From positions 256,001-320,000 of the forward strand of contig CBDFMQ010000002.1 in assembly GCA_965249725.1 (NCBI GenBank): a DNA stretch of 64,000 bases, written 5' to 3'. This DNA is from Longimicrobiales bacterium (GTDB lineage: Bacteria > Gemmatimonadota > Gemmatimonadetes > Longimicrobiales > Gaopeijiaceae). A program made the translations under genes and the position numbers. Positions 1 to 64,000 of this stretch are shown here, piece by piece. The notes beneath the pieces were generated by a model that was not told the origin of the DNA, searched no databases, and saw nothing but the letters and a program-made list of their open reading frames with translations. Position 1 is the stretch's first letter; each line of letters begins with the position of its first letter.

Positions 1-126
1 GCCACTCCATAGAGCGGCCGTGTCGTCGAACGCGCTGGCAGCGAGCCCGATCAAGAATCCCACCCCGACACCGAGGACTGTGAAGGTCGCCGTGGACCTG
101 ATCCGTCTCCGGAGAATGGCGCTCAT
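1..126 (-). CDS. 5' part of a membrane protein, running off the left edge
   Basis: Manual translation from ATG 126: MSAILRRRIRSTATFTVLGVGVGFLIGLAASAFDDTAALYGVA; basic N-terminus plus TM helix; not in the ORF track because no stop lies in the window. Confidence 0.6.
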   Translation of the reverse strand, partial: MSAILRRRIRSTATFTVLGVGVGFLIGLAASAFDDTAALWSG

Positions 127-164
127 CGGGTTGGCACTAGGGTCGTGGGTCTGGGTTGTGAAGT

Positions 165-196
165 CGGGGTCGCGGTCGCCGAGGACCGCGACCCCG
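165..196 (-). terminator. GC-rich hairpin downstream of the choice-of-anchor-B gene
   Basis: CGGGGTCGCGGTC-gccgag-GACCGCGACCCCG, perfect 13-bp stem 5 nt after the stop; weak U-tract. Confidence 0.55.
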
Positions 197-201
197 TGCC
201 A

Positions 202-2631
202 TCACATGATCGGCTGTCTCTTCTTGAGGATGAAGAGCCCCTCGAAGCGGCTGCTGACGATGACGTTGCCGCTCGGGAAGTACGGGTAGTTACTCCACGA
301 GCCGCCGGTGCCCGATCCGTTGTCGCCGTGAGGCACGGTGTCGAAGAAACCCACCTCTACCGGGTTCTCGGGATCACTGATGTCGAGCACGCGCATACCT
401 GCACGGTTGTTCGACTGGTACAGCAGGTTGCCGAGGACGTACATGTTGTGGTCCGTGGACTCGTGGGTGCCGAAGAACTCCTTGGCGAGTTGAGGATCGT
501 CCAGGTCGGAGATGTCCCAGATCAGTGTGCGGGTTTTGCGCCCGTCCCCTTCGTCAAGCTCGTCCCCCTGGAAGAAGTACTGGTGATCCTCGGAGAGCCA
601 TCCTTGGTGCGTGTACGCCACATCAGGGTAGGTCGCCAAGCCCAGGGCTTCCGTGTTGGCGGGGTCCGTCACATCGGCAATGCTGAACGCCGTCTCATTG
701 GATCCGAAGCAGATCTGCTTGCCTTCGTGGTCTTCGTCGGGTCCGTGATAGGTCACGCACTGGGCGTCGTGGGTGTAGCCGGTGCCGTTGCGGCCCGTTC
801 CAGGCTGTGAGAAACACCCCACGAACTCCGGACTCGCGGGCTCCTTGAGGTCGATGATGTGGATCCCGCCGCCGCACGTCTCCCCCCCGGAGCTGTTGCC
901 GACGCTGTATCCGAAGCCGGTCTCCTCGTTGATGGCGATGTTGTGCACGCTGGCCACGCCGTCGTAGTGCGCGGTCTCTTCGAACGTGACGGGATCGGTC
1001 ACCCTGCGGAGCTGCGTGAGGTCGAAGATCTGGATGCCGTGGAGGCCGGAGCCGTCGGCCACGATGTATGCGTGGTTCTTGTAGACCTTGATGTCTCTCC
1101 ACGAGGCGAGAGGTGATCCCTCCGTCCTCCAGAGCTGTCCCAGATAGCGGGGCTGCAGCGGATCGGTGACGTCCACGAAGGAGGTACCGTCACGCCGACC
1201 TACTAAAGCGTATTCCCGACCCGTATCGGGGTCGACCCATCCCCAGAGGTCGTTGACGTTGACTCCTCTCGGAACGCCCATATCGCCCACGGGGAGGAAG
1301 GACACCAGGTCGTAGTCGGAGCACGCGAAGGCCGTCGCGGCACCCTCGGAGCAGTCCACTTGGCCTCCGAGGACCGCGTCGTACTGCTCCATCTCCGACA
1401 CGACGCTCTCGGCCGTCTGCCAACCTTGGTCGCCCCGCTCGAAGATGGTGGCGGTTCCTGCACCGAGGTCGGCGCCGACCACCCCGACCACGGCCACGTC
1501 ACCCCACACTGCGACGGCCGTCGCGAAGCCGTCGCCCGTCTTGGCATCGTCGCTGGAGACCTTCGCTGCTCCGGCCCAACCGTCGGGACCGCCGGAGAAG
1601 ACGTAGGCCGCGCCCTGCCGGCCGTCGGCTCTGGGCGAGCCGACCCAGACGTTGTCGCCATCCAGTGCGACCGCCGAACCGAAGCCGTCCTGCTGAAACC
1701 CGTCGAAAGCGAGTAGCTGACCAGCCGGAGCCCACTCATCCCCTGCCTCCATCTGGAAGGCGAAGACGACCCCCTGACCCTGGTTGCGGCCGGGAGCCGA
1801 CACCAAGGCCAGGTCTCCGTCCATGCCCAGCGACGCGCCGAAGGCGTCGCCGGTCGTCAGCCCCTGCGATGCCAGGGTACCCTGCGGCTGCCACCCGCCA
1901 CCGTCCTGGCGGAAGGCGTAGACCGTCCCGCCGCCTGCGGCGAGCGGCGCTCCTACCAGGAGTCGACTCGACTGCACGGACAAGCTTGCGCCGAACGCAC
2001 TCTCGCCGTCGTCGACGGTGAGTCGGCCCTGGCGGGTCCAAGTGTCGCCGGAACCGGCGAACACGTAGACGGCTCCTTCGCCGGTCGATCGTGCGGCCTG
2101 GTTGCCCCGCCCGCCACCGGCAGCCATCGACGGTGCCCCGACCAAGGCCATGTTGTCCCCCAACGCGAGGGAGCTGCCGTACCCGGCCCCGGCCGATACA
2201 TCGATGGCGGGAAGGCGACCGACTTCGCTCCAGTTGCCCGGCGCCGAGCGCTCGAACACGTACACCTGGGCTGAGCCGCCCACCTGTTCGTGCGGACGGG
2301 TGCTCACGAGCATGGTCCCGCCGTTCACGGCGATCGCGGCGCCAAAGCCGTCACCGCCCGATCCGTCCGAGGCCTCGAGGCGATCCACCTCCGCCCAACC
2401 ACCAGCGCCGTTCCGGTACACGTAGACGGCTCCGGGACCGATCAGGTTGCCAGCCTCGCCCACGAAGACGTCGCCGTCGCTCACGGCCACGGCGCCACCG
2501 TAGCCGGGCGCCTCTCCGTTCGATTGAATCGCACCCGCCATCGACTGTGACGACGCCGGGGACGCTGCCCACACCAGAGCGATGATCATCGCCGACAATC
2601 CGAAGCCAGTCCTTCTCATGAGATCCCTCAC
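202..2631 (-). CDS. Secreted FG-GAP-repeat / choice-of-anchor B family protein
   Basis: Signal peptide; repeated FGxxxAxxGDxxxVGAP (FG-GAP) units; C-terminal domain with NDLWGW, WRDIK, SVHN, YTHDAQC, YTHQGW, DHNMY, WSNYPYFPSG. Confidence 0.85.
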   Translation of the reverse strand: MRDLMRRTGFGLSAMIIALVWAASPASSQSMAGAIQSNGEAPGYGGAVAVSDGDVFVGEAGNLIGPGAVYVYRNGAGGWAEVDRLEASDGSGGDGFGAAIAVNGGTMLVSTRPHEQVGGSAQVYVFERSAPGNWSEVGRLPAIDVSAGAGYGSSLALGDNMALVGAPSMAAGGGRGNQAARSTGEGAVYVFAGSGDTWTRQGRLTVDDGESAFGASLSVQSSRLLVGAPLAAGGGTVYAFRQDGGGWQPQGTLASQGLTTGDAFGASLGMDGDLALVSAPGRNQGQGVVFAFQMEAGDEWAPAGQLLAFDGFQQDGFGSAVALDGDNVWVGSPRADGRQGAAYVFSGGPDGWAGAAKVSSDDAKTGDGFATAVAVWGDVAVVGVVGADLGAGTATIFERGDQGWQTAESVVSEMEQYDAVLGGQVDCSEGAATAFACSDYDLVSFLPVGDMGVPRGVNVNDLWGWVDPDTGREYALVGRRDGTSFVDVTDPLQPRYLGQLWRTEGSPLASWRDIKVYKNHAYIVADGSGLHGIQIFDLTQLRRVTDPVTFEETAHYDGVASVHNIAINEETGFGYSVGNSSGGETCGGGIHIIDLKEPASPEFVGCFSQPGTGRNGTGYTHDAQCVTYHGPDEDHEGKQICFGSNETAFSIADVTDPANTEALGLATYPDVAYTHQGWLSEDHQYFFQGDELDEGDGRKTRTLIWDISDLDDPQLAKEFFGTHESTDHNMYVLGNLLYQSNNRAGMRVLDISDPENPVEVGFFDTVPHGDNGSGTGGSWSNYPYFPSGNVIVSSRFEGLFILKKRQPIM

Positions 2632-2778
2632 ATCAGGAAGTGTCTTTTACGTTTTGGATTCTACTCCCGTCGCAGCCGGGAGCAAGCAAGACGCATACGG
2701 TGGAACGGTGAAGTAGCCCTCACCCCGCGGCCCTCCTAGCTTCGTCCGAGCGTCTTCCCGAACCGGAGAGATATACGG

Positions 2779-4185
2779 ATGACTCGTCCCATGTTGTCGT
2801 TCCTCAGCCTGGCGATGGCGATGGCTGTGTGGCCGGCCGGCGCGATTGCTCAGGGTAGGCCCCCGACCGCCGGCCTGGACATTCCGGGAGCCAAGGAGAG
2901 GCAGGCGATTCGAGGCGACCTCATTGCCAAGCGTCTCGACACCGTTCTGCTGGACGCCATGCGGAAGAACGACATCGACGCGTGGCTGACCTTCAGTAGG
3001 GAGGCCAACCTCGATCCGATGCTCTCCGAGATCGGTGGCGGGTGGGGAGGAGTCCGAAACGCGTACATCTTCTTCGATCGTGGCGGCGACAAGCCCGAGA
3101 AGATCTTCATCGGTTCGCATCAGCTGAGGGATCGGGTCATTCCCGACACCTATGACGAGCACATCTACTACGGGTATACGCCGGGGGGAATCAGACCTCA
3201 TCTCCGGAGCGTCATGCAGGAGAGGGACCCCCAGCGCATCGGAATCAACGTGTCTCCCACACTTCCGATGGCCGACGGTCTGACCTGGACGCTTCGCAAC
3301 TTCCTGGAGGAGAGCCTCGGGCCGGAGTTGTCGAGCCGTCTGGTCTCCGCCGAGCTCCTGGTCCGCGATTTCCGAACGAATCACATCCCCGACGAATGGC
3401 CTGTCTTCAGCGCTCTATGCGAGTGGACGGTGGCCTGGGAGTCCGAGGCGTTCTCTGATCACGTCATCACCGTGGGCGAGACCACCATGGAGGACATCCA
3501 TTGGTGGATGCGCCAGCGCACGCTGGAGCTCGGACTTACGAACGAGTTCCTGCCGGGGGTCCGGGTGAACCGCAAGGGAGTGAACCTGCCCACGAACTCC
3601 CCTGACCATACGATCGAGCCGGGAGACGTCCTGTCGGTCGACGCAGGCCTCGCCTACCTCGACTTCCGAACGGACATCAAGCGCACGGCGTACGTGCTGC
3701 AGCCCGGCGAGACGGAGCCGCCCGAGAGCATCCGGGGTGCATTCGAGGACGCCAAGCGGGTGACGGACCGGCTGACCTCGAGGTGGACCCCCGGTGCTGT
3801 TGCGTATCAGGTATTCGAGGAGACCATGGCGGAGATGGCCGAGGCCGGATACGGCACCGGAATCGCGACCGGTGGGGCGCAACGCGCCACGCAGATGTCT
3901 CCCGAGGTCGGTATCTACTCCCACTCGGTCGGGAACTCGACGCACGATATCGGGGCCCGCGTAGCCGTGAACGCCCCTTTTGCCTACGGGGATCGGGTCG
4001 CCTACCCGCTGGCACAGAACGCATGGTACTCGGTGGAGCTCCACGTGAGCACGCCGATTCCCGAGTGGGACGGCTTGGCTCTTCAGGTCATGGTCGAGGA
4101 GAACGCTGAGCTCACGGCGAACGGTATACGGTACTGCGCACCGCGCCAGGAAGAGCTCCTGATCGTGCGGGGGGCCACTCGGTGA
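2779..4185 (+). CDS. Secreted M24 (Xaa-Pro aminopeptidase-like) metallopeptidase
   Basis: Signal peptide; pita-bread ligands VDAG..RTDIKR, HSVGxxxHD, VELH, VEEN. Confidence 0.85.
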   Translation: MTRPMLSFLSLAMAMAVWPAGAIAQGRPPTAGLDIPGAKERQAIRGDLIAKRLDTVLLDAMRKNDIDAWLTFSREANLDPMLSEIGGGWGGVRNAYIFFDRGGDKPEKIFIGSHQLRDRVIPDTYDEHIYYGYTPGGIRPHLRSVMQERDPQRIGINVSPTLPMADGLTWTLRNFLEESLGPELSSRLVSAELLVRDFRTNHIPDEWPVFSALCEWTVAWESEAFSDHVITVGETTMEDIHWWMRQRTLELGLTNEFLPGVRVNRKGVNLPTNSPDHTIEPGDVLSVDAGLAYLDFRTDIKRTAYVLQPGETEPPESIRGAFEDAKRVTDRLTSRWTPGAVAYQVFEETMAEMAEAGYGTGIATGGAQRATQMSPEVGIYSHSVGNSTHDIGARVAVNAPFAYGDRVAYPLAQNAWYSVELHVSTPIPEWDGLALQVMVEENAELTANGIRYCAPRQEELLIVRGATR

Positions 4186-5522
4186 GTTCAGAGTCTACGG
4201 GTGCTGGGTCCACCCAATCCCTGACCCGCGTCCTCCGCATCCGTGACGGGTTGGCCGTCACGGTCGGGATCGTCATCGGAGCCGGAATTCTCCGCACCCC
4301 CGGGCTCATCGCAGAGTACCTCGGAGATCCCTGGTTCATTCTGGGGGTGTGGGTCCTGGGTGGCATCGTTGCGGCGCTCAGCACCCTCCTTCTCGCCGAG
4401 ATGTCGGCGTCGCTCCCGGAGGCCGGTGGCAAGTTCGTGTATGCCCGCGAAGCCTGGGGTCCGGTCATGGGCTTCGTGGCCGGATGGTCCGAGCTCTTGG
4501 TCAGCCGAGGGTTTTCGGGCGCGGCCAAAGCCGTGGTGATCGCCGAGTATCTCCGGATTCTGGTGGGGCGGGGAAACGTCAACATCTTGGCTGGCGGGGT
4601 GGCCCTCGCATTCTTCTTTCTGCACACGAGAGGCCTCAAGACCAGCACGATCTTCCAGAACGTGACCACCGCGATCAAGGTGGTGGTGGTTCTGCTCATT
4701 GCCGCTGCCGGCATCTGGGCCGGCGACATGGCGGGCTTCACCTCGGGGTCGCTCATCGTCGAGGGATCCGGACTGTTGGGGTTCGCCCTCGCCTACCAAG
4801 CGGTGGCGTTCGCGTACTACGGCTGGGAGGACGCGGCCAAGATGGCGGAAGAGGTCCAGGACCCCGGCCGGTCCCTGCCAAAGATCCTGTTCGGGGGGGC
4901 CGTCGCCGTGGCTTGCCTGTATCTGCTCATGAACGTGGCGTATCTGGCGGCACTCACCCCGGCCGAGATGGCCGGCTCCGAGCTCGTGGCCCAGGACGCC
5001 ATCGCCGGCGTATTCGGTAGCGCCGCAGGTACCGTGGTGCTGTTGGCGAGTCTCCTGATTCTGATCAGTAGCATCAACGTGAATTTCCTCGGATTGCCGC
5101 GGGTCGCCTATGGACTGGCGAAGCACGGGCTGGCGTTCAAGGCGTTCAGGGAGGTAGACGAACGGGGCACGCCGCGGAAGGCCCTGTATTTCATCTCCGC
5201 CTGGATAGGGATGCTGGCACTCACCGGTGCGTTCGAGCTCCTCATCCAGTTCATGATGATGGTGGCCATCACGGTCGATACCATGGTGCTCCTCGGCTAC
5301 TTCCGACTGCGCAGCAAGCTTCCCGACCTCGAGCGCCCGTTCCGAGTGCCGGGACATCCCTGGATTCCGGGGCTCACGGTGGTGCTCTACGTAGCGATTT
5401 TGGCCATCTTGATAAGCACGCAACCGGCGTTGACCGTAGGCGCCGGGGCGATGCTGAGTGCGCTCGTGGTGGCGGGTTGGTTCACCTCACGGAGGAACGG
5501 GACGACCGAGGAACCGGTCTAG
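4182..5522 (+). CDS. APC-family amino acid permease
   Basis: GIVIGAGI, LPEAGG, AYYGWE, RPFRVPGHP motifs; ~12 TM; 4-bp overlap with the upstream peptidase. Confidence 0.9.
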   Translation: MSSESTGAGSTQSLTRVLRIRDGLAVTVGIVIGAGILRTPGLIAEYLGDPWFILGVWVLGGIVAALSTLLLAEMSASLPEAGGKFVYAREAWGPVMGFVAGWSELLVSRGFSGAAKAVVIAEYLRILVGRGNVNILAGGVALAFFFLHTRGLKTSTIFQNVTTAIKVVVVLLIAAAGIWAGDMAGFTSGSLIVEGSGLLGFALAYQAVAFAYYGWEDAAKMAEEVQDPGRSLPKILFGGAVAVACLYLLMNVAYLAALTPAEMAGSELVAQDAIAGVFGSAAGTVVLLASLLILISSINVNFLGLPRVAYGLAKHGLAFKAFREVDERGTPRKALYFISAWIGMLALTGAFELLIQFMMMVAITVDTMVLLGYFRLRSKLPDLERPFRVPGHPWIPGLTVVLYVAILAILISTQPALTVGAGAMLSALVVAGWFTSRRNGTTEEPV

Positions 5523-5580
5523 ACCGTCGTGAGAGCGGACATCAGGACGGACCAGCGTATCCGTCGGCTCACGCCGCCAA

Positions 5581-5772
5581 ATCGAAATCGCCCACCAATG
5601 GTTCGGAAACGCCGTCACCGAGAGCGACTGGGACGACGCCTGGCTGAGCGAAGGCTTCGCCACGTACTTCACGCATCTGACCCGGGAGCACTACCAGGGA
5701 AGGGATGTCTTCGTGGCAGGCCTGGTCCGCGACAAGGACCGCATCGCTCAGATGGAGGAGCGGCTCAGCTGA
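5581..5772 (+). pseudogene. Remnant of an M1 (gluzincin) aminopeptidase catalytic core
   Basis: Frame reads [30 protein letters not shown]...RLS*; no start codon after the in-frame stop at 5530-5532; first His of HExxH absent. Confidence 0.8.
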
Positions 5773-7090
5773 TGGGCCGGGACCCCTGCGGCCCGTTATC
5801 CCAATCCTGAACGCTCGAAATGTTCGGCATCCCCCAGTCCTCGCCGTTCCACCCCGAAAAGCCGTTCATCTTGAAGGCCCAGAGCCCACTGAATCCACTG
5901 GTGACGATCAGGCCGTCGGCGTTGCGCACGTCCACGCCGAACGTCCCGCCCATGCCGCCGGCACCCGGGATGTCGGGCATCTCGTAGGTGTCGTAGTAGG
6001 CCACGGTATACGGGTTGGTCGGGTCCATCATGTTGAAGACCTGCAGACCGTCCCGGTAGCCGGATACGAAGACGTAGGGCCAACGCACCTCGTGGTTGTG
6101 CACCAGGTTCTGCCACTTCGCCGTCCACGCTCCGATCGCGCGGTTGATCGTCGGAACGTCCCCGTCCAGCCCCGGCTTGAGATCGAAGATCAAGAGCGGG
6201 GCGGTCACGTACTCCATCTCACCGACGGCGTACCGGCCATCGGGGGAGGGGGTGAACGTGTGAGCGATGTCGACGCCGGGGAAGTTGGTGACCGAGGTCA
6301 GTAGCTCGGGGGTGTCGATGTCGGTGACGTCGAATACGTAGTAGCCGTTGAGGCCGGAACCGTAAAACTTGTCCTGCCCCGTTCCCGGATCGTAGGCGAC
6401 GTAGTAGTCGTGATAGCCTCTCCAGCGGTACTCCTCGGGAGTGGGACGCGGAACCTCCGCTATGCGTGCCGTTTCCCAGCTTTCTCCGGCCACGACCATG
6501 TCCAGGTCGTACACGAATGCCGCAGTAGCGCTGAGGAGCGCTCCATAGAGCAGGTTCTGCCCGTTGGAGTGCTTGTACGCGAAGATGTTGTGGAACCCGC
6601 CGGGAACGAGCGGCTCCGTGATTCGCGCGACCTCGCGGACCTGCGAAGGATCGGGCAGGCCCGTCACGTCGAAGACGATGGCGCCCAGGTCATAGTCCGG
6701 CCCCGACTGCCGGAATTGAAACGACTGCACGTAGTAGTAGCGTCCTTTGGACTTGAAATACTTCCCGTCCAAGGCGCTGCCCTGATGCAGTGACGGGTTC
6801 TCGATTTGCCAGGTGTAAATCTTCTCGGGGTTGTCCGGGTCCTCGAAGCTGTAGATGTCGAAGCTCGCCTCCCCACCCCTGCTCAGGTAGACATAGGGCC
6901 GGTCCATGTCCTGCTCCATCTCGATGTCCGTGGCTCGCCCGGGGACGTGCGCCATGATCTCGATGTTGGAACTGCCCTGCTCGCCTGGAGCCGGCGCATA
7001 CTGCTGTGCCTGGACGGACAGCGGGGTCACCGTTGCCAACAAACCCCCAAAAAGGACCGCGGTCTCCCAGAGTCTCCACCCTTTGCTCAT
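5765..7090 (-). CDS. Secreted LVIVD-type beta-propeller protein, paralogue P1
   Basis: Start reassigned to ATG 7090 (GGAGG RBS, signal peptide); motifs [35 protein letters not shown]. Confidence 0.8.
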
Positions 7091-7179
7091 CTCTGCCTCC
7101 GATAGTCGCTGAAGAGGGCGACCCTGCGTCTCCCCCCGTGATGCACCAGGAATCCTCACTCGATCGATCGATCCACGGC

Positions 7180-8526
7180 TCAACTGATGGGTCTCCGGGC
7201 CCCTTCAGGCCCGTTGTCCCAGTCCTGTACGCTGGAGACGTTGGGCATCCCCCAGTCGTTTCCGTTCCACCCGTCGAAACCGCTCATCTTGAATGCCCAG
7301 AAGCCGCTCTCGCCGCTGGTGACGATCAGTCCGTCGGCGTTGCGCACGTCCACCCCGAAGGTCCCCTTCATGGAGACGCTGCGATCGGACGTGTGCATAT
7401 CGGGCATCTCGTACGTGTCGTAATACGCCACCGTGTAGGGATTCGTCGGGTCCATCATGTTGAAGACCTGAAGGCCGTCCCGATAGCCCGAGACGAACAC
7501 ATAAGGCCAGCGCACCTCGTGGTTGTGCACGAAGTTCTTCCACTTGACGGTCCAGGCACCGATGGCCCGGCGGATCGTGGGCACGTCGCCGTCGAGCCCG
7601 GGCTTGAGGTCGAAGATCAGGAGGGGCGCATGGCTGTACTCCATCTCACCCACCGCATAGCGACCGTCCGGCGTGGGCGTGAACGTGTGGGCGATGTCCA
7701 CTCCCGCGAACCCGGTGACCGAGGTCAGCAGTTCGGGTGAATCCAGATCGGTGACGTCGAAGACGTAGTACCCGTTGAGCCCGGACCCGTAGAACTTGTC
7801 CTGCCCCGTTCCTGGATCGTAGCCCACGTAGTAGTCGTGGTAGCCGGTCCAGCGGTAATCCACGTCCTCGGGGCGGGGGATGTTACCCACGAGCGGCTCT
7901 TCACCGGCGATGAGCTTCCCCATGTCGTAGACGTAGGCCGAAGTGGCCGAGAGCAGTGCCCCGAAGAGGAGCACGCGCCCGTCGGAGTGCTTATACGCGA
8001 AGATATTGTGGAACCCCCCGGGCACGTCGGCGGCGCGGATGCGGCCCACTTCCCGCACGCTGGCCGGATCGGGCAAATCAGTCACGTCGAAGACGATGGC
8101 GCCCAGATCGTAGTTCGGTCCCCCCTGCTGAAACTGGAACGACTGGATGTAGTAGTAGCGACCGTCCAGCTTGAAGTACTTCCCGTCGAGCGCGCTGCCG
8201 CGGTGGAGCTCCTCGTTCTCGATCCGCCAGCTGTAGATCTTCTCGGGGTTCTCCGGATCCTCCACGCTGATGATGTCGAAGCCGGTCGACCGCCACCGGC
8301 TCATGTAGACGTAGGGCCGGTCCAGGTCCTGCTCGAGCTCGATGTCCGCCGCGGCTCCCGGTATGTGCGTCAGGATCTCGACGTTGGAGCTGCCCTGTTC
8401 GCCCGGGGCGGGGTAGCCCTGGGCCTCGGTCGTGGATGGACGCAGGACGAGTAGGGTGGCTCCCACCGCCGTCGTGATCCATGGCCTCGAGAGTAGACGA
8501 TGCCCGCGCGTGTGTCCTGTGCTCAC
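7180..8526 (-). CDS. Secreted LVIVD-type beta-propeller protein, paralogue P2
   Basis: GTG 8526 preceded by GGGAGG; highly similar to P1 throughout; ORF-track extension to 9468 is antisense to the amidohydrolase. Confidence 0.8.
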   Translation of the reverse strand: MSTGHTRGHRLLSRPWITTAVGATLLVLRPSTTEAQGYPAPGEQGSSNVEILTHIPGAAADIELEQDLDRPYVYMSRWRSTGFDIISVEDPENPEKIYSWRIENEELHRGSALDGKYFKLDGRYYYIQSFQFQQGGPNYDLGAIVFDVTDLPDPASVREVGRIRAADVPGGFHNIFAYKHSDGRVLLFGALLSATSAYVYDMGKLIAGEEPLVGNIPRPEDVDYRWTGYHDYYVGYDPGTGQDKFYGSGLNGYYVFDVTDLDSPELLTSVTGFAGVDIAHTFTPTPDGRYAVGEMEYSHAPLLIFDLKPGLDGDVPTIRRAIGAWTVKWKNFVHNHEVRWPYVFVSGYRDGLQVFNMMDPTNPYTVAYYDTYEMPDMHTSDRSVSMKGTFGVDVRNADGLIVTSGESGFWAFKMSGFDGWNGNDWGMPNVSSVQDWDNGPEGARRPIS

Positions 8527-8769
8527 TGATGCCTCCCGGTTCTCGCCGATCGGGGCCGTTCTGTCCGGGCTTTCGGGGAGGAATCTCCGATGCGGCCCGG
8601 ATGACAGGTCAAGAAAGTAGGGGCTGGTGGCCCCACGGGATAGCGGAGCGGTCTTGGACTGCCGAGGCCGGATGGCGGAACGGTTCTGGACTGCCGACGC
8701 GGGATAGGATATGTGTTCTGCGAGCACGTTTCGTCTCCACCGGACCATCATTTCGGAGTGACCTTCCTG

Positions 8770-9954
8770 ATGCACACGCCTCTTAGGCGGCCGGGGCTGC
8801 AACTCGCCACCGCCCTCATTGCCACGTTCTCCCTGCATGTGGGCGACGTGTACGCCCAGGACGATACCTTCCTCATTCGTGGGGTGACCCTCATCGACGG
8901 TGTTTCGGACCGGCCGATGGAGAACGCGTCGGTTTCGGTCGCAGGCGGGCTGATCGTGGCGGTCGGCAGCGACCAGGACGTCTTCGCTCCAGCCGGTACG
9001 CGTGTGGTGGACGGCACCGGGAAGTTCCTCATTCCCGGCCTGTGGGACACGCATGCGCACCTCTCCTACTGGGGCGCCGACGCTCTGGAGATGTTGGTCA
9101 ACGCCGGGGTCACAAGCATTCGTGAGCTCGGCGGCGATCCCGACGAAATCGAAGGATGGAAGCGCGAAATCGAATCCGGAGCGCGCGTGGGACCCGCGAT
9201 GGTGTGGTGCGGTCCTTTCCTCGAAGGGCCGGAGGCGGAGGACGAGTACCGGCTGAAGGTCGCCACCCAGGCGGAGGGTCGCGCCGCGGTCCACACGCTC
9301 CACGCGCGCGGAGTCGATTTCCTCAAGATTCAGCCGCGCATCGATCGGGACATCGTCGAAGCCGTCATCGACGAGGCGAGGTCCGTGGGGCTCACGGTGG
9401 TCGGCCACCTGCCGCAGGGCGTGAACGCGATCGATGGCTCGAACATGGGGCTTCGGAGCATCGAGCACATGAGCCCCTACATGCGGCTCGACGATGCGGA
9501 GATGGGGCAGGTCATCAAGACCTACCTGGCCAACGGGACCTGGCTGTCACCGGCGCTCTTCAGCATGGTGGCGCCCATCGAGGCTCGGGGTGACGACCCG
9601 GGTCAGGACGAGCGTGTGCAGCGGGCCAACGCCATAGTGCGGCGCGCCCACGAAGCCGGTGTGCCGATCCTGGTCGGGGCGAATTTCGCCTACCGCGACT
9701 GGCCGCAGAAGCCCGGATCAGGCCTGCACGGAGAGATGAGGGCACTGGTCGAAGCAGGCCTGCCGGCAATGGACGTACTCAAGCTCTCCACCGTCAGGGC
9801 TGCAGAGTTCTCGGGGGTGACCGACCGAGGGTCCATACGGGCGGGGCTCGCCGCTGACATGGTACTACTCGAGGCCGACCCCCTCGCCGATATCAGCAAC
9901 ACCGAGCGGATCTCGGCCGTCATTCAGAACGGTCGATTCATCACGGGGCGCTGA
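8770..9954 (+). CDS. Secreted amidohydrolase-superfamily protein
   Basis: Signal peptide; VDGTGKFLIPGLWDTHAH, GVTSIRELG, LKI, GH, SIEH, GSIRAGLAADMVLL. Confidence 0.85.
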   Translation: MHTPLRRPGLQLATALIATFSLHVGDVYAQDDTFLIRGVTLIDGVSDRPMENASVSVAGGLIVAVGSDQDVFAPAGTRVVDGTGKFLIPGLWDTHAHLSYWGADALEMLVNAGVTSIRELGGDPDEIEGWKREIESGARVGPAMVWCGPFLEGPEAEDEYRLKVATQAEGRAAVHTLHARGVDFLKIQPRIDRDIVEAVIDEARSVGLTVVGHLPQGVNAIDGSNMGLRSIEHMSPYMRLDDAEMGQVIKTYLANGTWLSPALFSMVAPIEARGDDPGQDERVQRANAIVRRAHEAGVPILVGANFAYRDWPQKPGSGLHGEMRALVEAGLPAMDVLKLSTVRAAEFSGVTDRGSIRAGLAADMVLLEADPLADISNTERISAVIQNGRFITGR

Positions 9955-11320
9955 TCAGGACCAGATCCTCCTGAGGCTCGCACATGTACTCGCCTCCGTT
10001 TTCCGTCACGAGCCCCATCTCCTCGATCGTGATGGACTTGGTCCCCTCCACCCCGTCGTCTTCCGCCGGCCAGACCGCGTTGCCGTCGTAGCCGAACATC
10101 ATGCCGGGCTCGAGCTCACGCAGCTGGTTGCCCCGGGGCGGGGTGCCCGTGTCGTAACCTCCGATGCTGGGACCGACGTCGTGAGCCCAGTATCCCACGG
10201 GGTGGCCCGTGCTCGCCCAGTGGCGGAGTGAGCCGCGCTCTCTCTGCCAGTCGATCTGGACCTTTTCGACTTCCCAGCCCATTGCGCCGGGGCGCATGGC
10301 TTCCAGCATCTTCCGGCTGCTTAGCTTGGCCGTCTCCCAGGAATGTGTGATCTCCTCGGGCGGCTCGGTCTCGCCGGGGCGCAGGACGTACGCGAACCGT
10401 TGGAGGTCGGTATGCCAGATGTCGAACACGGTGACACCGGCGTCGATGTTGATCAGATCACCCGGCTTGATGAGCCGCGCCAGATCGCTCCCACGGCCCC
10501 GATCCAGGCCGGTCGTGATACCGGGATTGCCCCGCCACGAGTGGCCCAGTCCGAGCCCCTCGATGCGATCGCGAATGGTCTGATGCAGCTCGCCGTTGGT
10601 CGTTTGGCCGGGCACCACGGTCAAGAAGGCCTCGCGTTCGATCAGATCGGTGATTTCGGCTGCGGTTCGCAGGATGGCGATCTCGGCGGGGATCTTCACG
10701 CCCAGCCAACGGATGACGAGCTCCTGGGAGGAGGTCAGTCGACCCGACAGCGTGGACCCGAGTGCGGCTCTGAGCGATGCGTCCTGAGTGGAGGTGAGGC
10801 CGTCTGCTGCGGCGAGGTCGCTCCGGTTGACGGCGATGCCTCGAGAGTCCGCCCGCCGGAGTTCCTCGGCCACCGCGGCGAATACGCTTTGGCCGCCTTG
10901 GCGGGCCTCGACCCTGGAGTTCGGATTGCGCTCACGAATCGTGATGACCTCGTTGGGGGACGCGAGGATGACCCGGTCGACACCCTCGGCGGTGCGAAAG
11001 AAGAGGTAGGCGGCGTCGCTGCCGGCGCCCTCTCCCCCGACGTGGATGGCCAGTGGATCGTTGTTGTTTTCCCGGCAGAACACGACCCATGCGTCGACCC
11101 CGGCGGCGTCCATGGCCCCGGGAAGGAGCGTTCGAATTCGTTCCTCTCGGATTTCCGGCCAGGGGTCACCCTCCCTGAGCTCGGCCGCGAGCTGCTCGAT
11201 ACGTCCTTCTGCAGGCTGGTCGACGGGCTCCGCACACGCGAGGAACACCGCCATGGGGACCAGCATCATCACCAGGCGGGCTGAAGCGCGAAGGGGCTGG
11301 GCCGAGGACAGCGCGTTCAT
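9941..11320 (-). CDS. M24 family metallopeptidase, predicted lipoprotein
   Basis: Start ATG 11320 (GGAG RBS); FLAC lipobox; IDAG..TDLQR, GHPVGYWAHD, IEEM. Confidence 0.8.
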   Translation of the reverse strand: MNALSSAQPLRASARLVMMLVPMAVFLACAEPVDQPAEGRIEQLAAELREGDPWPEIREERIRTLLPGAMDAAGVDAWVVFCRENNNDPLAIHVGGEGAGSDAAYLFFRTAEGVDRVILASPNEVITIRERNPNSRVEARQGGQSVFAAVAEELRRADSRGIAVNRSDLAAADGLTSTQDASLRAALGSTLSGRLTSSQELVIRWLGVKIPAEIAILRTAAEITDLIEREAFLTVVPGQTTNGELHQTIRDRIEGLGLGHSWRGNPGITTGLDRGRGSDLARLIKPGDLINIDAGVTVFDIWHTDLQRFAYVLRPGETEPPEEITHSWETAKLSSRKMLEAMRPGAMGWEVEKVQIDWQRERGSLRHWASTGHPVGYWAHDVGPSIGGYDTGTPPRGNQLRELEPGMMFGYDGNAVWPAEDDGVEGTKSITIEEMGLVTENGGEYMCEPQEDLVLISAP

Positions 11321-11543
11321 ACCGATCTCCTTCCTGCGAGCGACTGCGGGGGGGAGGCTAGCATGCGCCAGGGAGAGGCCGTGCGCCAGTCGCTCGATGC
11401 GTCGCGGTTGGCTGGGCGAGCACCCGGCTCGGCCGAGTCTGCGGCACGCCGGTGGCCACGCGGCGTGGAGCGCGGTACTTATGGTCGGTAACGGACGCTG
11501 GTCCGCCCGCAATCTCATCACCATCGGCACAGGATTTCGAGCC

Positions 11544-12875
11544 ATGAGAGCAGTCTATACCACTCTCGCGCTTTCCCTGCTTCTCCCCACCCTCGCCGTG
11601 GCGCAGAGTCTCCCGACGCCCGAGCGCACCCAGCCGGAGAACCGGGTGCTCACGCACCGGGAACAGGCGCCCATCGTCCGCGCCCGAATCGTAAAGCGCT
11701 TCGAGACGGTGCTCCCGGAGTTGATGCGTCGGGAAAGGATCGACATGTGGGTCATGGTCACCCGGGAGTACAACAACGACCCGGTGTTCCAGTCCATGGC
11801 ACCCCTCACCACATACTCCTCGCGTCGGCGGACGATTCTCGTGTTCCACGATCGAGGGGAGGGTCTGGGGGTGGAGCGACTATCGATCGGACGTTCGGAC
11901 TACGATGGGCTGTTCGATGTGGTGCGCACACACAACGACGCCCAGTACGAGGGACTCCGCCAGGTTGTCGAGGACCGGAATCCTGAGACGATCGGGATCA
12001 ACGTCTCGCAGTATTGGAATCACGCCGATGGGCTCACGGCCAACGAACGCGACAACGTGATCGAGGCGCTCGGCCCCGAGTTTTCCTCGCGCCTGACGAC
12101 TGCCGAGATGCTGGCCGTCGGATGGCTGGAGGTGAAGCTCCCCGAAGAGACCGATCAGTACCGCTTCGTCATGCGGATCGCGCATCAGGTGATCGCGGAG
12201 GCGTTCTCTAACCGGGTCATCGTTCCCGGCATCACGACCAGCGAGGACGTCCGTTGGTGGATGCGCCAACGTGTGGCTGAGATGGGCTTGGGACAGTGGT
12301 TCCACCCCTCGGTGAACGTACAGCGGCGTGGTGCCGTGGAAGCCGGGCCCAACGGAGTCGTTATCCAGCGCGGTGACATGCTCCACACGGACTTCGGCAT
12401 CATCCACCTCGGTTACTCCACAGACACGCAGCACAACGCCTATGTGCTGCGGTACGGTGAGACCGATGCGCCCGAGGGTCTCAAGGCCGGCCTGGCCGCG
12501 GCCAATCGCCTACAGGATCTCAACATGGAGTACGCGGAGCTCGGCAGGACGGGGAACGAGGCGTTGGCGGGTGCTCTGGCGCAGGCCGAGCGCGAGGGCC
12601 TGAACGCTACGATCTACTCACACCCGATCGGATACCACGGCCATGGCGCCGGGCCCCCGATCGGCATGACCGACTATCAGGATGGTGTTCCGGTGCGCGG
12701 CGATGCCATGCTGCACCCGAACACGTGGCGGTCCATTGAGCTCAACGTCCGGCACGCTGTGCCCGAATGGGACGGTCAGGAAGTGCGCTTCGCACTTGAG
12801 GAAGACGCCGTGCTCACCGAGAACGGGTGGGAGTGGATCGGCGGGCAGCAGAAAGAGTTCTATCTAATCCGGTAG
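11544..12875 (+). CDS. Secreted M24 family metallopeptidase
   Basis: Start ATG 11544 gives a signal peptide; TDFG..TDTQH, SHPIGYHGHG, SIELN, LEED. Confidence 0.85.
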   Translation: MRAVYTTLALSLLLPTLAVAQSLPTPERTQPENRVLTHREQAPIVRARIVKRFETVLPELMRRERIDMWVMVTREYNNDPVFQSMAPLTTYSSRRRTILVFHDRGEGLGVERLSIGRSDYDGLFDVVRTHNDAQYEGLRQVVEDRNPETIGINVSQYWNHADGLTANERDNVIEALGPEFSSRLTTAEMLAVGWLEVKLPEETDQYRFVMRIAHQVIAEAFSNRVIVPGITTSEDVRWWMRQRVAEMGLGQWFHPSVNVQRRGAVEAGPNGVVIQRGDMLHTDFGIIHLGYSTDTQHNAYVLRYGETDAPEGLKAGLAAANRLQDLNMEYAELGRTGNEALAGALAQAEREGLNATIYSHPIGYHGHGAGPPIGMTDYQDGVPVRGDAMLHPNTWRSIELNVRHAVPEWDGQEVRFALEEDAVLTENGWEWIGGQQKEFYLIR

Positions 12876-13004
12876 CCGGTCGCACTGTCGTGTAGTGCCG
12901 GTGGCGCTCCTTCCGTGGAGCAGATCGTCGAGGCGTTGGCGCCCCAGTAAGAGTCCCCGGTGCGGCCGCTGTACCCCCTTAGGACTCCAGACCGAAGAAG
13001 GTCT

Positions 13005-14231
13005 CTACTGGAGGCGCATCCGCGTTCGAGTACGACGATCGGGTCGGGGGCGACCATCCCCCTGCGCCGAGGACCGCATGGCCTCGAAGAGTTCGATGTG
13101 GTCATCCACCACGCGACGTATCGCCTCTTGATTCGGCTCGAGCGACCAGTCGCCGCGCTCGGACGTGCCACCCAGGATGATGCCGTCGCTGCGAGGCTGC
13201 ATGTGGATGCCGAACCCGCCTGGTTCCCGGGCCCTGCCCGGCACGCCCCCGAAGGTGGCGTAGTCGACCGCGGGCTGGGGCACCAACACGGTGAGTTGCC
13301 CCTTCACGGGCGCAAGCTCTTGGTCGTCGAACAGCGCCTTGGCCCCGAGGCCCGTGCAATTCACGACGACCGTTTCGTCCAGCGCCGCCATGTCCCGGGG
13401 CGAATCGAACTTACGAATCACGACCTGACCTCCACGGAGCAGGAAGTCGTCCATGAGAGCGTCGAGGTAGATGGACGGTTCTATCCGCATGGTCGGTCGG
13501 GCGCTGGCATAGCGCGACGGGAACGGATGCTCGCCTCGTTCCAGGATCACCCGTCCGGGCCGATAGGCTGGAGGGAGGAGTCGCCCGGTGCCCTGCGTCT
13601 GTCCCGCTGCGGGCATCTCGTTCATCATCGAATAGCTGGTGATCCACGAGATGCCGTATTTGGGACCGACCAATAGCTGCAGCTGTTGGTAGGCGACGTC
13701 CACCGCGCTCCTGAACTGGGCGTCCCAATCCAGGGTCCGCCCCCCCACGCTCACGAGCCCCGAGGTCGGGGTGAAGCTGGCCAGAGACATGTTGGAGGTC
13801 GTGTTGGGTGGCACCGCCATGGCGTAGATGGTGACGTCGAAGCCCCTCCGCTGGAGCTGCCTTCCGGTCGTCAGACCGGCGACACCGCTCCCGATCACCG
13901 CCGCCCGGCGGGACTCGTGTTCGACCGCCAGTTCGGCGGCCAGATGTCCGGTGCCCCATGAGAGAGACATTCCGGCTCCACCGTGCCCGTAGTTATGGAC
14001 GAGCGTCTTTTCGTCGAGCTTGTCGGCTTTGACTACGAACCCGGAGCGCCGATGAGGGCGGAGGCCCACCGTGGTGCGGATGACCCGCTCCCACGACGCT
14101 TCGACCTGGGCGAGTGACAGTGGGGCCCGCGCCGATGTAGGTGTAGGTCCCGACCCGGTAGCGCACCCGCTGAAACCCAATCCCAAGACTCCCAGTCCAC
14201 CGGTCTTGAGCATCGTCCGCCTATCCATCAC
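13005..14231 (-). CDS. FAD-dependent D-amino-acid oxidase homologue, Tat lipoprotein, circularly permuted
   Basis: DRRTMLK Tat motif plus FSGC lipobox; VGLRP and HNYGHGGAG precede GSGVAG; VVNCTGLG. Confidence 0.85.
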   Translation of the reverse strand: MMDRRTMLKTGGLGVLGLGFSGCATGSGPTPTSARAPLSLAQVEASWERVIRTTVGLRPHRRSGFVVKADKLDEKTLVHNYGHGGAGMSLSWGTGHLAAELAVEHESRRAAVIGSGVAGLTTGRQLQRRGFDVTIYAMAVPPNTTSNMSLASFTPTSGLVSVGGRTLDWDAQFRSAVDVAYQQLQLLVGPKYGISWITSYSMMNEMPAAGQTQGTGRLLPPAYRPGRVILERGEHPFPSRYASARPTMRIEPSIYLDALMDDFLLRGGQVVIRKFDSPRDMAALDETVVVNCTGLGAKALFDDQELAPVKGQLTVLVPQPAVDYATFGGVPGRAREPGGFGIHMQPRSDGIILGGTSERGDWSLEPNQEAIRRVVDDHIELFEAMRSSAQGDGRPRPDRRTRTRMRLQ

Positions 14232-14268
14232 TCGCCTCTTTCACTTGAAACCTCACCTCAGCGCATCC

Positions 14269-15513
14269 TTAGTCGTTCAAGCGGTTGTATGTCCTGAGTA
14301 TCTCGCGCAGACGGTCGTGTGGGATCGCGTCCGAGCGATTCCCATCTCGGCCGACCATGGTCTCGGCTGCGATCATCGCGTTGATGATGGCCTCCTCGGT
14401 GGCCTCCACGGTGGCCCCGAACAGGGCGCTGATCTGCGAGTTGCTCAGCAGCGCAATCTCTGCGGTGGGGCGGGCGGAAGCCGCGCCGGCGTTGGCCGTC
14501 GAGAACGCCACGAAGATGTCGCCTGAGCCGTTCCCCGAGATGCCTCCGGTCCGCGCCACTCCAAGGGAAGCCCTGCGGGCGATTCTCTTGAGTTGGTGCG
14601 GAAGCAGGGGCGCGTCTGTGGCCACGACGATGATGATGGAGCCCCGGCCCTCCCGCTCGAGATTGATCTCGAACCCGGCAAGGGCGGTGGTCTCGGCCTC
14701 TGCTGCCGTGTCGATGCCGGCTCCACGCTCCTGCTCGCGCGCGAACTCCATTCCGACCGGGACGCCGGCTATGGTCAGCCCCCGCCCGCCGCCGAAGTTC
14801 GCCTGTACGAGCACTCCTACCGTGTAGTCACCTGCGCCAAGGCCCGCTCGGGACGACGTGCCGATGCCGCACTTGAAGCCGAGGCAACGCATGCCGGTGC
14901 CGCCGCCCACGTTACCCTCTTGCACCGGCCCCGAAGTGGCGTTGTCGATCGCACTCCGCAGGTGCTCGCCCTTCACGTGAAAGCCGTTGATGTCGTTGAG
15001 CGAGCCGTCGTAGGTCTCGGCCACTACCGGCAGCGACCAGGGTTGGAAGGCGGTACCGTTCTCCCTCTGCCAGCCGATGATGGCGTCCCTCACGACTCCC
15101 ACGCTGTGGGTGTTGGTGATGGCGATGGGGCCCTCCAGGAAGCCGGACTCCTCGATCCACGTCGTGCCTGTCATTTCACCGTTCCCGTTCAGGGCGAACC
15201 AGCCGCCGAAGACGGGGTCTGCGGGCGCGTCCGCGCGGGGCAGGATGGCAGTGACCCCGGTACGGACCGGCCCCTCACCCACACGCAGCTCCCCATCACC
15301 GCTGATGAGCGTGGTGTGACCCACGTGGATGCCCGCCACATCGGTGATCGCATTGTTCGGACCCGGCGTGCCGGGGAAGGGCACACCGAGGTCGCGGGCG
15401 CGCGGCTTAGCCTGAGCCGAGCCGGCAGCAACCAGGGCGGTGGATCCCAAGACGAACCAAGCCAAGAACGCAGGGCCTAAACGGCCGCACGACAGGGACA
15501 CTTTATGCGTCAT
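14269..15513 (-). CDS. dmpA: P1-family peptidase, DmpA-like L-aminopeptidase/D-amidase
   Basis: RARDLG, NAITDVAG, NGNGEMTG, TNTHSVG, G|SIIIVVATDAPL autocleavage site, GSGDIF; start ATG 15513 with GGAGG. Confidence 0.85.
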   Translation of the reverse strand: MTHKVSLSCGRLGPAFLAWFVLGSTALVAAGSAQAKPRARDLGVPFPGTPGPNNAITDVAGIHVGHTTLISGDGELRVGEGPVRTGVTAILPRADAPADPVFGGWFALNGNGEMTGTTWIEESGFLEGPIAITNTHSVGVVRDAIIGWQRENGTAFQPWSLPVVAETYDGSLNDINGFHVKGEHLRSAIDNATSGPVQEGNVGGGTGMRCLGFKCGIGTSSRAGLGAGDYTVGVLVQANFGGGRGLTIAGVPVGMEFAREQERGAGIDTAAEAETTALAGFEINLEREGRGSIIIVVATDAPLLPHQLKRIARRASLGVARTGGISGNGSGDIFVAFSTANAGAASARPTAEIALLSNSQISALFGATVEATEEAIINAMIAAETMVGRDGNRSDAIPHDRLREILRTYNRLND

Positions 15514-15539
15514 GACGCCCTCCAAACGGAGTAAGTAGG

Positions 15540-16370
15540 TCAAGAAGAACTCGGCAGCACGGCGAAGATCCTCACCTGGCCCCCCGAACCGCCTTCGATC
15601 TTGATCGGGGCTACGATGAGATAGGCGCCCACGGCGGGGACCTGTCCGAGGTTGGCCACGTTTTCGAGATGGAACTTGCCCGATCCGTTCACGATGCCGT
15701 GAACCGGGAAGCCGGGGCCGACACCCGGGTCGATGGAGAGGTTGTCGATGCCGATCCCTTTGATGTCCCGTTCGTTCACCAGGAGCTCCCCGACCTCTGG
15801 GGAGAACCCCGGGAAATGAAGCGTTCCCTCCGAGTCCAGGTTCGGGTACGCCGCGGGGTCCGTGTACTTCTCGGCCCAACCGGTATACAGGAGCACGATG
15901 GCGCCGGGCGGGATGCGACCATGCTCCACTTCCCAGGCCTCCACGTCCGCCACGGTAACGCTGTAGTCGGGATCGGCTGCGGATTGGGTGGCAATGTCGA
16001 TGACCGCCGCCGGCCCGAAGAGATCGTCGGGTGTGAGCTGGTCGACCGACGGCTGCCCTTCCGCCGAATGAACCGGAGCGTCGATATGCGTACCGTGATG
16101 TTCGGGGGTCGAGTACGCCGCCATGGACGGCGATCCGTCCGCGTGGGCTCGAATCGTGTCGTGGGTGAAGGGGTTGCCCGCAGCGCTGGGCCAATACGGG
16201 GTCGTGCTGCTGAGGGCATGGGTGAGGTCGACCACCTGCAGCTCACCGGAGAAGAGCTGTGCGAGCGTATCCGCGGGTGCATCCGCAGAACGGTCACATC
16301 CCGTCAGCGACAACAAGAGCAGTGTCGCGGAGAGCGCTCTGCGCTCGCGCCGAGTCGGCGTATCTGACAT
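15540..16370 (-). CDS. Cyclase / kynurenine-formamidase-family metal hydrolase, lipoprotein
   Basis: HHGTHIDAPVH; GIDNLSID; LENVANL; LTGC lipobox. Confidence 0.85.
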   Translation of the reverse strand: MSDTPTRRERRALSATLLLLSLTGCDRSADAPADTLAQLFSGELQVVDLTHALSSTTPYWPSAAGNPFTHDTIRAHADGSPSMAAYSTPEHHGTHIDAPVHSAEGQPSVDQLTPDDLFGPAAVIDIATQSAADPDYSVTVADVEAWEVEHGRIPPGAIVLLYTGWAEKYTDPAAYPNLDSEGTLHFPGFSPEVGELLVNERDIKGIGIDNLSIDPGVGPGFPVHGIVNGSGKFHLENVANLGQVPAVGAYLIVAPIKIEGGSGGQVRIFAVLPSSS

Positions 16371-16535
16371 GTCGGCCTCGAGAAGAGGGATGGCTCACCG
16401 AATTCCCGTGAACGTGCCGGGCCTCTGGGAGGGCCGCAAGCGGCCGGGCGATGGCCCGTTCGCCCGGAGCCAGTGTCCCGTCTAGATTGTGGAGGACTCC
16501 ACCTCAGGTCCCATGACCCAACGGAGCGGGTACAC

Positions 16536-17738
16536 ATGACCGTTTCTCGTCGCACCTTCGTAGCCGGAGCAGCCACCGCCGCCCTCGCTCGGCCGCTTTC
16601 GCTTCCTGCCCTGACCAGCCAGGTGCCCGATCCTCGGGAGCGCTTCGACCCGTGGTTGGAGATCGATCCCGCGGCGCTCCGATACAATGTCGGCGTCGTC
16701 TCTCGGCTGTCGGGTGGCCGTCCGATCATGGCTGTCATCAAGAACAACGCCTACGGGTTGGGCCTGTCGACGGTAGCGGCCGTGCTCGAGGATCTACCGG
16801 AGATCATGGGATTCGCAGTCGTGAAGACCGATGCCGCGATCGCGCTCCGCGACGCCGGGATTCGTAAACCGGTACTCCTCATGGGCCTGTTCTCGGAGGC
16901 CGATGGGCCGGAGCTTCTGGCTCGGGACATCGACGTGATCTTGGGGACCGACGATGCGGGTGACAGAGTGGTCGCGGCCGCGCGGCGGGCCGGAAAGCCG
17001 GCTCGCGTCCATGCCTACCTCGACACCGGGATGAGCCGCATGGGGATCCCCTACCATAGGGCCCTGCCGTGGTTCGAGAGGATGGGGTCCCTCGGACTCG
17101 AGATGCAGAGCACGTTCATGGCGTTCGCCGAGGAAGCCGAATTCGATCGTGAACAGCTCCGCCGATTCAACGAGGTGACGGGTGCCGCAAAGGCCGCCGG
17201 GGTCGAGCTGGGCGCGCTACACGCGGCCTCGTCCAACGGGGTTTATCACCTTCCCGACGCCCATCTCGATCTGGTCCGTCCTGGATGCGCCCTCTACGGA
17301 GCGTATCCGAGCGACGCGGAGGCTGAGCACGCCATGGCAGAGTTGCATCCTGCCGTGCGGCTCCGGGCACGGGTCGTGAGGGTCGAGCGGCTCCGGGCCG
17401 GTGACAGTGTGAGCTACGGCCGCGGGTACGTGGCCGAGCGGGCGACGTGGGTCGCCACGCTGCCCGTGGGGCACACCGACGGCTATCCGCGGCAGGCCGT
17501 CGAGGGAGCTCAGGTCCTGATCAACGGCGCTTTGTATCCGGCGATCGGGGCGGTGAGCGCGAGCCACACGATCATCGAGCTCGGAGAAGAGCCTTCCGTG
17601 TCCATCGGCGACGTGGTGACGCTCCTGGGGCCTGACGATCCGGCCATCCGACCCAACGCGTTGGCTGCGGCCACGGGTCGATCCGTCTACGACATCTTGA
17701 TGCATCTGAACCCAGCGCTGCCCAAGGTGATCGTTTAG
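16536..17738 (+). CDS. Alanine-racemase-family PLP enzyme with Tat signal
   Basis: SRRTFV Tat motif; AVIKNNAYG (PLP Lys), DTGMSRMG, VRPG, VSYG (catalytic Tyr), GHTDGY. Confidence 0.85.
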   Translation: MTVSRRTFVAGAATAALARPLSLPALTSQVPDPRERFDPWLEIDPAALRYNVGVVSRLSGGRPIMAVIKNNAYGLGLSTVAAVLEDLPEIMGFAVVKTDAAIALRDAGIRKPVLLMGLFSEADGPELLARDIDVILGTDDAGDRVVAAARRAGKPARVHAYLDTGMSRMGIPYHRALPWFERMGSLGLEMQSTFMAFAEEAEFDREQLRRFNEVTGAAKAAGVELGALHAASSNGVYHLPDAHLDLVRPGCALYGAYPSDAEAEHAMAELHPAVRLRARVVRVERLRAGDSVSYGRGYVAERATWVATLPVGHTDGYPRQAVEGAQVLINGALYPAIGAVSASHTIIELGEEPSVSIGDVVTLLGPDDPAIRPNALAAATGRSVYDILMHLNPALPKVIV

Positions 17739-17831
17739 GAGCGGCTACGGCCGCGGCTCCGACCAGGCCCCGCGACCGATGCACGTACGCCATCATCACC
17801 ATGTGACCGACGAGGTCGTACTTCCTTCAGG

Positions 17832-18227
17832 TTAGCGACCGGCGTCCCACGGAACGTCCCGTGCCGGGTCCCTGTGCCACTTCATGTCCCTCTGGTTAGG
17901 GAAGAAGATCGTGCCACCGGCCTCAGGCGTCAGGTAGAAGCGGAACGAGAATATATCGTTCTCGTCGCCCCGGTACTCGATCGAGTAGAGCGGGGGGGCC
18001 TCCTCCCGGTCTATCAGGACTTCCTCGATGGGGTGGACCGCGAACGTGTCGCCACCCTGGTGAAGGTAGAGCAACTCTGAGGTGATCTCGAACGCCCGGT
18101 CAGCGTACGTCTCGGTCTCGGTCGTCCACCGGCCCGTGACGTCGGGGGGCGGCGTCTCGATGGACTCAGGGCCGCACGCGGCAACAGCGGCCACCACGCA
18201 AGCCACCGCAACTATCGCTCGCATCAT
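17832..18227 (-). CDS. Hypothetical lipoprotein
   Basis: VAAC lipobox; 4-bp overlap with the HD-GYP gene. Confidence 0.7.
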   Translation of the reverse strand: MMRAIVAVACVVAAVAACGPESIETPPPDVTGRWTTETETYADRAFEITSELLYLHQGGDTFAVHPIEEVLIDREEAPPLYSIEYRGDENDIFSFRFYLTPEAGGTIFFPNQRDMKWHRDPARDVPWDAGR

Positions 18228-19951
18228 AGGTCCCCCAATCCGACCAACGTCTTGAATGGCCCCACCACCGGCATGGCGAGTAGGGTGGCGTCGCCCGACT
18301 TCATGACCTCCACGAAGGCCTCGACGGCATGCGGGTCGAACTGCGTCCCGGAGTTCCCGACGATCTCCTTGACGCTGTCATCGATGCTGCCGGCCTCTCG
18401 ATACGGTCGGTCGGAGCGTAGCGCGTCGAAGGTGTCGGCCACGGCCAGGATGCGCGCCAGATATGGAATGTCGGTGCCGCCAAGCGCCTCCGGGTATCCA
18501 AACCCGTCGAAGCGCTCATGGTGATGGAGCACGATCGGGAGCACGTCGGCCAGGGGCTTGAGAGGCTCGAGGATGCGTGCGCCGATCGTTACGTGACTCC
18601 GCATGATCTCCATCTCTTCCGCCGTCAGCGCTCCTTCCTTGTCGAGAACGCTCATCGGGATCCCGATCTTGCCGATGTCGTGGAGTAGGCCGCCCCGGTG
18701 CAGACGCTCCTGCTCCTCCTCGGCCAGGCCCATTGTCTGCGCCATCAGCATGGACATCTGGGACACTCGCTCCGAGTGACCTGCCGTCCAATGCGATTTG
18801 GCGTCGATCGTGCGGGCCAAGGTGGTGATGGTGGACCAGTTGAGGTCATCGAGCTCACTGAAGAGGTCCCCCACCTGCTGCGCCATTTCATTGAAGGAGC
18901 CGGCGAGTTCTTCGAATTCGTCTCCGCTCGACACATGGACCCGAGTATCGAAATCCTTGGAGGCGATCCGGCGTGTGCCCTCTCGCAACTTGGCGAGAGG
19001 CTCCATGTTCTGACGGATGATGCCGGCTGCCAGGAGGAGGACGATGGCCAACGTCACCACCAAGAAGCCGATCAGACGCCGCCGGAAGTCGCCCAAACTG
19101 GCAGCGTTCGCCTCTCCGTCATCACCCACCACAACGGTCCAGACCCCTGAGTTGAAGTCTCTGAGGTAGACTCTCCGGTAGTGACCGGAGTAACTCCTGC
19201 CGTTGTGTATCCAGGACGCGGCCCCATGGACCGAGTCTTCGTGGATCAAGAGGCCCTCCGGAGGACCGGCGGTCGTCCATGACGCGAGACCTCCGGTGCA
19301 GGTGAGGGGCTGCATCCTGGCGTCCAGGACGCAGAAGCCCTTCTCGTCCTGGTCGGCGACCTCGTCGGCGGCGACACCCGTCCCATACACTTGGGCCGTG
19401 GACCAGATGCTGTCAGCGATGACCCTCGCCCACAGGATTCCATCTTCGATAGCGGTCGTGTTCCACGCTCTCGCCATGAGGATCTGGCGTTCACCGACTT
19501 CACCCTCCGGCACCACGGTGAGCACGGTTTCACCCCTGGTCAGACCTAAGTACTCTTCCTCGCTCAGCTCCGGGACTCCAACGAGCGACCCTGCCAAGGG
19601 GATGGGCTCTGCATTGGTCTCCAGGACCAGGCTCACTTCATCCAGCCGGCGCAGATCCCCCCGCAGGACCGGTGAGTTGATGCCAGCTCTGACGGCCGGC
19701 GCAAGCACGAAGGTGGCCGCCGAGAGGAAGCTCATCTCGCTCTCGATGGCCTGTACCCGCTCGTAGACGCCCATCGCGGCGTCCGTCGTGCCCTCGTGGA
19801 GCCGCACGTGTGTCTGGTTCTCGAGTTCCGTCCGGACCCTGGCGTAGGATAGAAGCGCCAATGTGGCCGTGGGGATGACGGCGCTGAGGAAGAAGACGGC
19901 GACGATCTTCTTGCCCAGCTTGGTTCGGAAGTGCTCGAGTTCGAAGCTCAT
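18224..19951 (-). CDS. Membrane HAMP + HD-GYP c-di-GMP phosphodiesterase
   Basis: 2 TM with periplasmic domain, HAMP (DEFEELAGSFN), GHSERV, LHDIGK, HHHERFDGFGYP, VADTFDA. Confidence 0.9.
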   Translation of the reverse strand: MSFELEHFRTKLGKKIVAVFFLSAVIPTATLALLSYARVRTELENQTHVRLHEGTTDAAMGVYERVQAIESEMSFLSAATFVLAPAVRAGINSPVLRGDLRRLDEVSLVLETNAEPIPLAGSLVGVPELSEEEYLGLTRGETVLTVVPEGEVGERQILMARAWNTTAIEDGILWARVIADSIWSTAQVYGTGVAADEVADQDEKGFCVLDARMQPLTCTGGLASWTTAGPPEGLLIHEDSVHGAASWIHNGRSYSGHYRRVYLRDFNSGVWTVVVGDDGEANAASLGDFRRRLIGFLVVTLAIVLLLAAGIIRQNMEPLAKLREGTRRIASKDFDTRVHVSSGDEFEELAGSFNEMAQQVGDLFSELDDLNWSTITTLARTIDAKSHWTAGHSERVSQMSMLMAQTMGLAEEEQERLHRGGLLHDIGKIGIPMSVLDKEGALTAEEMEIMRSHVTIGARILEPLKPLADVLPIVLHHHERFDGFGYPEALGGTDIPYLARILAVADTFDALRSDRPYREAGSIDDSVKEIVGNSGTQFDPHAVEAFVEVMKSGDATLLAMPVVGPFKTLVGLGDL

Positions 19952-19978
19952 GCTGCAGACCGTGGGTCCGTAGTCGGA

Positions 19979-20533
19979 CTAGAAGTCATCGGCGAACCCG
20001 ATGAACGCACCGTCCAATGCGCGAATAACGTCGTCCCTGCTCACCTTCGCCGAGAGGTTGTCCTTGGACGAGCCATCGAGCCCCATGCTGTATAGGTCGT
20101 AGTCCGTGTTGAGCGGCTTCAGGAACTTGTCCTTCCGTGGCTTTCCATGCTCGCCCGTACCGTCGATGATGCGCTGGTACTCGTATGGGTTGCCCCACGG
20201 ATCCACCGCCTCCGCCTGCCCCAGGTCGGCCAGATACTCGGGGAGTTCCTTGTAGGCCCGGTAGTGCATCTCGAGCGCTACTTGTAGGATGCCGATGTCG
20301 GTGATGGCACGCTTGAACCTCCCCTTCTCCCGCACGTCCTGGTACGTGGGTGCAATCAATGTGGCGAGAGTCACGATGATCACGGCGACCATGATCAACT
20401 CGAGCAGGGTGAACCCGGCGTAGGACACTCCCGGCCTGTACCCACGCATGTGGCTGGGCGATGCCAACTGAGACGCGCTCAGGGTTGAACGACTTTCATC
20501 GGGCTGGGACGAGGCATGCCTTGAATTCACCAC
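19979..20533 (-). CDS. Prepilin-type N-terminal methylation protein, GspG-like pseudopilin (start may be 20449)
   Basis: G|FTLLEL + hydrophobic helix; DPWGNPYEY; YDLYSMGLDG. Confidence 0.85.
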   Translation of the reverse strand: MVNSRHASSQPDESRSTLSASQLASPSHMRGYRPGVSYAGFTLLELIMVAVIIVTLATLIAPTYQDVREKGRFKRAITDIGILQVALEMHYRAYKELPEYLADLGQAEAVDPWGNPYEYQRIIDGTGEHGKPRKDKFLKPLNTDYDLYSMGLDGSSKDNLSAKVSRDDVIRALDGAFIGFADDF

Positions 20534-20634
20534 CGGGGAAACCGCTGTTACAGAAAGTTACACGCCCCTCGGGATCAGATGAAAGGACCTTGGACGGCGG
20601 GACCGCGGCCGTGCGTTCGAAACAACCGGGTCCG

Positions 20635-22071
20635 TCATGAGACCAACAGGACGTAGGCGACGGCTAGAACCAAGTGCAGGAGCGCGAACGGCAGGGCCTT
20701 CTTGACGAAAGCGACGAAGGAGAGAGGCACGTTGTGCTTGTGCATGACAGTGACGGCCACGAGGGTCGAGGCCGACCCAATCGGAGTGATGTTTCCGCCC
20801 AGATTCGAGCCGAAAATGACGGCCCACCACAGGGGGTCGTCGGGGGGCCGTATGCCACCCCCGGCCATCGGGATCCCCTCGATGATCTTCGCCAGCATCG
20901 TGGCCAGCGGGATGTTGTCCGTGACCGAGCTGAATCCGGCAGACGCGAGCAGCACGGCCGACGTCCCCGCCCGCGGGCCCAGGGCGATCAAGCTCTCGAC
21001 GCCGTGTCCGATCAAGGCCAGCACCTGCGCGTGTTCCATGACCGAAATGACCACGAATAGCGCGGCGAAGAAGGCCAACAGGTCCCAGTCGATCGTGCGG
21101 TAGAACTCGTCGACTTCGTGCTTGTATCGGATGAGCATGATCGCGGCGAAGGCGAGTGCGATGTAACCCATCCCGAGGTCGCCCAAGTAGGGTGTGACCG
21201 ATGCCGTGGCGATCGCCACGATGAAGAGCACGAGCATGGCCGCGCCGAACCAGAAGAAACCACGGCTCTCGATCCCGTCCCTCTCATCGAACGAGGCCAC
21301 GAGTTGTGCAGCCTCTTCGATCTCTTCGGGAGTCCCGAGGCCGCGAATCCCGAACAGCCGGGCTCCCAGTAGGAGAGTGGCGACCGTCACGACACCCACG
21401 AAGGGCGCGGCCTTCATGAAGAACGCCATGAAGCTGATGCCGGCCGCCGTCCCCACGATGATGTTGGGTACCGAACTGATGAGCGTGAGCAGCCCTCCGA
21501 TGTTGGTCAGCAGCCCTTCGATCAGCAGGAAGCCCAAGAGTTCGTCCGACCGGCGGAGCTTGGCCAATGACACCGCCGAGAGAGACCCCACGATGATCAT
21601 GGCGGTCACATTGTTGAGAACCGCGGAGAACGCCACGGTCATGAGGCCGTAGTACCACAGGAGCTTGAGGGGGTCGCCCCGAGAGGCCTTCGTGATCTTG
21701 ATGGCGATCCAGGTGAACAGGCCGGAGCGCGACGTCACGTCCACGAACAAGCTGGCCCCCAGAATGATCGTGATGACCCCCCAGTCGATCGCCGGGATGT
21801 AGACCGGCATGTCCACCTCGTGCCCCCCGATCAGGTAAGGCCCGTACGGAAGGGGAAGCAGCATGGCTCCGAGGAGCAGGGTCACGACGGCGAACAAGCC
21901 GACGATCAGCGACTTCTTGGCGTGGAGTTTCTCCTCGAACGCGAGGCTCACGACCATGCCGGTCAGCAGGGTCGCGAAGAGGAGCGTAACCGGGAGGGTC
22001 ACGTCGGGAGCCGGCCCGTGGGCCGCCTCCTGAAGGAGAGGCACCGGCGGTAGCACCGGCGGGAGCGCCAT
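20635..22071 (-). CDS. ArsB/NhaD (CitMHS/SLC13-like) ion transporter
   Basis: SAVLNNVT, NIGGLLTLISSVPN, SSVTDNIP, GSNLGGNITPIGSAS; ATG 22071 overlaps the upstream TGA. Confidence 0.85.
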   Translation of the reverse strand: MALPPVLPPVPLLQEAAHGPAPDVTLPVTLLFATLLTGMVVSLAFEEKLHAKKSLIVGLFAVVTLLLGAMLLPLPYGPYLIGGHEVDMPVYIPAIDWGVITIILGASLFVDVTSRSGLFTWIAIKITKASRGDPLKLLWYYGLMTVAFSAVLNNVTAMIIVGSLSAVSLAKLRRSDELLGFLLIEGLLTNIGGLLTLISSVPNIIVGTAAGISFMAFFMKAAPFVGVVTVATLLLGARLFGIRGLGTPEEIEEAAQLVASFDERDGIESRGFFWFGAAMLVLFIVAIATASVTPYLGDLGMGYIALAFAAIMLIRYKHEVDEFYRTIDWDLLAFFAALFVVISVMEHAQVLALIGHGVESLIALGPRAGTSAVLLASAGFSSVTDNIPLATMLAKIIEGIPMAGGGIRPPDDPLWWAVIFGSNLGGNITPIGSASTLVAVTVMHKHNVPLSFVAFVKKALPFALLHLVLAVAYVLLVS

Positions 22072-22931
22072 CAGAGCATCAGGAGCGGGATGGTTCTCAG
22101 CTCGATGGCGAGCGGATACGCCAGGCCGTGCATGGCGAGCTGGTCTTCGTCCTTGGTGTTCATCACCAGGAGATCCACCTGATGCTCGTCGATGAGGCGG
22201 CGGTACTCCTGAATGTGACGTCCTGAAGTGACCACCGACTCGACCGTGAGCGAGGGGGCGCTCTTCGACAACCCGCTTCGGCACGATTCGATGTAGTCCG
22301 CGGGGTCCTTGATGAGCCGCTTTTCGATTTCGGTGCGTGCCGCGTCCGTATCTATGGAGGAGATCTTCGAGATGGCCTCCATGTAGCGCTCGAAGACCGC
22401 GTCATCCTCTACGTGGCTGAGGTATAGCGTGCCGCCTTCCTCGGTGTAGCGCGCGGCATGGTTCACGAGCCGATTGTCGCCCGTGAGGTGGTCGGTCATC
22501 GCCATGACCTGATTGGTGCGGCGCGAGGCTACCTCCTGCCACTCGCCACGTTCCGGATGCGGCATGACGACGACAGGCGTCGTGGTGGCCTGTGTCAGGA
22601 CGTCCACGTACTCACCCAGGGTGTAGGGCCAGCGCCAACTCTCGGAGTGGAGGTGGCGGTAGGTGCAGATCAAGCCCGGGTGTTCACCCTCTACGATCTC
22701 CAGGAGATCGGGCACGGTCTCGAACTCGCCGCCGTGGACCGCGCGCCACCGGATGTTCTCCGCCTGGTCCAGGGCGTCGAGGAACGCGCGCGCCTGAGCC
22801 GCAAAGTCGTCGGCCTCGCTCGCGTCGCGATCGGAGACGACCAGGACCGAGCCGATCTCGACCTCTTCTGGCGTGAACACCGTCCGAGCCGCAGCCCGGA
22901 AGACGCTCTCGAACTGGTCGACCTTGGTCAT
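22071..22931 (-). CDS. Universal-stress-protein-like protein
   Basis: USP-type strand/helix pattern (TLYLSHV, VDLLVMN, IPLLML), two lobes; translationally coupled to the transporter. Confidence 0.6.
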   Translation of the reverse strand: MTKVDQFESVFRAAARTVFTPEEVEIGSVLVVSDRDASEADDFAAQARAFLDALDQAENIRWRAVHGGEFETVPDLLEIVEGEHPGLICTYRHLHSESWRWPYTLGEYVDVLTQATTTPVVVMPHPERGEWQEVASRRTNQVMAMTDHLTGDNRLVNHAARYTEEGGTLYLSHVEDDAVFERYMEAISKISSIDTDAARTEIEKRLIKDPADYIESCRSGLSKSAPSLTVESVVTSGRHIQEYRRLIDEHQVDLLVMNTKDEDQLAMHGLAYPLAIELRTIPLLML

Positions 22932-23512
22932 CGCGGAGTCGGCCGGGCAGGTTGTGCCCCCGGGGCCGCGGGCTTATTGGCCTTTGCGATCGAGGCCTGG
23001 AAGATCGTTACGCCCGTCTCGCCGCTCAGGCGGGTCCGACCGCGGAGTTCGGGCAGCGGCAGGACCTGATCGCGTGCGTGCTCCACTCCGAGGATTCGGG
23101 CGAACGGACGCTCCGCCCAGGCGCGCAAGATCCGGTCCGCCTTCTTCGAGCCGTAGGGGGCATCGACGAACGCGATGTCGTACCGACCTTCTTCCAGCGC
23201 CTCGACGAAGGGGATGGCGTCGCGTTTGAAGATCCGGGACCGCTTCGTCTCTTTGAGCGCGGCCACATTGGCCTTGAGGGCATGAAGGGCCTCACCGCCG
23301 TTCTCGACGAAGTCCGCCGACTTCGCACCGCGGGACAGGGCTTCGAGCCCGAGTGCCCCCGAACCGGCGAAGAGGTCGAGCACACGTGCCCCTTTCAACT
23401 CTCCCTCCAGGCGACCGAGCCAACGATCGCGCACGCTCTCCGAAGTGGGTCGCACGCGCTTGCCGGGGGACGTCAGACGGCGGTCGGCATGCCTTCCGGA
23501 CACGATGCGCAT
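22928..23512 (-). CDS. rsmD: 16S rRNA m2G966 methyltransferase RsmD family
   Basis: MRIVSG, RPTSESVR, LDLFAGSGALGLEALSRGA, VDAPY. Confidence 0.9.
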   Translation of the reverse strand: MRIVSGRHADRRLTSPGKRVRPTSESVRDRWLGRLEGELKGARVLDLFAGSGALGLEALSRGAKSADFVENGGEALHALKANVAALKETKRSRIFKRDAIPFVEALEEGRYDIAFVDAPYGSKKADRILRAWAERPFARILGVEHARDQVLPLPELRGRTRLSGETGVTIFQASIAKANKPAAPGAQPARPTPR

Positions 23513-23541
23513 GTCAGTTGTGGTGGCTCACGCACATCGCA

Positions 23542-24870
23542 CTACCCAGCCCGTCCACTCGCGGCGATGCCCGCCTCTTCGTCGACTCCCATCAGGATCA
23601 GTCCTCCGACGATGAAGAAGACCATGGTGACCGCCACCCCTATTCGTTGATTGCCGAAAACGGTTATGGCGAGGCCATACAGGAGCGGACCCATGAAGGC
23701 GATGGCTTTACCGGAGAACGCGAAGAAGCCGTAGAACTCGGTCTCCTTCTCCTGCGGTACGAAGCGCCCGAGTAAGGAGCGGCTGGCTGCCTGGTTGGGG
23801 CCCACGAATACGCCTACCAGCATGCCTGCAAGGAACATGGAGGTCTTGGCCCCGGCCGGCGCCAAGGTGGCCCAGAGCGTCGCGATGAAAAGGCCGACGA
23901 GGGAGACGAGAATGGTCTTACGGCCCCCGATGCGATCATCCAAGAAGCCCATTGCGAACGCACCAAGGCCGGCCGTGACGTTGAGCGCCAACGCCCAGAT
24001 CATGACCTCGGTCAGAGTAAAGCCGAAGACCTCCGAGGCGTATAGCGGGCCCAGCGCGAATATGGTGACTAACCCGTCGTTATAGATCATCCGAGCGACC
24101 AGTAGGCGTACGATTTGGCCGTACCGCCTGACCTCCCGGAAGGTATTGCCCAATTGCTTGACGGTGCCCCGCAAGAGCTCGCCAAGGGGAGGGGAGTCGA
24201 TCGCCTCGGCCTTCGGTACCCAGAGGAACATCGGGACCGCGAAGACTGCGAACCAAGCCGCGACCACCAGGGTGATCGCCCGCTCGTTCTGGAATAGAGC
24301 CTCGGCCCCTGTGCCCAGTCCGAACCATGGCGTCTCAGTCCGGACGAAACCCACCAACGCGATTACCATTGCGATCAGGCCACCGAGATACCCGAGGGCC
24401 CAGCCGTATCCCGAGATCTTCCCGATGTTGTCACTAGTGGTGAGGTCGGGCAGGTAGGCGTTGTAGAACACGCCCGAGAGTTCGAAGGCGACGTTGGCCA
24501 CCACGAACACCGATAGTGCGAACCACACTTGGCCCGGCACCGGGAAGTACAGAAGTGCGCTTCCGGCAATCGCGATGCATGTGGTGATCAGGAGATATCG
24601 GCGACGGTGCCCCCCTCGGTCGGCCATCGCACCGAGGAACGGTGACGTCAGCGCAACGATGACGGCCGTGAGGGCGATTCCATTCGCCCAGATCGCGGTC
24701 CCCGTGTCACCGTCGGGGGCGATTCTCTGGGCGAAGACGACCCCGTAGATGAACGTCACGATGAGCGTGGTAAAGGCCGAATTACCGAAATCGTACAAGG
24801 CCCAACTCCAGATGGCCCTCTTGTCGGTAGAGTGCCGCCCGCTCGCTCCGGCCACTGCGCCTGCTTCCAT
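23542..24870 (-). CDS. MFS transporter, UMF1/ATG22-like
   Basis: SWALYDFGNSAF, YNAYLP, ISGYGWALGYLGG, NQAASRS. Confidence 0.9.
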   Translation of the reverse strand: MEAGAVAGASGRHSTDKRAIWSWALYDFGNSAFTTLIVTFIYGVVFAQRIAPDGDTGTAIWANGIALTAVIVALTSPFLGAMADRGGHRRRYLLITTCIAIAGSALLYFPVPGQVWFALSVFVVANVAFELSGVFYNAYLPDLTTSDNIGKISGYGWALGYLGGLIAMVIALVGFVRTETPWFGLGTGAEALFQNERAITLVVAAWFAVFAVPMFLWVPKAEAIDSPPLGELLRGTVKQLGNTFREVRRYGQIVRLLVARMIYNDGLVTIFALGPLYASEVFGFTLTEVMIWALALNVTAGLGAFAMGFLDDRIGGRKTILVSLVGLFIATLWATLAPAGAKTSMFLAGMLVGVFVGPNQAASRSLLGRFVPQEKETEFYGFFAFSGKAIAFMGPLLYGLAITVFGNQRIGVAVTMVFFIVGGLILMGVDEEAGIAASGRAG

Positions 24871-24982
24871 GAGGTCTACCGGTCCGCCTTCTGGACGTCT
24901 TGGTCCGCTACGTCCTCTAGGAAATCCATGTGGTCTTCATGTAAGGCGTGTCGGGCTCCTCTGGCAAACGCGCCCTCGGCGA

Positions 24983-25819
24983 CTAGCTCCCCAGAAGCTC
25001 TCGGAAGAAGTCGACCGTCCGGGGCCACGCACCTTCGGAAGCCGTGAGGTTGGCGCCGTCCATCCCGCCCTGTCCCTTCAGAAAGCCGTGACCGGCTCCA
25101 TCATAGATGTTCACGTCGTAGCGCTTGCCCAGGCGCTCCATCTCCGCCTCCGCGTCCGGAATGGTCGCGTTGACACGATCGTCGGCTCCGCCGTAGTGGC
25201 CCAGGACGGGTGCTTGGATTCGTGCCAGCGTCTCGGTATCCGGAGAACTCCCGTAGTAGACGACGGCCGCGTCGAGCCCGGCGAAGTCCACAGCGAAACT
25301 GAACGAGGTGGAGCCGCCCCAGCAGAAGCCCACCGAGCCGACCTTGTCCGTGGCGGCGGGCAGGGACGTCCCGTAGGCAGCGGCCGCCCTCAGGCGCCGG
25401 TTGACCTCGGCCCGGTCCAGATCCCGCATGGTCCGGCCGACCTGTTCCGGATCCAGGGACTCGGTGCCGCCGCCGCCCGGACCCTTCCCGGAGAGCAGAT
25501 CCGGCGTCACGGCGATGAATCCGTCCGCGGCCAGTTGGTCGGCCACGGCCCGAGCCCAGTCGGACATGGCCCGAATGTCGTGGATCACCACAACGACCGG
25601 GGCAGCGTCGTTCCTCTCCGGGTAGGACACCCACGCCTGCACCTCGTCGCCATCGCCGGCGTCGTAGGTCACCCACTCGCCGTGCCGGGGGGACGCAGCA
25701 AGCCGTGCCGTGGCCGTCTCGCCGTCGGGTGGCAGACTCTGGGCCGCGATCGAAACAGGGCTGGCCAAGACCGCCAGAGCCAATCCAGCCAGGAGATGTC
25801 TTGTTGCTGAAGAGATCAT
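24983..25819 (-). CDS. Secreted dienelactone hydrolase family protein
   Basis: VVVIHD, GFCWGG nucleophile, D, AGHGF; signal peptide from ATG 25819. Confidence 0.9.
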   Translation of the reverse strand: MISSATRHLLAGLALAVLASPVSIAAQSLPPDGETATARLAASPRHGEWVTYDAGDGDEVQAWVSYPERNDAAPVVVVIHDIRAMSDWARAVADQLAADGFIAVTPDLLSGKGPGGGGTESLDPEQVGRTMRDLDRAEVNRRLRAAAAYGTSLPAATDKVGSVGFCWGGSTSFSFAVDFAGLDAAVVYYGSSPDTETLARIQAPVLGHYGGADDRVNATIPDAEAEMERLGKRYDVNIYDGAGHGFLKGQGGMDGANLTASEGAWPRTVDFFRELLGS

Positions 25820-25883
25820 GTCGAGACTCCGAATCGAGAAATGGTGGACTGTGTGATTCCGGACCACGTCACTCCGGGCCGCG

Positions 25884-26804
25884 TCACTCCGGGCCGATCC
25901 GGAAGATGAGTTCGAGGCCCCAGTAGCGCTCGTCCGTCAGGAAGAACTGGCCCATTGGCGAGGGCCCATCGTGAAAGACACCGCGCAGGTGGGCCGAGCG
26001 GTCGCCGTTCTGTGCCTTAAGGCCGAAGACCGCCGATAGCTGGCTGTTCCAGTCGGTCCGATCGGCGCTCTGCCAATCCAGCCCCCCGTCCAGGCCCACG
26101 TCGCCGCCCGACCATGGCAGCCACTCGAAGTCGGCGCCCAGCCGCACGAGTGCGTTATCCGAGAAATCCGGCCCCAGCTGAGCTTCGTTCTCCAGGCTGG
26201 AGCGCGTGACGAGGGCCCCGCCGCCATAAAGGCGCACGTGGCCGGTCCGATACGCGACCAATGCGTCCAGGGTCTCCGAAGTGAAATCCACGCGTTCGGC
26301 CCCGGCCTTCTCGATCATCTCGTCGCCGAGATGAGCGCTCCAGTGCGTGAGCCGCACGCGTGCCGACCAGAGCCCCCAACCGGCCTCGACCGGCACGGCA
26401 ACTACCCAATCGGAGGCGACCAGGTCACTGCTCGACACTTCCAGCCTGAAGCGGCCGAAGACGCCCGCTTGGACCCCGACGGTCAGCCCTCCGTCTTGCC
26501 ACTGGGCCGGACTCCAGAGACGGAACGCTCCACCCAGTGCGGCTTCGCCCTGAACTTCGGTGTCGAGGCCGCTCTCGCCGGGGAAGTCGAACGGGGCGCG
26601 CTCGGCCGGATTCGCGCGGCCCCGAAACACGGGAGTCCACAGCGCTCGTAGTGCGAACACGGGTTCCCGGAGCGATGCACGGGGCACGGCGAAGTATCCC
26701 CGATCGGGAAGCCAGGTGTCGACCGCATCAGCTTGAGCCGCGATTCCGGACGCATAGAGTCCCAGGGCGGGGAGGACTAGGGCTAGTTGGTGAAGGACTC
26801 GCAC
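25884..26804 (-). CDS. Secreted, probable outer-membrane beta-barrel protein (DUF1207-like)
   Basis: Signal peptide, amphipathic beta-strands, HxSAHLGDE and GxSPxGQF motifs recalled from DUF1207. Confidence 0.55.
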   Translation of the reverse strand: MRVLHQLALVLPALGLYASGIAAQADAVDTWLPDRGYFAVPRASLREPVFALRALWTPVFRGRANPAERAPFDFPGESGLDTEVQGEAALGGAFRLWSPAQWQDGGLTVGVQAGVFGRFRLEVSSSDLVASDWVVAVPVEAGWGLWSARVRLTHWSAHLGDEMIEKAGAERVDFTSETLDALVAYRTGHVRLYGGGALVTRSSLENEAQLGPDFSDNALVRLGADFEWLPWSGGDVGLDGGLDWQSADRTDWNSQLSAVFGLKAQNGDRSAHLRGVFHDGPSPMGQFFLTDERYWGLELIFRIGPE

Positions 26805-26965
26805 ACGCGCTCCGGCCTGGGAATAGGGACTCGAGGACCCACTGTATTTCTTGAGCCGCCTTTAGGGCCGCTCATTCTACCGAAGCGGGGCACCGCTCGA
26901 AAAGGGACCCGGAGGACCAAGGTGGTGGTACGACAGACTTCGCAATCGGGAAGAGACCGACAAGG

Positions 26966-27868
26966 ATGGATATGGATCGCGTAGAGATTCCCAATCAGGC
27001 GACTTACTCGCCGCTGGCCCTGACGGACGTGTTCATGCTCGCGCCGTTGGCCTCACGTGTGCTCTTGGGGGCGACGGTGCCTGGCCGCATTGTACAGGCG
27101 CTGGCGCTGGGAGCCTACGCGGGCAGTGCCCTGAGCGACTGGGTCTCCAGGCAGGACGCCCGACCCATCGACTTCGAAAAGACGTTCGGTGAGGATCTCT
27201 CGGCTCTAGAGCCGATGACGGACGAGGCGCGGCAGGCTGAAGTGGCCGCCTTGGTCGAGCAGCTCAACGACAACTACGAGCCCGTGACTCTTTCTCGCGA
27301 GAAGCTGGCCGTTCTGTGTGATCAAAGGCTGACCGATTACATCGCCTCGATCACCGGGCAACGCGTAGAAACCAGCGCAGAGGTGCGTAGCTTCGCGATC
27401 TCGAAGCTCATCTTTCCCTTTGCCCTCGGCGCTTGCGACATCCTTTCCGGCGACGTGACTATTTTTCGGGAGTGCGGAGTCTTCGAGGCTCACATCATTA
27501 CCCACGAGTTCTGCCATCGGAAGGGATACTACAAAGAGCTCCAGGCACAGGCCTTGGCCTATCTGGCTCTCAGCACGTCCGACGAGAACATTCTGGTTCA
27601 GTCGGCCCAGTGCGAGCGTGTTCATCGGAACATGCGCGTCCTCGCCGACGGAGACCTGGACCGCTATCACGAGATGGTAGACGAGTCCGGTCTTCGCGAA
27701 GAACTCGCCAAGGACTTCCACGAGATCCGCCCGAAGCCTAGTGCGTACGAGCAGGGCGTGTGGACCTTCATGAAGCCTCTCATGGAGGAACGGATGAAGA
27801 TGACCGGACAGAACGGTCTGGCCGACTACGACGCAGGCTTCACGGACTTCATCCACACCCAGGGCTGA
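26966..27868 (+). CDS. Hypothetical HExxH protein (DUF3810-like zincin)
   Basis: THEFCHRKGY..E.QAQALAYL. Confidence 0.5.
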   Translation: MDMDRVEIPNQATYSPLALTDVFMLAPLASRVLLGATVPGRIVQALALGAYAGSALSDWVSRQDARPIDFEKTFGEDLSALEPMTDEARQAEVAALVEQLNDNYEPVTLSREKLAVLCDQRLTDYIASITGQRVETSAEVRSFAISKLIFPFALGACDILSGDVTIFRECGVFEAHIITHEFCHRKGYYKELQAQALAYLALSTSDENILVQSAQCERVHRNMRVLADGDLDRYHEMVDESGLREELAKDFHEIRPKPSAYEQGVWTFMKPLMEERMKMTGQNGLADYDAGFTDFIHTQG

Positions 27869-27952
27869 CGGGCGGCCTCTTCCCACTTACATTGGCGGCC
27901 GTCCACTAGCAGGATGTCGTGCTCCGCATCCACCTGAAATCCCGATCGCACT

Positions 27953-29632
27953 ATGAGCGCAATTGTCCCCGCAGTCATTGGCCTCGTCCTCTTGGGTCTC
28001 GGATACCGGTTCTACTCGTCCTTCATTGCCGAGAAGATCTACCAGCTCGATCCGGACTTCGAGATGCCGTCCCACGCGATGCGGGACGACGTGGATTACC
28101 TACCCACCAACAAGGTCGTCCTCTGGGGGCATCACTTCACTTCGGTCGCGGGCGCAGCACCGATCATCGGGCCGGCCATCGCGGTCATCTGGGGATGGCT
28201 GCCGGCGTTCATCTGGGTGGTCGCCGGTACCATGTTCTTCGCGGGAGTGCACGACTTCGGAGCGATTTGGGCAAGCGTCCGTAATCGGGGGACGTCCCTC
28301 GGGGCGTTGACGGGCGAGGTGGTCGGACCGCGTGCGCGAACGCTGTTCATGATCGTGATCTTCCTTCTGTTGCTGATGGTCAACGCCGTGTTCGCCGTGG
28401 CCATTTCCAACGCCTTCGTGGCGACACCCAGCAGCGTCATTCCGGTGTGGAGCGCGATTGCGGTCGCCGTCGTGATCGGGATGCTGATCTATAGGCTCAA
28501 GAAGCCCATCCTGTGGCCCACGATCATCGGTACCGTGGTTCTCTATTCGGTCATCTGGGTCGGAGATGCGTTCCCGATCTCGTTGCCGGACACGCTCTTC
28601 GGGCTGGCCGCCGGTCCTCAGTGGATCGTGATTCTGTTCGTCTATGCGACCATCGCGTCGCTGCTTCCCGTTTGGCTCCTACTCCAGCCGCGCGACTACA
28701 TCAATGGCATCCAACTCTTCGTCGGGCTGGGTCTGTTGTTTGCGGCCGTGTTCATCGCCAACCCCACCATCGTGGCTCCGGCGTTCAATCAGAACGTACC
28801 GGACGGGACACCGCCCTTGGTCCCGCTCCTGTTCGTGACCATCGCCTGTGGCGCCATTTCGGGCTTCCACGGACTCGTGGCGTCGGGGACGACGTCCAAA
28901 CAGCTCGACAAGGAGCCCGACGCGCGCTTCGTCGGTTACGGTGGTTCGTTGGGAGAGGGTCTCCTCGCGCTCTGCGCGATTATCGCGGTCAGTGCCGGCT
29001 TTGCCACACGAGGTGAGTGGGAGGCGGCCTTCTCCGGCTTCGGCACGACGGGTATCGATACGTTCGTGGCCGGCGGCTCGGTCATCGTCACGGCCGGCAC
29101 GGGGCTGCCGATCGGCTTCACCGCCACACTCCTAGCCGTGATGGCGATACTCTTCGCCGGGACGACCATGGACACGGGGGTCCGGCTACAGCGTTATATC
29201 GTTCAGGAGTGGGGGACGATCTATAACCTTCCGCTCCTTCAGAATGGCTACGTCGCCACCTTCATCGCCGTTGCTTCGTGTCTCGCGTTGGCGTTCGGGG
29301 CCGGCGGTGCGGACGGCCAGGGAGGTATGCTCATCTGGCCGTTGTTCGGGACGACCAACCAGCTCTTGGCCGGTCTCACCCTGCTCGTGATCAGCGTAAT
29401 GCTCGTCAAGCGGGGTCGGCGCTACTCCTTCACGCTCGTCCCTATGGTCTTCGTCACCACGATGGCGTTCCTGGCGGCGCTGTATCAGCTCTGGAACCTG
29501 TTTACGACCGGTCAGTATTTCCTCGCTGCACTGGACATTCTGATCGTCGTCGCGGCGGTCATGGTCATTCTGGAGTCGACCTCGGCGTTCCTGAGGGAAC
29601 GGAGGCAGGCTGCCAGGGCCGCTGCGGTCTAA
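27953..29632 (+). CDS. cstA: Carbon starvation protein A family transporter
   Basis: DYLPT, GHHFTSVAGAAPIIGP, QPRDYIN, TIACGAISGFH, WPLFGTTNQLLA. Confidence 0.92.
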   Translation: MSAIVPAVIGLVLLGLGYRFYSSFIAEKIYQLDPDFEMPSHAMRDDVDYLPTNKVVLWGHHFTSVAGAAPIIGPAIAVIWGWLPAFIWVVAGTMFFAGVHDFGAIWASVRNRGTSLGALTGEVVGPRARTLFMIVIFLLLLMVNAVFAVAISNAFVATPSSVIPVWSAIAVAVVIGMLIYRLKKPILWPTIIGTVVLYSVIWVGDAFPISLPDTLFGLAAGPQWIVILFVYATIASLLPVWLLLQPRDYINGIQLFVGLGLLFAAVFIANPTIVAPAFNQNVPDGTPPLVPLLFVTIACGAISGFHGLVASGTTSKQLDKEPDARFVGYGGSLGEGLLALCAIIAVSAGFATRGEWEAAFSGFGTTGIDTFVAGGSVIVTAGTGLPIGFTATLLAVMAILFAGTTMDTGVRLQRYIVQEWGTIYNLPLLQNGYVATFIAVASCLALAFGAGGADGQGGMLIWPLFGTTNQLLAGLTLLVISVMLVKRGRRYSFTLVPMVFVTTMAFLAALYQLWNLFTTGQYFLAALDILIVVAAVMVILESTSAFLRERRQAARAAAV

Positions 29633-29642
29633 GGCCCGCGCG

Positions 29643-29720
29643 CCGGGCCCACGCTCCGGGCCCACGTTCCGGGCCCACGTTCCGGGTCCACGTTCCGGGC
29701 CCACGTTCCGGGCCCACGTT
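29643..29720. repeat. 13-bp tandem repeat x6 (CCGGGCCCACGTT)
   Basis: Six contiguous units, four perfect and two with one substitution, between the cstA stop and the next RBS. Confidence 0.95.
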
Positions 29721-29733
29721 CCCAAGGGGACCC

Positions 29734-30006
29734 ATGAAGCTGGCCGACATCAAAGAGAAGTTCGAGCGCATCAAGTACCTCGCCTCGGAGTTCTACAATG
29801 CGCCCTATCGAGGTACGATCGCCCGGGCCAAGCGGGACGAAGACGACCTCTTCATGCTGTTGGTGTTTTCCGAATTGATGGGCGTCCCCAATCCCGCGAG
29901 CTACTACACGCTCGAGCTTCAGCCCATCATGCTCGAGAGGTTCCACGAGTGGCACGTCCGTATGGGCATGGAGCACTCCCCCCTCGACGACTTCCGTTGC
30001 TGTTGA
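29734..30006 (+). CDS. CstA-associated small protein ending in Cys-Cys (cory-CC-star-like)
   Basis: 90 aa from ATG 29734 (AAGGGGA RBS); DDLFMLLVFSExMGVPNPxxYYTLEL...RCC*; between cstA and the ArsA-like gene. Confidence 0.8.
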   Translation: MKLADIKEKFERIKYLASEFYNAPYRGTIARAKRDEDDLFMLLVFSELMGVPNPASYYTLELQPIMLERFHEWHVRMGMEHSPLDDFRCC

Positions 30007-30031
30007 CCACTCTCCCGAGCCCGGCCCTGCC

Positions 30032-31072
30032 GTGAGGGAGTTCCTCGATCGACGCATCCTCTTCGTGGGTGGAAAGGGGGGTGTCGGAAAGACCACGACC
30101 GCAAGCGCCCTCGCGCTCATGGCGGCCGAATCCGGTCGCCATGTCCTGATCGTCTCGATGGATCCCGCCCACTCCCTCGGCGACATCTTCGGAGTCGACA
30201 TCGGCAACCGTGAGGTCCCGCTGGCCGAGGGTTTGTGGGGTCTCGAGATCGACCCGGACGCCGAGGCGGAGCATCACATTCGGACGGTGAAGGCGAGCAT
30301 GAAGAGCCTCGTCGCTCCCAAGATGTACCGCGAAGTCGACCGACAGCTCGACCTGGCCCAGGATGCCCCCGGCACCGTCGAAGCCGCGGTCCTGGAGCGA
30401 ATGTCTGAGCTCATGTCGGATGCCATGGGCCGCTTCGACCTGGTCGTCTTCGATACCGCGCCGACCGGCCACACCATCCGGCTTCTGTCGTTACCCGAGG
30501 TGATGGCCGCTTGGAGCGACGGGATGCTGAAGCATCAGGATCGATCTCAGAAGCTCGGCCAGGTCCTCAAGGTCTTCAGCCGACACCAAACGAAAGAGGA
30601 CGAGTTCGGCATGATCGGCGGCGGGGAGAAGGACGATGAAGATCCGCGGACGACCCGGATCAACGCGATCCTCCTCGCACGACGGCGGAAGTTTCACCGT
30701 GCCCGCGAACTTCTGACCGATGAGGACACGACGGCGTTCGTGCTCGTCATCAATCCCGAGCGGCTGCCGATTCTCGAGAGCAAGAAGGCCTTGAAGGTGC
30801 TGAACAAGTTCAACGTCCCGGTGGCGGCCATGGTCGTCAACAGGCTCCTGCCGGATGACGCGGACAGTGAATTCTTGCGTGAACGACGGCTCCAGGAGCA
30901 GGAGTACCGGGACGAGATCGACCGGGAGTTCGCAGGTCTCCGTCGTGTGGATGTGCCCCTGTTGGCGCATGATGTGTACGGCATCGAGACGTTGCGCGAG
31001 ATAGGGCGTATCCTGGTGCCCGAGGCCGGTGACGCAGGCGACCCGGGCGGACAAGGCCCGACGTCACCATGA
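30032..31072 (+). CDS. Single-domain ArsA/Get3-family ATPase
   Basis: GGKGGVGKTT, DPAHSLGD, DTAPTGH. Confidence 0.9.
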   Translation: MREFLDRRILFVGGKGGVGKTTTASALALMAAESGRHVLIVSMDPAHSLGDIFGVDIGNREVPLAEGLWGLEIDPDAEAEHHIRTVKASMKSLVAPKMYREVDRQLDLAQDAPGTVEAAVLERMSELMSDAMGRFDLVVFDTAPTGHTIRLLSLPEVMAAWSDGMLKHQDRSQKLGQVLKVFSRHQTKEDEFGMIGGGEKDDEDPRTTRINAILLARRRKFHRARELLTDEDTTAFVLVINPERLPILESKKALKVLNKFNVPVAAMVVNRLLPDDADSEFLRERRLQEQEYRDEIDREFAGLRRVDVPLLAHDVYGIETLREIGRILVPEAGDAGDPGGQGPTSP

Positions 31073-31677
31073 GATTCCTCCGGCGCGCCGCCGCGATGGT
31101 CGATCGGCTCAACGATCGCATCGGCGCCGCCATCCAGTGGCTCGCCCTTCTCATGGTGCTGGTTGGCGCGTTCAACGCGTTGGCGCGGTATACGACCCGA
31201 TATACGGGCCTGGCGCTCAGCTCGAACGCCTACCTCGATCTGCAGTGGTACTTCTTCACCCTGATCTTCCTGCTCGGCGCCGGATACGGACTGAACCACG
31301 ACTATCACGTCCGAGTCGACGTGGTCTACGAGAAGTTGGGCAAGAAGGCCAAGGCCTGGGTGAACCTCATCGGGACCGTGCTGTTCCTCATCCCTTTTTC
31401 GGGGGTCATGCTCTGGGTTTCCTGGCGCCCGGTCTGGAACAGCTGGGCTATTCGTGAGGCCTCACCAGACCCCGGAGGACTGCCGCGCTACCCCATCAAG
31501 GCCGTCATTCTCGTGGCCTTCCTACTCTTGCTACTCCAGGGCTTCAGTCATGTCCTGAAGCAGGTCGACATTCTCCGGGGATCGGGTCCGGGCGGAGCAC
31601 CCGACGAGCCGACCGGTGCGACCGACAAAGCGGACGAGACCGGCGGGCCCGATGAGTCGTCCGGAGGTGGCGCGTAG
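31069..31677 (+). CDS. dctQ: TRAP transporter small permease
   Basis: 4 TM, HVRVDV, DPGGLPRYPIK. Confidence 0.88.
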   Translation: MRFLRRAAAMVDRLNDRIGAAIQWLALLMVLVGAFNALARYTTRYTGLALSSNAYLDLQWYFFTLIFLLGAGYGLNHDYHVRVDVVYEKLGKKAKAWVNLIGTVLFLIPFSGVMLWVSWRPVWNSWAIREASPDPGGLPRYPIKAVILVAFLLLLLQGFSHVLKQVDILRGSGPGGAPDEPTGATDKADETGGPDESSGGGA

Positions 31678-32987
31678 TGGGAGACCTCTGGGGTCCGATC
31701 ATGTTTCTCGGGGTGTTGGTCCTCATCTTCACGGGGTATCCCGTTGCCTTCGCCCTGGCCGGTACGGCACTGCTCTTTTCAGTGCTCGAGGCGGTGGTTG
31801 GGGACTTCGACCTGATCCTCTTCCGGGCTCTTCCGGACCGGACCTTCGGGGTGATGTCGAACTACACGCTGCTCGCCATCCCCTTCTTCATCTTCATGGG
31901 GACCGTGCTGGAGAAATCACGCCTCGTCGAGGATCTGCTCGAGACGATCGGCATCCTGTTCGGTCGTTTCCGAGGAGGCTTGGCGCTGGGTGTGATCGGG
32001 GTGGGCGCTCTCTTGGCTGCCGCCACCGGAGTGGTAGGTGCGTCGGTGACGGCCATGGGCCTCATCTCGCTGCCCGTAATGCTCCGCAACGGATATAAGG
32101 ACGATCTGACGCTGGGTGTCATATCGGCCTCCGGGACCTTGGGGCAGATCATCCCGCCCAGCATCGTGTTGATCGTGTTGGGTGATCAGATGGGTGTCTC
32201 CGTCGGAGCCCTGTTTCAGGCGGCTGTCGTGCCTGGGCTCGTCCTCACCGGGGCCTACGCCCTCTATGTGATCGGGGTGGCCGTCGTGAATCCGGAGGCG
32301 GCCCCGGCGATGGAGGAGGCGCGTGAGGTCAGGGGCCTCGACCTCGTTCGTCGTGTCTCCGTGTCGTTGATTCCGCCGCTCGCTCTGATACTGGTTGTGC
32401 TCGGGAGCATTTTCGCCGGCGTGGCCACACCCACCGAAGCGGGTGCGCTGGGATCGGTCGGCGCCATGATGCTGGCGGCGATGGGGGGACAGCTCACCAT
32501 GTCTGCCCTCAAGGCGGCAATGAACGACACCACGCGCCTAACGATCATGGTGATCTTCCTACTCATCGGGTCGACGGTCTTCACCCTCGTGTTCCGGGGC
32601 CTGGAAGGAGATCTATGGATCGCGAGGATGCTCTCGAACCTCCCCGGTGGCTCGCTGGGGTTCCTCCTGGTCGTGAACGTGGTCGTCTTCGTCCTCGGTT
32701 TCTTCATCGACTTCTTCGAGATCGCCTTCATCATCGTGCCGCTCGTGGTCGCTCCCGCTCAGATTCTCGGACTCGATCTGACATGGCTGGGGATCGTGCT
32801 GGCGGTGAACATCCAGACCTCGTTCCTCACTCCACCCTTCGGCGTCTCCCTCTTCTACCTCCGTGGGGTGACACCTGCGGAGATCTCAACGACTCGCATG
32901 TACCGGGGAGTCTTGCCGTTCATCCTCATCCAGTTGGTCGTCCTCGGGGGGCTGATTGTCTGGTTGCTGAGCAAAGGACCTGGCTAA
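31677..32987 (+). CDS. dctM: TRAP transporter large permease
   Basis: LAIPFFIFMG, SGTLGQIIPPS, ATPTEAG, SFLTPPFG. Confidence 0.92.
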   Translation: MGDLWGPIMFLGVLVLIFTGYPVAFALAGTALLFSVLEAVVGDFDLILFRALPDRTFGVMSNYTLLAIPFFIFMGTVLEKSRLVEDLLETIGILFGRFRGGLALGVIGVGALLAAATGVVGASVTAMGLISLPVMLRNGYKDDLTLGVISASGTLGQIIPPSIVLIVLGDQMGVSVGALFQAAVVPGLVLTGAYALYVIGVAVVNPEAAPAMEEAREVRGLDLVRRVSVSLIPPLALILVVLGSIFAGVATPTEAGALGSVGAMMLAAMGGQLTMSALKAAMNDTTRLTIMVIFLLIGSTVFTLVFRGLEGDLWIARMLSNLPGGSLGFLLVVNVVVFVLGFFIDFFEIAFIIVPLVVAPAQILGLDLTWLGIVLAVNIQTSFLTPPFGVSLFYLRGVTPAEISTTRMYRGVLPFILIQLVVLGGLIVWLLSKGPG

Positions 32988-33053
32988 GCAAGGCGGAACC
33001 AGCCTAGGTTCGCCGTCACACCGTTTCGTTTTACGCCCCGTCTGGAGGCCTCC

Positions 33054-33959
33054 ATGTCCGCTCGCTCGTTTGCACGCATGTCGCTCCTCATGTCGCTCCT
33101 TTGGGCCATGCCCCTCGTCGCCCAACGCGATTGGGATGCCATCGAGATCCGCACGATAGAGTTGGGCGGAGGCGTGTACATGCTCATGGGCAGCGGGGGC
33201 AACATCGGGCTCTCCGTCGGTGAGGACGGGGCGTTCGTCGTGGACGACCAGTTCGCTCCGCTCACGGACAAGATCAAGGCTGCCATCGCGGGCGTGACCG
33301 ATCAGCCGGTGAAGTGGGTCTTGAATACCCATTGGCACGGTGATCACACGGGAGGAAACGAGAACTTCGGTGGTGACGGCGCACTCATCGTTGCCCACGA
33401 CAACGTCTACAAGCGACTGAACCCGGCAGAGTTCGCGGAGCTGGTGGGGCGGAGTCAACAGGCGCCTGACGTTGCCCTGCCGGTCGTGACGTTCGATGAG
33501 GCGATGACGTTCCACTGGAACGGTGAGGACATCCACGCCTTCCACGTCGAGCACGCTCATACGGATGGGGACGTGATCATCCACTATCGGGGGTCCGACA
33601 TCTACCACATGGGCGACACGTTCTTCAGAGGTCGATATCCGTTCATCGACGTGGACTCCGGCGGCAGCGTCGACGGCATCATCGCGGCGGCGGACCTGGT
33701 CCTACGCATGAGCGGGTCGAGCACCAAGCTCATTCCGGGACACGGGGACCTGGCGACTCGCGAGGACCTGCGCGAATACCGAGAAATGGTCAGCACCGTG
33801 CGGGGTCGCGTGGCTCAGCTCATCAGGGACGGCAAGACGCAGGAAGAGGCTATGGCAGCGCGCCCGACGGCCGATCTCGACGCAGCTTGGGGGGCGACGC
33901 AGGAGTCAGCCGAAGGGTTCGTGACCCTGGTCTATCGGAGCTTGACGGAGGGTCACTAA
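33054..33959 (+). CDS. Secreted metallo-beta-lactamase-fold hydrolase
   Basis: NTHWHGDHTGGN, AHTDGD, HMGD, IPGHG; signal peptide. Confidence 0.88.
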   Translation: MSARSFARMSLLMSLLWAMPLVAQRDWDAIEIRTIELGGGVYMLMGSGGNIGLSVGEDGAFVVDDQFAPLTDKIKAAIAGVTDQPVKWVLNTHWHGDHTGGNENFGGDGALIVAHDNVYKRLNPAEFAELVGRSQQAPDVALPVVTFDEAMTFHWNGEDIHAFHVEHAHTDGDVIIHYRGSDIYHMGDTFFRGRYPFIDVDSGGSVDGIIAAADLVLRMSGSSTKLIPGHGDLATREDLREYREMVSTVRGRVAQLIRDGKTQEEAMAARPTADLDAAWGATQESAEGFVTLVYRSLTEGH

Positions 33960-33994
33960 GGCCGTCGAGGGCTCCTGGAATCCTCTAGAGCGCG

Positions 33995-35119
33995 CTAGAG
34001 CTTCGGGAACGCGAACCTGGCGTACTCCAGTTCGTTCCCTCGGAAGTACTCGAAGCTTACGGCCCGAAAGTCTCTCCACGACTCGTAGACGCGTCTGAAC
34101 CCGGCGTCGGCTGCCGCCTGTTCCTCGAGATACGCGTTGCTCTCAAGCCACGCCGCCTCCAGGATCTCGTCGGAGAAGCTTCGAAGAGTGACGCCCTCCT
34201 CCGACGTGAGCCGCGCCAAGGCGCGGGGATTCTCGACGTCGTAGCGCGATAGGGTCTGTACATTAGCCGCTTCGCAGGCGGTCTGCAGCGCTTCCTGATA
34301 CGCAGGGGGCAGGTCGTTCCACGCGTCGAGACTGACCTGCAGCGTGGTGGTGACCCCGGGCTCCCACCAGCCCGGGATGTAGTAGTTCTTCGCGATCCGG
34401 TGCAGCCCGAGCTTCTCGTCGTCATAGGGCCCCACCCACTCGGTGGCGTCGATGGCTCCTCGCTCGAGCGCCGGGTAGATCTCGGCCGCGGCCAGGACCT
34501 GCACGCTCACTCCCAGTCGTGCCATGATCTCACCGGACAGTCCTGGAATGCGCATGCGCAGCCCCCGCATGTCTGCGAGAGAGTCGATCGGCTCGCGGAA
34601 CCATCCGCCGAACTGGGGTCCGGTGCTGCCGCATCCGAACGTGAGGATGCCGAAGTCCGAATAGAGCTCCCTCATCAGCTCCAGACCCCCGGCGTGATGA
34701 AGCCATGCAGCACGCTGTCGGTTCGACATTCCAAATGGGATGGCAGTGCCGAAGGCGAGGGCCGGGTTCTTGCCGATGTAGTAGTAGTCGGCGGTGTATC
34801 CCGCCTGCACCGTGCCCGACTCGACCCCGTCCATCACCTGAAGGGCAGGAACGAGCTCGCCGGCGGCGAAAACCCGTATCGTGAATTGCCCTCCCGTCAG
34901 GGCCGAGATCCGGTCGGCTAGGTGTGTGACATTCCCGTGGAGGATGTCCAGGCTGGGAGGAAAGCTCGAGGCGAGCCGCCAGCTCACCCGGGGGCCGGTC
35001 ACCACGGAGTCTCCCGAAACGCTCGGGGACGGATCACCTCCGCATGAGGCCAGCACGCCGGTGCCGGCCGCGCCGAGGGTCGCTTTCCGCACGAAGTCGC
35101 GACGCTTCATAGAGCTCAT
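33995..35119 (-). CDS. dctP: TRAP substrate-binding protein (TakP-like), Tat lipoprotein
   Basis: MKRRDFV Tat + LASC; QFGGWF, LRMRIPG, EWVGPYDD, PGWWEPG. Confidence 0.88.
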   Translation of the reverse strand: MSSMKRRDFVRKATLGAAGTGVLASCGGDPSPSVSGDSVVTGPRVSWRLASSFPPSLDILHGNVTHLADRISALTGGQFTIRVFAAGELVPALQVMDGVESGTVQAGYTADYYYIGKNPALAFGTAIPFGMSNRQRAAWLHHAGGLELMRELYSDFGILTFGCGSTGPQFGGWFREPIDSLADMRGLRMRIPGLSGEIMARLGVSVQVLAAAEIYPALERGAIDATEWVGPYDDEKLGLHRIAKNYYIPGWWEPGVTTTLQVSLDAWNDLPPAYQEALQTACEAANVQTLSRYDVENPRALARLTSEEGVTLRSFSDEILEAAWLESNAYLEEQAAADAGFRRVYESWRDFRAVSFEYFRGNELEYARFAFPKL

Positions 35120-35238
35120 TGTGTGGGCACATCCATGGTGACGGGGATCGGGGCTTCCGCGCTGCCGTCCCAAGATCTACCCGTGGAGCCCGACCGGGGC
35201 AAATGGCCTGTCAGAGCCTAGGCTGGTCGGTCCGGGGC

Positions 35239-35733
35239 TCAGTTCGGTTCCAGCGTCCGCACTTCGGTCAGGAGCGTGAAGCCCAGCTCTTCATCTGCGA
35301 TCATCTCCGAATAGTCGATCCAGATGCTGGTCGGATATCCACGGCTCGCATCGAAGTCCACGTCCACCCGGGCAGCGTCCTGGTCGTAGGCGTCTTCCAG
35401 CAGGTCGAACAAGCCGTCGATCGTCAGGTACCACTGCACCTCGTTGGGTTCGAGCACCTTGTCGGTCGCCAGATCCGTGGCACCCGTCAGGACTCCCGCC
35501 ACTACCGTGAGGCGGACGCCCTCCTCCCGGAACGGGCAGAAGCAGACGCGTCGGACGTCGAATGTGTAGTCCTCCAGGCTTTGGGCCTCCCAGAGCGACC
35601 GTTGCTCGCTCAGGCGATCCACCTCGGGGCCTGTCGAGTCGCCGCACGCCAGGGGGCCCAGCAGAAGCACGGCCGTCACTATCGATCCGAGTCTGGCTCG
35701 GATCGGTCGGCCGCTGTGATGGGATCGAACCAT
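35239..35733 (-). CDS. Lipoprotein, DUF6174-like
   Basis: PLAC lipobox; W..QSLEDY..RRVCFC, TIDGLF, GYPTSI.ID....ADEE; start ATG 35733. Confidence 0.65.
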   Translation of the reverse strand: MVRSHHSGRPIRARLGSIVTAVLLLGPLACGDSTGPEVDRLSEQRSLWEAQSLEDYTFDVRRVCFCPFREEGVRLTVVAGVLTGATDLATDKVLEPNEVQWYLTIDGLFDLLEDAYDQDAARVDVDFDASRGYPTSIWIDYSEMIADEELGFTLLTEVRTLEPN

Positions 35734-35825
35734 GGATGCCTCGACGATCGAACGTTGCTGCGTGTCTACCCTTGGATAACGCTTGAAGGGGTTCTCATGT
35801 GACACCTGACTCGGATTCCTCGCGG

Positions 35826-35861
35826 ATAAGAAGAAGCGCCCGGCCGCTATGGCCGGGCGCT
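35826..35861 (-). terminator. Intrinsic terminator after the multicopper-oxidase-like gene
   Basis: AGCGCCCGGCC-5 nt loop-GGCCGGGCGCT perfect 11-bp stem followed on the minus strand by TCTTCTTAT. Confidence 0.7.
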
Positions 35862-35897
35862 CATCACGCGTGGTCGTGCCGCTACGCCGGGACCGCG

Positions 35898-37706
35898 TCA
35901 GCCGGCGGGATCCACCTTCATCGAGATCGACATGCCGGATCCGACATGCTCCGGAATCTGGCAGTTGAGCATCCAATCCCCGGGGTTGGACATCTCGATC
36001 AACAGGTCGATGGTGGCGCCAACGGGCACGATGACCGTGTCGCGCCACACCATGTGGTTCATCCGTACCCCGTCCTGCTCCAACACCAGGAAGCGTTGGC
36101 CGTGAAGGTGCATGGGGTGGTTCATGGGATGGAACGACTTGGGGTTGTTGAACAGGCGGAGCTTCACGACGTCGCCCTCCTTGAAGCGCCAGCCTCTAGC
36201 CGGACCCAACTCACGGTCGGGCGACATGGTCGCCATGTCCGGCAGAATCCACGTCACCTCTTGGCCTGTCGCCAGCCAGTTCATCATCGGCATCGTCTCG
36301 TTCCACTCGAGCGGCGGCACGTAGAACGTGTCGATGGCCATCATCTGCTGGATCGGCGTGAGCAGTCCGCGGGCATTCAGCGTTAGTTCGAGCTCGTGGT
36401 CCACCTCTCGGTCGAAGTGGGGGCGCATCGCGTCGATATCCGCCCCGACCTCGGCCGGTTCCCTCAGCTCCGCAAACGCCGCCGAGTAGTCCGCTTCCGT
36501 GCCCTCGTCGGCAACCGTCACAGTGCCCAGGGTATCGACTTCCGCGTAGAACTGACCCAAGAAGTGATTGATCGCCTGGATCCGGCTCGTCATGGCCGCG
36601 TCACCGGCTTCATCGAACTTCACTTCGACTACGTACCGCTGACCGGGGGCGATCACCACGCTCCCGACCATGATCTCCTTCTCGAACCTGCTGAGGTCGC
36701 TCGCCACCAGCTTAATCGGGGCGCTGTCCCACGACACGTTGAACATGCGCGTGTTCGAGGCATTGGTGAGGTGGTACCGGACCACATCGCCCTTCTTTAC
36801 ATCCAGCTCATGGCTCGGCTTGCCATCCACAAGCATGACGTTGCCGAACCGCCCCATGAGGACGTGTGTGGGGGACTCGAAGCCCCACGGAATGGGGCCC
36901 AAGGCGTCCATGAGGATGTCGTCCAGTATCAGGACGACCTCATGGTTGACGGGGCTGTAGTAGTCCTCATCGGCGGACTCGACGATGATGTTGCCGTACA
37001 GGCCCAGATCCTGCGCGACCTCTTCGCGCTGGTGCGGGTGGTACCAGAACGTTCCCGCATCGGGAAATCGGACCTGATACTCGAACGTGTCCCCGGGTCG
37101 CACGGGTCTCTGGGTGAGGCCGGGCACACCGTCGTACTGGTTCTCTACGCGCACGCCGTGCCACCGGAGGGTGGTCGCGAATTCGATGTTGTTCGTGAAG
37201 TTGACCGTGATACTGGAGTGCTGCTTGACCTTGATGAGGGGCCCGGGATACTGACCGTTGAACGCATACATGATCAGGTCATGCCCACCGACCGTGCGGT
37301 GGACCAGCCCGGCCTCCATATCGAGCACGTCACCATCAGCCAACTCGATGACCTCGCGATACGTGGCCACGGGCAACATGTCGCGCTGCATGTCGTCGAG
37401 GTCCATGCCCGGCATGAAAGGTGCCGCCGTCGGGACATTACCCTCGAGGTAGGGCATCATGGACATGTCCATGCCCTCCATGGGAGGCATGCGCCAGACG
37501 TTGGGATCCATGCCCGTCATGTCGTGCTGCATTCCGGGCATGTTCATGGGCATCGGATCCTGCGCACGCACGGGCGCGGACAGAACGGTCAAGCCGACTG
37601 CTGCCCACACCATTCCGTAAAACGCGACACCACCGGTCACGTTGAGTCGTCGGTCCATCGGATACTTCAGCATCCACCTCTCCTCGAGATCGAACTCGTA
37701 GTCCAA
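35898..37706 (-). CDS. Three-domain multicopper oxidase homologue with degenerate trinuclear Cu site
   Basis: NGQYPGP, RWHG (for HWHG), WYHPH, HPMHLHG, NCQIPEH..SGM (for HCHxxxH..xGM); Met-rich N-terminus; exact start uncertain. Confidence 0.88.
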   Translation of the reverse strand: MDYEFDLEERWMLKYPMDRRLNVTGGVAFYGMVWAAVGLTVLSAPVRAQDPMPMNMPGMQHDMTGMDPNVWRMPPMEGMDMSMMPYLEGNVPTAAPFMPGMDLDDMQRDMLPVATYREVIELADGDVLDMEAGLVHRTVGGHDLIMYAFNGQYPGPLIKVKQHSSITVNFTNNIEFATTLRWHGVRVENQYDGVPGLTQRPVRPGDTFEYQVRFPDAGTFWYHPHQREEVAQDLGLYGNIIVESADEDYYSPVNHEVVLILDDILMDALGPIPWGFESPTHVLMGRFGNVMLVDGKPSHELDVKKGDVVRYHLTNASNTRMFNVSWDSAPIKLVASDLSRFEKEIMVGSVVIAPGQRYVVEVKFDEAGDAAMTSRIQAINHFLGQFYAEVDTLGTVTVADEGTEADYSAAFAELREPAEVGADIDAMRPHFDREVDHELELTLNARGLLTPIQQMMAIDTFYVPPLEWNETMPMMNWLATGQEVTWILPDMATMSPDRELGPARGWRFKEGDVVKLRLFNNPKSFHPMNHPMHLHGQRFLVLEQDGVRMNHMVWRDTVIVPVGATIDLLIEMSNPGDWMLNCQIPEHVGSGMSISMKVDPAG

Positions 37707-37776
37707 CTCACGTATCTGCCTCGCGAGTGCCGAGGTCTAAACCAATCAGAAGTTTAGCGACATGCGGGGGCGCTGC

Positions 37777-39150
37777 CTACGAGATGGGCCTCTGCACGCC
37801 GGCGGGCCCGTTGTCCCAATCCTGAGCGCTGGAGTTGTTCGGGACGCCCCAGTCGTCCCCATTCCAACCCTCGAACCCGTCCATCCTCATGAGCCAGAGC
37901 CCGGTGACGCCGTCACTGATTCCGATCAGGCCGTCGGCGTTCCGAACGTCGACTCCCCAGGCTCCCTGGTAGACTCCCCACGTGTAGCTGCTGTTCTCCG
38001 GACCCGGGCGCGTGTTGTGCGGGCCGGGATAGGTATCGTAGTAACCCACGGTATACGGATTCGTCGGGTCCATCATGTTGAACACGGACAGTCCCGTTTC
38101 GTAGCCCGCGACGAACACGTAGGGCCAGCGCATCTCATGGTTGTGAGCCAGGGTCTTCCAGTCCTCTTGCCATGCTCCGATCGACCGGCGGATCGTGGGG
38201 ACCTCCCCGTCGAGGCCCGGCTTCAGGTCGAAGATCCGCAAGGGTTGATACTGGAACTCGGTTTCGCCGACCGCGTAGCGACCGTCGGGTGTCGGGGTCA
38301 CCGTGTGTCCCCAATTGATTCCCGATACACCCGTCACGGTGGTGATCAGTTCAGGCTCTTCGGGTCGTGAGACATCGAACAGGTAGTATCCACCACCGCC
38401 GCCGCCGTAGAAGATGTCTCGCTGTGTGGCGGGGTCGAATCCGACGTAGAAGTCGTGATATCCCTCGGACAGGGCGCCGGGGGTCGGTGGTACGGGCACC
38501 CCACCCAGGTACCCCTGATCCTCTGCACCCGCGACGAACCGGCCCATGTCGAACATCTTCGCCAGCTTGCCATGTGTGGCGAAGAGAATCACTCGACCGT
38601 CCGAGTGCTTGTAGACGAAGATGTTGTGGAATCCGCCCCCGCCTTCGGGCCGGACCCGTCCGACCTCCGTGATCCGCTCAGGCAGATCCGTAACGTCGAC
38701 GACGATACCTCCGACGTCGGAGTTCGGGCCGCCCTGCCGAAAGGAGACCGACTGGATGAAGTAGTATCGGTCGCCGATCTTGAACTGCTTGCCATCCATC
38801 GCACCGCCCTGGTGCAGTTCCTGGTTCTCGACCCTCCAGCGGTGGATGACCTCGGCGTTGTCCGGGTCTTCGATGTTGATGACGTCGAAGCCCTTCTCGG
38901 TGGTCCGACGCGAAACGTAGACGTAGGGCCTCGACAACTCCTGCTCCACCTCGATGTCACTGACCGACAGGTAGGGACCGAGCGGGAGGTGAGACAGAAC
39001 GTGAACGTTGGTGCTGCCCCTCATTCCGGGGGGACGAGGCTGAGTCTCAGAAACGCCCTGCGCGGCCGCACCGGCCACCCCGAGGAGTGAGCTCATGAGG
39101 ACTGCGAGAATACTGCTCGAGGCCGAAGCCCGATTCACTTTCGTAATCAC
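37777..39150 (-). CDS. Secreted LVIVD-type beta-propeller protein, paralogue P3
   Basis: GTG 39150 after GGAGG; GGFHN, YHD, GHT, HNHE, DWDNGP..RPIS. Confidence 0.8.
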   Translation of the reverse strand: MITKVNRASASSSILAVLMSSLLGVAGAAAQGVSETQPRPPGMRGSTNVHVLSHLPLGPYLSVSDIEVEQELSRPYVYVSRRTTEKGFDVINIEDPDNAEVIHRWRVENQELHQGGAMDGKQFKIGDRYYFIQSVSFRQGGPNSDVGGIVVDVTDLPERITEVGRVRPEGGGGFHNIFVYKHSDGRVILFATHGKLAKMFDMGRFVAGAEDQGYLGGVPVPPTPGALSEGYHDFYVGFDPATQRDIFYGGGGGGYYLFDVSRPEEPELITTVTGVSGINWGHTVTPTPDGRYAVGETEFQYQPLRIFDLKPGLDGEVPTIRRSIGAWQEDWKTLAHNHEMRWPYVFVAGYETGLSVFNMMDPTNPYTVGYYDTYPGPHNTRPGPENSSYTWGVYQGAWGVDVRNADGLIGISDGVTGLWLMRMDGFEGWNGDDWGVPNNSSAQDWDNGPAGVQRPIS

Positions 39151-39328
39151 TGAAATCACCTCCGCAGACAGCGCACATCCAGGTTCGGAGACAACATGCC
39201 ACAGGCCGATTGACGCCCGCAAGCAAAGCACAGTCGATAAAGGGGTTCTGGCGGAACTCTGAGCCCCCAAGTATGATGAGCACCGGCTTAGACGGCCAGA
39301 CAAAGCAATCCGTTAGGGAGGTAGTCTG

Positions 39329-40708
39329 ATGAGTTGGAGAAATTTGTGCGCCGGGTTCGGGACCACGACGCTCGCGCTGGCGTTCACGGTTCTGTACGCC
39401 GCGCCCGCGAGTGCGCAGCATGCGCCGGGCGAGCAGGGTAGCAGCAACGTCCACGTTCTGTCTCATGTGCCCCTGGGTGGTGCCAGGCCCTTGGCGAATT
39501 CGGATGCGGCGGGGATCGACTCGTACGGTCGACGGACCGCCGATATCGAGATGGAAGAGGACATGGACCGTCCGTACGTCTACGTGTCCAGTCGTTTTGC
39601 CCCGAGCGGTTTCTCAATCATCAGTGTCGAAGATCCCGAGAACGCCGAGATCATCTACAAGTGGGTGGTCGACAACCCCATGCTCCATCAGGGCTCGGGA
39701 GCGCTGGACGGGAAGTACTTCAAGTCTGGTGGCCGCTACTACTACATCCAGTCCTTCCAGTTCAGGGCCGGCGGACCGGACTCGGATCTGGGCGCCATCA
39801 TCTTCGACGTGACCGGCCTGCCCGATCCGTCACAGGTGAGGGAAGTGGGTCGCATTCAGGGGCCGTCACAGCAGGGTGGCTTCCACAACATCTTCGCGTA
39901 CAAGCACTCCGACGGCCGCAACCTTCTCTTCGCCACGATTTCCGAGCCTGCGGCGCACGTCTACGACCTGGACATGTTCCTGGCCGGTGACCCCGACTTC
40001 GGGCTTATCGCCCGCGTACCGAATCCTGATCCCGCGCAAAGCAGGGGTTATCACGACTACTACGTCGGCTACCACCCGGAGAGCGGGCAGGATCGCTTCT
40101 ACGGAGCCGGGGGCGGCGGGTTCTACGTGTACGACATCACGGACCTCGGCAACCCGAACTTCCTGACGTCGGTCACCAATGTGTCCGGCATCCGGAGTGG
40201 ACACACGCTCACGCCGACGCCCGACGGGCGTTATGCCGTGGGTGAGACCGAGTACAGGACGGCTCCTCTGCGTATCTTCGACCTCCAGCCGGGTCTCGAT
40301 GGAGACGTGCCGACCATCACGCGACCCATCGGTGCCTGGACGGCCAACTGGAAGAACTTCTCGCACAACCACGAGGTCCGGTGGCCTTACGTGTTCGTGG
40401 CCGCTCTCGACGACGGGATGCAGGTCTTCAACATGATGGATCCGACCAATCCCTACACCGTCGGATTCTACGACACGTGGGACGGGCCGGACGGCACGCT
40501 CGCGAACCCCGCCACGACCTTCCAGGGCGCCTGGGGTGTCGACGTGCGCAACAACGACGGCCTCATCGTGGTGAGCAGCTTCATCACGGGCCTTTGGATC
40601 ATGAGGATGGACGGCTTCGAGGGTTGGAACGGTGAGGACTGGGGTATGCCGAACGTCTCCAGCGTACAGGACTGGGATAACGGCCCGGTGTCGCGACCCG
40701 TTTCATAA
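39329..40708 (+). CDS. Secreted LVIVD-type beta-propeller protein, paralogue P4
   Basis: GGGAGG RBS, signal peptide; same His motifs; ends RPVS. Confidence 0.82.
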   Translation: MSWRNLCAGFGTTTLALAFTVLYAAPASAQHAPGEQGSSNVHVLSHVPLGGARPLANSDAAGIDSYGRRTADIEMEEDMDRPYVYVSSRFAPSGFSIISVEDPENAEIIYKWVVDNPMLHQGSGALDGKYFKSGGRYYYIQSFQFRAGGPDSDLGAIIFDVTGLPDPSQVREVGRIQGPSQQGGFHNIFAYKHSDGRNLLFATISEPAAHVYDLDMFLAGDPDFGLIARVPNPDPAQSRGYHDYYVGYHPESGQDRFYGAGGGGFYVYDITDLGNPNFLTSVTNVSGIRSGHTLTPTPDGRYAVGETEYRTAPLRIFDLQPGLDGDVPTITRPIGAWTANWKNFSHNHEVRWPYVFVAALDDGMQVFNMMDPTNPYTVGFYDTWDGPDGTLANPATTFQGAWGVDVRNNDGLIVVSSFITGLWIMRMDGFEGWNGEDWGMPNVSSVQDWDNGPVSRPVS

Positions 40709-40723
40709 GACTTTTGTCAGGGT

Positions 40724-40764
40724 CGAGGGGGATGGGGGCGTCATGTGCGCCTTCATCCCCCTCG
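40724..40764. terminator. Strong intergenic hairpin between P4 and P5
   Basis: CGAGGGGGATG...CATCCCCCTCG perfect 11-bp outer stem extended by GGGGCG/CGCCTT. Confidence 0.55.
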
Positions 40765-40794
40765 GTTGTATGTATCCCGTCCGGAGGTAGCCCC

Positions 40795-42186
40795 ATGTCA
40801 TCGAGACCCTCAACCATCATCCGGGTGGCGATCGCATCAGCCGTTGCGTTCGCCGCTGCGTTCGCCTTGGGTGCGTCCTCCCACGTCGCGGGCCAGGACC
40901 AGTCCACGTATCCCCGCATGCCGGGAATGGCGGGAAGCCCGAACGTCGAAGTCCTCTCGCACCTCACGTTGGGCATGGGGACCGTGTCGGACATCGAGGT
41001 CGAGCAGGACGCCGACCGTCCTTACGCCTACGTGACCCGCCGGATGGGCGGCTTCGACGTGATCAGCCTGGAAGATCCGGAGAACGCCGAGGTCATCTAC
41101 GAGTGGCGGATTGAGAATCTGGCACTCCACCAAGGTGGGGGATCCGACACCAAGTACTTCAAGCACGACGGGCGTTACTACCTGGTGCAGGGAGTCAGCT
41201 TCCGGCAGGGCGGTCCCGACGCTGACGTCGCTGCCATCGTCTTCGACGTGACCGGACTCCCCGACGGATCGCAGGTGCGAGAGGTGGGGCGCGTGCGGCC
41301 CGAGGGTGGAGGGGGCTTCCACAATATCTTCATGTACAAGCACACCGACGGCCGTCCGATTCTCCTGGCCACCCACGCGGGCGCCAAGATGTTCGACATG
41401 GGGAGGTTCGTCGAGGGCGAGGAGGACCAGGGCTACCTCGGGACGATCGGCGTACCGCCGGATCCCGGGAATCTGTCGACCGGCTACCATGACCTCTACG
41501 CTGCGTTCGATCCGACCACGCAGCAGGACCGGTTCTATGGTGGAGGGGGTGGGGGATACTACGTCTACGACATCACCAGTCCGGAGAACCACGAACTCAT
41601 CACGACGGTCACGGGTGTGTCCGGATTCAATTGGGGTCACACCTTCACGCCTACCCCCGACGGTCGGTACGCCGTGGGCGAGGCCGAGTGGCAGTACCAG
41701 CCGCTTCGGATCTTCGATCTGAAGCCGGGACTGGATGCCGCGGCTAGGGGTGAGCTGCTGAACATCCGCCGTCCCATCGGCGCCTGGCATGCCGACTACA
41801 AGACGGTGGCCCACAACCACGAGGTCCGGTGGCCCTACGTGTTCGTTTCGGGCTACGTGACCGGCCTGTCGGTCTTCAACATGATGGACCCCACGAACCC
41901 CTATACCGTCGGATACTACGACACGTATCCGGGCCCGAACGACAAGGGCGGTGAGGAACTCGGCAGGGGTGGCAACTTCACCTGGGACGTCTACGAGGGT
42001 GCTTGGGGAATCGACGTGCGGAACGTCGACGGGCTGATCGTGATAAGCGATATGACCACAGGGTTCTGGATCTTCAAGATGGACGGCTTCGACGGATGGA
42101 ACGGGAACGATTGGGGGATGCCGAACAACTCGAGCGCCCAGGATTGGGACAACGGACCCGACGGCGTGCAGAGGCCGATATCCTGA
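40795..42186 (+). CDS. Secreted LVIVD-type beta-propeller protein, paralogue P5
   Basis: ATG 40795 after GGAGG; signal peptide; closest to P3; ends RPIS. Confidence 0.82.
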   Translation: MSSRPSTIIRVAIASAVAFAAAFALGASSHVAGQDQSTYPRMPGMAGSPNVEVLSHLTLGMGTVSDIEVEQDADRPYAYVTRRMGGFDVISLEDPENAEVIYEWRIENLALHQGGGSDTKYFKHDGRYYLVQGVSFRQGGPDADVAAIVFDVTGLPDGSQVREVGRVRPEGGGGFHNIFMYKHTDGRPILLATHAGAKMFDMGRFVEGEEDQGYLGTIGVPPDPGNLSTGYHDLYAAFDPTTQQDRFYGGGGGGYYVYDITSPENHELITTVTGVSGFNWGHTFTPTPDGRYAVGEAEWQYQPLRIFDLKPGLDAAARGELLNIRRPIGAWHADYKTVAHNHEVRWPYVFVSGYVTGLSVFNMMDPTNPYTVGYYDTYPGPNDKGGEELGRGGNFTWDVYEGAWGIDVRNVDGLIVISDMTTGFWIFKMDGFDGWNGNDWGMPNNSSAQDWDNGPDGVQRPIS

Positions 42187-44378
42187 GGATTCACGGTACG
42201 GCATTGCTGCTGGTCGTGCTGGTTGCTGGATGGTTGCAGCCAGCGGCCGGCCAAGAGTTGCCCGGGGCCGCCTCGGACGCAGTGCCTCAGAGCAACAGCG
42301 ACATCCGCGTGCCCGCTACGTTCGTCGAGGACCGCCCGAGCATAGACGGAGTGTTGGACGAGGCCTTCTGGCAAGCGATTGAACCCATCAGCGACTTCAA
42401 GCAGAGGCTGCCAAACGAGGGTGCCGAGCCCACGGAGCGCACCGAGCTCCGGATCGCCTACGACCGCCGTGCAATCTACTTCGGACTCACGGCATTCGAC
42501 TCGGAACCTGACAAGATCAAGCGCACCATTTTGAAGCGAGAGGGATTCATCCCCCAGGACGATCACTTTCATATAGGGCTGGACTCGTACAACGATGATC
42601 GCAACGCATACTTGTTCGAGCTGAATTCCTTCGGAACGCAGGGTGACGGCCTAGTCACGGACGAGAATGACATTGCCTGGAACTGGGAGGGCGTTTATGA
42701 GAGCCAGGGTCAGGTCAACGACGAAGGCTGGGTGTTGGAGGTGGCTATCCCCTTCACCACGATTCGCTTCGATCCGGCGGAGAGCATCGAGATGGGGGTG
42801 GCGATTGAGCGGGGGATCGTACGCAAGAACGAGATTCTGCTGTGGCCACTCATCGATCTCGACTATAGGCGCTTCTATGGTCTCGTTCACTCGTCCCAGT
42901 ACGCGACGATCGTGGGGCTCGAGAACTTGCGTCCCGGCCGGAACCTGGAGATCAAACCCTATGCGCTCGCCGGCGCCCAGAAGGTCAACCTCGGTGTAGA
43001 AGGGGCCGAAAATGACACCGACGGAGACTTCGGTCTCGATGTGAAGTACGGCATCACTTCCAACCTCACGCTCGATCTCACGTACAACACCGATTTTGCC
43101 CAAGTGGAGGCGGACAACGTCCAGATCAACCTCACTCGATTCAGTCTGCGTTTCCCTGAAAAGCGTGAGTTCTTTCTCGAGAGATCGGGCCTGTTCGAGT
43201 TCGGATCGCGGGGCACAGAGACATTCTTCAGCCGTCGTATTGGAATCACGAACGACATTCTGGCTGGGGCACGTGTCACGGGGCAGGCCGGTCCGATCTC
43301 GGTTGGTATGCTCGATCTCCAGACCAGGAACGAGATCGACGCTCCGGGAACCAACTTCGGCGTCGCTCGAATCCGGGGCGACGTGTTGCCGGGATTGACC
43401 CTCGGCACGCTTTTCACGAATCGTGAAGGCGACGGCGAACACAACCGGGCCGTTGGTGGCGACATGTCGGTCCGGTTCTGGAGTGGGAGCACCCTCGACG
43501 CCTGGGCGACTAACGTGTGGTCGTCGGAGGGCGACGGCCGCTCGTCTGCGGGGGCCGTGGATCTGACCATCGACACGGACCTCTATCTGCTCGAGGTAGG
43601 CTATCTGAACGTCGGGGACGACTTCAACCCGGGAATCGGGTTCGTGCGCCGCCGCGACATGATCCGTTACAGCGGGAAGGCGGGCGTTTCGCCCCGCATC
43701 GGCCGGGGCGATCGGTTCGTTCGTCAGGTGTCCCTGTCGGTGGGTGGCAACTACATCGAGGGCCAGAATCATGAGAAGCAGTCGACCGAGCTGGGCGCAG
43801 ACTTCTCGTTCTCGCTCGAGAATACGGACCGCGGCGGGGGCAGTGTGAAGCGCAGCTTCGAGCGCCTCGACGTGCCGTTCCAGATCCGTGACGACGTGAC
43901 GATCGCTGCGGGCGACTACAACTTCACGACGGGCAGCTTCAACTACCGGCCCAACTGGAGCCGGCCCCTGGCCGGTTCACTCGCCCTCACCTATGGCGGG
44001 TTCTTCGGGGGCACGAGGACGACGTTCGGTGGTGGCCCGACCGTGAAGTTCTCGAAGCACCTCGAGGTGCGCCTCACGGCCCATCACAACGTCATCTCCC
44101 TTCCGGTCGAGAATGGTGATTTCTCGGCCACCATTCTGGGAGCCAACATCCTGACGGCCGTCAGTCGCAAGATCTTCGCCGAGGCGTTGATCCAGTACGA
44201 CAACGACTCGAAGAAGCTCCAGGCCAACTTGAGGATCAACTGGATTCACACGCCGGGGTCGGATCTGTTCGTGGTCTTCAACACCGGGTATTTCTTCGAA
44301 GACGGGATCAACTTCAGGGAATCGGCGTTGGATCAGAGGACGGGGTTGGTGAAGCTGACCTACTTGTGGTCGCTGTGA
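42183..44378 (+). CDS. CBM9-like + DUF5916 outer-membrane beta-barrel protein
   Basis: PSIDGVLDEAFW (CBM9/DOMON-like), NTDFAQVEAD..INLTRF..FPEKREFF, terminal VKLTYLWSL beta-signal; start uncertain (CTG 42183 or TTG 42204). Confidence 0.8.
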   Translation: MRIHGTALLLVVLVAGWLQPAAGQELPGAASDAVPQSNSDIRVPATFVEDRPSIDGVLDEAFWQAIEPISDFKQRLPNEGAEPTERTELRIAYDRRAIYFGLTAFDSEPDKIKRTILKREGFIPQDDHFHIGLDSYNDDRNAYLFELNSFGTQGDGLVTDENDIAWNWEGVYESQGQVNDEGWVLEVAIPFTTIRFDPAESIEMGVAIERGIVRKNEILLWPLIDLDYRRFYGLVHSSQYATIVGLENLRPGRNLEIKPYALAGAQKVNLGVEGAENDTDGDFGLDVKYGITSNLTLDLTYNTDFAQVEADNVQINLTRFSLRFPEKREFFLERSGLFEFGSRGTETFFSRRIGITNDILAGARVTGQAGPISVGMLDLQTRNEIDAPGTNFGVARIRGDVLPGLTLGTLFTNREGDGEHNRAVGGDMSVRFWSGSTLDAWATNVWSSEGDGRSSAGAVDLTIDTDLYLLEVGYLNVGDDFNPGIGFVRRRDMIRYSGKAGVSPRIGRGDRFVRQVSLSVGGNYIEGQNHEKQSTELGADFSFSLENTDRGGGSVKRSFERLDVPFQIRDDVTIAAGDYNFTTGSFNYRPNWSRPLAGSLALTYGGFFGGTRTTFGGGPTVKFSKHLEVRLTAHHNVISLPVENGDFSATILGANILTAVSRKIFAEALIQYDNDSKKLQANLRINWIHTPGSDLFVVFNTGYFFEDGINFRESALDQRTGLVKLTYLWSL

Positions 44379-44507
44379 GATCCGTCGACCGCCGCGATCC
44401 GACTGTCTGACGCGAAGATCTCGATCTTAATATGCTTGCGCCGTCGGTTCGGCCGGCCTAGATAGGAATGTGGGTTCCCGCCGGGTGACTTCCACCGCTC
44501 GGCCCCA

Positions 44508-47500
44508 GTGCTATACCCGGTGGTATGCCCGATGCGCGGTCGCCTCCTCAACCGCATTTCCCCTCGCTTCCTCGCGCCGCTCCTGGTGCTGATCGTGCTG
44601 TCTTGCACGGACGGCGTCCGGCCGAACACCTCGGAACCCTCCTACTTTCGCGCCCCACTCCTCCTCGCGCCCCGAATCTCGTCCCTGTCGTCTGCCTTTA
44701 AGGCCGAGCCCGTCAATCGAATCCGGCTGACGGTACGTCACGCTCTGACGGCAGTCGTTCTGGCCACACAGGATCTCCCCGTCGATCCAAATGCCGCCCA
44801 GTGGCAGGTTGAGTTCGAGGTCGAGCTGCCGGGAGGCGCACCCGTTCCGGTAGTTGCCGAAGCCGAGTTGCTGGATGGTGACATCGTGCAGTGGAGCGGC
44901 CGCCTGGAGTTGGAGGTGGCAGCCCAGGCTACCCCGGTGGTCCACGAGCTCGATGTCTTCAGAGGCCCGCTCGACAACTTCTGGGCCGTCCTGGTTGCCA
45001 TTCAAGGAGGCCCGCTGTCCATGCTCGAGGGGGGTACGCTGCCACTGAATGCTACGGTGCAGGTGGATGGCAACCCGAACGCTCGGCCGCAGGTCTTCTG
45101 GCTGTCCCTCGACCCCACGGTCGCAACCGTCGGCGAAGCGAGCGGCGTCGTGACAGGGGTGAGCCCCGGCATCGCCCGGATCGTTGCGATCGCTGGCCGA
45201 GCGTCCGATCAGGTCGAGATCACCGTCCGGTCCAGGCCCGCTTCGATACAGATCCTCCCTGAGTCGATCGCTTTTGATGCGTTCGGACTTCAGGCTGCAT
45301 TCACCGCCGACGTTCTCGATACGCGCGGCGACGTGCTGGCCGGGGCGCAAGTCGCCTGGTCGGCGGAGGACCCGGCGGTGGCGGCGCACGAGGCCGGGGG
45401 ATCATTCATGGCCGTCGGCAACGGCGTGACGACCGCGATCGCGACGTCGGTTGATGATCCGTCGATCATGGCGTCGGTGCCCATCACGGTTCGGCAGATC
45501 GTCGCCGGCCTCGAGCTGTTCCCCACCTCACTGAGGCTGGTCTCCTTGGGGGAGACAGCGGCCCTGACCGCCTCGGCCGTCGACCCCCAGGGACACGACG
45601 TCGGTGACGCCGTGCTCGGGTGGTCCTCGGCCGACCCGAATGTTGCAGCCGTGGACGCGAACGGAGTCGTGACGGCCGTCGGCACGGGCATGACGACGAT
45701 CACAGGGACCGCCTCGGCGCCCGAGCTCGGTGTGGCGGAGGGGCGCGCAGCCCTACAGCAGCCGGTGGAAGCATCGATTACGGTGGAAGTGACCCAGGCG
45801 GCTTTCTCGGTGGTGGTCACGCCGAGCGAGGTCGAGCTGGGGGCGGTTGGGGAGACCACGCAGTTCGAGGCTCAGATCGTCGATGCCCTGGGGGTGCCGA
45901 TCACCGACGTCATGCCGGTCTGGAGCTCGACCCATCCGGAGATCGCATCCATCGATGTCGATGGCCTGGCCACGGCCCATGCTGTCGGCACGACCGCGAT
46001 ACAGGCCGCGGTCGACGGGATTGTAGGCCAAGCCACGCTGACCGTCGTCGCAGCGGATTTGATCGTGAGCCTGTTCGAGGTTCTCCCCGGCGGAGCACCA
46101 GGGAGCGTGATCACCGCCGCGGATGTCTTCTTCCGCGTGGAGGTGTTCAACCTCGGCCCCGGGGCCGCGGCGGCGACCGGTATCACCATCGACGTCCGCG
46201 ACAGCGGAACGGACGCGTTGGTCGGCCAGCTCACCTTCCCACAGCCTGCCCTCGACCCCGGCACTGGCTTCCTGCTCGAGGAGTTCGGTGCGGGCCAGTG
46301 GGCCGCCCTGACCCTGCCGGCCGGAGTGTACTTCGAGGCACGAACCGATCCGCACGACGGGGTGGTGGAAGGGGACGAGGCCAACAACAGCATCGTTTCG
46401 GCCGACTTCACCGTCCTGCTGACGGCGATCAACAAGTGGATCAATCCGGCGGGTGGCAACTGGAGCAACGCGTCCAACTGGAGCCTCGGGCACGTGCCCG
46501 ACCTCACCGATGGCGAGGTGGTCATCGATCTGGACGGCACCTACACGGTCACGATGGACGTGAACTCCAACGTGAAGGTCCTGACGGTGGGTGGAGGCAC
46601 GGGCGTGCAGACCCTCGCAGCCGACGGGCGGACGTTGACGCTCGACGGGGCGAGCACGGTCGCTTCGACGGGGGAGCTCAGACTGACGAACACCACGGTC
46701 GACGGTACCGGCTCTCTGAACAACGGCGGGCTCCTCACCGTGTTGCCCGGCACGGACAACATCGACGTGCCGTTCACGCAGTCGGGCTCGGTCGTTCTGA
46801 ACGGGAACAACGGAAATGCCATCCTCACGGTGGCAAACGGGTTCACCAACGCCGGGACCATCGACCTGACCGGAACGAGCTGGGCCGGGGTGCTGAACGT
46901 GTCGGCCGGCACACTGACGAACGGGGCCGGCGCGACGATCCAGGCGACGGGTGGCTCGACGAACCAGATCACGGCCACGGTCGATAACCAGGGGACGATC
47001 CTGGTCCAAGACGGGCTCCAGTTCTTCAACAGCGGACGCACGCTCACGTCCACGTCGGGGACGTTCGACGTGGCCGCCGGCCAGCAGGTGGAGATCAACG
47101 GAGGCACCACGGAGTTCGGAACCGGCACAGGACTCGTCGGGACGGGCACGATCAATTGGACAGGTACCACGGTGACGCTGGTCAGCGATGTCACGGTGGC
47201 GAGCGGGGCACCGACGTGGGCGTTCGGTGGCACGAACGCCGTGACGATCAACGGAGCCGGCACGCTGATCAATCAGTCGTCGCTGATGCTGCAGAACGAG
47301 ACCGTGGACGTGGCGATCGACAACCAGGCGACGGGCATGATCACGGTGCTGCCGGGGCTCACCTGGTTCAACGATGCGGTGACGCAGGCGGGCACCATCG
47401 TGCTGAACGGCAACAACGGACACGCGAACCTCTATGTACCCAACAACAGCTTCACGAAGTCGGGGACCATCGAGCTCACGGGCACGAGCTGGGCCGGGAT

Positions 47501-49928
47501 CTTGCAGGTGTCGAGCGGCGTGCTCGGCACGCTGACGAACGCGAGCGGCGCGACGATCCGCTCGACGGCTGGCTCGAACAACCAGATCACCGGGCACATC
47601 GACAACCAGGGAACGATCCACGTCCAGAAGGGACTCCTACTGAATGCCGGAGATACGGACACGACGACCGGGACGTTGAACGTCGAGAGCGGCCACACTC
47701 TCCAGTGGAACTCGGGCACGATTACGCTGGGGTCGGCGACTGGGCTCGTGGGCACGGGGACCCTCCTATGGACAGGGACGACCATGACGTTGGGCAGCGA
47801 CGTGACGGTCGAGAGCGGAGAGCCTGCGTGGACGTTTGCCCCCACGGTGCCGGTCACCATCAACGGCCCCGGCACGCTGATCAACCAGGCGTCGTTGACC
47901 TTCCAGGACGAGATCGTGAACGCTGACCTCGACAACGAGGCGACTGGCACGATCACCGTGCTGCCCGGCACCACCCAGCTGAACGGTGCCGTGACCCAGG
48001 CGGGCACGATCGTCCTGAACGGCAACAACGGGGACGCCAACCTCACGGTGGCAAACGGGTTCACGAACGCGGGCACGATCGATCTGACGGGAACGAGCTG
48101 GGCCGGGTTGCTGAACGTGTCGGCCGGCACGCTGACGAACGGGGCCGGCGCGACGATCCAGGCCACGGGCGGCTCGACCAACCAGATCACGGCCACAGTC
48201 GACAACCAGGGCACGATCCTGGTCCAAGACGGTCTCAAGTTCTTTAACACCGGACGCACGCTCACCTCGACATCGGGGACGTTCAACGTGGCGGCCGGCC
48301 AGCAGGTGGAGATCAACGGAGGCGTGACCACGCTCGGGACAGCGACCGGGCTGGTCGGGACGGGCACGATCAACTGGACGGGGACGACGGTCACGTTGGC
48401 GAGTGACGTCACGGTCGCCGCCGGGGCACCGACGTGGGCGTTCGGCACGACTAACGCGGTGACGATCAACGGTGCCGGGACGCTGATCAATCAGGCCTCA
48501 CTGACATTCGAGAACGAGATCGTCGATGCAGACCTCGACAACCAGGCCACGGGGACGATCACCGTGCAACCCGGTACCACCCAGTTCAACGGGGCGGTGA
48601 CCCAGGCGGGCACCATCGTCCTGAACGGCAACAACGGTGACGCCAACCTCACGGTGGCCAACGGCTTCACGAACGCGGGGACCATCGACCTGACAGGGTC
48701 GAGCTGGGCCGGCGTGCTGAACGTGTCGGCCGGCACGCTGACGACGCTGGGGATGAACGTGATCAGTGCGACCGGCGGTGCGACGGGCCAAATCACCATG
48801 AACGTGATCAGTGCGACCGGCGGTGCGACGGGCCAAATCACCGCGACGATCGACAACCAGGGGACGTTGCTGTCTCAGGACGGGCTCAAGATCAACAACA
48901 GTGGTCGGACGCTCACCTCGACGACAGGAACGCTGAGCGTGTCGGCCGGCCAGCCACTGGAGATCAGCGGTGGCACGACGACGTTGGGTAGTAGCACGGG
49001 GCTGGTGGGCACCGGCACCCTCGACTGGAGGGACACGCCGACCATAACGTTGTCGAGCGATGTGACGGTGGCGAGCGGCGCTCCAACCTGGACCTTCGGT
49101 GGCGGAACCGCTGCAACGATCAACGGACCCGGCACCCTGATCAATCAGGTCTCGCTGACGATGATCAACGAGATCGTGAACGCCCCAATCAACAACCAAG
49201 CGACGGGCACGATCACAGTGCTACCCCCGGGCACGACTCAGTTCAATGGATCGGTGACCCAGGCAGGTGCGATCACTCTGAACGGCAACAACGGGCCTGC
49301 TCAGCTCACGGTGGCGAACGGCTTCACGAACACCGGGACGATCGAGCTCACCGGCACGAGCTGGGCCGGCTTCTTGACCGTATCGGCCGGCACGCTGACC
49401 AATTCGAGCGTCATTCAAGCGACGGGCGGCGCCACGAACCAGATCACCGCGACCCTCAACAATCAGGGCACGATCATCGTGAATGACCAGCTCGATCTGG
49501 TAGGCACAGTCACGCATGCTTCCGGGGCGCTACTTCAGGGCACCAGCACCCTCGACATTACGGGTGCCAGCCTCACGTTCAACGGTGATGTCAACCCCGG
49601 CGCGCCCGGCACAGCCGGCACTCTCACGATCACCGGTGCTCTCGTACTTCAGGGCACGAGCAACGTGAACATCGATCTGCTGGTAGCGGGCCAGGACCGC
49701 TTGGTCGTCACGGGAGCCGGGACCCTCGCCGGGACCCTCAACGTGAGCCGGGAAGGTGCCTACGTGCCCGGTATCGGCTCGTTCATCGAGATCATGAGCT
49801 ACTCGTCTCAGTCAGCGAGCTTCGGGGGTACCACTGGTGTCGGTGTGGGGTTCAACGGGGACCGACAGTTTTCCATCAATACCGGGGACGCGAGCAAGTT
49901 CCGGCTCGAAGTCACCGCGTTCCCCTAG
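44508..49928 (+). CDS. Giant surface lipoprotein: Ig-like (Big_2) domains, CARDB-like domain, ~5 T/G/N-rich beta-helix repeats
   Basis: VLSC lipobox; WxSxxPxVAxV..G Big_2 signatures; DPxxxVxExDExNN; repeated LNGNNG..TVANGFTNAGTIxLTGTSWAG. Confidence 0.8.
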   Translation: MLYPVVCPMRGRLLNRISPRFLAPLLVLIVLSCTDGVRPNTSEPSYFRAPLLLAPRISSLSSAFKAEPVNRIRLTVRHALTAVVLATQDLPVDPNAAQWQVEFEVELPGGAPVPVVAEAELLDGDIVQWSGRLELEVAAQATPVVHELDVFRGPLDNFWAVLVAIQGGPLSMLEGGTLPLNATVQVDGNPNARPQVFWLSLDPTVATVGEASGVVTGVSPGIARIVAIAGRASDQVEITVRSRPASIQILPESIAFDAFGLQAAFTADVLDTRGDVLAGAQVAWSAEDPAVAAHEAGGSFMAVGNGVTTAIATSVDDPSIMASVPITVRQIVAGLELFPTSLRLVSLGETAALTASAVDPQGHDVGDAVLGWSSADPNVAAVDANGVVTAVGTGMTTITGTASAPELGVAEGRAALQQPVEASITVEVTQAAFSVVVTPSEVELGAVGETTQFEAQIVDALGVPITDVMPVWSSTHPEIASIDVDGLATAHAVGTTAIQAAVDGIVGQATLTVVAADLIVSLFEVLPGGAPGSVITAADVFFRVEVFNLGPGAAAATGITIDVRDSGTDALVGQLTFPQPALDPGTGFLLEEFGAGQWAALTLPAGVYFEARTDPHDGVVEGDEANNSIVSADFTVLLTAINKWINPAGGNWSNASNWSLGHVPDLTDGEVVIDLDGTYTVTMDVNSNVKVLTVGGGTGVQTLAADGRTLTLDGASTVASTGELRLTNTTVDGTGSLNNGGLLTVLPGTDNIDVPFTQSGSVVLNGNNGNAILTVANGFTNAGTIDLTGTSWAGVLNVSAGTLTNGAGATIQATGGSTNQITATVDNQGTILVQDGLQFFNSGRTLTSTSGTFDVAAGQQVEINGGTTEFGTGTGLVGTGTINWTGTTVTLVSDVTVASGAPTWAFGGTNAVTINGAGTLINQSSLMLQNETVDVAIDNQATGMITVLPGLTWFNDAVTQAGTIVLNGNNGHANLYVPNNSFTKSGTIELTGTSWAGILQVSSGVLGTLTNASGATIRSTAGSNNQITGHIDNQGTIHVQKGLLLNAGDTDTTTGTLNVESGHTLQWNSGTITLGSATGLVGTGTLLWTGTTMTLGSDVTVESGEPAWTFAPTVPVTINGPGTLINQASLTFQDEIVNADLDNEATGTITVLPGTTQLNGAVTQAGTIVLNGNNGDANLTVANGFTNAGTIDLTGTSWAGLLNVSAGTLTNGAGATIQATGGSTNQITATVDNQGTILVQDGLKFFNTGRTLTSTSGTFNVAAGQQVEINGGVTTLGTATGLVGTGTINWTGTTVTLASDVTVAAGAPTWAFGTTNAVTINGAGTLINQASLTFENEIVDADLDNQATGTITVQPGTTQFNGAVTQAGTIVLNGNNGDANLTVANGFTNAGTIDLTGSSWAGVLNVSAGTLTTLGMNVISATGGATGQITMNVISATGGATGQITATIDNQGTLLSQDGLKINNSGRTLTSTTGTLSVSAGQPLEISGGTTTLGSSTGLVGTGTLDWRDTPTITLSSDVTVASGAPTWTFGGGTAATINGPGTLINQVSLTMINEIVNAPINNQATGTITVLPPGTTQFNGSVTQAGAITLNGNNGPAQLTVANGFTNTGTIELTGTSWAGFLTVSAGTLTNSSVIQATGGATNQITATLNNQGTIIVNDQLDLVGTVTHASGALLQGTSTLDITGASLTFNGDVNPGAPGTAGTLTITGALVLQGTSNVNIDLLVAGQDRLVVTGAGTLAGTLNVSREGAYVPGIGSFIEIMSYSSQSASFGGTTGVGVGFNGDRQFSINTGDASKFRLEVTAFP
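48753..48842 (+). repeat. Perfect 45-bp in-frame tandem duplication (MNVISATGGATGQIT x2)
   Basis: Two identical copies at 48753-48797 and 48798-48842. Confidence 0.95.
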
Positions 49929-49952
49929 GAATCCCACCGGTGGGATTCCTAG
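49925..49952. terminator. Perfect 28-bp palindrome between convergent genes
   Basis: CTAGGAATCCCACC|GGTGGGATTCCTAG, no spacer. Confidence 0.6.
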
Positions 49953-49961
49953 CATTCAGCC

Positions 49962-51335
49962 CTAGAAGACCGTCGCCCGCTTCGACCCTTCGGGTCCGTT
50001 GTCCCAATCCTGGACCGTGGAAATGTTGGGCATTCCCCAGTCATTCCCGTTCCAGCCCTGGAAGCCGTCCAGGCGGAAGGCCCAGAAGCCGGTCGTGAAG
50101 TCGGAAACGATGATCAGGCCGTCTTCGTTGCGGACATCGAGACCCATAGCGCCGTTGGCCACCTCGGTGAAGAACGAAGCTCCGCCGCCGTAGGCGATGT
50201 TGTCGGGCTGATCGTAGGTGTCGAAGCTGGCCACCGTGTAAGGGTTCTCCGGGTCCATCATGTTGAAGACCTGAAGCCCCTCCATGTAGTTCGCGACGAA
50301 CACGTAGGGCCAGCGCATCTCGAAGTTGTGGGCGTGCTTCTTCCAGTCCGCCGTCCACGCTCCGATGGGTCGCGTGATCATGTTGGTGGCGTCCGTCGCC
50401 TCCATGTCGAACAAGCGGATGGGGCTGTAGCGGAGATGGCCTTCGGAGATGCCGTACTTGTGGTCCGGCGTCACCGCGAACGTGTGATCGCGGGTCACCC
50501 CTGGAACACACGCAACCGATTTGATCAGCTGGGGCTCTTCTGGGCGGGTCACGTCGAAGACGTAGGTCCCTACCGGCTGGGAAGCGGCGTAGGCGAGGTC
50601 CCGGCCGGTCTCCGGATCGAAGGCGATGTAGAAGTCGTGGTAGGTATGTGACATCCCGGCGCCCGGACAGGGATTGGTCGGCACAGGCATCTGAGCGATG
50701 AGCCCGTTGTCCGGGGCCCCGTCCAGAAACATCTGCATGTCGTAGATGTTGGCGTAGGGCCCGTTCACCGTTGCGAAGAGGAGCACACGGCCGTCGGAGT
50801 GCTTATAGGCGAAGAGATTGTGAAACCCGCCCGGGCTGAGCGGGTCTCGGATACGTCCGACCTCGCGTACCGCCTCGGGATCAGGAAGTCCCGTTACGTC
50901 GAAGACCACCGCGCCGAGGTCGGCGTCCGGCCCACCCTGCTGGAATTGGAGACCCTGAGCGTAGTAGTAGCGATCGTTCAGCTTGAAGTACTTACCGTCG
51001 GTGCCGCCCGAGCCGCGGTGCAGCTCGGCGTTCTCGATGCGCCACCGGTAGATGATCTGCGAGCTCTCCGGCTTGGACACGTCGATGATGTCGACACCGC
51101 CCAGGAGCCAACGGGACACATACACGTAGGGTCGAGAGATCTCCTGCTCGATCTCGATGTCGCCCACGCTGAAGGCCTGTCCGAGCTGGATGTGTGACAC
51201 CAACTCGACGTTGGCGGTGCCCTGTTCGATGATCCCGTCCGCCGGCGGTGACTGTGCGTCGGCGGCTAGAGGACTCCAGGCCAAGACGGCCAGAGACAGC
51301 ACGACCCGGCGGGGGAGGGCACTAAGCAACTGCAT
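49962..51335 (-). CDS. Secreted LVIVD-type beta-propeller protein, paralogue P6 (divergent)
   Basis: ATG 51335 gives a signal peptide; GGFHN, YHD, DHT, HAHNFE, DWDNGP. Confidence 0.8.
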   Translation of the reverse strand: MQLLSALPRRVVLSLAVLAWSPLAADAQSPPADGIIEQGTANVELVSHIQLGQAFSVGDIEIEQEISRPYVYVSRWLLGGVDIIDVSKPESSQIIYRWRIENAELHRGSGGTDGKYFKLNDRYYYAQGLQFQQGGPDADLGAVVFDVTGLPDPEAVREVGRIRDPLSPGGFHNLFAYKHSDGRVLLFATVNGPYANIYDMQMFLDGAPDNGLIAQMPVPTNPCPGAGMSHTYHDFYIAFDPETGRDLAYAASQPVGTYVFDVTRPEEPQLIKSVACVPGVTRDHTFAVTPDHKYGISEGHLRYSPIRLFDMEATDATNMITRPIGAWTADWKKHAHNFEMRWPYVFVANYMEGLQVFNMMDPENPYTVASFDTYDQPDNIAYGGGASFFTEVANGAMGLDVRNEDGLIIVSDFTTGFWAFRLDGFQGWNGNDWGMPNISTVQDWDNGPEGSKRATVF

Positions 51336-51349
51336 GGGGTCGGCCGGTT

Positions 51350-51961
51350 TCAGCAGTTCTCTACTTCGAACGGGCCGTGCCCCGACGCGGAGTGCATCAG
51401 GCCGCTCCGGGAGATCCCCTGCATGAGGATCGGTCCCTTCCAAGCATTCCCGGGCCTATCGACATTCGCGGGGTCCCACGAACCCGGCTGCTCGGCCGTG
51501 ACGAACATGATGAACTTGTTGAAGTCCACCTGTCCCTTGAGCTCACGGTTTTCGTCGAGGACGCCCATTCTGACGATCGGGCTCAGGTTGGGCGGCGTTA
51601 CCCAAACGGTGTATTCCACGTTCGGGGGTCCCCGGAGTCCTTCGACGGCGAGGTGAACGTCGTAGACGTACCGGCCATCCACCGAAACCGCGATGCCGAA
51701 CGGCGACTGAGCGAAGGTCTTCGTGACGTATCCGACCGCACCCGGTGCGCTACCCGTGGCTGCCATGCGGATGTTGTAGTAGTCGGCGAGGGGCGCAACG
51801 GCCGGCGCAGCAGCGCAGATACCAACGACCGGATCGGGCACGCTCGCCGAGGCTGGTTCGGCCTGCCACAACGGCGAGGCGAACGCAAGCGTGACAGCGA
51901 CCAACATCATCGACACCCGACCCACGGGGGCGGATAGCTCGCTCAGCAGCCCAAAACGCAT
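51350..51961 (-). CDS. Hypothetical exported protein with C-terminal MHxxxGH..C motif
   Basis: ATG 51961 after GGAGG; signal-like helix; SPFGIAVSxDG motif; stop 14 bp upstream of the P6 start. Confidence 0.7.
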   Translation of the reverse strand: MRFGLLSELSAPVGRVSMMLVAVTLAFASPLWQAEPASASVPDPVVGICAAAPAVAPLADYYNIRMAATGSAPGAVGYVTKTFAQSPFGIAVSVDGRYVYDVHLAVEGLRGPPNVEYTVWVTPPNLSPIVRMGVLDENRELKGQVDFNKFIMFVTAEQPGSWDPANVDRPGNAWKGPILMQGISRSGLMHSASGHGPFEVENC

Positions 51962-52052
51962 CTTGAATCCTCCACAGAAAGCCACGTTCAACCTCGAAAA
52001 TTACGCAGGGCGCCTCAGGGCTGCAAGACAATGGGCCGGGTGCCCGGAGTCC

Positions 52053-53531
52053 TCATGTATCCTGAGCCGAGTCGAAAAGGTCCTGCACTCGCTCGGTTTC
52101 TACACGGCTTCCCGCCATCGAGATCGCGACGTACGTGATCATCGATAGGAGCAAAGCTGGAAAGACTTGATGTAGGCTCGCCGACCACGGTGTGAATCTC
52201 CACAGGAAAAGGGGGGCGAGCCCCGCGACATACGAGCCGATGACGGCGGTCCCATTGCCCCTGCGCCAGTAGAGCCCGAGGACGATCGCGGGAAGGAAGC
52301 ATGCTCCGTAGAGGCTGCCGGAAAGGGCGGTCAGGGTGACGATGCCCCCTGGGGGGTTCAGTGCGATAACGGCAGTGATCAGGGCGAAGATCGCTACATA
52401 GACACGTGTTGCGCGCAACGCGGAGGCATCGGAGCTGGGGGGACGGAACACTCCCACGAGATCTCGTTCGGCGGTAGACGCCATCACCAGGAGGACGCTG
52501 TCCAGCGACGACATCGCCGCAGCGACCATGGCAACCAGAAGGAACGCGGCACCCAGGGGAGAGAACACGCCGTCCATGGCAAGGAGCGTAGGCACGATCA
52601 AATCCGTGTCGGCGACGTCGCCGGGAATGACGCGTCGCGCGTACAGACCCACCGGCACGAGGAGGGAGTAGACGGCCGTGAACGTGAGTGTGCTGACCAC
52701 CATGCCGGTCTTCGTCGCCTGTGCGCCTTCGAGCGCGTAGAAGCGGGACAACTGACGAGGCTCGACCGCGAACTTGATGGTGCCGGCGACCAGCACTCCG
52801 AACAGGGCCGGGACCGCGACGCCACCTCCCCAGGTGAACAGGTGGGATGTCTCGGGGGCCTGCCGGATCAGCTCGATGGCCCCGAGCCCCCCAGCCGCAC
52901 TCACCGTACCCGTGAAGAGTAGGATGGCCGCCACGGACATGACGATGCCCTGGACGGCATCGGTCTTCACCACAGAGATGAAGCCTCCTACCGCCGTGTA
53001 GAGCATGACCACGACGAACACGATCGCGATCGAGAGTTTATAGGGGATGTCCATGAAGGTCTCCAGGAGATTGCCGATTCCCTTGAAGACCGCCGTCATG
53101 TAGAAGAGACTCGCGAACAAGACGATGACCGCCGCGAGGAAGCGCGCAGCCGTGCTCTCGAAGCGGAATCCGATGAAGTCGGGAACCGTCAGAGAATCGA
53201 GGGAACGCGTGAAGACCCTCAAGCGAGGAGCGACGACCGCCCAGGCGAAGAACGAAAAGCCCACCACGAAGGGCACCAAGAGGAGCCAGGGTGCTCCCCA
53301 CGCATGGGCCTGACCAGAGAAGCCGATGAAGGAGTTGGTGCTCGAGTAGGTGGCGAAGAACGAAAGGCCGAGGGCCAAGCCGCCCATCCCTCGGCCCCCC
53401 ACGTAGTAGTCGGCCAGCCCCTTCGTCTCCTTCTTTCCGGCGTATGCGTGGTAGGCGAGGAGGACCGTGTAGAGTGACAACAACAGGTGGACGAGCCAGA
53501 ACTCGCGCAGGTTGTCGAGGATGGCGCTCAC
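52053..53531 (-). CDS. Sodium:solute symporter (SSS) family
   Basis: DYYVGGR, SxxATYSSTNSFIG, GGFISVVKTDAVQG, AAAMSSLDS. Confidence 0.9.
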   Translation of the reverse strand: MSAILDNLREFWLVHLLLSLYTVLLAYHAYAGKKETKGLADYYVGGRGMGGLALGLSFFATYSSTNSFIGFSGQAHAWGAPWLLLVPFVVGFSFFAWAVVAPRLRVFTRSLDSLTVPDFIGFRFESTAARFLAAVIVLFASLFYMTAVFKGIGNLLETFMDIPYKLSIAIVFVVVMLYTAVGGFISVVKTDAVQGIVMSVAAILLFTGTVSAAGGLGAIELIRQAPETSHLFTWGGGVAVPALFGVLVAGTIKFAVEPRQLSRFYALEGAQATKTGMVVSTLTFTAVYSLLVPVGLYARRVIPGDVADTDLIVPTLLAMDGVFSPLGAAFLLVAMVAAAMSSLDSVLLVMASTAERDLVGVFRPPSSDASALRATRVYVAIFALITAVIALNPPGGIVTLTALSGSLYGACFLPAIVLGLYWRRGNGTAVIGSYVAGLAPLFLWRFTPWSASLHQVFPALLLSMITYVAISMAGSRVETERVQDLFDSAQDT

Positions 53532-55192
53532 TGGGAGTCCCCTGACGCGAAGAGACCCTTCACGTCTTGTTTTTGCACCTTGCCCATGCTGTTGCGGGGC
53601 AAGTCGTCGAAGACCCTCAGTTCGCTCGGCACCTTGTACGGGGCGAGTCGGCCCTTGACCCAGCCCAGCACGGCATCCACGTCGACCGGCGAATCGCTCG
53701 CAGGGACTACGACTCCGCAGAGGCGTTCCCCCAGCTCAGGGTCGGGCACACCCACGATCGCGCAGTCCAAGACATGCGGATGCTCTCTCACCGTTTCCTC
53801 TATCTGTAGAGCCGACACCTTGTAGCCGCTCACCTTGATGATGTCGACGGACAGGCGGCCGAGGAGACGGTAGTACCCGTCCTCGACCACCGCCACGTCG
53901 CCGGTGCGAAACCACCCGTCGTCGAACGCCTCACTCGTCTCCTCAGGCCTACGCCAATACTCGGAGAAGACACCGGGCCCCCGTACCTCCAACTCCCCTG
54001 GGCTTTCCGGCTCTACCACGAGCTCGCCTGACTCGTCGACGCGCCGGACCTCTACTCCAGGAAGTGGTTGTCCCACATGGCCGGCACGCCGTTCCCCCAG
54101 GAGTGGGTTCGAGAGACCCATGCCGATTTCGGTCATCCCGTACCTCTCGAGGAGTGTATGTCCGGTGATCTCCCGCCATCGCTCGAGTACGCTGACGGGG
54201 AGTGCAGCCGAGCCGGACACCATGAGGCGCAGTTTCCGCGCCCCCTGGCTCCATCGCTCCTGGTCTTCCGGACTCGCCCCGTCCCACGCGTCGATGAGCC
54301 TGACGTAGACCGTGGGCACCGCCATGAACAGGGTGACGTCGCCCGAGGCGAAACACTCCCACGTATCGGTGGCGTTGAAACGGGGGAGCATCTGACAGCA
54401 GGCCCCGGCCCACAGGGCAGAGGTGACTACGTTGATGATGCCGTGCACGTGATGGAGGGGCAGCACCAACAGAACGCGGTCGTCGGGGCTCCAGCCCCAG
54501 GCGCCGACGAGGGAGGTGACTTGGGCTTCGATTTGCGAATGGGTCGTCACCACCCCCTTGGGTCGGCCCGTCGTGCCGCTCGTGTAGACCATGAGGGCTC
54601 GCCGGACAGGGGAGATGTCGGGCAGGGCGGGGGGCCCGGCGGGGGGCCCGGCGGGGGGCCCGGCGGGGGGCCCGGCGGCGGGCTCCTCGGTGGGCTCCGC
54701 GGGCACCACCGGAGCCGCTTCGGCGCACAACGCATCCGAATCCAGAGCCTCGAATCCTCGCTCCTGAGCCAGCGGGATGATTCGGTCGGCCAACGACGGG
54801 TGAACGACTACGGCGGTCGGCTCGGCGTCGTCCAGGACTTGCGCCAGCTCGGGGGGCGGATGCGAGATCGCCAATGGGACGGCTACGCCCCCTCCCATCC
54901 AGATTCCCCACTGGACCGCTACATGTTGGAATCCGGGGGGGACCAGGTAGGCGACGCGGGCCTCGGCGAGATCCGTGGCTTCTCCGTCCGTTGGCAGGAC
55001 CGCTGCCGAGAGCCGTTTGGCCACACCGTGCGCGGCCGAGAGAAGGTCCCTGTACGTGAACGAGCCCTCGTCGCAGGTGACTGCTGTACGGGCCAGGTTG
55101 GCTCGGGCCCGCCCGATCAGTGTGGGCTCTCGAGGCGCGCGCGCGCCCTGCGGGTCGGACGGATCAGGCATCGGCGCCTTAGGGGCTTTCAA
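53528..55192 (-). CDS. Acyl-CoA synthetase, MatB/ACSF3-like
   Basis: YTSGTTGRPKG, LPLHHVHG, ERYGMTE, WFRTGD, GYKVSALQIE, PRNSMGKV. Confidence 0.88.
   Translation of the reverse strand: MKAPKAPMPDPSDPQGARAPREPTLIGRARANLARTAVTCDEGSFTYRDLLSAAHGVAKRLSAAVLPTDGEATDLAEARVAYLVPPGFQHVAVQWGIWMGGGVAVPLAISHPPPELAQVLDDAEPTAVVVHPSLADRIIPLAQERGFEALDSDALCAEAAPVVPAEPTEEPAAGPPAGPPAGPPAGPPALPDISPVRRALMVYTSGTTGRPKGVVTTHSQIEAQVTSLVGAWGWSPDDRVLLVLPLHHVHGIINVVTSALWAGACCQMLPRFNATDTWECFASGDVTLFMAVPTVYVRLIDAWDGASPEDQERWSQGARKLRLMVSGSAALPVSVLERWREITGHTLLERYGMTEIGMGLSNPLLGERRAGHVGQPLPGVEVRRVDESGELVVEPESPGELEVRGPGVFSEYWRRPEETSEAFDDGWFRTGDVAVVEDGYYRLLGRLSVDIIKVSGYKVSALQIEETVREHPHVLDCAIVGVPDPELGERLCGVVVPASDSPVDVDAVLGWVKGRLAPYKVPSELRVFDDLPRNSMGKVQKQDVKGLFASGDSQ
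54627..54674. repeat. 12-bp in-frame tandem repeat x4 (GCGGGGGGCCCG), encoding (AGPP)4
   Basis: Four identical units inside the acyl-CoA synthetase, just before the P-loop. Confidence 0.9.
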
Positions 55193-55338
55193 GGCAACAA
55201 GTTACAAGAATCAGGAAGAGTTTTCCCCTAATCGGAAGAGTTGAGCCGGCGAGAAGCCAGGAATGACGCGGAAAGCCCGATTGGCATGGCTGTTGCACTT
55301 ATTTCGGGGTGGAAACTCCCTTAACACGGTGGAGCACC

Positions 55339-55521
55339 ATGAACGCCACAGCGATCTCGCCGACTTCTCGGGGAGAAAAACGTTACAGGGCATACTTGGA
55401 TGCGATACGTCGCGGCAAGAAGAAGCGCCATTTCCTTCACGGCCTCAAGGTCGCCCTAATTGGTATTGCAATCGGCGTGATCGGGGCCCTGATCATCGCC
55501 GCCTGGCAGTTCCCAACCTAG
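55339..55521 (+). CDS. Small single-pass membrane protein (60 aa)
   Basis: GGAG RBS + ATG 55339; basic segment followed by a C-terminal TM helix. Confidence 0.55.
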   Translation: MNATAISPTSRGEKRYRAYLDAIRRGKKKRHFLHGLKVALIGIAIGVIGALIIAAWQFPT

Positions 55522-55542
55522 CTCTGGGACCGCTTCGCACCG

Positions 55543-56322
55543 CTACCCCCCCACCAGTGCCAACACCCTGAGCGGACTCCCGCTCCCGTCCACGATTTTC
55601 AGCGGCGCCGCCACGATGACCGATCCGGTCGCCGGTAGCTGATCCAGGTTACACAGGCTGGCCAAGCCGAGCTTGCCCGCGCCGTGCATGATCGTGTGGT
55701 TGGGGAAGGGTGGATCGAACCCTCCAGCCTGACCCGCGTCCGTCCCGATCGTCTCGACCCCGACTCCCGTCACGTCACGTTCGTAGGCCAGAAACTCGGA
55801 TCCCTCCTTGGCGAATCCGGGCGTATGGGGACCGTCGTCCGATACGTTCTGGAAGTCGGCCGGGTCGGTTCTCTTTCCCCACCCGGTCTGCAGAAGTACC
55901 CAGGCGCGTGCGGGGATCCGTCCGTTCTCCTGCTCCCAAGCTTCGATCCGAGCGGGAGTGAGCAGGAAGTCGGGGTCGTCGGCGACCTCCGCGGTGACGT
56001 CGATCACGCAGCCTGGACCCACAAACCGTCCCGCCGGCAGTGTGTCGCATGCATTGTTCGGCAGGTCCTTGCCGGTCACCCAATGAATCGGTGCGTCGAA
56101 GTGGGTGCCTGTATGCTCTCCTAGGGTGATCGTGTTCCAGTACCATGCCGGTCCGCGATCATCGTAACGCGAGATCAAGTCGATACTCACGCCGGGTGAC
56201 GGCGCAAAGATGTCGGGGAGCCCGATGACCGGAGTGTCCGGCCCAAGCGGCTGCGTGAGATCCACGACTCGGATCGCACCGGATGAGAGGCCCTCGGCGA
56301 GCTGCGTTAGGACTGAAGACAT
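55543..56322 (-). CDS. Cyclase / kynurenine-formamidase-family protein (cytoplasmic)
   Basis: EHTGTHFDAPIHW, GVETIGTD, APLKIVDGSGSP. Confidence 0.88.
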   Translation of the reverse strand: MSSVLTQLAEGLSSGAIRVVDLTQPLGPDTPVIGLPDIFAPSPGVSIDLISRYDDRGPAWYWNTITLGEHTGTHFDAPIHWVTGKDLPNNACDTLPAGRFVGPGCVIDVTAEVADDPDFLLTPARIEAWEQENGRIPARAWVLLQTGWGKRTDPADFQNVSDDGPHTPGFAKEGSEFLAYERDVTGVGVETIGTDAGQAGGFDPPFPNHTIMHGAGKLGLASLCNLDQLPATGSVIVAAPLKIVDGSGSPLRVLALVGG

Positions 56323-56595
56323 GATCGGTTTCCTTCTCTCGTTGCTGATCGGCAGGCGGGGCCCCGCAGATCGGGCGTGGGCGCTCGGGACGCACGTTCA
56401 CCCCGTGATGAGAGTCACTCACCGTACGGTCGGCCGCCGGTCGTTGCAAGCCTGATTGCAGGGCTGGCTGGGGGGTTCCGTGGGTGCCCAAGGCGCAGTC
56501 ATGAACACGCCCATCGAATCACCGGTCGCCCCCTCACCATCCCACCCAAGCCTGCGCGAAAGCGGGAGCCGGTGGATCCCGAGCGGGCCTGCTCG

Positions 56596-56700
56596 GGGAG
56601 CAGGTGCGCTACCCTCGCCCGAACCCGTCCGCCCGAAGCGCTGGTAGCGAAGCGGTGGTAGAGTAGCGGGGTTCGGGTGAGGGCGGCGCACCTAGCTCCC
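56596..56700. other. Long imperfect inverted repeat (candidate structured RNA or REP/MITE-like element)
   Basis: ~31-nt arms pairing with 2 G-U, 1 mismatch and 1 bulge on + strand; 41-nt loop. Confidence 0.6.
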
Positions 56701-56734
56701 ATCACCCGGGTTGAGGCGATCCGCCGACTCCCAG

Positions 56735-57328
56735 CTAAACCGCGCCCTCGAAGAACGGGTTCTCCCCCGACGCGTGGTCGGTGACGTCGTGGATGACCGT
56801 GATCTCGGGGACGGCCTGACGGACCATCCGCTCCACGCCTTGGCGTAGCGTCATGCGGGACATCGCGCAGCCCTGGCAGCCACCGCTCATCTCCAGGTAG
56901 ATCTCGGTGCCCTGCACGTCGACCAACGAGATGGCACCGCCGTGGGAAGCGATCGCCGGGTTGATCTGGCTCTCGAGGATCTCTCGGACCTGCTCGGCCA
57001 GAGCCCCGTCGGGAGCACTGGACGGGGCACCTGCGCCTGCTGCGGCCAGGCGGACCTCGAATCCGCTCTCGTTGGCGCGCTCGACGAAATCGACCGTGGC
57101 GTCGTCGAGGCGTGGAGCCATCTCCTCGTCGACGACGAGGGTGAGACCTTCCACAGCCAGCTCGACCTCGCCGCTGCGAATCTCGTCGGGCCCGACCAGG
57201 GTGAGCTCGAAGTCCGGAGCCGCCGGCGTGCCGCCGGAGACGGCGATCCTCAGCGCCGTGAGTTCGCCGCCGCTCTGGTCGATATAGCTGCGAACCACTT
57301 CGAGGGCTCTGTCCGTCAGCGTTGTCAT
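56735..57328 (-). CDS. nfuA: Fe-S carrier NfuA (degenerate A-type domain + Nfu domain)
   Basis: Cys-less IscA-like N-domain; INPAIASHGG, GGCQGC, DVTDHASGENP. Confidence 0.88.
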   Translation of the reverse strand: MTTLTDRALEVVRSYIDQSGGELTALRIAVSGGTPAAPDFELTLVGPDEIRSGEVELAVEGLTLVVDEEMAPRLDDATVDFVERANESGFEVRLAAAGAGAPSSAPDGALAEQVREILESQINPAIASHGGAISLVDVQGTEIYLEMSGGCQGCAMSRMTLRQGVERMVRQAVPEITVIHDVTDHASGENPFFEGAV

Positions 57329-57552
57329 CGAGAACACTCCTGCCGGGTACGGTAACAAACGTTCCTACAAACCATCCTAAGGACGTTCCGGATTGGGTCG
57401 GCGCCGTATACCCGCGAATCATTCCGGGGTTCTCTTCTCGGTTGATGAGGTGCGCCGGGGCGTCTAGCTTCCACCCTTTCGCAGGACCCGAAACATCCCA
57501 CGGTGCCCCGACCCTCTTGGTGGCTCGCGCAATTCGGAAACGGAACCAATAG

Positions 57553-58875
57553 ATGGCCGACACTCAGTTGATGGATAAGCTCACGTCTCTCGCCAAGCGC
57601 CGAGGGTTCATCTTCCAATCCTCCGAGATCTATGGCGGGACGGGTGCCGTTTGGGACTACGGCCCCCTCGGAATCGAGCTCAAGCGCAACGTGAAGGATC
57701 GCTGGTGGAGCACCATGGTCCATCAGCGTGACGACGTCGAGGGCCTGGATGCATCCATCCTCATGCATCCCAGGGTCTGGGAGGCTTCAGGCCATGTGGA
57801 CGGGTTCACGGACCCGCTCGTCGAGTGCTCGAATTGCCACCGCCGGTTCCGGGCCGACCTCCCCGAGGTCGAGAACGGTCAGTGCCCTACCTGTGGGACC
57901 AAGGAGGCGTTCGGCGAGGCGCGGATGTTCAACCTCATGTTCAAGACCTTCATGGGACCGGTCGAGGACGATGCATCGGTCATCTATCTCCGCCCTGAGA
58001 CGGCCCAGGGGTCGTACGTCAACTTCCTGAACGTGCAGACGGCGTCACGGCAGAAGATCCCGTTCGGGATCGCCCAGATCGGCAAGGCGTTCCGCAACGA
58101 GATCACGCCCGGAAACTTCATCTTCCGAACCCGAGAATTCGAGCAGATGGAGCTCCAGTTCTTCGTTGAGCCCGGCCAAGACGACGAGTGGTTCGATTAC
58201 TGGATGAACGCGCGCATGGAATGGCATCTCTCGCTGGGGATCCGCAAGGAGAAGCTCCGCTTCCACGAACACGGCCCCGACGAGCTCGCCCACTACGCGA
58301 AGAAGGCGTTCGACATCGAGTACGAATACCCGTTCGGCTGGAAGGAATTCGAGGGCATCCACAATCGGACCGACTTCGATCTCTCCCGCCACCAGGAGTA
58401 TTCGGGCAAGAGGTTGGAGTACATCGATCCGGCCGAGGGCAAGCGGTTCGTCCCCTACGTCGTCGAAACGGCGGTTGGAGTGGACCGAACCGTTCTGGTG
58501 GCACTCGTGGACGCGTATCGGGAGGAGGAGATCGAGGGCGAGACTCGGGTCGTGCTGAGCCTCGATCCGGGCTTGGCGCCGATCAAGGTCGCCGTGTTCC
58601 CCCTGGTCAAGAAGGACGGTCTACCCGAGATCGCCAAGAAGCTGGATGCAGATCTTCGTGGCAGTGCCATCCCGTCGTTCTACGACGCGGCGGGATCCAT
58701 CGGGAAACGCTACCGGCGGCAAGATGAGGCGGGCACGCCGTGGTGTGTTACGGTGGACGGTCAGACTGTGGAGGACGGCACGGTCACCGTCCGTGACCGG
58801 GATACGCTGGAACAGGTCAGGGTGAGCGGCGAGTCGGTGCCCGAGTGGGTGCGGGAACGGTTGTCGGGATCGTGA
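57553..58875 (+). CDS. glyQS: Glycine--tRNA ligase, homodimeric alpha2 type
   Basis: [49 protein letters not shown]. Confidence 0.96.
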
Positions 58876-59052
58876 ATGGACCCTGACGGGATACCGGACG
58901 AGACCCAGAAGTGATCCCGGGTCGGACCCGCCGACTGACCCGTTCGTGTTTGCCGGGGTCGCCGACGAAGCATCGGTCTCCCATGTTATCCGCTTGCTCG
59001 AAGAGGGCCTCGACCCGCTAAGGGGCTCTTCAACCTGAATCCGGAGGCATCG

Positions 59053-60525
59053 TTGTCGTCCAAGTCCGAAGTCTTCAGTTCACGCTGGGGCATGCTCCTG
59101 GCCATGCTCGGCATGGCTGTGGGTACGGGGAATATCTGGCGCTTTCCGCGCATCGCCGCGTCGAACGGTGGCGGATCGTTCCTGGTGGCTTGGGTGGTGT
59201 TTCTCCTGCTCTGGTCGGTACCGCTGCTGATCCTCGAGTTCGGGATGGGCAAGGCGACTCGATCGGGTACGGTCGGTGCCTTCGTGAAGACCATCGGGCC
59301 GAAGTTCGCCTGGATGGGCGCCTGGGTGGCGTTCGTCGCCACCGCCATCATGTTCTACTACAGCGTCGTCATGGGATGGACCATCCGGTTCTTCCTGGCG
59401 AGCGTGATGGGCGACGTGCCGTCCGCTGTGCCGGAGGCTTTTTGGGAGGGCTTCGCCGGCTCGCCATGGGCGCTAGTCACCCACTTGGTTGCAATGGGGA
59501 TGGGGCTGTTCGTGGTGTCCAAGGGAGTGAAGGGCATCGAGACGGCCGCCAAGTTCCTGATCCCCAGCCTGATCATCCTGGTCATCATTCTGGCGATACG
59601 GGCAGTGACCCTGCCGGGTGCGGGCGCCGGCCTGGCGTTCCTCTTCACTCCCCATCTGGCCGACCTGGCTGATTCGAAGATCTGGCTCGAGGCCCTCACG
59701 CAGAACGCGTGGGACACCGGGGCCGGTTGGGGTCTGGTTCTCACGTATGCCGTCTACATGAGGAGCCAGGAGGACACGGCGCTCAACGCGTTCGTTATCG
59801 GGTTCGGCAACAACTCCATGTCGCTTCTGGCGGGCATCATGGTGCTGGCGACCGTGTTCTCCGTGATGCCGGATGCCGCCGATCAGATCGTGGGCGCGGG
59901 CAACGAGGGGCTGACGTTCATCTGGGTGCCGCAGCTCTTCGCACTCATTCCTGGGGGGCGCTTCTTCATGTCCCTCTTCTTCTTGGCTCTCGTGTTCGCG
60001 GCTTGGACGTCCCTCGTAGCCATGATCGAACTGGCCAGTCGAATCCTCATTGATCTGGGCATGACGCGTGGTCGCGCGATCACCCTGGTGGGAACCGCCG
60101 GCATCCTGTTCGGCGCACCGAGCGCGCTCAACTGGAGCGACACCCCCGGAGCCGGGCCCTTCTTCGCGAATCAGGACTGGGTCTGGGGTGTCGGGCTGAT
60201 GCTCTCGGGCTTCTTCTTCGCGTTCGCCGTGCTGAAGTACGGCGTCACTCAATGGAGGGAGAAGTTCATCAACACCGGTGACTCGGACATCCATATCGGA
60301 GCCTGGTGGGATTGGGCCATCCGGTTGGTGATCGTCGAGTCGGTGGTCCTCATGGCTTGGTGGCTGTACCAGGCCCAGGGCGGGTCGTTCGCCGAGACGT
60401 GGACGCTCTTCTCTGCCTTCAACGTCGGTTCTGTTCTGATCCAGTGGGCCATCGCTCTGGTCGTCCTCTACCTCTTGAATGGGTGGTTGGTGGCGAAGCT
60501 CCCCGGTGCCCCCGAGGACGGTTAG
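59053..60525 (+). CDS. Sodium-dependent transporter, NSS (LeuT-like) family
   Basis: FSSRWG, GMAVGTGNIWRFP, NGGGSF, GLTF. Confidence 0.92.
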   Translation: MSSKSEVFSSRWGMLLAMLGMAVGTGNIWRFPRIAASNGGGSFLVAWVVFLLLWSVPLLILEFGMGKATRSGTVGAFVKTIGPKFAWMGAWVAFVATAIMFYYSVVMGWTIRFFLASVMGDVPSAVPEAFWEGFAGSPWALVTHLVAMGMGLFVVSKGVKGIETAAKFLIPSLIILVIILAIRAVTLPGAGAGLAFLFTPHLADLADSKIWLEALTQNAWDTGAGWGLVLTYAVYMRSQEDTALNAFVIGFGNNSMSLLAGIMVLATVFSVMPDAADQIVGAGNEGLTFIWVPQLFALIPGGRFFMSLFFLALVFAAWTSLVAMIELASRILIDLGMTRGRAITLVGTAGILFGAPSALNWSDTPGAGPFFANQDWVWGVGLMLSGFFFAFAVLKYGVTQWREKFINTGDSDIHIGAWWDWAIRLVIVESVVLMAWWLYQAQGGSFAETWTLFSAFNVGSVLIQWAIALVVLYLLNGWLVAKLPGAPEDG

Positions 60526-60543
60526 GCCCGGATCAAGGTAGTC

Positions 60544-61194
60544 ATGGCGACAGAGTCCAAGCAGGCTAAGACGGAGCGTGCGGCCGAGGCCTTTGCGCTT
60601 CTGGCCCAGGAGTACCCGGACGCCCACTGCGCCCTCGAGCATATCGACGCCTACCAGCTGGGAGTCGCCACCATCCTCTCCGCTCAGACCACCGACGAGC
60701 GGGTGAACATGGTCACGCCTGAGTTGTTCGAGCGGTACCCTACGCCCGGAGACCTGGCAGCGGCCGACCAGGCAGACGTGGAGGAGATCGTTCGCTCTAC
60801 GGGGTTCTTTCGAAACAAGGCGAAGAACATCATCGGATTCGCCCTGGGGGTAACCGAGGAGCATGCCGGTGAGGTCCCCCGCACCATGGAGGAGCTTCAC
60901 GCCCTACCCGGCGTCGGACGCAAGACCGCCAACGTCATCCTCGGAAATGCCTTTGGCATCGACGAAGGCATGGTCGTCGATACGCATGTGAAGCGGATCT
61001 CCGGCCTGCTCGGGTTCACGAAGGAGAAAACGCCCGAGAAGATCGAGCAGGACCTCATGCGCCTCTTCCCGAGTGACCGGTGGACGCTCCTGGCGCACCT
61101 GCTGATCTTTCATGGTCGCCAGATCTGTGACGCTCGGAAGCCGCGTTGCGAAGCTTGCCCATTGTCTCACCTCTGCCCGTCGTCCAGAGTTTAA
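60544..61194 (+). CDS. nth: Endonuclease III
   Basis: LSAQTTD, LPGVGRKTA (HhH), VDTHV, C-x6-C-x2-C-x5-C. Confidence 0.96.
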   Translation: MATESKQAKTERAAEAFALLAQEYPDAHCALEHIDAYQLGVATILSAQTTDERVNMVTPELFERYPTPGDLAAADQADVEEIVRSTGFFRNKAKNIIGFALGVTEEHAGEVPRTMEELHALPGVGRKTANVILGNAFGIDEGMVVDTHVKRISGLLGFTKEKTPEKIEQDLMRLFPSDRWTLLAHLLIFHGRQICDARKPRCEACPLSHLCPSSRV

Positions 61195-61299
61195 GGAACG
61201 AGGCCGGCATCTCCGGCAAGAAACGAGGGACTCGTTCGTAGGAGTTACCCATGGGAACTCCTCTCCCTGATCCGCGATTTGGACGACCAGGAGTACACG

Positions 61300-61878
61300 T
61301 TGAGTGAAACCATGCCCGAACGGGCCGAGGCGCTGGAGCTCCTCGAGAGCTGGGTCGAGAACGACGGACTCAGAAAGCACATGCTGGGCGTGGAGGCCGC
61401 GGTGCGGCATTACGCCCGTATGTACGGAGAGGATGAGGACGTCTGGGGTATGGCGGGGCTGCTTCACGACCTGGATTGGGAGAAGTACCCGGATGAGCAT
61501 CCACACCGAGGCCTGCAGGAGCTCGAGCAACGAGGCTACCCGATGGAGGTCGTGCGGGCGGTCCAGACGCACGCTCCGAATCGGACCGGCGTGGAGCCCG
61601 AGTCTCTTCTGGAGCGGGTCCTGTTCGCGTGTGACGAACTCTCGGGACTCGTCTACGCTTGCTGTCTGGTGAGGCCCAACGGGATCGACGACCTCAGCCC
61701 CAAGTCCGTGACCAAGAAACTGAAGGACAAGGCGTTCGCCGCCGGAGTGGACCGCGACGATGTGGCGCGGGGCGTAGAACTCCTGGGTATAGAGCGAGCT
61801 GAGCACATTCAGAACGTGATCGACGGGATGAGGGCGATCGGGGATGTCCTTCAGATCCGTGCGGAGGACAAGGCGTAG
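61300..61878 (+). CDS. HD-superfamily (HDIG-like) phosphohydrolase
   Basis: LRKH, GLLHDLD, ACDELSG, KKLKDKAFAAGV; TTG 61300 preceded by AGGAG. Confidence 0.85.
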   Translation: MSETMPERAEALELLESWVENDGLRKHMLGVEAAVRHYARMYGEDEDVWGMAGLLHDLDWEKYPDEHPHRGLQELEQRGYPMEVVRAVQTHAPNRTGVEPESLLERVLFACDELSGLVYACCLVRPNGIDDLSPKSVTKKLKDKAFAAGVDRDDVARGVELLGIERAEHIQNVIDGMRAIGDVLQIRAEDKA

Positions 61879-64000
61879 TGCACCGCAGGCTTCTCCCGCT
61901 CCTCGCGCTCATTGCCGCACTCCCTCACGGGACGGCTGCCGCGCAGGACGTCGAGATGTTGGCGCGCGAGTACGGCACGACCCCTCCCGCGGGCTACTAC
62001 GCCGAGCTTCAGCGAAATCCTGATGCCTACCGCTTCGGCAGGGGTTGGCGCCCCGAGGCGCCGGCGGATGCCGGGCGCTTGTTCCGTACCGGGAACTTCC
62101 GTGGCGCCGCGACGCTGGGCCGCCGCGAAGGAGGCGTGAGTGGCACCTTTACCTTCCCGCTCATTCTCGGGCTGTTTGCGGATACGCCTGGTCTACCGAT
62201 GGGCAAGGTGGGGTGTCGTGCTCCCTGTACTGTGGGCCCTCCCGCGGAACCGCTCACACGCGACATCATTCAGCGTGAGTTCTTCGACGGCCCCAATAGC
62301 ATCCTCAGCACGATTCCAGAGTTCTACACGGAGGTGTCCGGGGGTCGAGTGACCTTGGTGGGAGACGCGCACGACTGGTTCCAGACCACCCTCACCGGCG
62401 AAGACGTCACTGGAGACAGCGACGGGCTCAGCAGCACGGATATGGTCGGGGAGTTCATCATCGAGATCCTCGTCGGACTGGACGACGGCACGCTGGACTG
62501 GGGGCAGTACGACAACGACGGACCCGATGGGTTGCCCAACTCCGGAGATGACGACGGCTACGTCGATGTGCTCACGGTCATGCATCCGACGGCGGGTGGC
62601 GAGTGCTTTGTGAGCGGCGTAGGACGCGTGTGGTCGCACCGGTGGCAGCTCTCCGTCTCTGCGGCGGCTACGGTCGATCCGATTTTGCAGGCTTACGTGA
62701 CTCAGACGGCTTCCGCGAACGGAGGCCAGATCCTAATCGACGACTATGCGATCGTCGCGGCGCTGGGGTGTGACACGCAGCACATCAACCAGATCGGCAT
62801 CTTCTCGCACGAGCTGGGACACGGCTTCGGTCTTCCCGACCTCTACGCCGTGGGGGGGAGCCACGGGGGCGTCGGACGGTGGGGCCTCATGGGCTCGGGG
62901 GCATGGGGCTGCAGCGGTGGCGTGCCCGCCGTTCCTTGTCACATGACGGCCTGGAGCAAGGAGGCGCTGGGGTGGGCCAACGTGATGACACTTGCTCCCG
63001 ACTCCGATCTCGGTGTGATCACACTCGATCCGGTGGAGACCACGGGTGACTTGATTCGAATCAATGCCTCCGACGGCAGTGGCGACTATGTGCTGCTTGA
63101 GAATCGCCAGCCGACGGGCTTCGACGTAAACCTGTTCTCCCCGGGCCTCCTCGTCTGGCAGATTGACGAGAACATGGTGTCGAGCCGGTGGAATTCGAAC
63201 AGCGTCAACTCATCCTCCGAGCGTCTGGGGGTCTGGCTCCGGCAGGCGGATGGCGAGAACGATCTGGCATTGGGCACCCAACGGGGCGATTCAGGAGATC
63301 CTTTCCCGGGCTCATCCGGGCAGGACCGCTTCACGGCGGGGTCCGTCCCCGCCGCGTTCACGTACGACGGCCTCAACGGTGAGGACGGAGTGCCGCCGGG
63401 CTTGGCATCGGGTATCACCTTGCTCGACATCCAACAGGTGGGTGAGCAGATGCAGTTTCGTGTGCTCACCCGTTACCAGGCTCTCATCCTCGAGGCCACC
63501 GGTGCGCTGGGCCCCGTTCCCTTCGTGGTGGACGGAGTGGAGACGCCTGGGAACCCCACCAGCGTCGTGTCGGCCCCGTTTCAGACCCACGTGGTCGAGG
63601 CCGCGGGCGGAGAGGAGTCCGTAGACGGCTTCCGGAACGGGTTCGTGTCATGGGAGGATGGGTCCGGACGGAGCCGGGAATGGACGACTCAGCTCTCCGA
63701 CGCGACCCTCACCGCGACCTACGGGAATCCCGAGGTGCGCTTCGACCTGACCCTCGACCATCCCGTGCCGGGAGTCGAGGCGGGCCAGATCGTCACCAAT
63801 CCTCCGTCGGAAGACGGGTGGGTGCAGCTCGGCACCGAGGTGAGCGTCGGGGTCGAAACCAATATCGGCTTTGCCTTCCGAGAGTGGACCGGCGCGCTCG
63901 CGGGTCAGGGTAATCCGGCCATCATCGCCCTCACTGAACCCGCGGACGCCGGCGCGCTGTTCGACGTTACGTTCGGGCTCGCGGGGGCGCCCACTCTGAA
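61878..64000 (+). CDS. Secreted M6 (immune inhibitor A-like) metalloprotease, 3'-truncated by the window
   Basis: Manual translation from GTG 61878: signal peptide, YDNDGPDGxPNSGDDDGYVD, WSHRW, HELGHGFGLPDLY (62808), LMGSG, LENRQ; absent from the ORF track because no stop lies in the window. Confidence 0.88.
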   Translation, partial: MHRRLLPLLALIAALPHGTAAAQDVEMLAREYGTTPPAGYYAELQRNPDAYRFGRGWRPEAPADAGRLFRTGNFRGAATLGRREGGVSGTFTFPLILGLFADTPGLPMGKVGCRAPCTVGPPAEPLTRDIIQREFFDGPNSILSTIPEFYTEVSGGRVTLVGDAHDWFQTTLTGEDVTGDSDGLSSTDMVGEFIIEILVGLDDGTLDWGQYDNDGPDGLPNSGDDDGYVDVLTVMHPTAGGECFVSGVGRVWSHRWQLSVSAAATVDPILQAYVTQTASANGGQILIDDYAIVAALGCDTQHINQIGIFSHELGHGFGLPDLYAVGGSHGGVGRWGLMGSGAWGCSGGVPAVPCHMTAWSKEALGWANVMTLAPDSDLGVITLDPVETTGDLIRINASDGSGDYVLLENRQPTGFDVNLFSPGLLVWQIDENMVSSRWNSNSVNSSSERLGVWLRQADGENDLALGTQRGDSGDPFPGSSGQDRFTAGSVPAAFTYDGLNGEDGVPPGLASGITLLDIQQVGEQMQFRVLTRYQALILEATGALGPVPFVVDGVETPGNPTSVVSAPFQTHVVEAAGGEESVDGFRNGFVSWEDGSGRSREWTTQLSDATLTATYGNPEVRFDLTLDHPVPGVEAGQIVTNPPSEDGWVQLGTEVSVGVETNIGFAFREWTGALAGQGNPAIIALTEPADAGALFDVTFGLAGAPTL

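Follow-up and report, generated by a model that had tools for sequence, protein, structure and literature searches.

Nitrous-oxide reductase (NosZ) contains a His-lined seven-bladed propeller with the multi-copper centre CuZ, which works with a cupredoxin-type electron-transfer module (CuA). For Sb-PTE, the haloalkylphosphorus hydrolase/phosphotriesterase of Sphingobium sp. TCM1 (5hrm, 5ioj), a binuclear Mn centre was reportedly described in the central channel in a 2016 paper. Among relatives of the multicopper oxidases (MCOs), FtsP has lost its copper sites completely. The copper chaperone for SOD (CCS) carries the motif CXC in its tail. Gemmatimonadota, the phylum considered here, are abundant in soils and sediments and are biochemically poorly studied.

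The window, the whole 64,000-nucleotide stretch that was analysed, comes from a Longimicrobiales bacterium of this phylum. The features of interest are listed below with the evidence used for each.

35898-37706, minus strand: MCO-family gene (Pfam, alignments to 4f7k and 6vow, paralogue alignment, 18-sequence alignment, subfamily tree)
37777-39303, minus strand: P3, propeller paralogue sharing the strand of the MCO gene and lying immediately upstream of it (translation)
39329-40708, plus strand: P4, propeller paralogue, divergent from P3 (translation, model)
40714-42186, plus strand: P5, propeller paralogue downstream of P4 (translation)
42003-44378, plus strand: CBM9-like and DUF5916 protein (Pfam, paralogue counts)
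44508-49928, plus strand: giant Big_2/CARDB protein of 1806 aa (Pfam, N-terminus)
49962-51443, minus strand: P6, His-ring seven-bladed propeller (translation, junction sequence, L018 orthologue)
51350-51991, minus strand: SMALL, exported small partner protein, ending MHSASGHGPFEVENC (translation, family alignment)
35834..35862, minus strand: terminator-like GC-rich hairpin just 3' of the MCO stop (pattern scan)

Inspection of the ORF translations confirmed the order and strands at 35898..51961 given by an earlier sequence-only reading, in which MCO and P3 diverge from P4, P5 and the DUF5916 gene, followed by the giant lipoprotein and then by P6 with the small protein. The same reading held that all products look exported; N-terminal hydrophobic segments, the RR motif of the MCO and a lipobox-like VLSC at the N-terminus of the giant protein are consistent with this, as judged by eye only. 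The true start of P3 is probably internal, near 39150, and that of P5 likely near 40795. Pfam confirmed the DUF5916 domain in ORF 42003-44378, which as listed over-extends into P5. The likely start of P6 is an ATG at 51335, only 14 nt past the SMALL stop, and SMALL and P6 are therefore probably co-transcribed; the database form of SMALL has 203 aa and starts at 51961. The hairpin, a consensus match with a 12-pair stem of which 10 pairs are G-C, probably ends a putative P3-MCO transcription unit.

Linkage of propeller, SMALL and MCO genes

Within the bacterial family of the present genome, 29 loci from as many genomes were compared, and 28 of them had the propeller, SMALL and MCO genes side by side; the remaining locus had propeller and SMALL with no MCO within its 1.5-kb flank. 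Similarly, all three lay within 13.5 kb in 19 of 20 distant loci, which were hand-picked from four other families of the phylum (f2, f4, f5 and f7). No fourth recurrent gene was present among 116 flanking ORFs. The closest orthologous locus, L018 (82-88% identity), has the order SMALL-P6-(P4, opposite strand)-MCO; there the P6 orthologue (86% identical) directly follows SMALL, and the P4 orthologue (88% identical) lies between P6 and the MCO. P3 is without a counterpart in L018, and the place equivalent to P5 holds only a 94-aa propeller-like remnant. The oxidase is no more than 4 kb from SMALL in L018-L020.

Propellers were found in 102 of 301 genomes of the phylum and SMALL in 157. All 101 propeller-positive genomes besides the present one were also SMALL-positive, as compared with 156 of 300 genomes overall (lists compared by eye), and since related genomes are kin, such genome and locus counts overstate independence. 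With P6 as query, ∼55 SMALL-positive genomes gave no propeller match, and SMALL-MCO pairs without a nearby propeller were seen at L019, L020 and L070, so the pair has its own function.

Linkage of propellers to SMALL and the oxidase exceeds chance. In the present genome, all four places with SMALL homology adjoin a propeller, one of them inside a fused oxidase, and two of the three oxidase copies do so, the third being one gene away behind SMALL; the background is 45 of 3319 non-propeller ORFs (1.4%). The fused copy (C3:137600-139750) is a single SMALL-MCO frame of 716 aa, and all six long frames sampled from other genomes were likewise SMALL-MCO fusions. These fused forms are without the SMALL tail, profile coverage stopping near position 178.

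Taken together, synteny and co-occurrence indicate that propeller, SMALL and oxidase homologue are a co-conserved unit across Gemmatimonadota, of which SMALL and the MCO-family gene are core members. In the window, P6 is the propeller copy adjoining SMALL, as in the conserved trio. This trio of SMALL, P6 and the MCO gene is split here by P3, P4, P5, the DUF5916 protein and the giant lipoprotein, none of which is, on comparison of loci, a conserved trio member.

Co-conservation had been set beforehand as a test of the complete set of genes, and it held for propeller, SMALL and oxidase and failed for the DUF5916 barrel and the giant lipoprotein. The latter result bears on the five-part system of the sequence-only reading, in which propellers, oxidase and small protein are joined by a DUF5916 barrel importing substrate across the outer membrane. 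DUF5916 genes do lie near propellers at three loci of the genome (the window, L002 and L008). However, DUF5916 and giant-protein genes are absent from L018-L020, a DUF5916 gene is near only 1 of the 20 distant modules, no other gene recurs in the flanks, and the 23 DUF5916 ORFs of the genome are spread over it, mostly elsewhere; the giant protein has no full-length paralogue in the genome. The five-part system is already largely contradicted by this synteny and seems barely credible to us. The DUF5916 barrel and giant lipoprotein are, by the same comparison, local insertions outside the trio system.

Candidate metal ligands

P3-P6 are four of 45 full-length paralogues of an unnamed seven-bladed propeller family, which is spread over ∼20 loci and, at roughly 1.35 kb for each of its 45 genes, makes up ∼1.5% of the 4.16-Mb genome. 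The propellers are thus not peculiar to this locus, and most copies lie far from any oxidase. Pfam returned no family match for P3-P6 at E ≤ 0.01. TIGR04312, which has a cut-off of 100 bits, scored 36-42 bits and covered no more than the C-terminal part of the propellers, and with neither PF08309 nor TIGR04312 above cut-off, P3-P6 fall outside the LVIVD-repeat/choice-of-anchor-B group. NCBI calls some relatives LVIVD repeat-containing proteins, and PF08309 is present in one. Identity with SBP56/methanethiol oxidase was rejected, there being no Pfam family at that threshold and no such chain in the PDB profile search.

P4 was modelled (pLDDT 88.5) as a propeller of seven blades, each of four strands, making 28 strands in all. 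Foldseek and VIA-align matched it to seven-bladed propellers with Z ∼31, the matches being generic and without functional information. P4 shares 93% identity with another copy, G000:C3:95787-97163, and P3 clusters with P5 and with copies at C3:91-94 kb and C3:935 kb, apart from the module propellers of other genomes. In the propeller tree, the clades of P3, P4 and P5 are mostly not oxidase-linked. P6 is the copy that adjoins SMALL, and for P3, P4 and P5 the proposed place in the system was not supported.

Invariant His motifs had been claimed for the propellers, and the family alignment bears this out, with 88-95 of 95 rows keeping them. H46, H120, H186, H193, H242, H292 and H346 are kept in 93-95 of 95 rows; H120, H186, H242, H292 and H346, considered separately, are kept in 94-95, and H348 is kept in 88. 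In the P4 model, each of the ring residues H120, H186, H242, H292, H346 and H348 falls on, or immediately precedes, strand one of its four-strand blade, and by the topology of the model these six near-invariant His mark the points where the innermost strands of blades 2-6 begin. The ring residues of P6 read H H H H H H F, with F at position 348. Judging from the strand topology of the P4 model and the 95-row alignment, the positions fit a predicted metal site in the central channel, in support of the His-lined propellers of the sequence-only reading.

The MCO-family protein contains Cu-oxidase_3, Cu-oxidase and Cu-oxidase_2 domains (Pfam E values of 1.9e-34, 2.7e-12 and 9.6e-24, respectively) and is accordingly a three-domain MCO by Pfam. 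Its N-terminus has an RR-containing signal region and a Met-rich stretch. Alignment to 4f7k and 6vow revealed that all four type-1 Cu ligands are kept (HPMHLHG, then C-x4-H-x4-M). Relative to the laccase 4f7k, HWHG is changed to RWHG and HCH to NCQ, with WYHPH, HPMHLHG and the type-1 Cys/His/Met retained, leaving five of the eight trinuclear His and R, N and Q at the other three positions. This R/N/Q-type loss is common to all three oxidase copies of the genome, and all 18 aligned oxidase sequences share the four type-1 ligands and the five cluster His that are left. The earlier picture of a Met-rich MCO with an intact type-1 site and an incomplete trinuclear site was therefore reproduced by the alignments to 4f7k, to the paralogues and among the 18 sequences. 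As a property of the system it did not hold, because, of the 51 module oxidases seen in other genomes, 45 have the canonical residues at those sites that could be seen, and the type-1-only form (6 of 51) marks one sub-branch. In the subfamily tree, the R/N/Q form is a single old, conserved branch (SH-aLRT 100) with long internal branches, and so is under selection rather than decaying. The best NCBIfam rows for the MCO, CueO (NF008205; 129.6 bits against a cut-off of 525) and CopA (TIGR01480; 111.6 against 478.95), are both below the equivalog cut-offs.

SMALL consists of a signal-like N-terminus, an Ig/SOD-like β-sandwich and a flexible C-terminal tail (...SRSGLMHSASGHGPFEVENC). In the tail, H195 is invariant, and M189, H190 and C203 are near-invariant in the family alignment. 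The model of SMALL has a pLDDT of 73, falling below 50 in the tail. Fold matches are weak, with Z values of 8.0-9.1 for Cu,Zn-SOD-like folds as compared with ∼7-8 for FN3. Eleven of 23 SMALL family members, not including SMALL of the window, weakly matched RskA_C (PF10099; best E 2.2e-4), and PF26349 (YoqH-like) is present on some distant relatives. Pfam gave no match of any kind for SMALL of the window, and no CopC/PcoC match for any of the 23 family members at E ≤ 1.

Possible roles of the trio

SMALL, P6 and the MCO may be this genome's copy of a Gemmatimonadota-wide three-gene cassette that acts as one periplasmic redox system, a reading that we favour tentatively and rate at somewhat under an even chance. 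The propeller would be the catalytic part, with a predicted multi-metal centre on the six His that ring the mouth of the central channel, copper being the leading guess. The MCO-family protein would serve as its blue-copper electron partner, and SMALL as an adaptor or metallochaperone docking on the oxidase. For most lineages, a complete oxidase is predicted as the partner, and it could pass electrons to oxygen. In the R/N/Q branch, type-1 copper would be kept and one ligand of each trinuclear copper lost, presumably, if the assignment of these positions in CueO applies, and the partner might be an electron carrier or an altered copper site rather than an oxygen reductase. The usual relay to oxygen cannot run via the oxidases of this genome, since all three are without a full oxygen-reducing site. 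Synteny, co-occurrence, SMALL-MCO fusion, His conservation and the copper ligands all support the redox cassette. Set against it are the SMALL-MCO pairs that occur without a propeller and the many propellers remote from an oxidase, together with several propeller arrays that adjoin SusC/SusD, peptidase or amidohydrolase genes, which fits nutrient-uptake hydrolases, and the fact that the sole solved sequence relative, Sb-PTE, is a hydrolase and not an oxidoreductase.

This genomic context can be explained if the propellers are nutrient-scavenging hydrolases with a binuclear metal centre like that of Sb-PTE, the oxidase acting on their products or merely sharing their regulation. Sb-PTE (5hrm/5ioj) is the sole PDB match of the propeller family profile (E 1e-4) and the Foldseek match of highest identity (14%, ranks 5 and 7). 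In addition, SusC-type receptors are encoded at four propeller loci, of which two also have SusD and three a small OMP barrel, and amidohydrolase and peptidase genes recurrently adjoin other propeller copies. However, the Sb-PTE match is limited to out-of-register blade-repeat segments, six His and few carboxylates make up the conserved candidates for the first shell, and the three-gene synteny and phyletic nesting exceed shared regulation. Moreover, the SusCD-linked clade of 11 copies has no module member, so the SusCD context may belong to a diverged propeller subfamily, and we consider the hydrolase explanation decidedly unlikely.

An assignment of SMALL and the MCO to copper handling accounts for other observations. 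The pair may load or protect the propeller metal centre. SMALL would be a chaperone, docking through its sandwich and ending in a flexible tail with Met, His and Cys; the Met-rich oxidase would control Cu(I)/Cu(II), and the propellers would be clients with which no electrons are exchanged. Such metal supply is in keeping with the nesting of propeller presence in SMALL presence (101 of 101 against 156 of 300), with the 45 propellers sharing three oxidases and four SMALL-homologous places (three separate genes and the fused-oxidase domain), with the Met-rich region of the oxidase, as in cuprous oxidases, and with two features of SMALL, a weak likeness (Z 7.7-9.1) to Cu,Zn-SOD and CCS domain 2 and a disordered tail in which M, H, H and C are nearly invariant. 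The sandwich and tail layout resembles that of CCS. Metal supply nevertheless leaves unexplained an electron-transfer site of type 1 that is invariant even in the branch where oxygen-site ligands are lost, the fused SMALL-MCO forms are tail-less, and the SMALL fold matches are within Ig-like sandwich noise; we regard it as unlikely. Restricting the pair to copper resistance, as a PcoC/PcoA- or CueO-like detoxification pair with the propellers as periplasmic copper sinks, draws on the Met-rich oxidase with CueO and CopA as its best NCBIfam rows, on the Met/His/Cys of the small exported partner and on DUF305 near one distant locus. Yet these scores are far under the cut-offs (525 and 479 bits), SMALL is without a CopC/PcoC match, efflux and regulator genes are not recurrent in the flanks, and none of the three copies in the genome has the full oxygen-reducing site that a cuprous oxidase requires. 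An enzyme-like invariant site in 45 paralogues would also be an odd design for a sink, and copper resistance as the only role is very improbable.

A bolder form of the redox cassette, possible if somewhat unlikely, is that the His-ring propellers constitute a new class of periplasmic multi-copper enzymes, which in some Gemmatimonadota has expanded to at least 45 members per genome. Every enzyme would oxidize or reduce its own small substrate and exchange electrons with an MCO-family protein that a small adaptor holds in place as its dedicated partner. In the R/N/Q branch, this partner would be a naturally occurring blue-copper electron carrier of three domains in which oxygen reduction has been lost. 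No published description of the propeller family or the trio was found, and across the phylum the family goes with a copper oxidase of its own and a small partner protein, yet it has no Pfam family and no name. If the propellers are copper enzymes, they would be a second or third His-ringed multi-copper propeller beside nitrous-oxide reductase, and with them would come a large set of so far unknown reactions in the periplasm. The type-1-only branch would offer a natural experiment on the role of a multicopper oxidase after giving up oxygen reduction.

Comparison with known systems

The propellers resemble Sb-PTE in having seven blades and LVIVD-like repeats, and Sb-PTE was the only solved protein found by the propeller profile (E 1e-4), through four short out-of-register segments. 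Sb-PTE is a hydrolase, binds its metal through His and Glu and lacks a partner oxidase, whereas the trio propeller has six ring His, a dedicated MCO and a small partner. NosZ was not retrieved at E ≤ 1 in the PDB profile search of the propeller family, and none of nosD, nosF, nosY and nosL was among 133 and 116 flanking ORFs, a remote homology being still possible. The proposed trio would share with NosZ the design of a His-lined seven-bladed propeller that holds a multi-copper centre and is served by a cupredoxin-type electron module. In NosZ, however, these are parts of one chain with seven ligand His and CuA, whereas the trio has separate proteins, six ring His and a three-domain MCO.

CueO and PcoA-CopA, with PcoC/CopC, are similar to the trio in the three-domain MCO, the Met-rich segment, the probable Tat signal and the small exported partner. 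By contrast with CueO and PcoA-CopA, three of the eight trinuclear His are replaced in the window MCO, which scores below their cut-offs; SMALL is not CopC-like and is often fused to the oxidase. Domain 2 and the C-terminal tail of CCS parallel SMALL in that an SOD-like/Ig-like sandwich is followed by a flexible Cys-containing tail, and CCS domain 2 and SOD chains were among the best fold matches of SMALL (Z 7.3-9.1), barely above unrelated FN3 domains. There is no sequence relation, and SMALL has the tail MH-x4-H-x7-C and a Pfam hint of RskA_C. Finally, FtsP/SufI, which is among the PDB and NCBIfam rows for the MCO, is an MCO homologue that gave up oxygen reduction. In contrast to FtsP, the window MCO keeps a complete type-1 site and five cluster His, all of them invariant.

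Gene content of the locus and linkage of the trio

The window corresponds to positions 256001-320000 of contig C3 in its genome (G000; 4.16 Mb, 64% G+C), the relatives of which carry the names Gemmatimonadota, Longimicrobiales or Palauibacterales. Open reading frames, translations and Pfam searches revealed that all genes listed in the sequence-only reading, which had proposed a five-part copper system, are present in the region:

35898-37706, minus strand: multicopper-oxidase-family homologue, MCO (translation, Pfam)
37777-39303, minus strand: propeller P3 (translation)
39329-40708, plus strand: propeller P4 (translation)
40714-42186, plus strand: propeller P5 (translation)
42003-44378, plus strand: CBM9/DUF5916 protein (Pfam)
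44508-49928, plus strand: giant Big_2/CARDB protein of 1806 aa with a lipobox-like VLSC (Pfam, N terminus)
49962-51443, minus strand: propeller P6 (translation)
51350-51991, minus strand: small exported partner, SMALL (translation)

The junction sequence places the SMALL stop codon 14 nt from the likely ATG of P6, and a terminator-like hairpin lies 3' of the MCO stop. Two further propeller paralogues, probably the P1 and P2 of the sequence-only reading, occupy window positions 5765-9468 (G000:C3:261765-265468); the open frame of the second spans 762 aa, which may mean that the protein is extended at its N terminus or that the start was called too far upstream. The runs listed as containing window positions 49900-52050 comprised six DNA runs from three studies and no RNA runs.

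Homology to SMALL was found at four places in G000, one of them inside a fused oxidase, and each of these places is next to a propeller. A propeller is also the direct neighbor of two of the three oxidase copies and is separated from the third by one gene, SMALL; the background value is 1.4% of the other G000 ORFs. Across 301 phylum genomes, the SMALL profile matched 157 (a tally that includes one unpublished genome, G157) and the P6 query 102, and comparison of the lists by eye showed all 101 propeller-positive genomes other than G000 to be SMALL-positive. In 29 loci from the same family, a propeller adjoins SMALL in every case and the oxidase is next in 28; among 20 distant loci of four other Gemmatimonadota families (f2, f4, f5 and f7), picked from the best-scoring rows, the full trio is present in 19. 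Relatedness among these genomes means that the linkage counts are not independent. At one locus, L070, no propeller lies within 6 kb. No fourth recurring family was found among 116 flanking ORFs.

The three closest named loci were compared with the window. The closest, L018, has the order SMALL-P6-(P4, opposite strand)-MCO, and the other two (L019 and L020) contain SMALL-MCO alone. SMALL, P6 and MCO make up the conserved unit. Relative to L018, the window carries extra genes inside the trio, namely P3, P5 and those for the DUF5916 and giant proteins. The earlier proposal of a co-conserved system therefore stands for the linked SMALL, propeller and oxidase genes and fails for the DUF5916 gene; this gene and the giant gene are both missing from L018. 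The DUF5916 protein was removed as a component: it lies near only 1 of the 20 distant modules, and its family is multiplied in G000, with 22 places besides window positions 42003-44378 (23 called ORFs by phmmer, 12 strong matches and 11 weak). The trio at another locus, L069 (G040:C3:179500-193000), is interrupted too, SMALL and the oxidase being separated by two unrelated genes (PadR and MacB/FtsX); the window is therefore not alone in having a split cassette.

The propeller family

No Pfam family was found for P3-P6, and TIGR04312 was matched by their C-terminal part only, with a score under the cut-off. G000 contains 45 full-length paralogues, with 51-93% identity to P4, at ∼20 loci, including tandem arrays of 4-10 copies; examples of arrays and loci are C1:682933-699064, C3:91267-97163, C3:162006-168343 and C3:2436619-2442631. 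A copy at C3:1914187-1915425 has an internal TAA stop and is probably a pseudogene. First-look candidate counts, which are not copy numbers, were 103 in genome G127 and 34 in G043, and these matches suggest an even larger expansion in G127 than in G000. The family as a whole has thousands of members, mostly unnamed, a few being named LVIVD repeat-containing. Genes for a phage-type integrase, a Mutator-family transposase, a reverse transcriptase and an rve integrase were observed beside some copies in G000 (C3:76647-83324, C3:198388-199629 and C3:2308273-2309565), and mobile elements may have helped to spread the family.

The AlphaFold model of P4 (pLDDT 88.5) has 28 strands, equivalent to seven blades, and structure searches with it returned generic seven-bladed propellers. 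Re-ranking with VIA-align singled out generic WD40 propellers alone (Z ∼31); the phosphotriesterase Sb-PTE (5hrm), NosZ and others were not separated. Sb-PTE was the sole solved protein retrieved with the family sequence profile (E 1e-4), with short stretches of blade aligned out of register.

An alignment of 95 propellers (45 from G000 and 50 from other genomes) showed that His-46, His-120, His-186, His-193, His-242, His-292 and His-346 are each kept in 93-95 of the 95 rows and His-348 in 88. His-46, His-120, His-186, His-242, His-292, His-346 and His-348 are all present in 86 rows; P6 has phenylalanine at position 348. In the P4 model, each of the last six falls on the first strand of a blade (blades 2-6) or immediately ahead of it, a position that, by general propeller topology rather than from distances in the coordinates, would correspond to the mouth of the central channel. 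Several of the conserved histidines are missing from more distant relatives (33-41% identity).

In a FastTree phylogeny of the 95 propellers, one group (support 99) unites P3 and P5 with copies from C3:91-94 kb and C3:935 kb, and another (support 100) contains P4, its 93% identical twin at C3:95784 and its orthologue from L018. A separate branch holds P6 together with its L018 counterpart, and the placement of this branch beside the module propellers of f4 and f5 is weak (support 52). Module members are absent from one clade of 11 copies, of which 8 come from a pair of four-gene arrays (one array adjoins SusC/SusD). When each copy is labeled by whether it adjoins SMALL or an oxidase, 12 changes are required on the tree, versus 31.7 in shuffles.

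Neighbors at the other propeller loci include SusC/SusD, small outer membrane barrels, amidohydrolases and peptidases. SusC-like TonB receptors adjoin propeller genes or arrays at L002, L005 (G000:C2:203576-210848), L007 and L017 (G000:C3:2436619-2448190), with SusD at L005 and L017 and a small OMP_b-brl protein at L002, L005 and L017. No carbohydrate-active enzymes were seen in the scanned flanks of propeller loci. At L005:1976-3006 (G000:C2; PALP enzyme) and L015:10608-11781 (G000:C3; LtrA protein), two adjacent ORFs each match halves of a Pfam model, which may represent a frameshift or an artefact of crude ORF calling.

The oxidase and its small partner

Alignment of the window MCO with laccases revealed replacement of HWHG by RWHG and of HCH by NCQ, with WYHPH, HPMHLHG and the type-1 Cys, His and Met intact, bearing out the earlier description of a protein with an intact type-1 site and an incomplete O2 site. 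By the ligand assignment for CueO, loss of the three histidines would take one ligand from each trinuclear copper. The same replacements (the R/NCQ form) are present in all three oxidase copies of G000 and in 8 of 18 full-length module oxidases, the other 10 being canonical. Other genomes supplied 51 module oxidases, of which 45 have canonical residues at the visible site(s) and 6 have R or NCQ, the two always occurring together wherever both sites are visible. Neither the type-1 ligands nor the other five cluster histidines vary among the 18 full-length module oxidases. A quick IQ-TREE analysis separated 8 altered from 16 canonical oxidases by one branch (SH-aLRT 100), with long terminal branches inside the altered group. 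Because of this single well-supported branch and the long branches within it, the R/NCQ oxidases are, on phylogenetic grounds, an old and maintained subfamily. The idea of a decaying pseudogene was dropped, as three identical replacements persist across deep branches of the clade.

Two genes directly follow the C1 oxidase of G000 (C1:701468-704499; L004:7469-10499): one, on the opposite strand, encodes an 814-aa FG-GAP and LVIVD protein, and the other encodes a small c-type cytochrome (Cytochrome_CBB3), a possible acceptor of electrons from a type-1-only oxidase.

No Pfam match was found for the window SMALL itself, and 11 of 23 relatives weakly matched RskA_C. SMALL was modeled (pLDDT 73) as an Ig-like sandwich followed by a disordered tail. 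Its fold best matched Cu,Zn-SOD-like chains and CCS domain 2, at Z values (7.3-9.1) that barely exceed those of FN3 domains. Foldseek gave nothing at E ≤ 0.001, the weak rows including ApaG, YEATS and copper-binding P19/FetP/HftA proteins, and the protein atlas returned only unnamed Gemmatimonadota clusters plus weak YoqH and RskA_C leads. In the tail, G-x-S-R-S-G-L-M-H-x4-H-G-P-F-x-E-x-C, His-195 is invariant and Met-189, His-190 and Cys-203 are near-invariant. SMALL and MCO are fused in one 716-aa frame of G000 (C3:137600-139750; L008:7601-9751), in which the Met/His/Cys tail is absent and the R/NCQ replacements are present, and in six of six sampled long frames of other genomes, all canonical.

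Candidate function and comparison with known systems

The evidence for a cassette comprises strong synteny, the nesting of propeller presence within SMALL presence, frequent SMALL-MCO fusion, the invariant propeller histidine set and the always-kept type-1 site. In the proposed mechanism, the propeller would bind a multi-metal center, for which copper is the foremost candidate by analogy with NosZ, and electrons would pass between the propeller and the oxidase's type-1 copper; SMALL would act as an adaptor or chaperone, and oxidases of the R/NCQ branch would no longer reduce oxygen in the usual way. A role for the oxidase in copper loading follows close behind, and the redox-partner reading is preferred by a small margin, as the site of electron entry has been retained by selection even in oxidases with an altered oxygen site. 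The propellers might instead be hydrolases, an alternative favored by the Sb-PTE match and by the SusCD and peptidase gene contexts.

Among the papers listed in literature searches (LVIVD repeat, Gemmatimonadota multicopper oxidase/beta-propeller and paralogue expansion), none described the propeller family or the trio, and for MCO homologues that lack the trinuclear site only SufI was found. The protein superfamilies are known; the combination of the three and the type-1-only oxidase branch are, as far as the literature was searched, undescribed.
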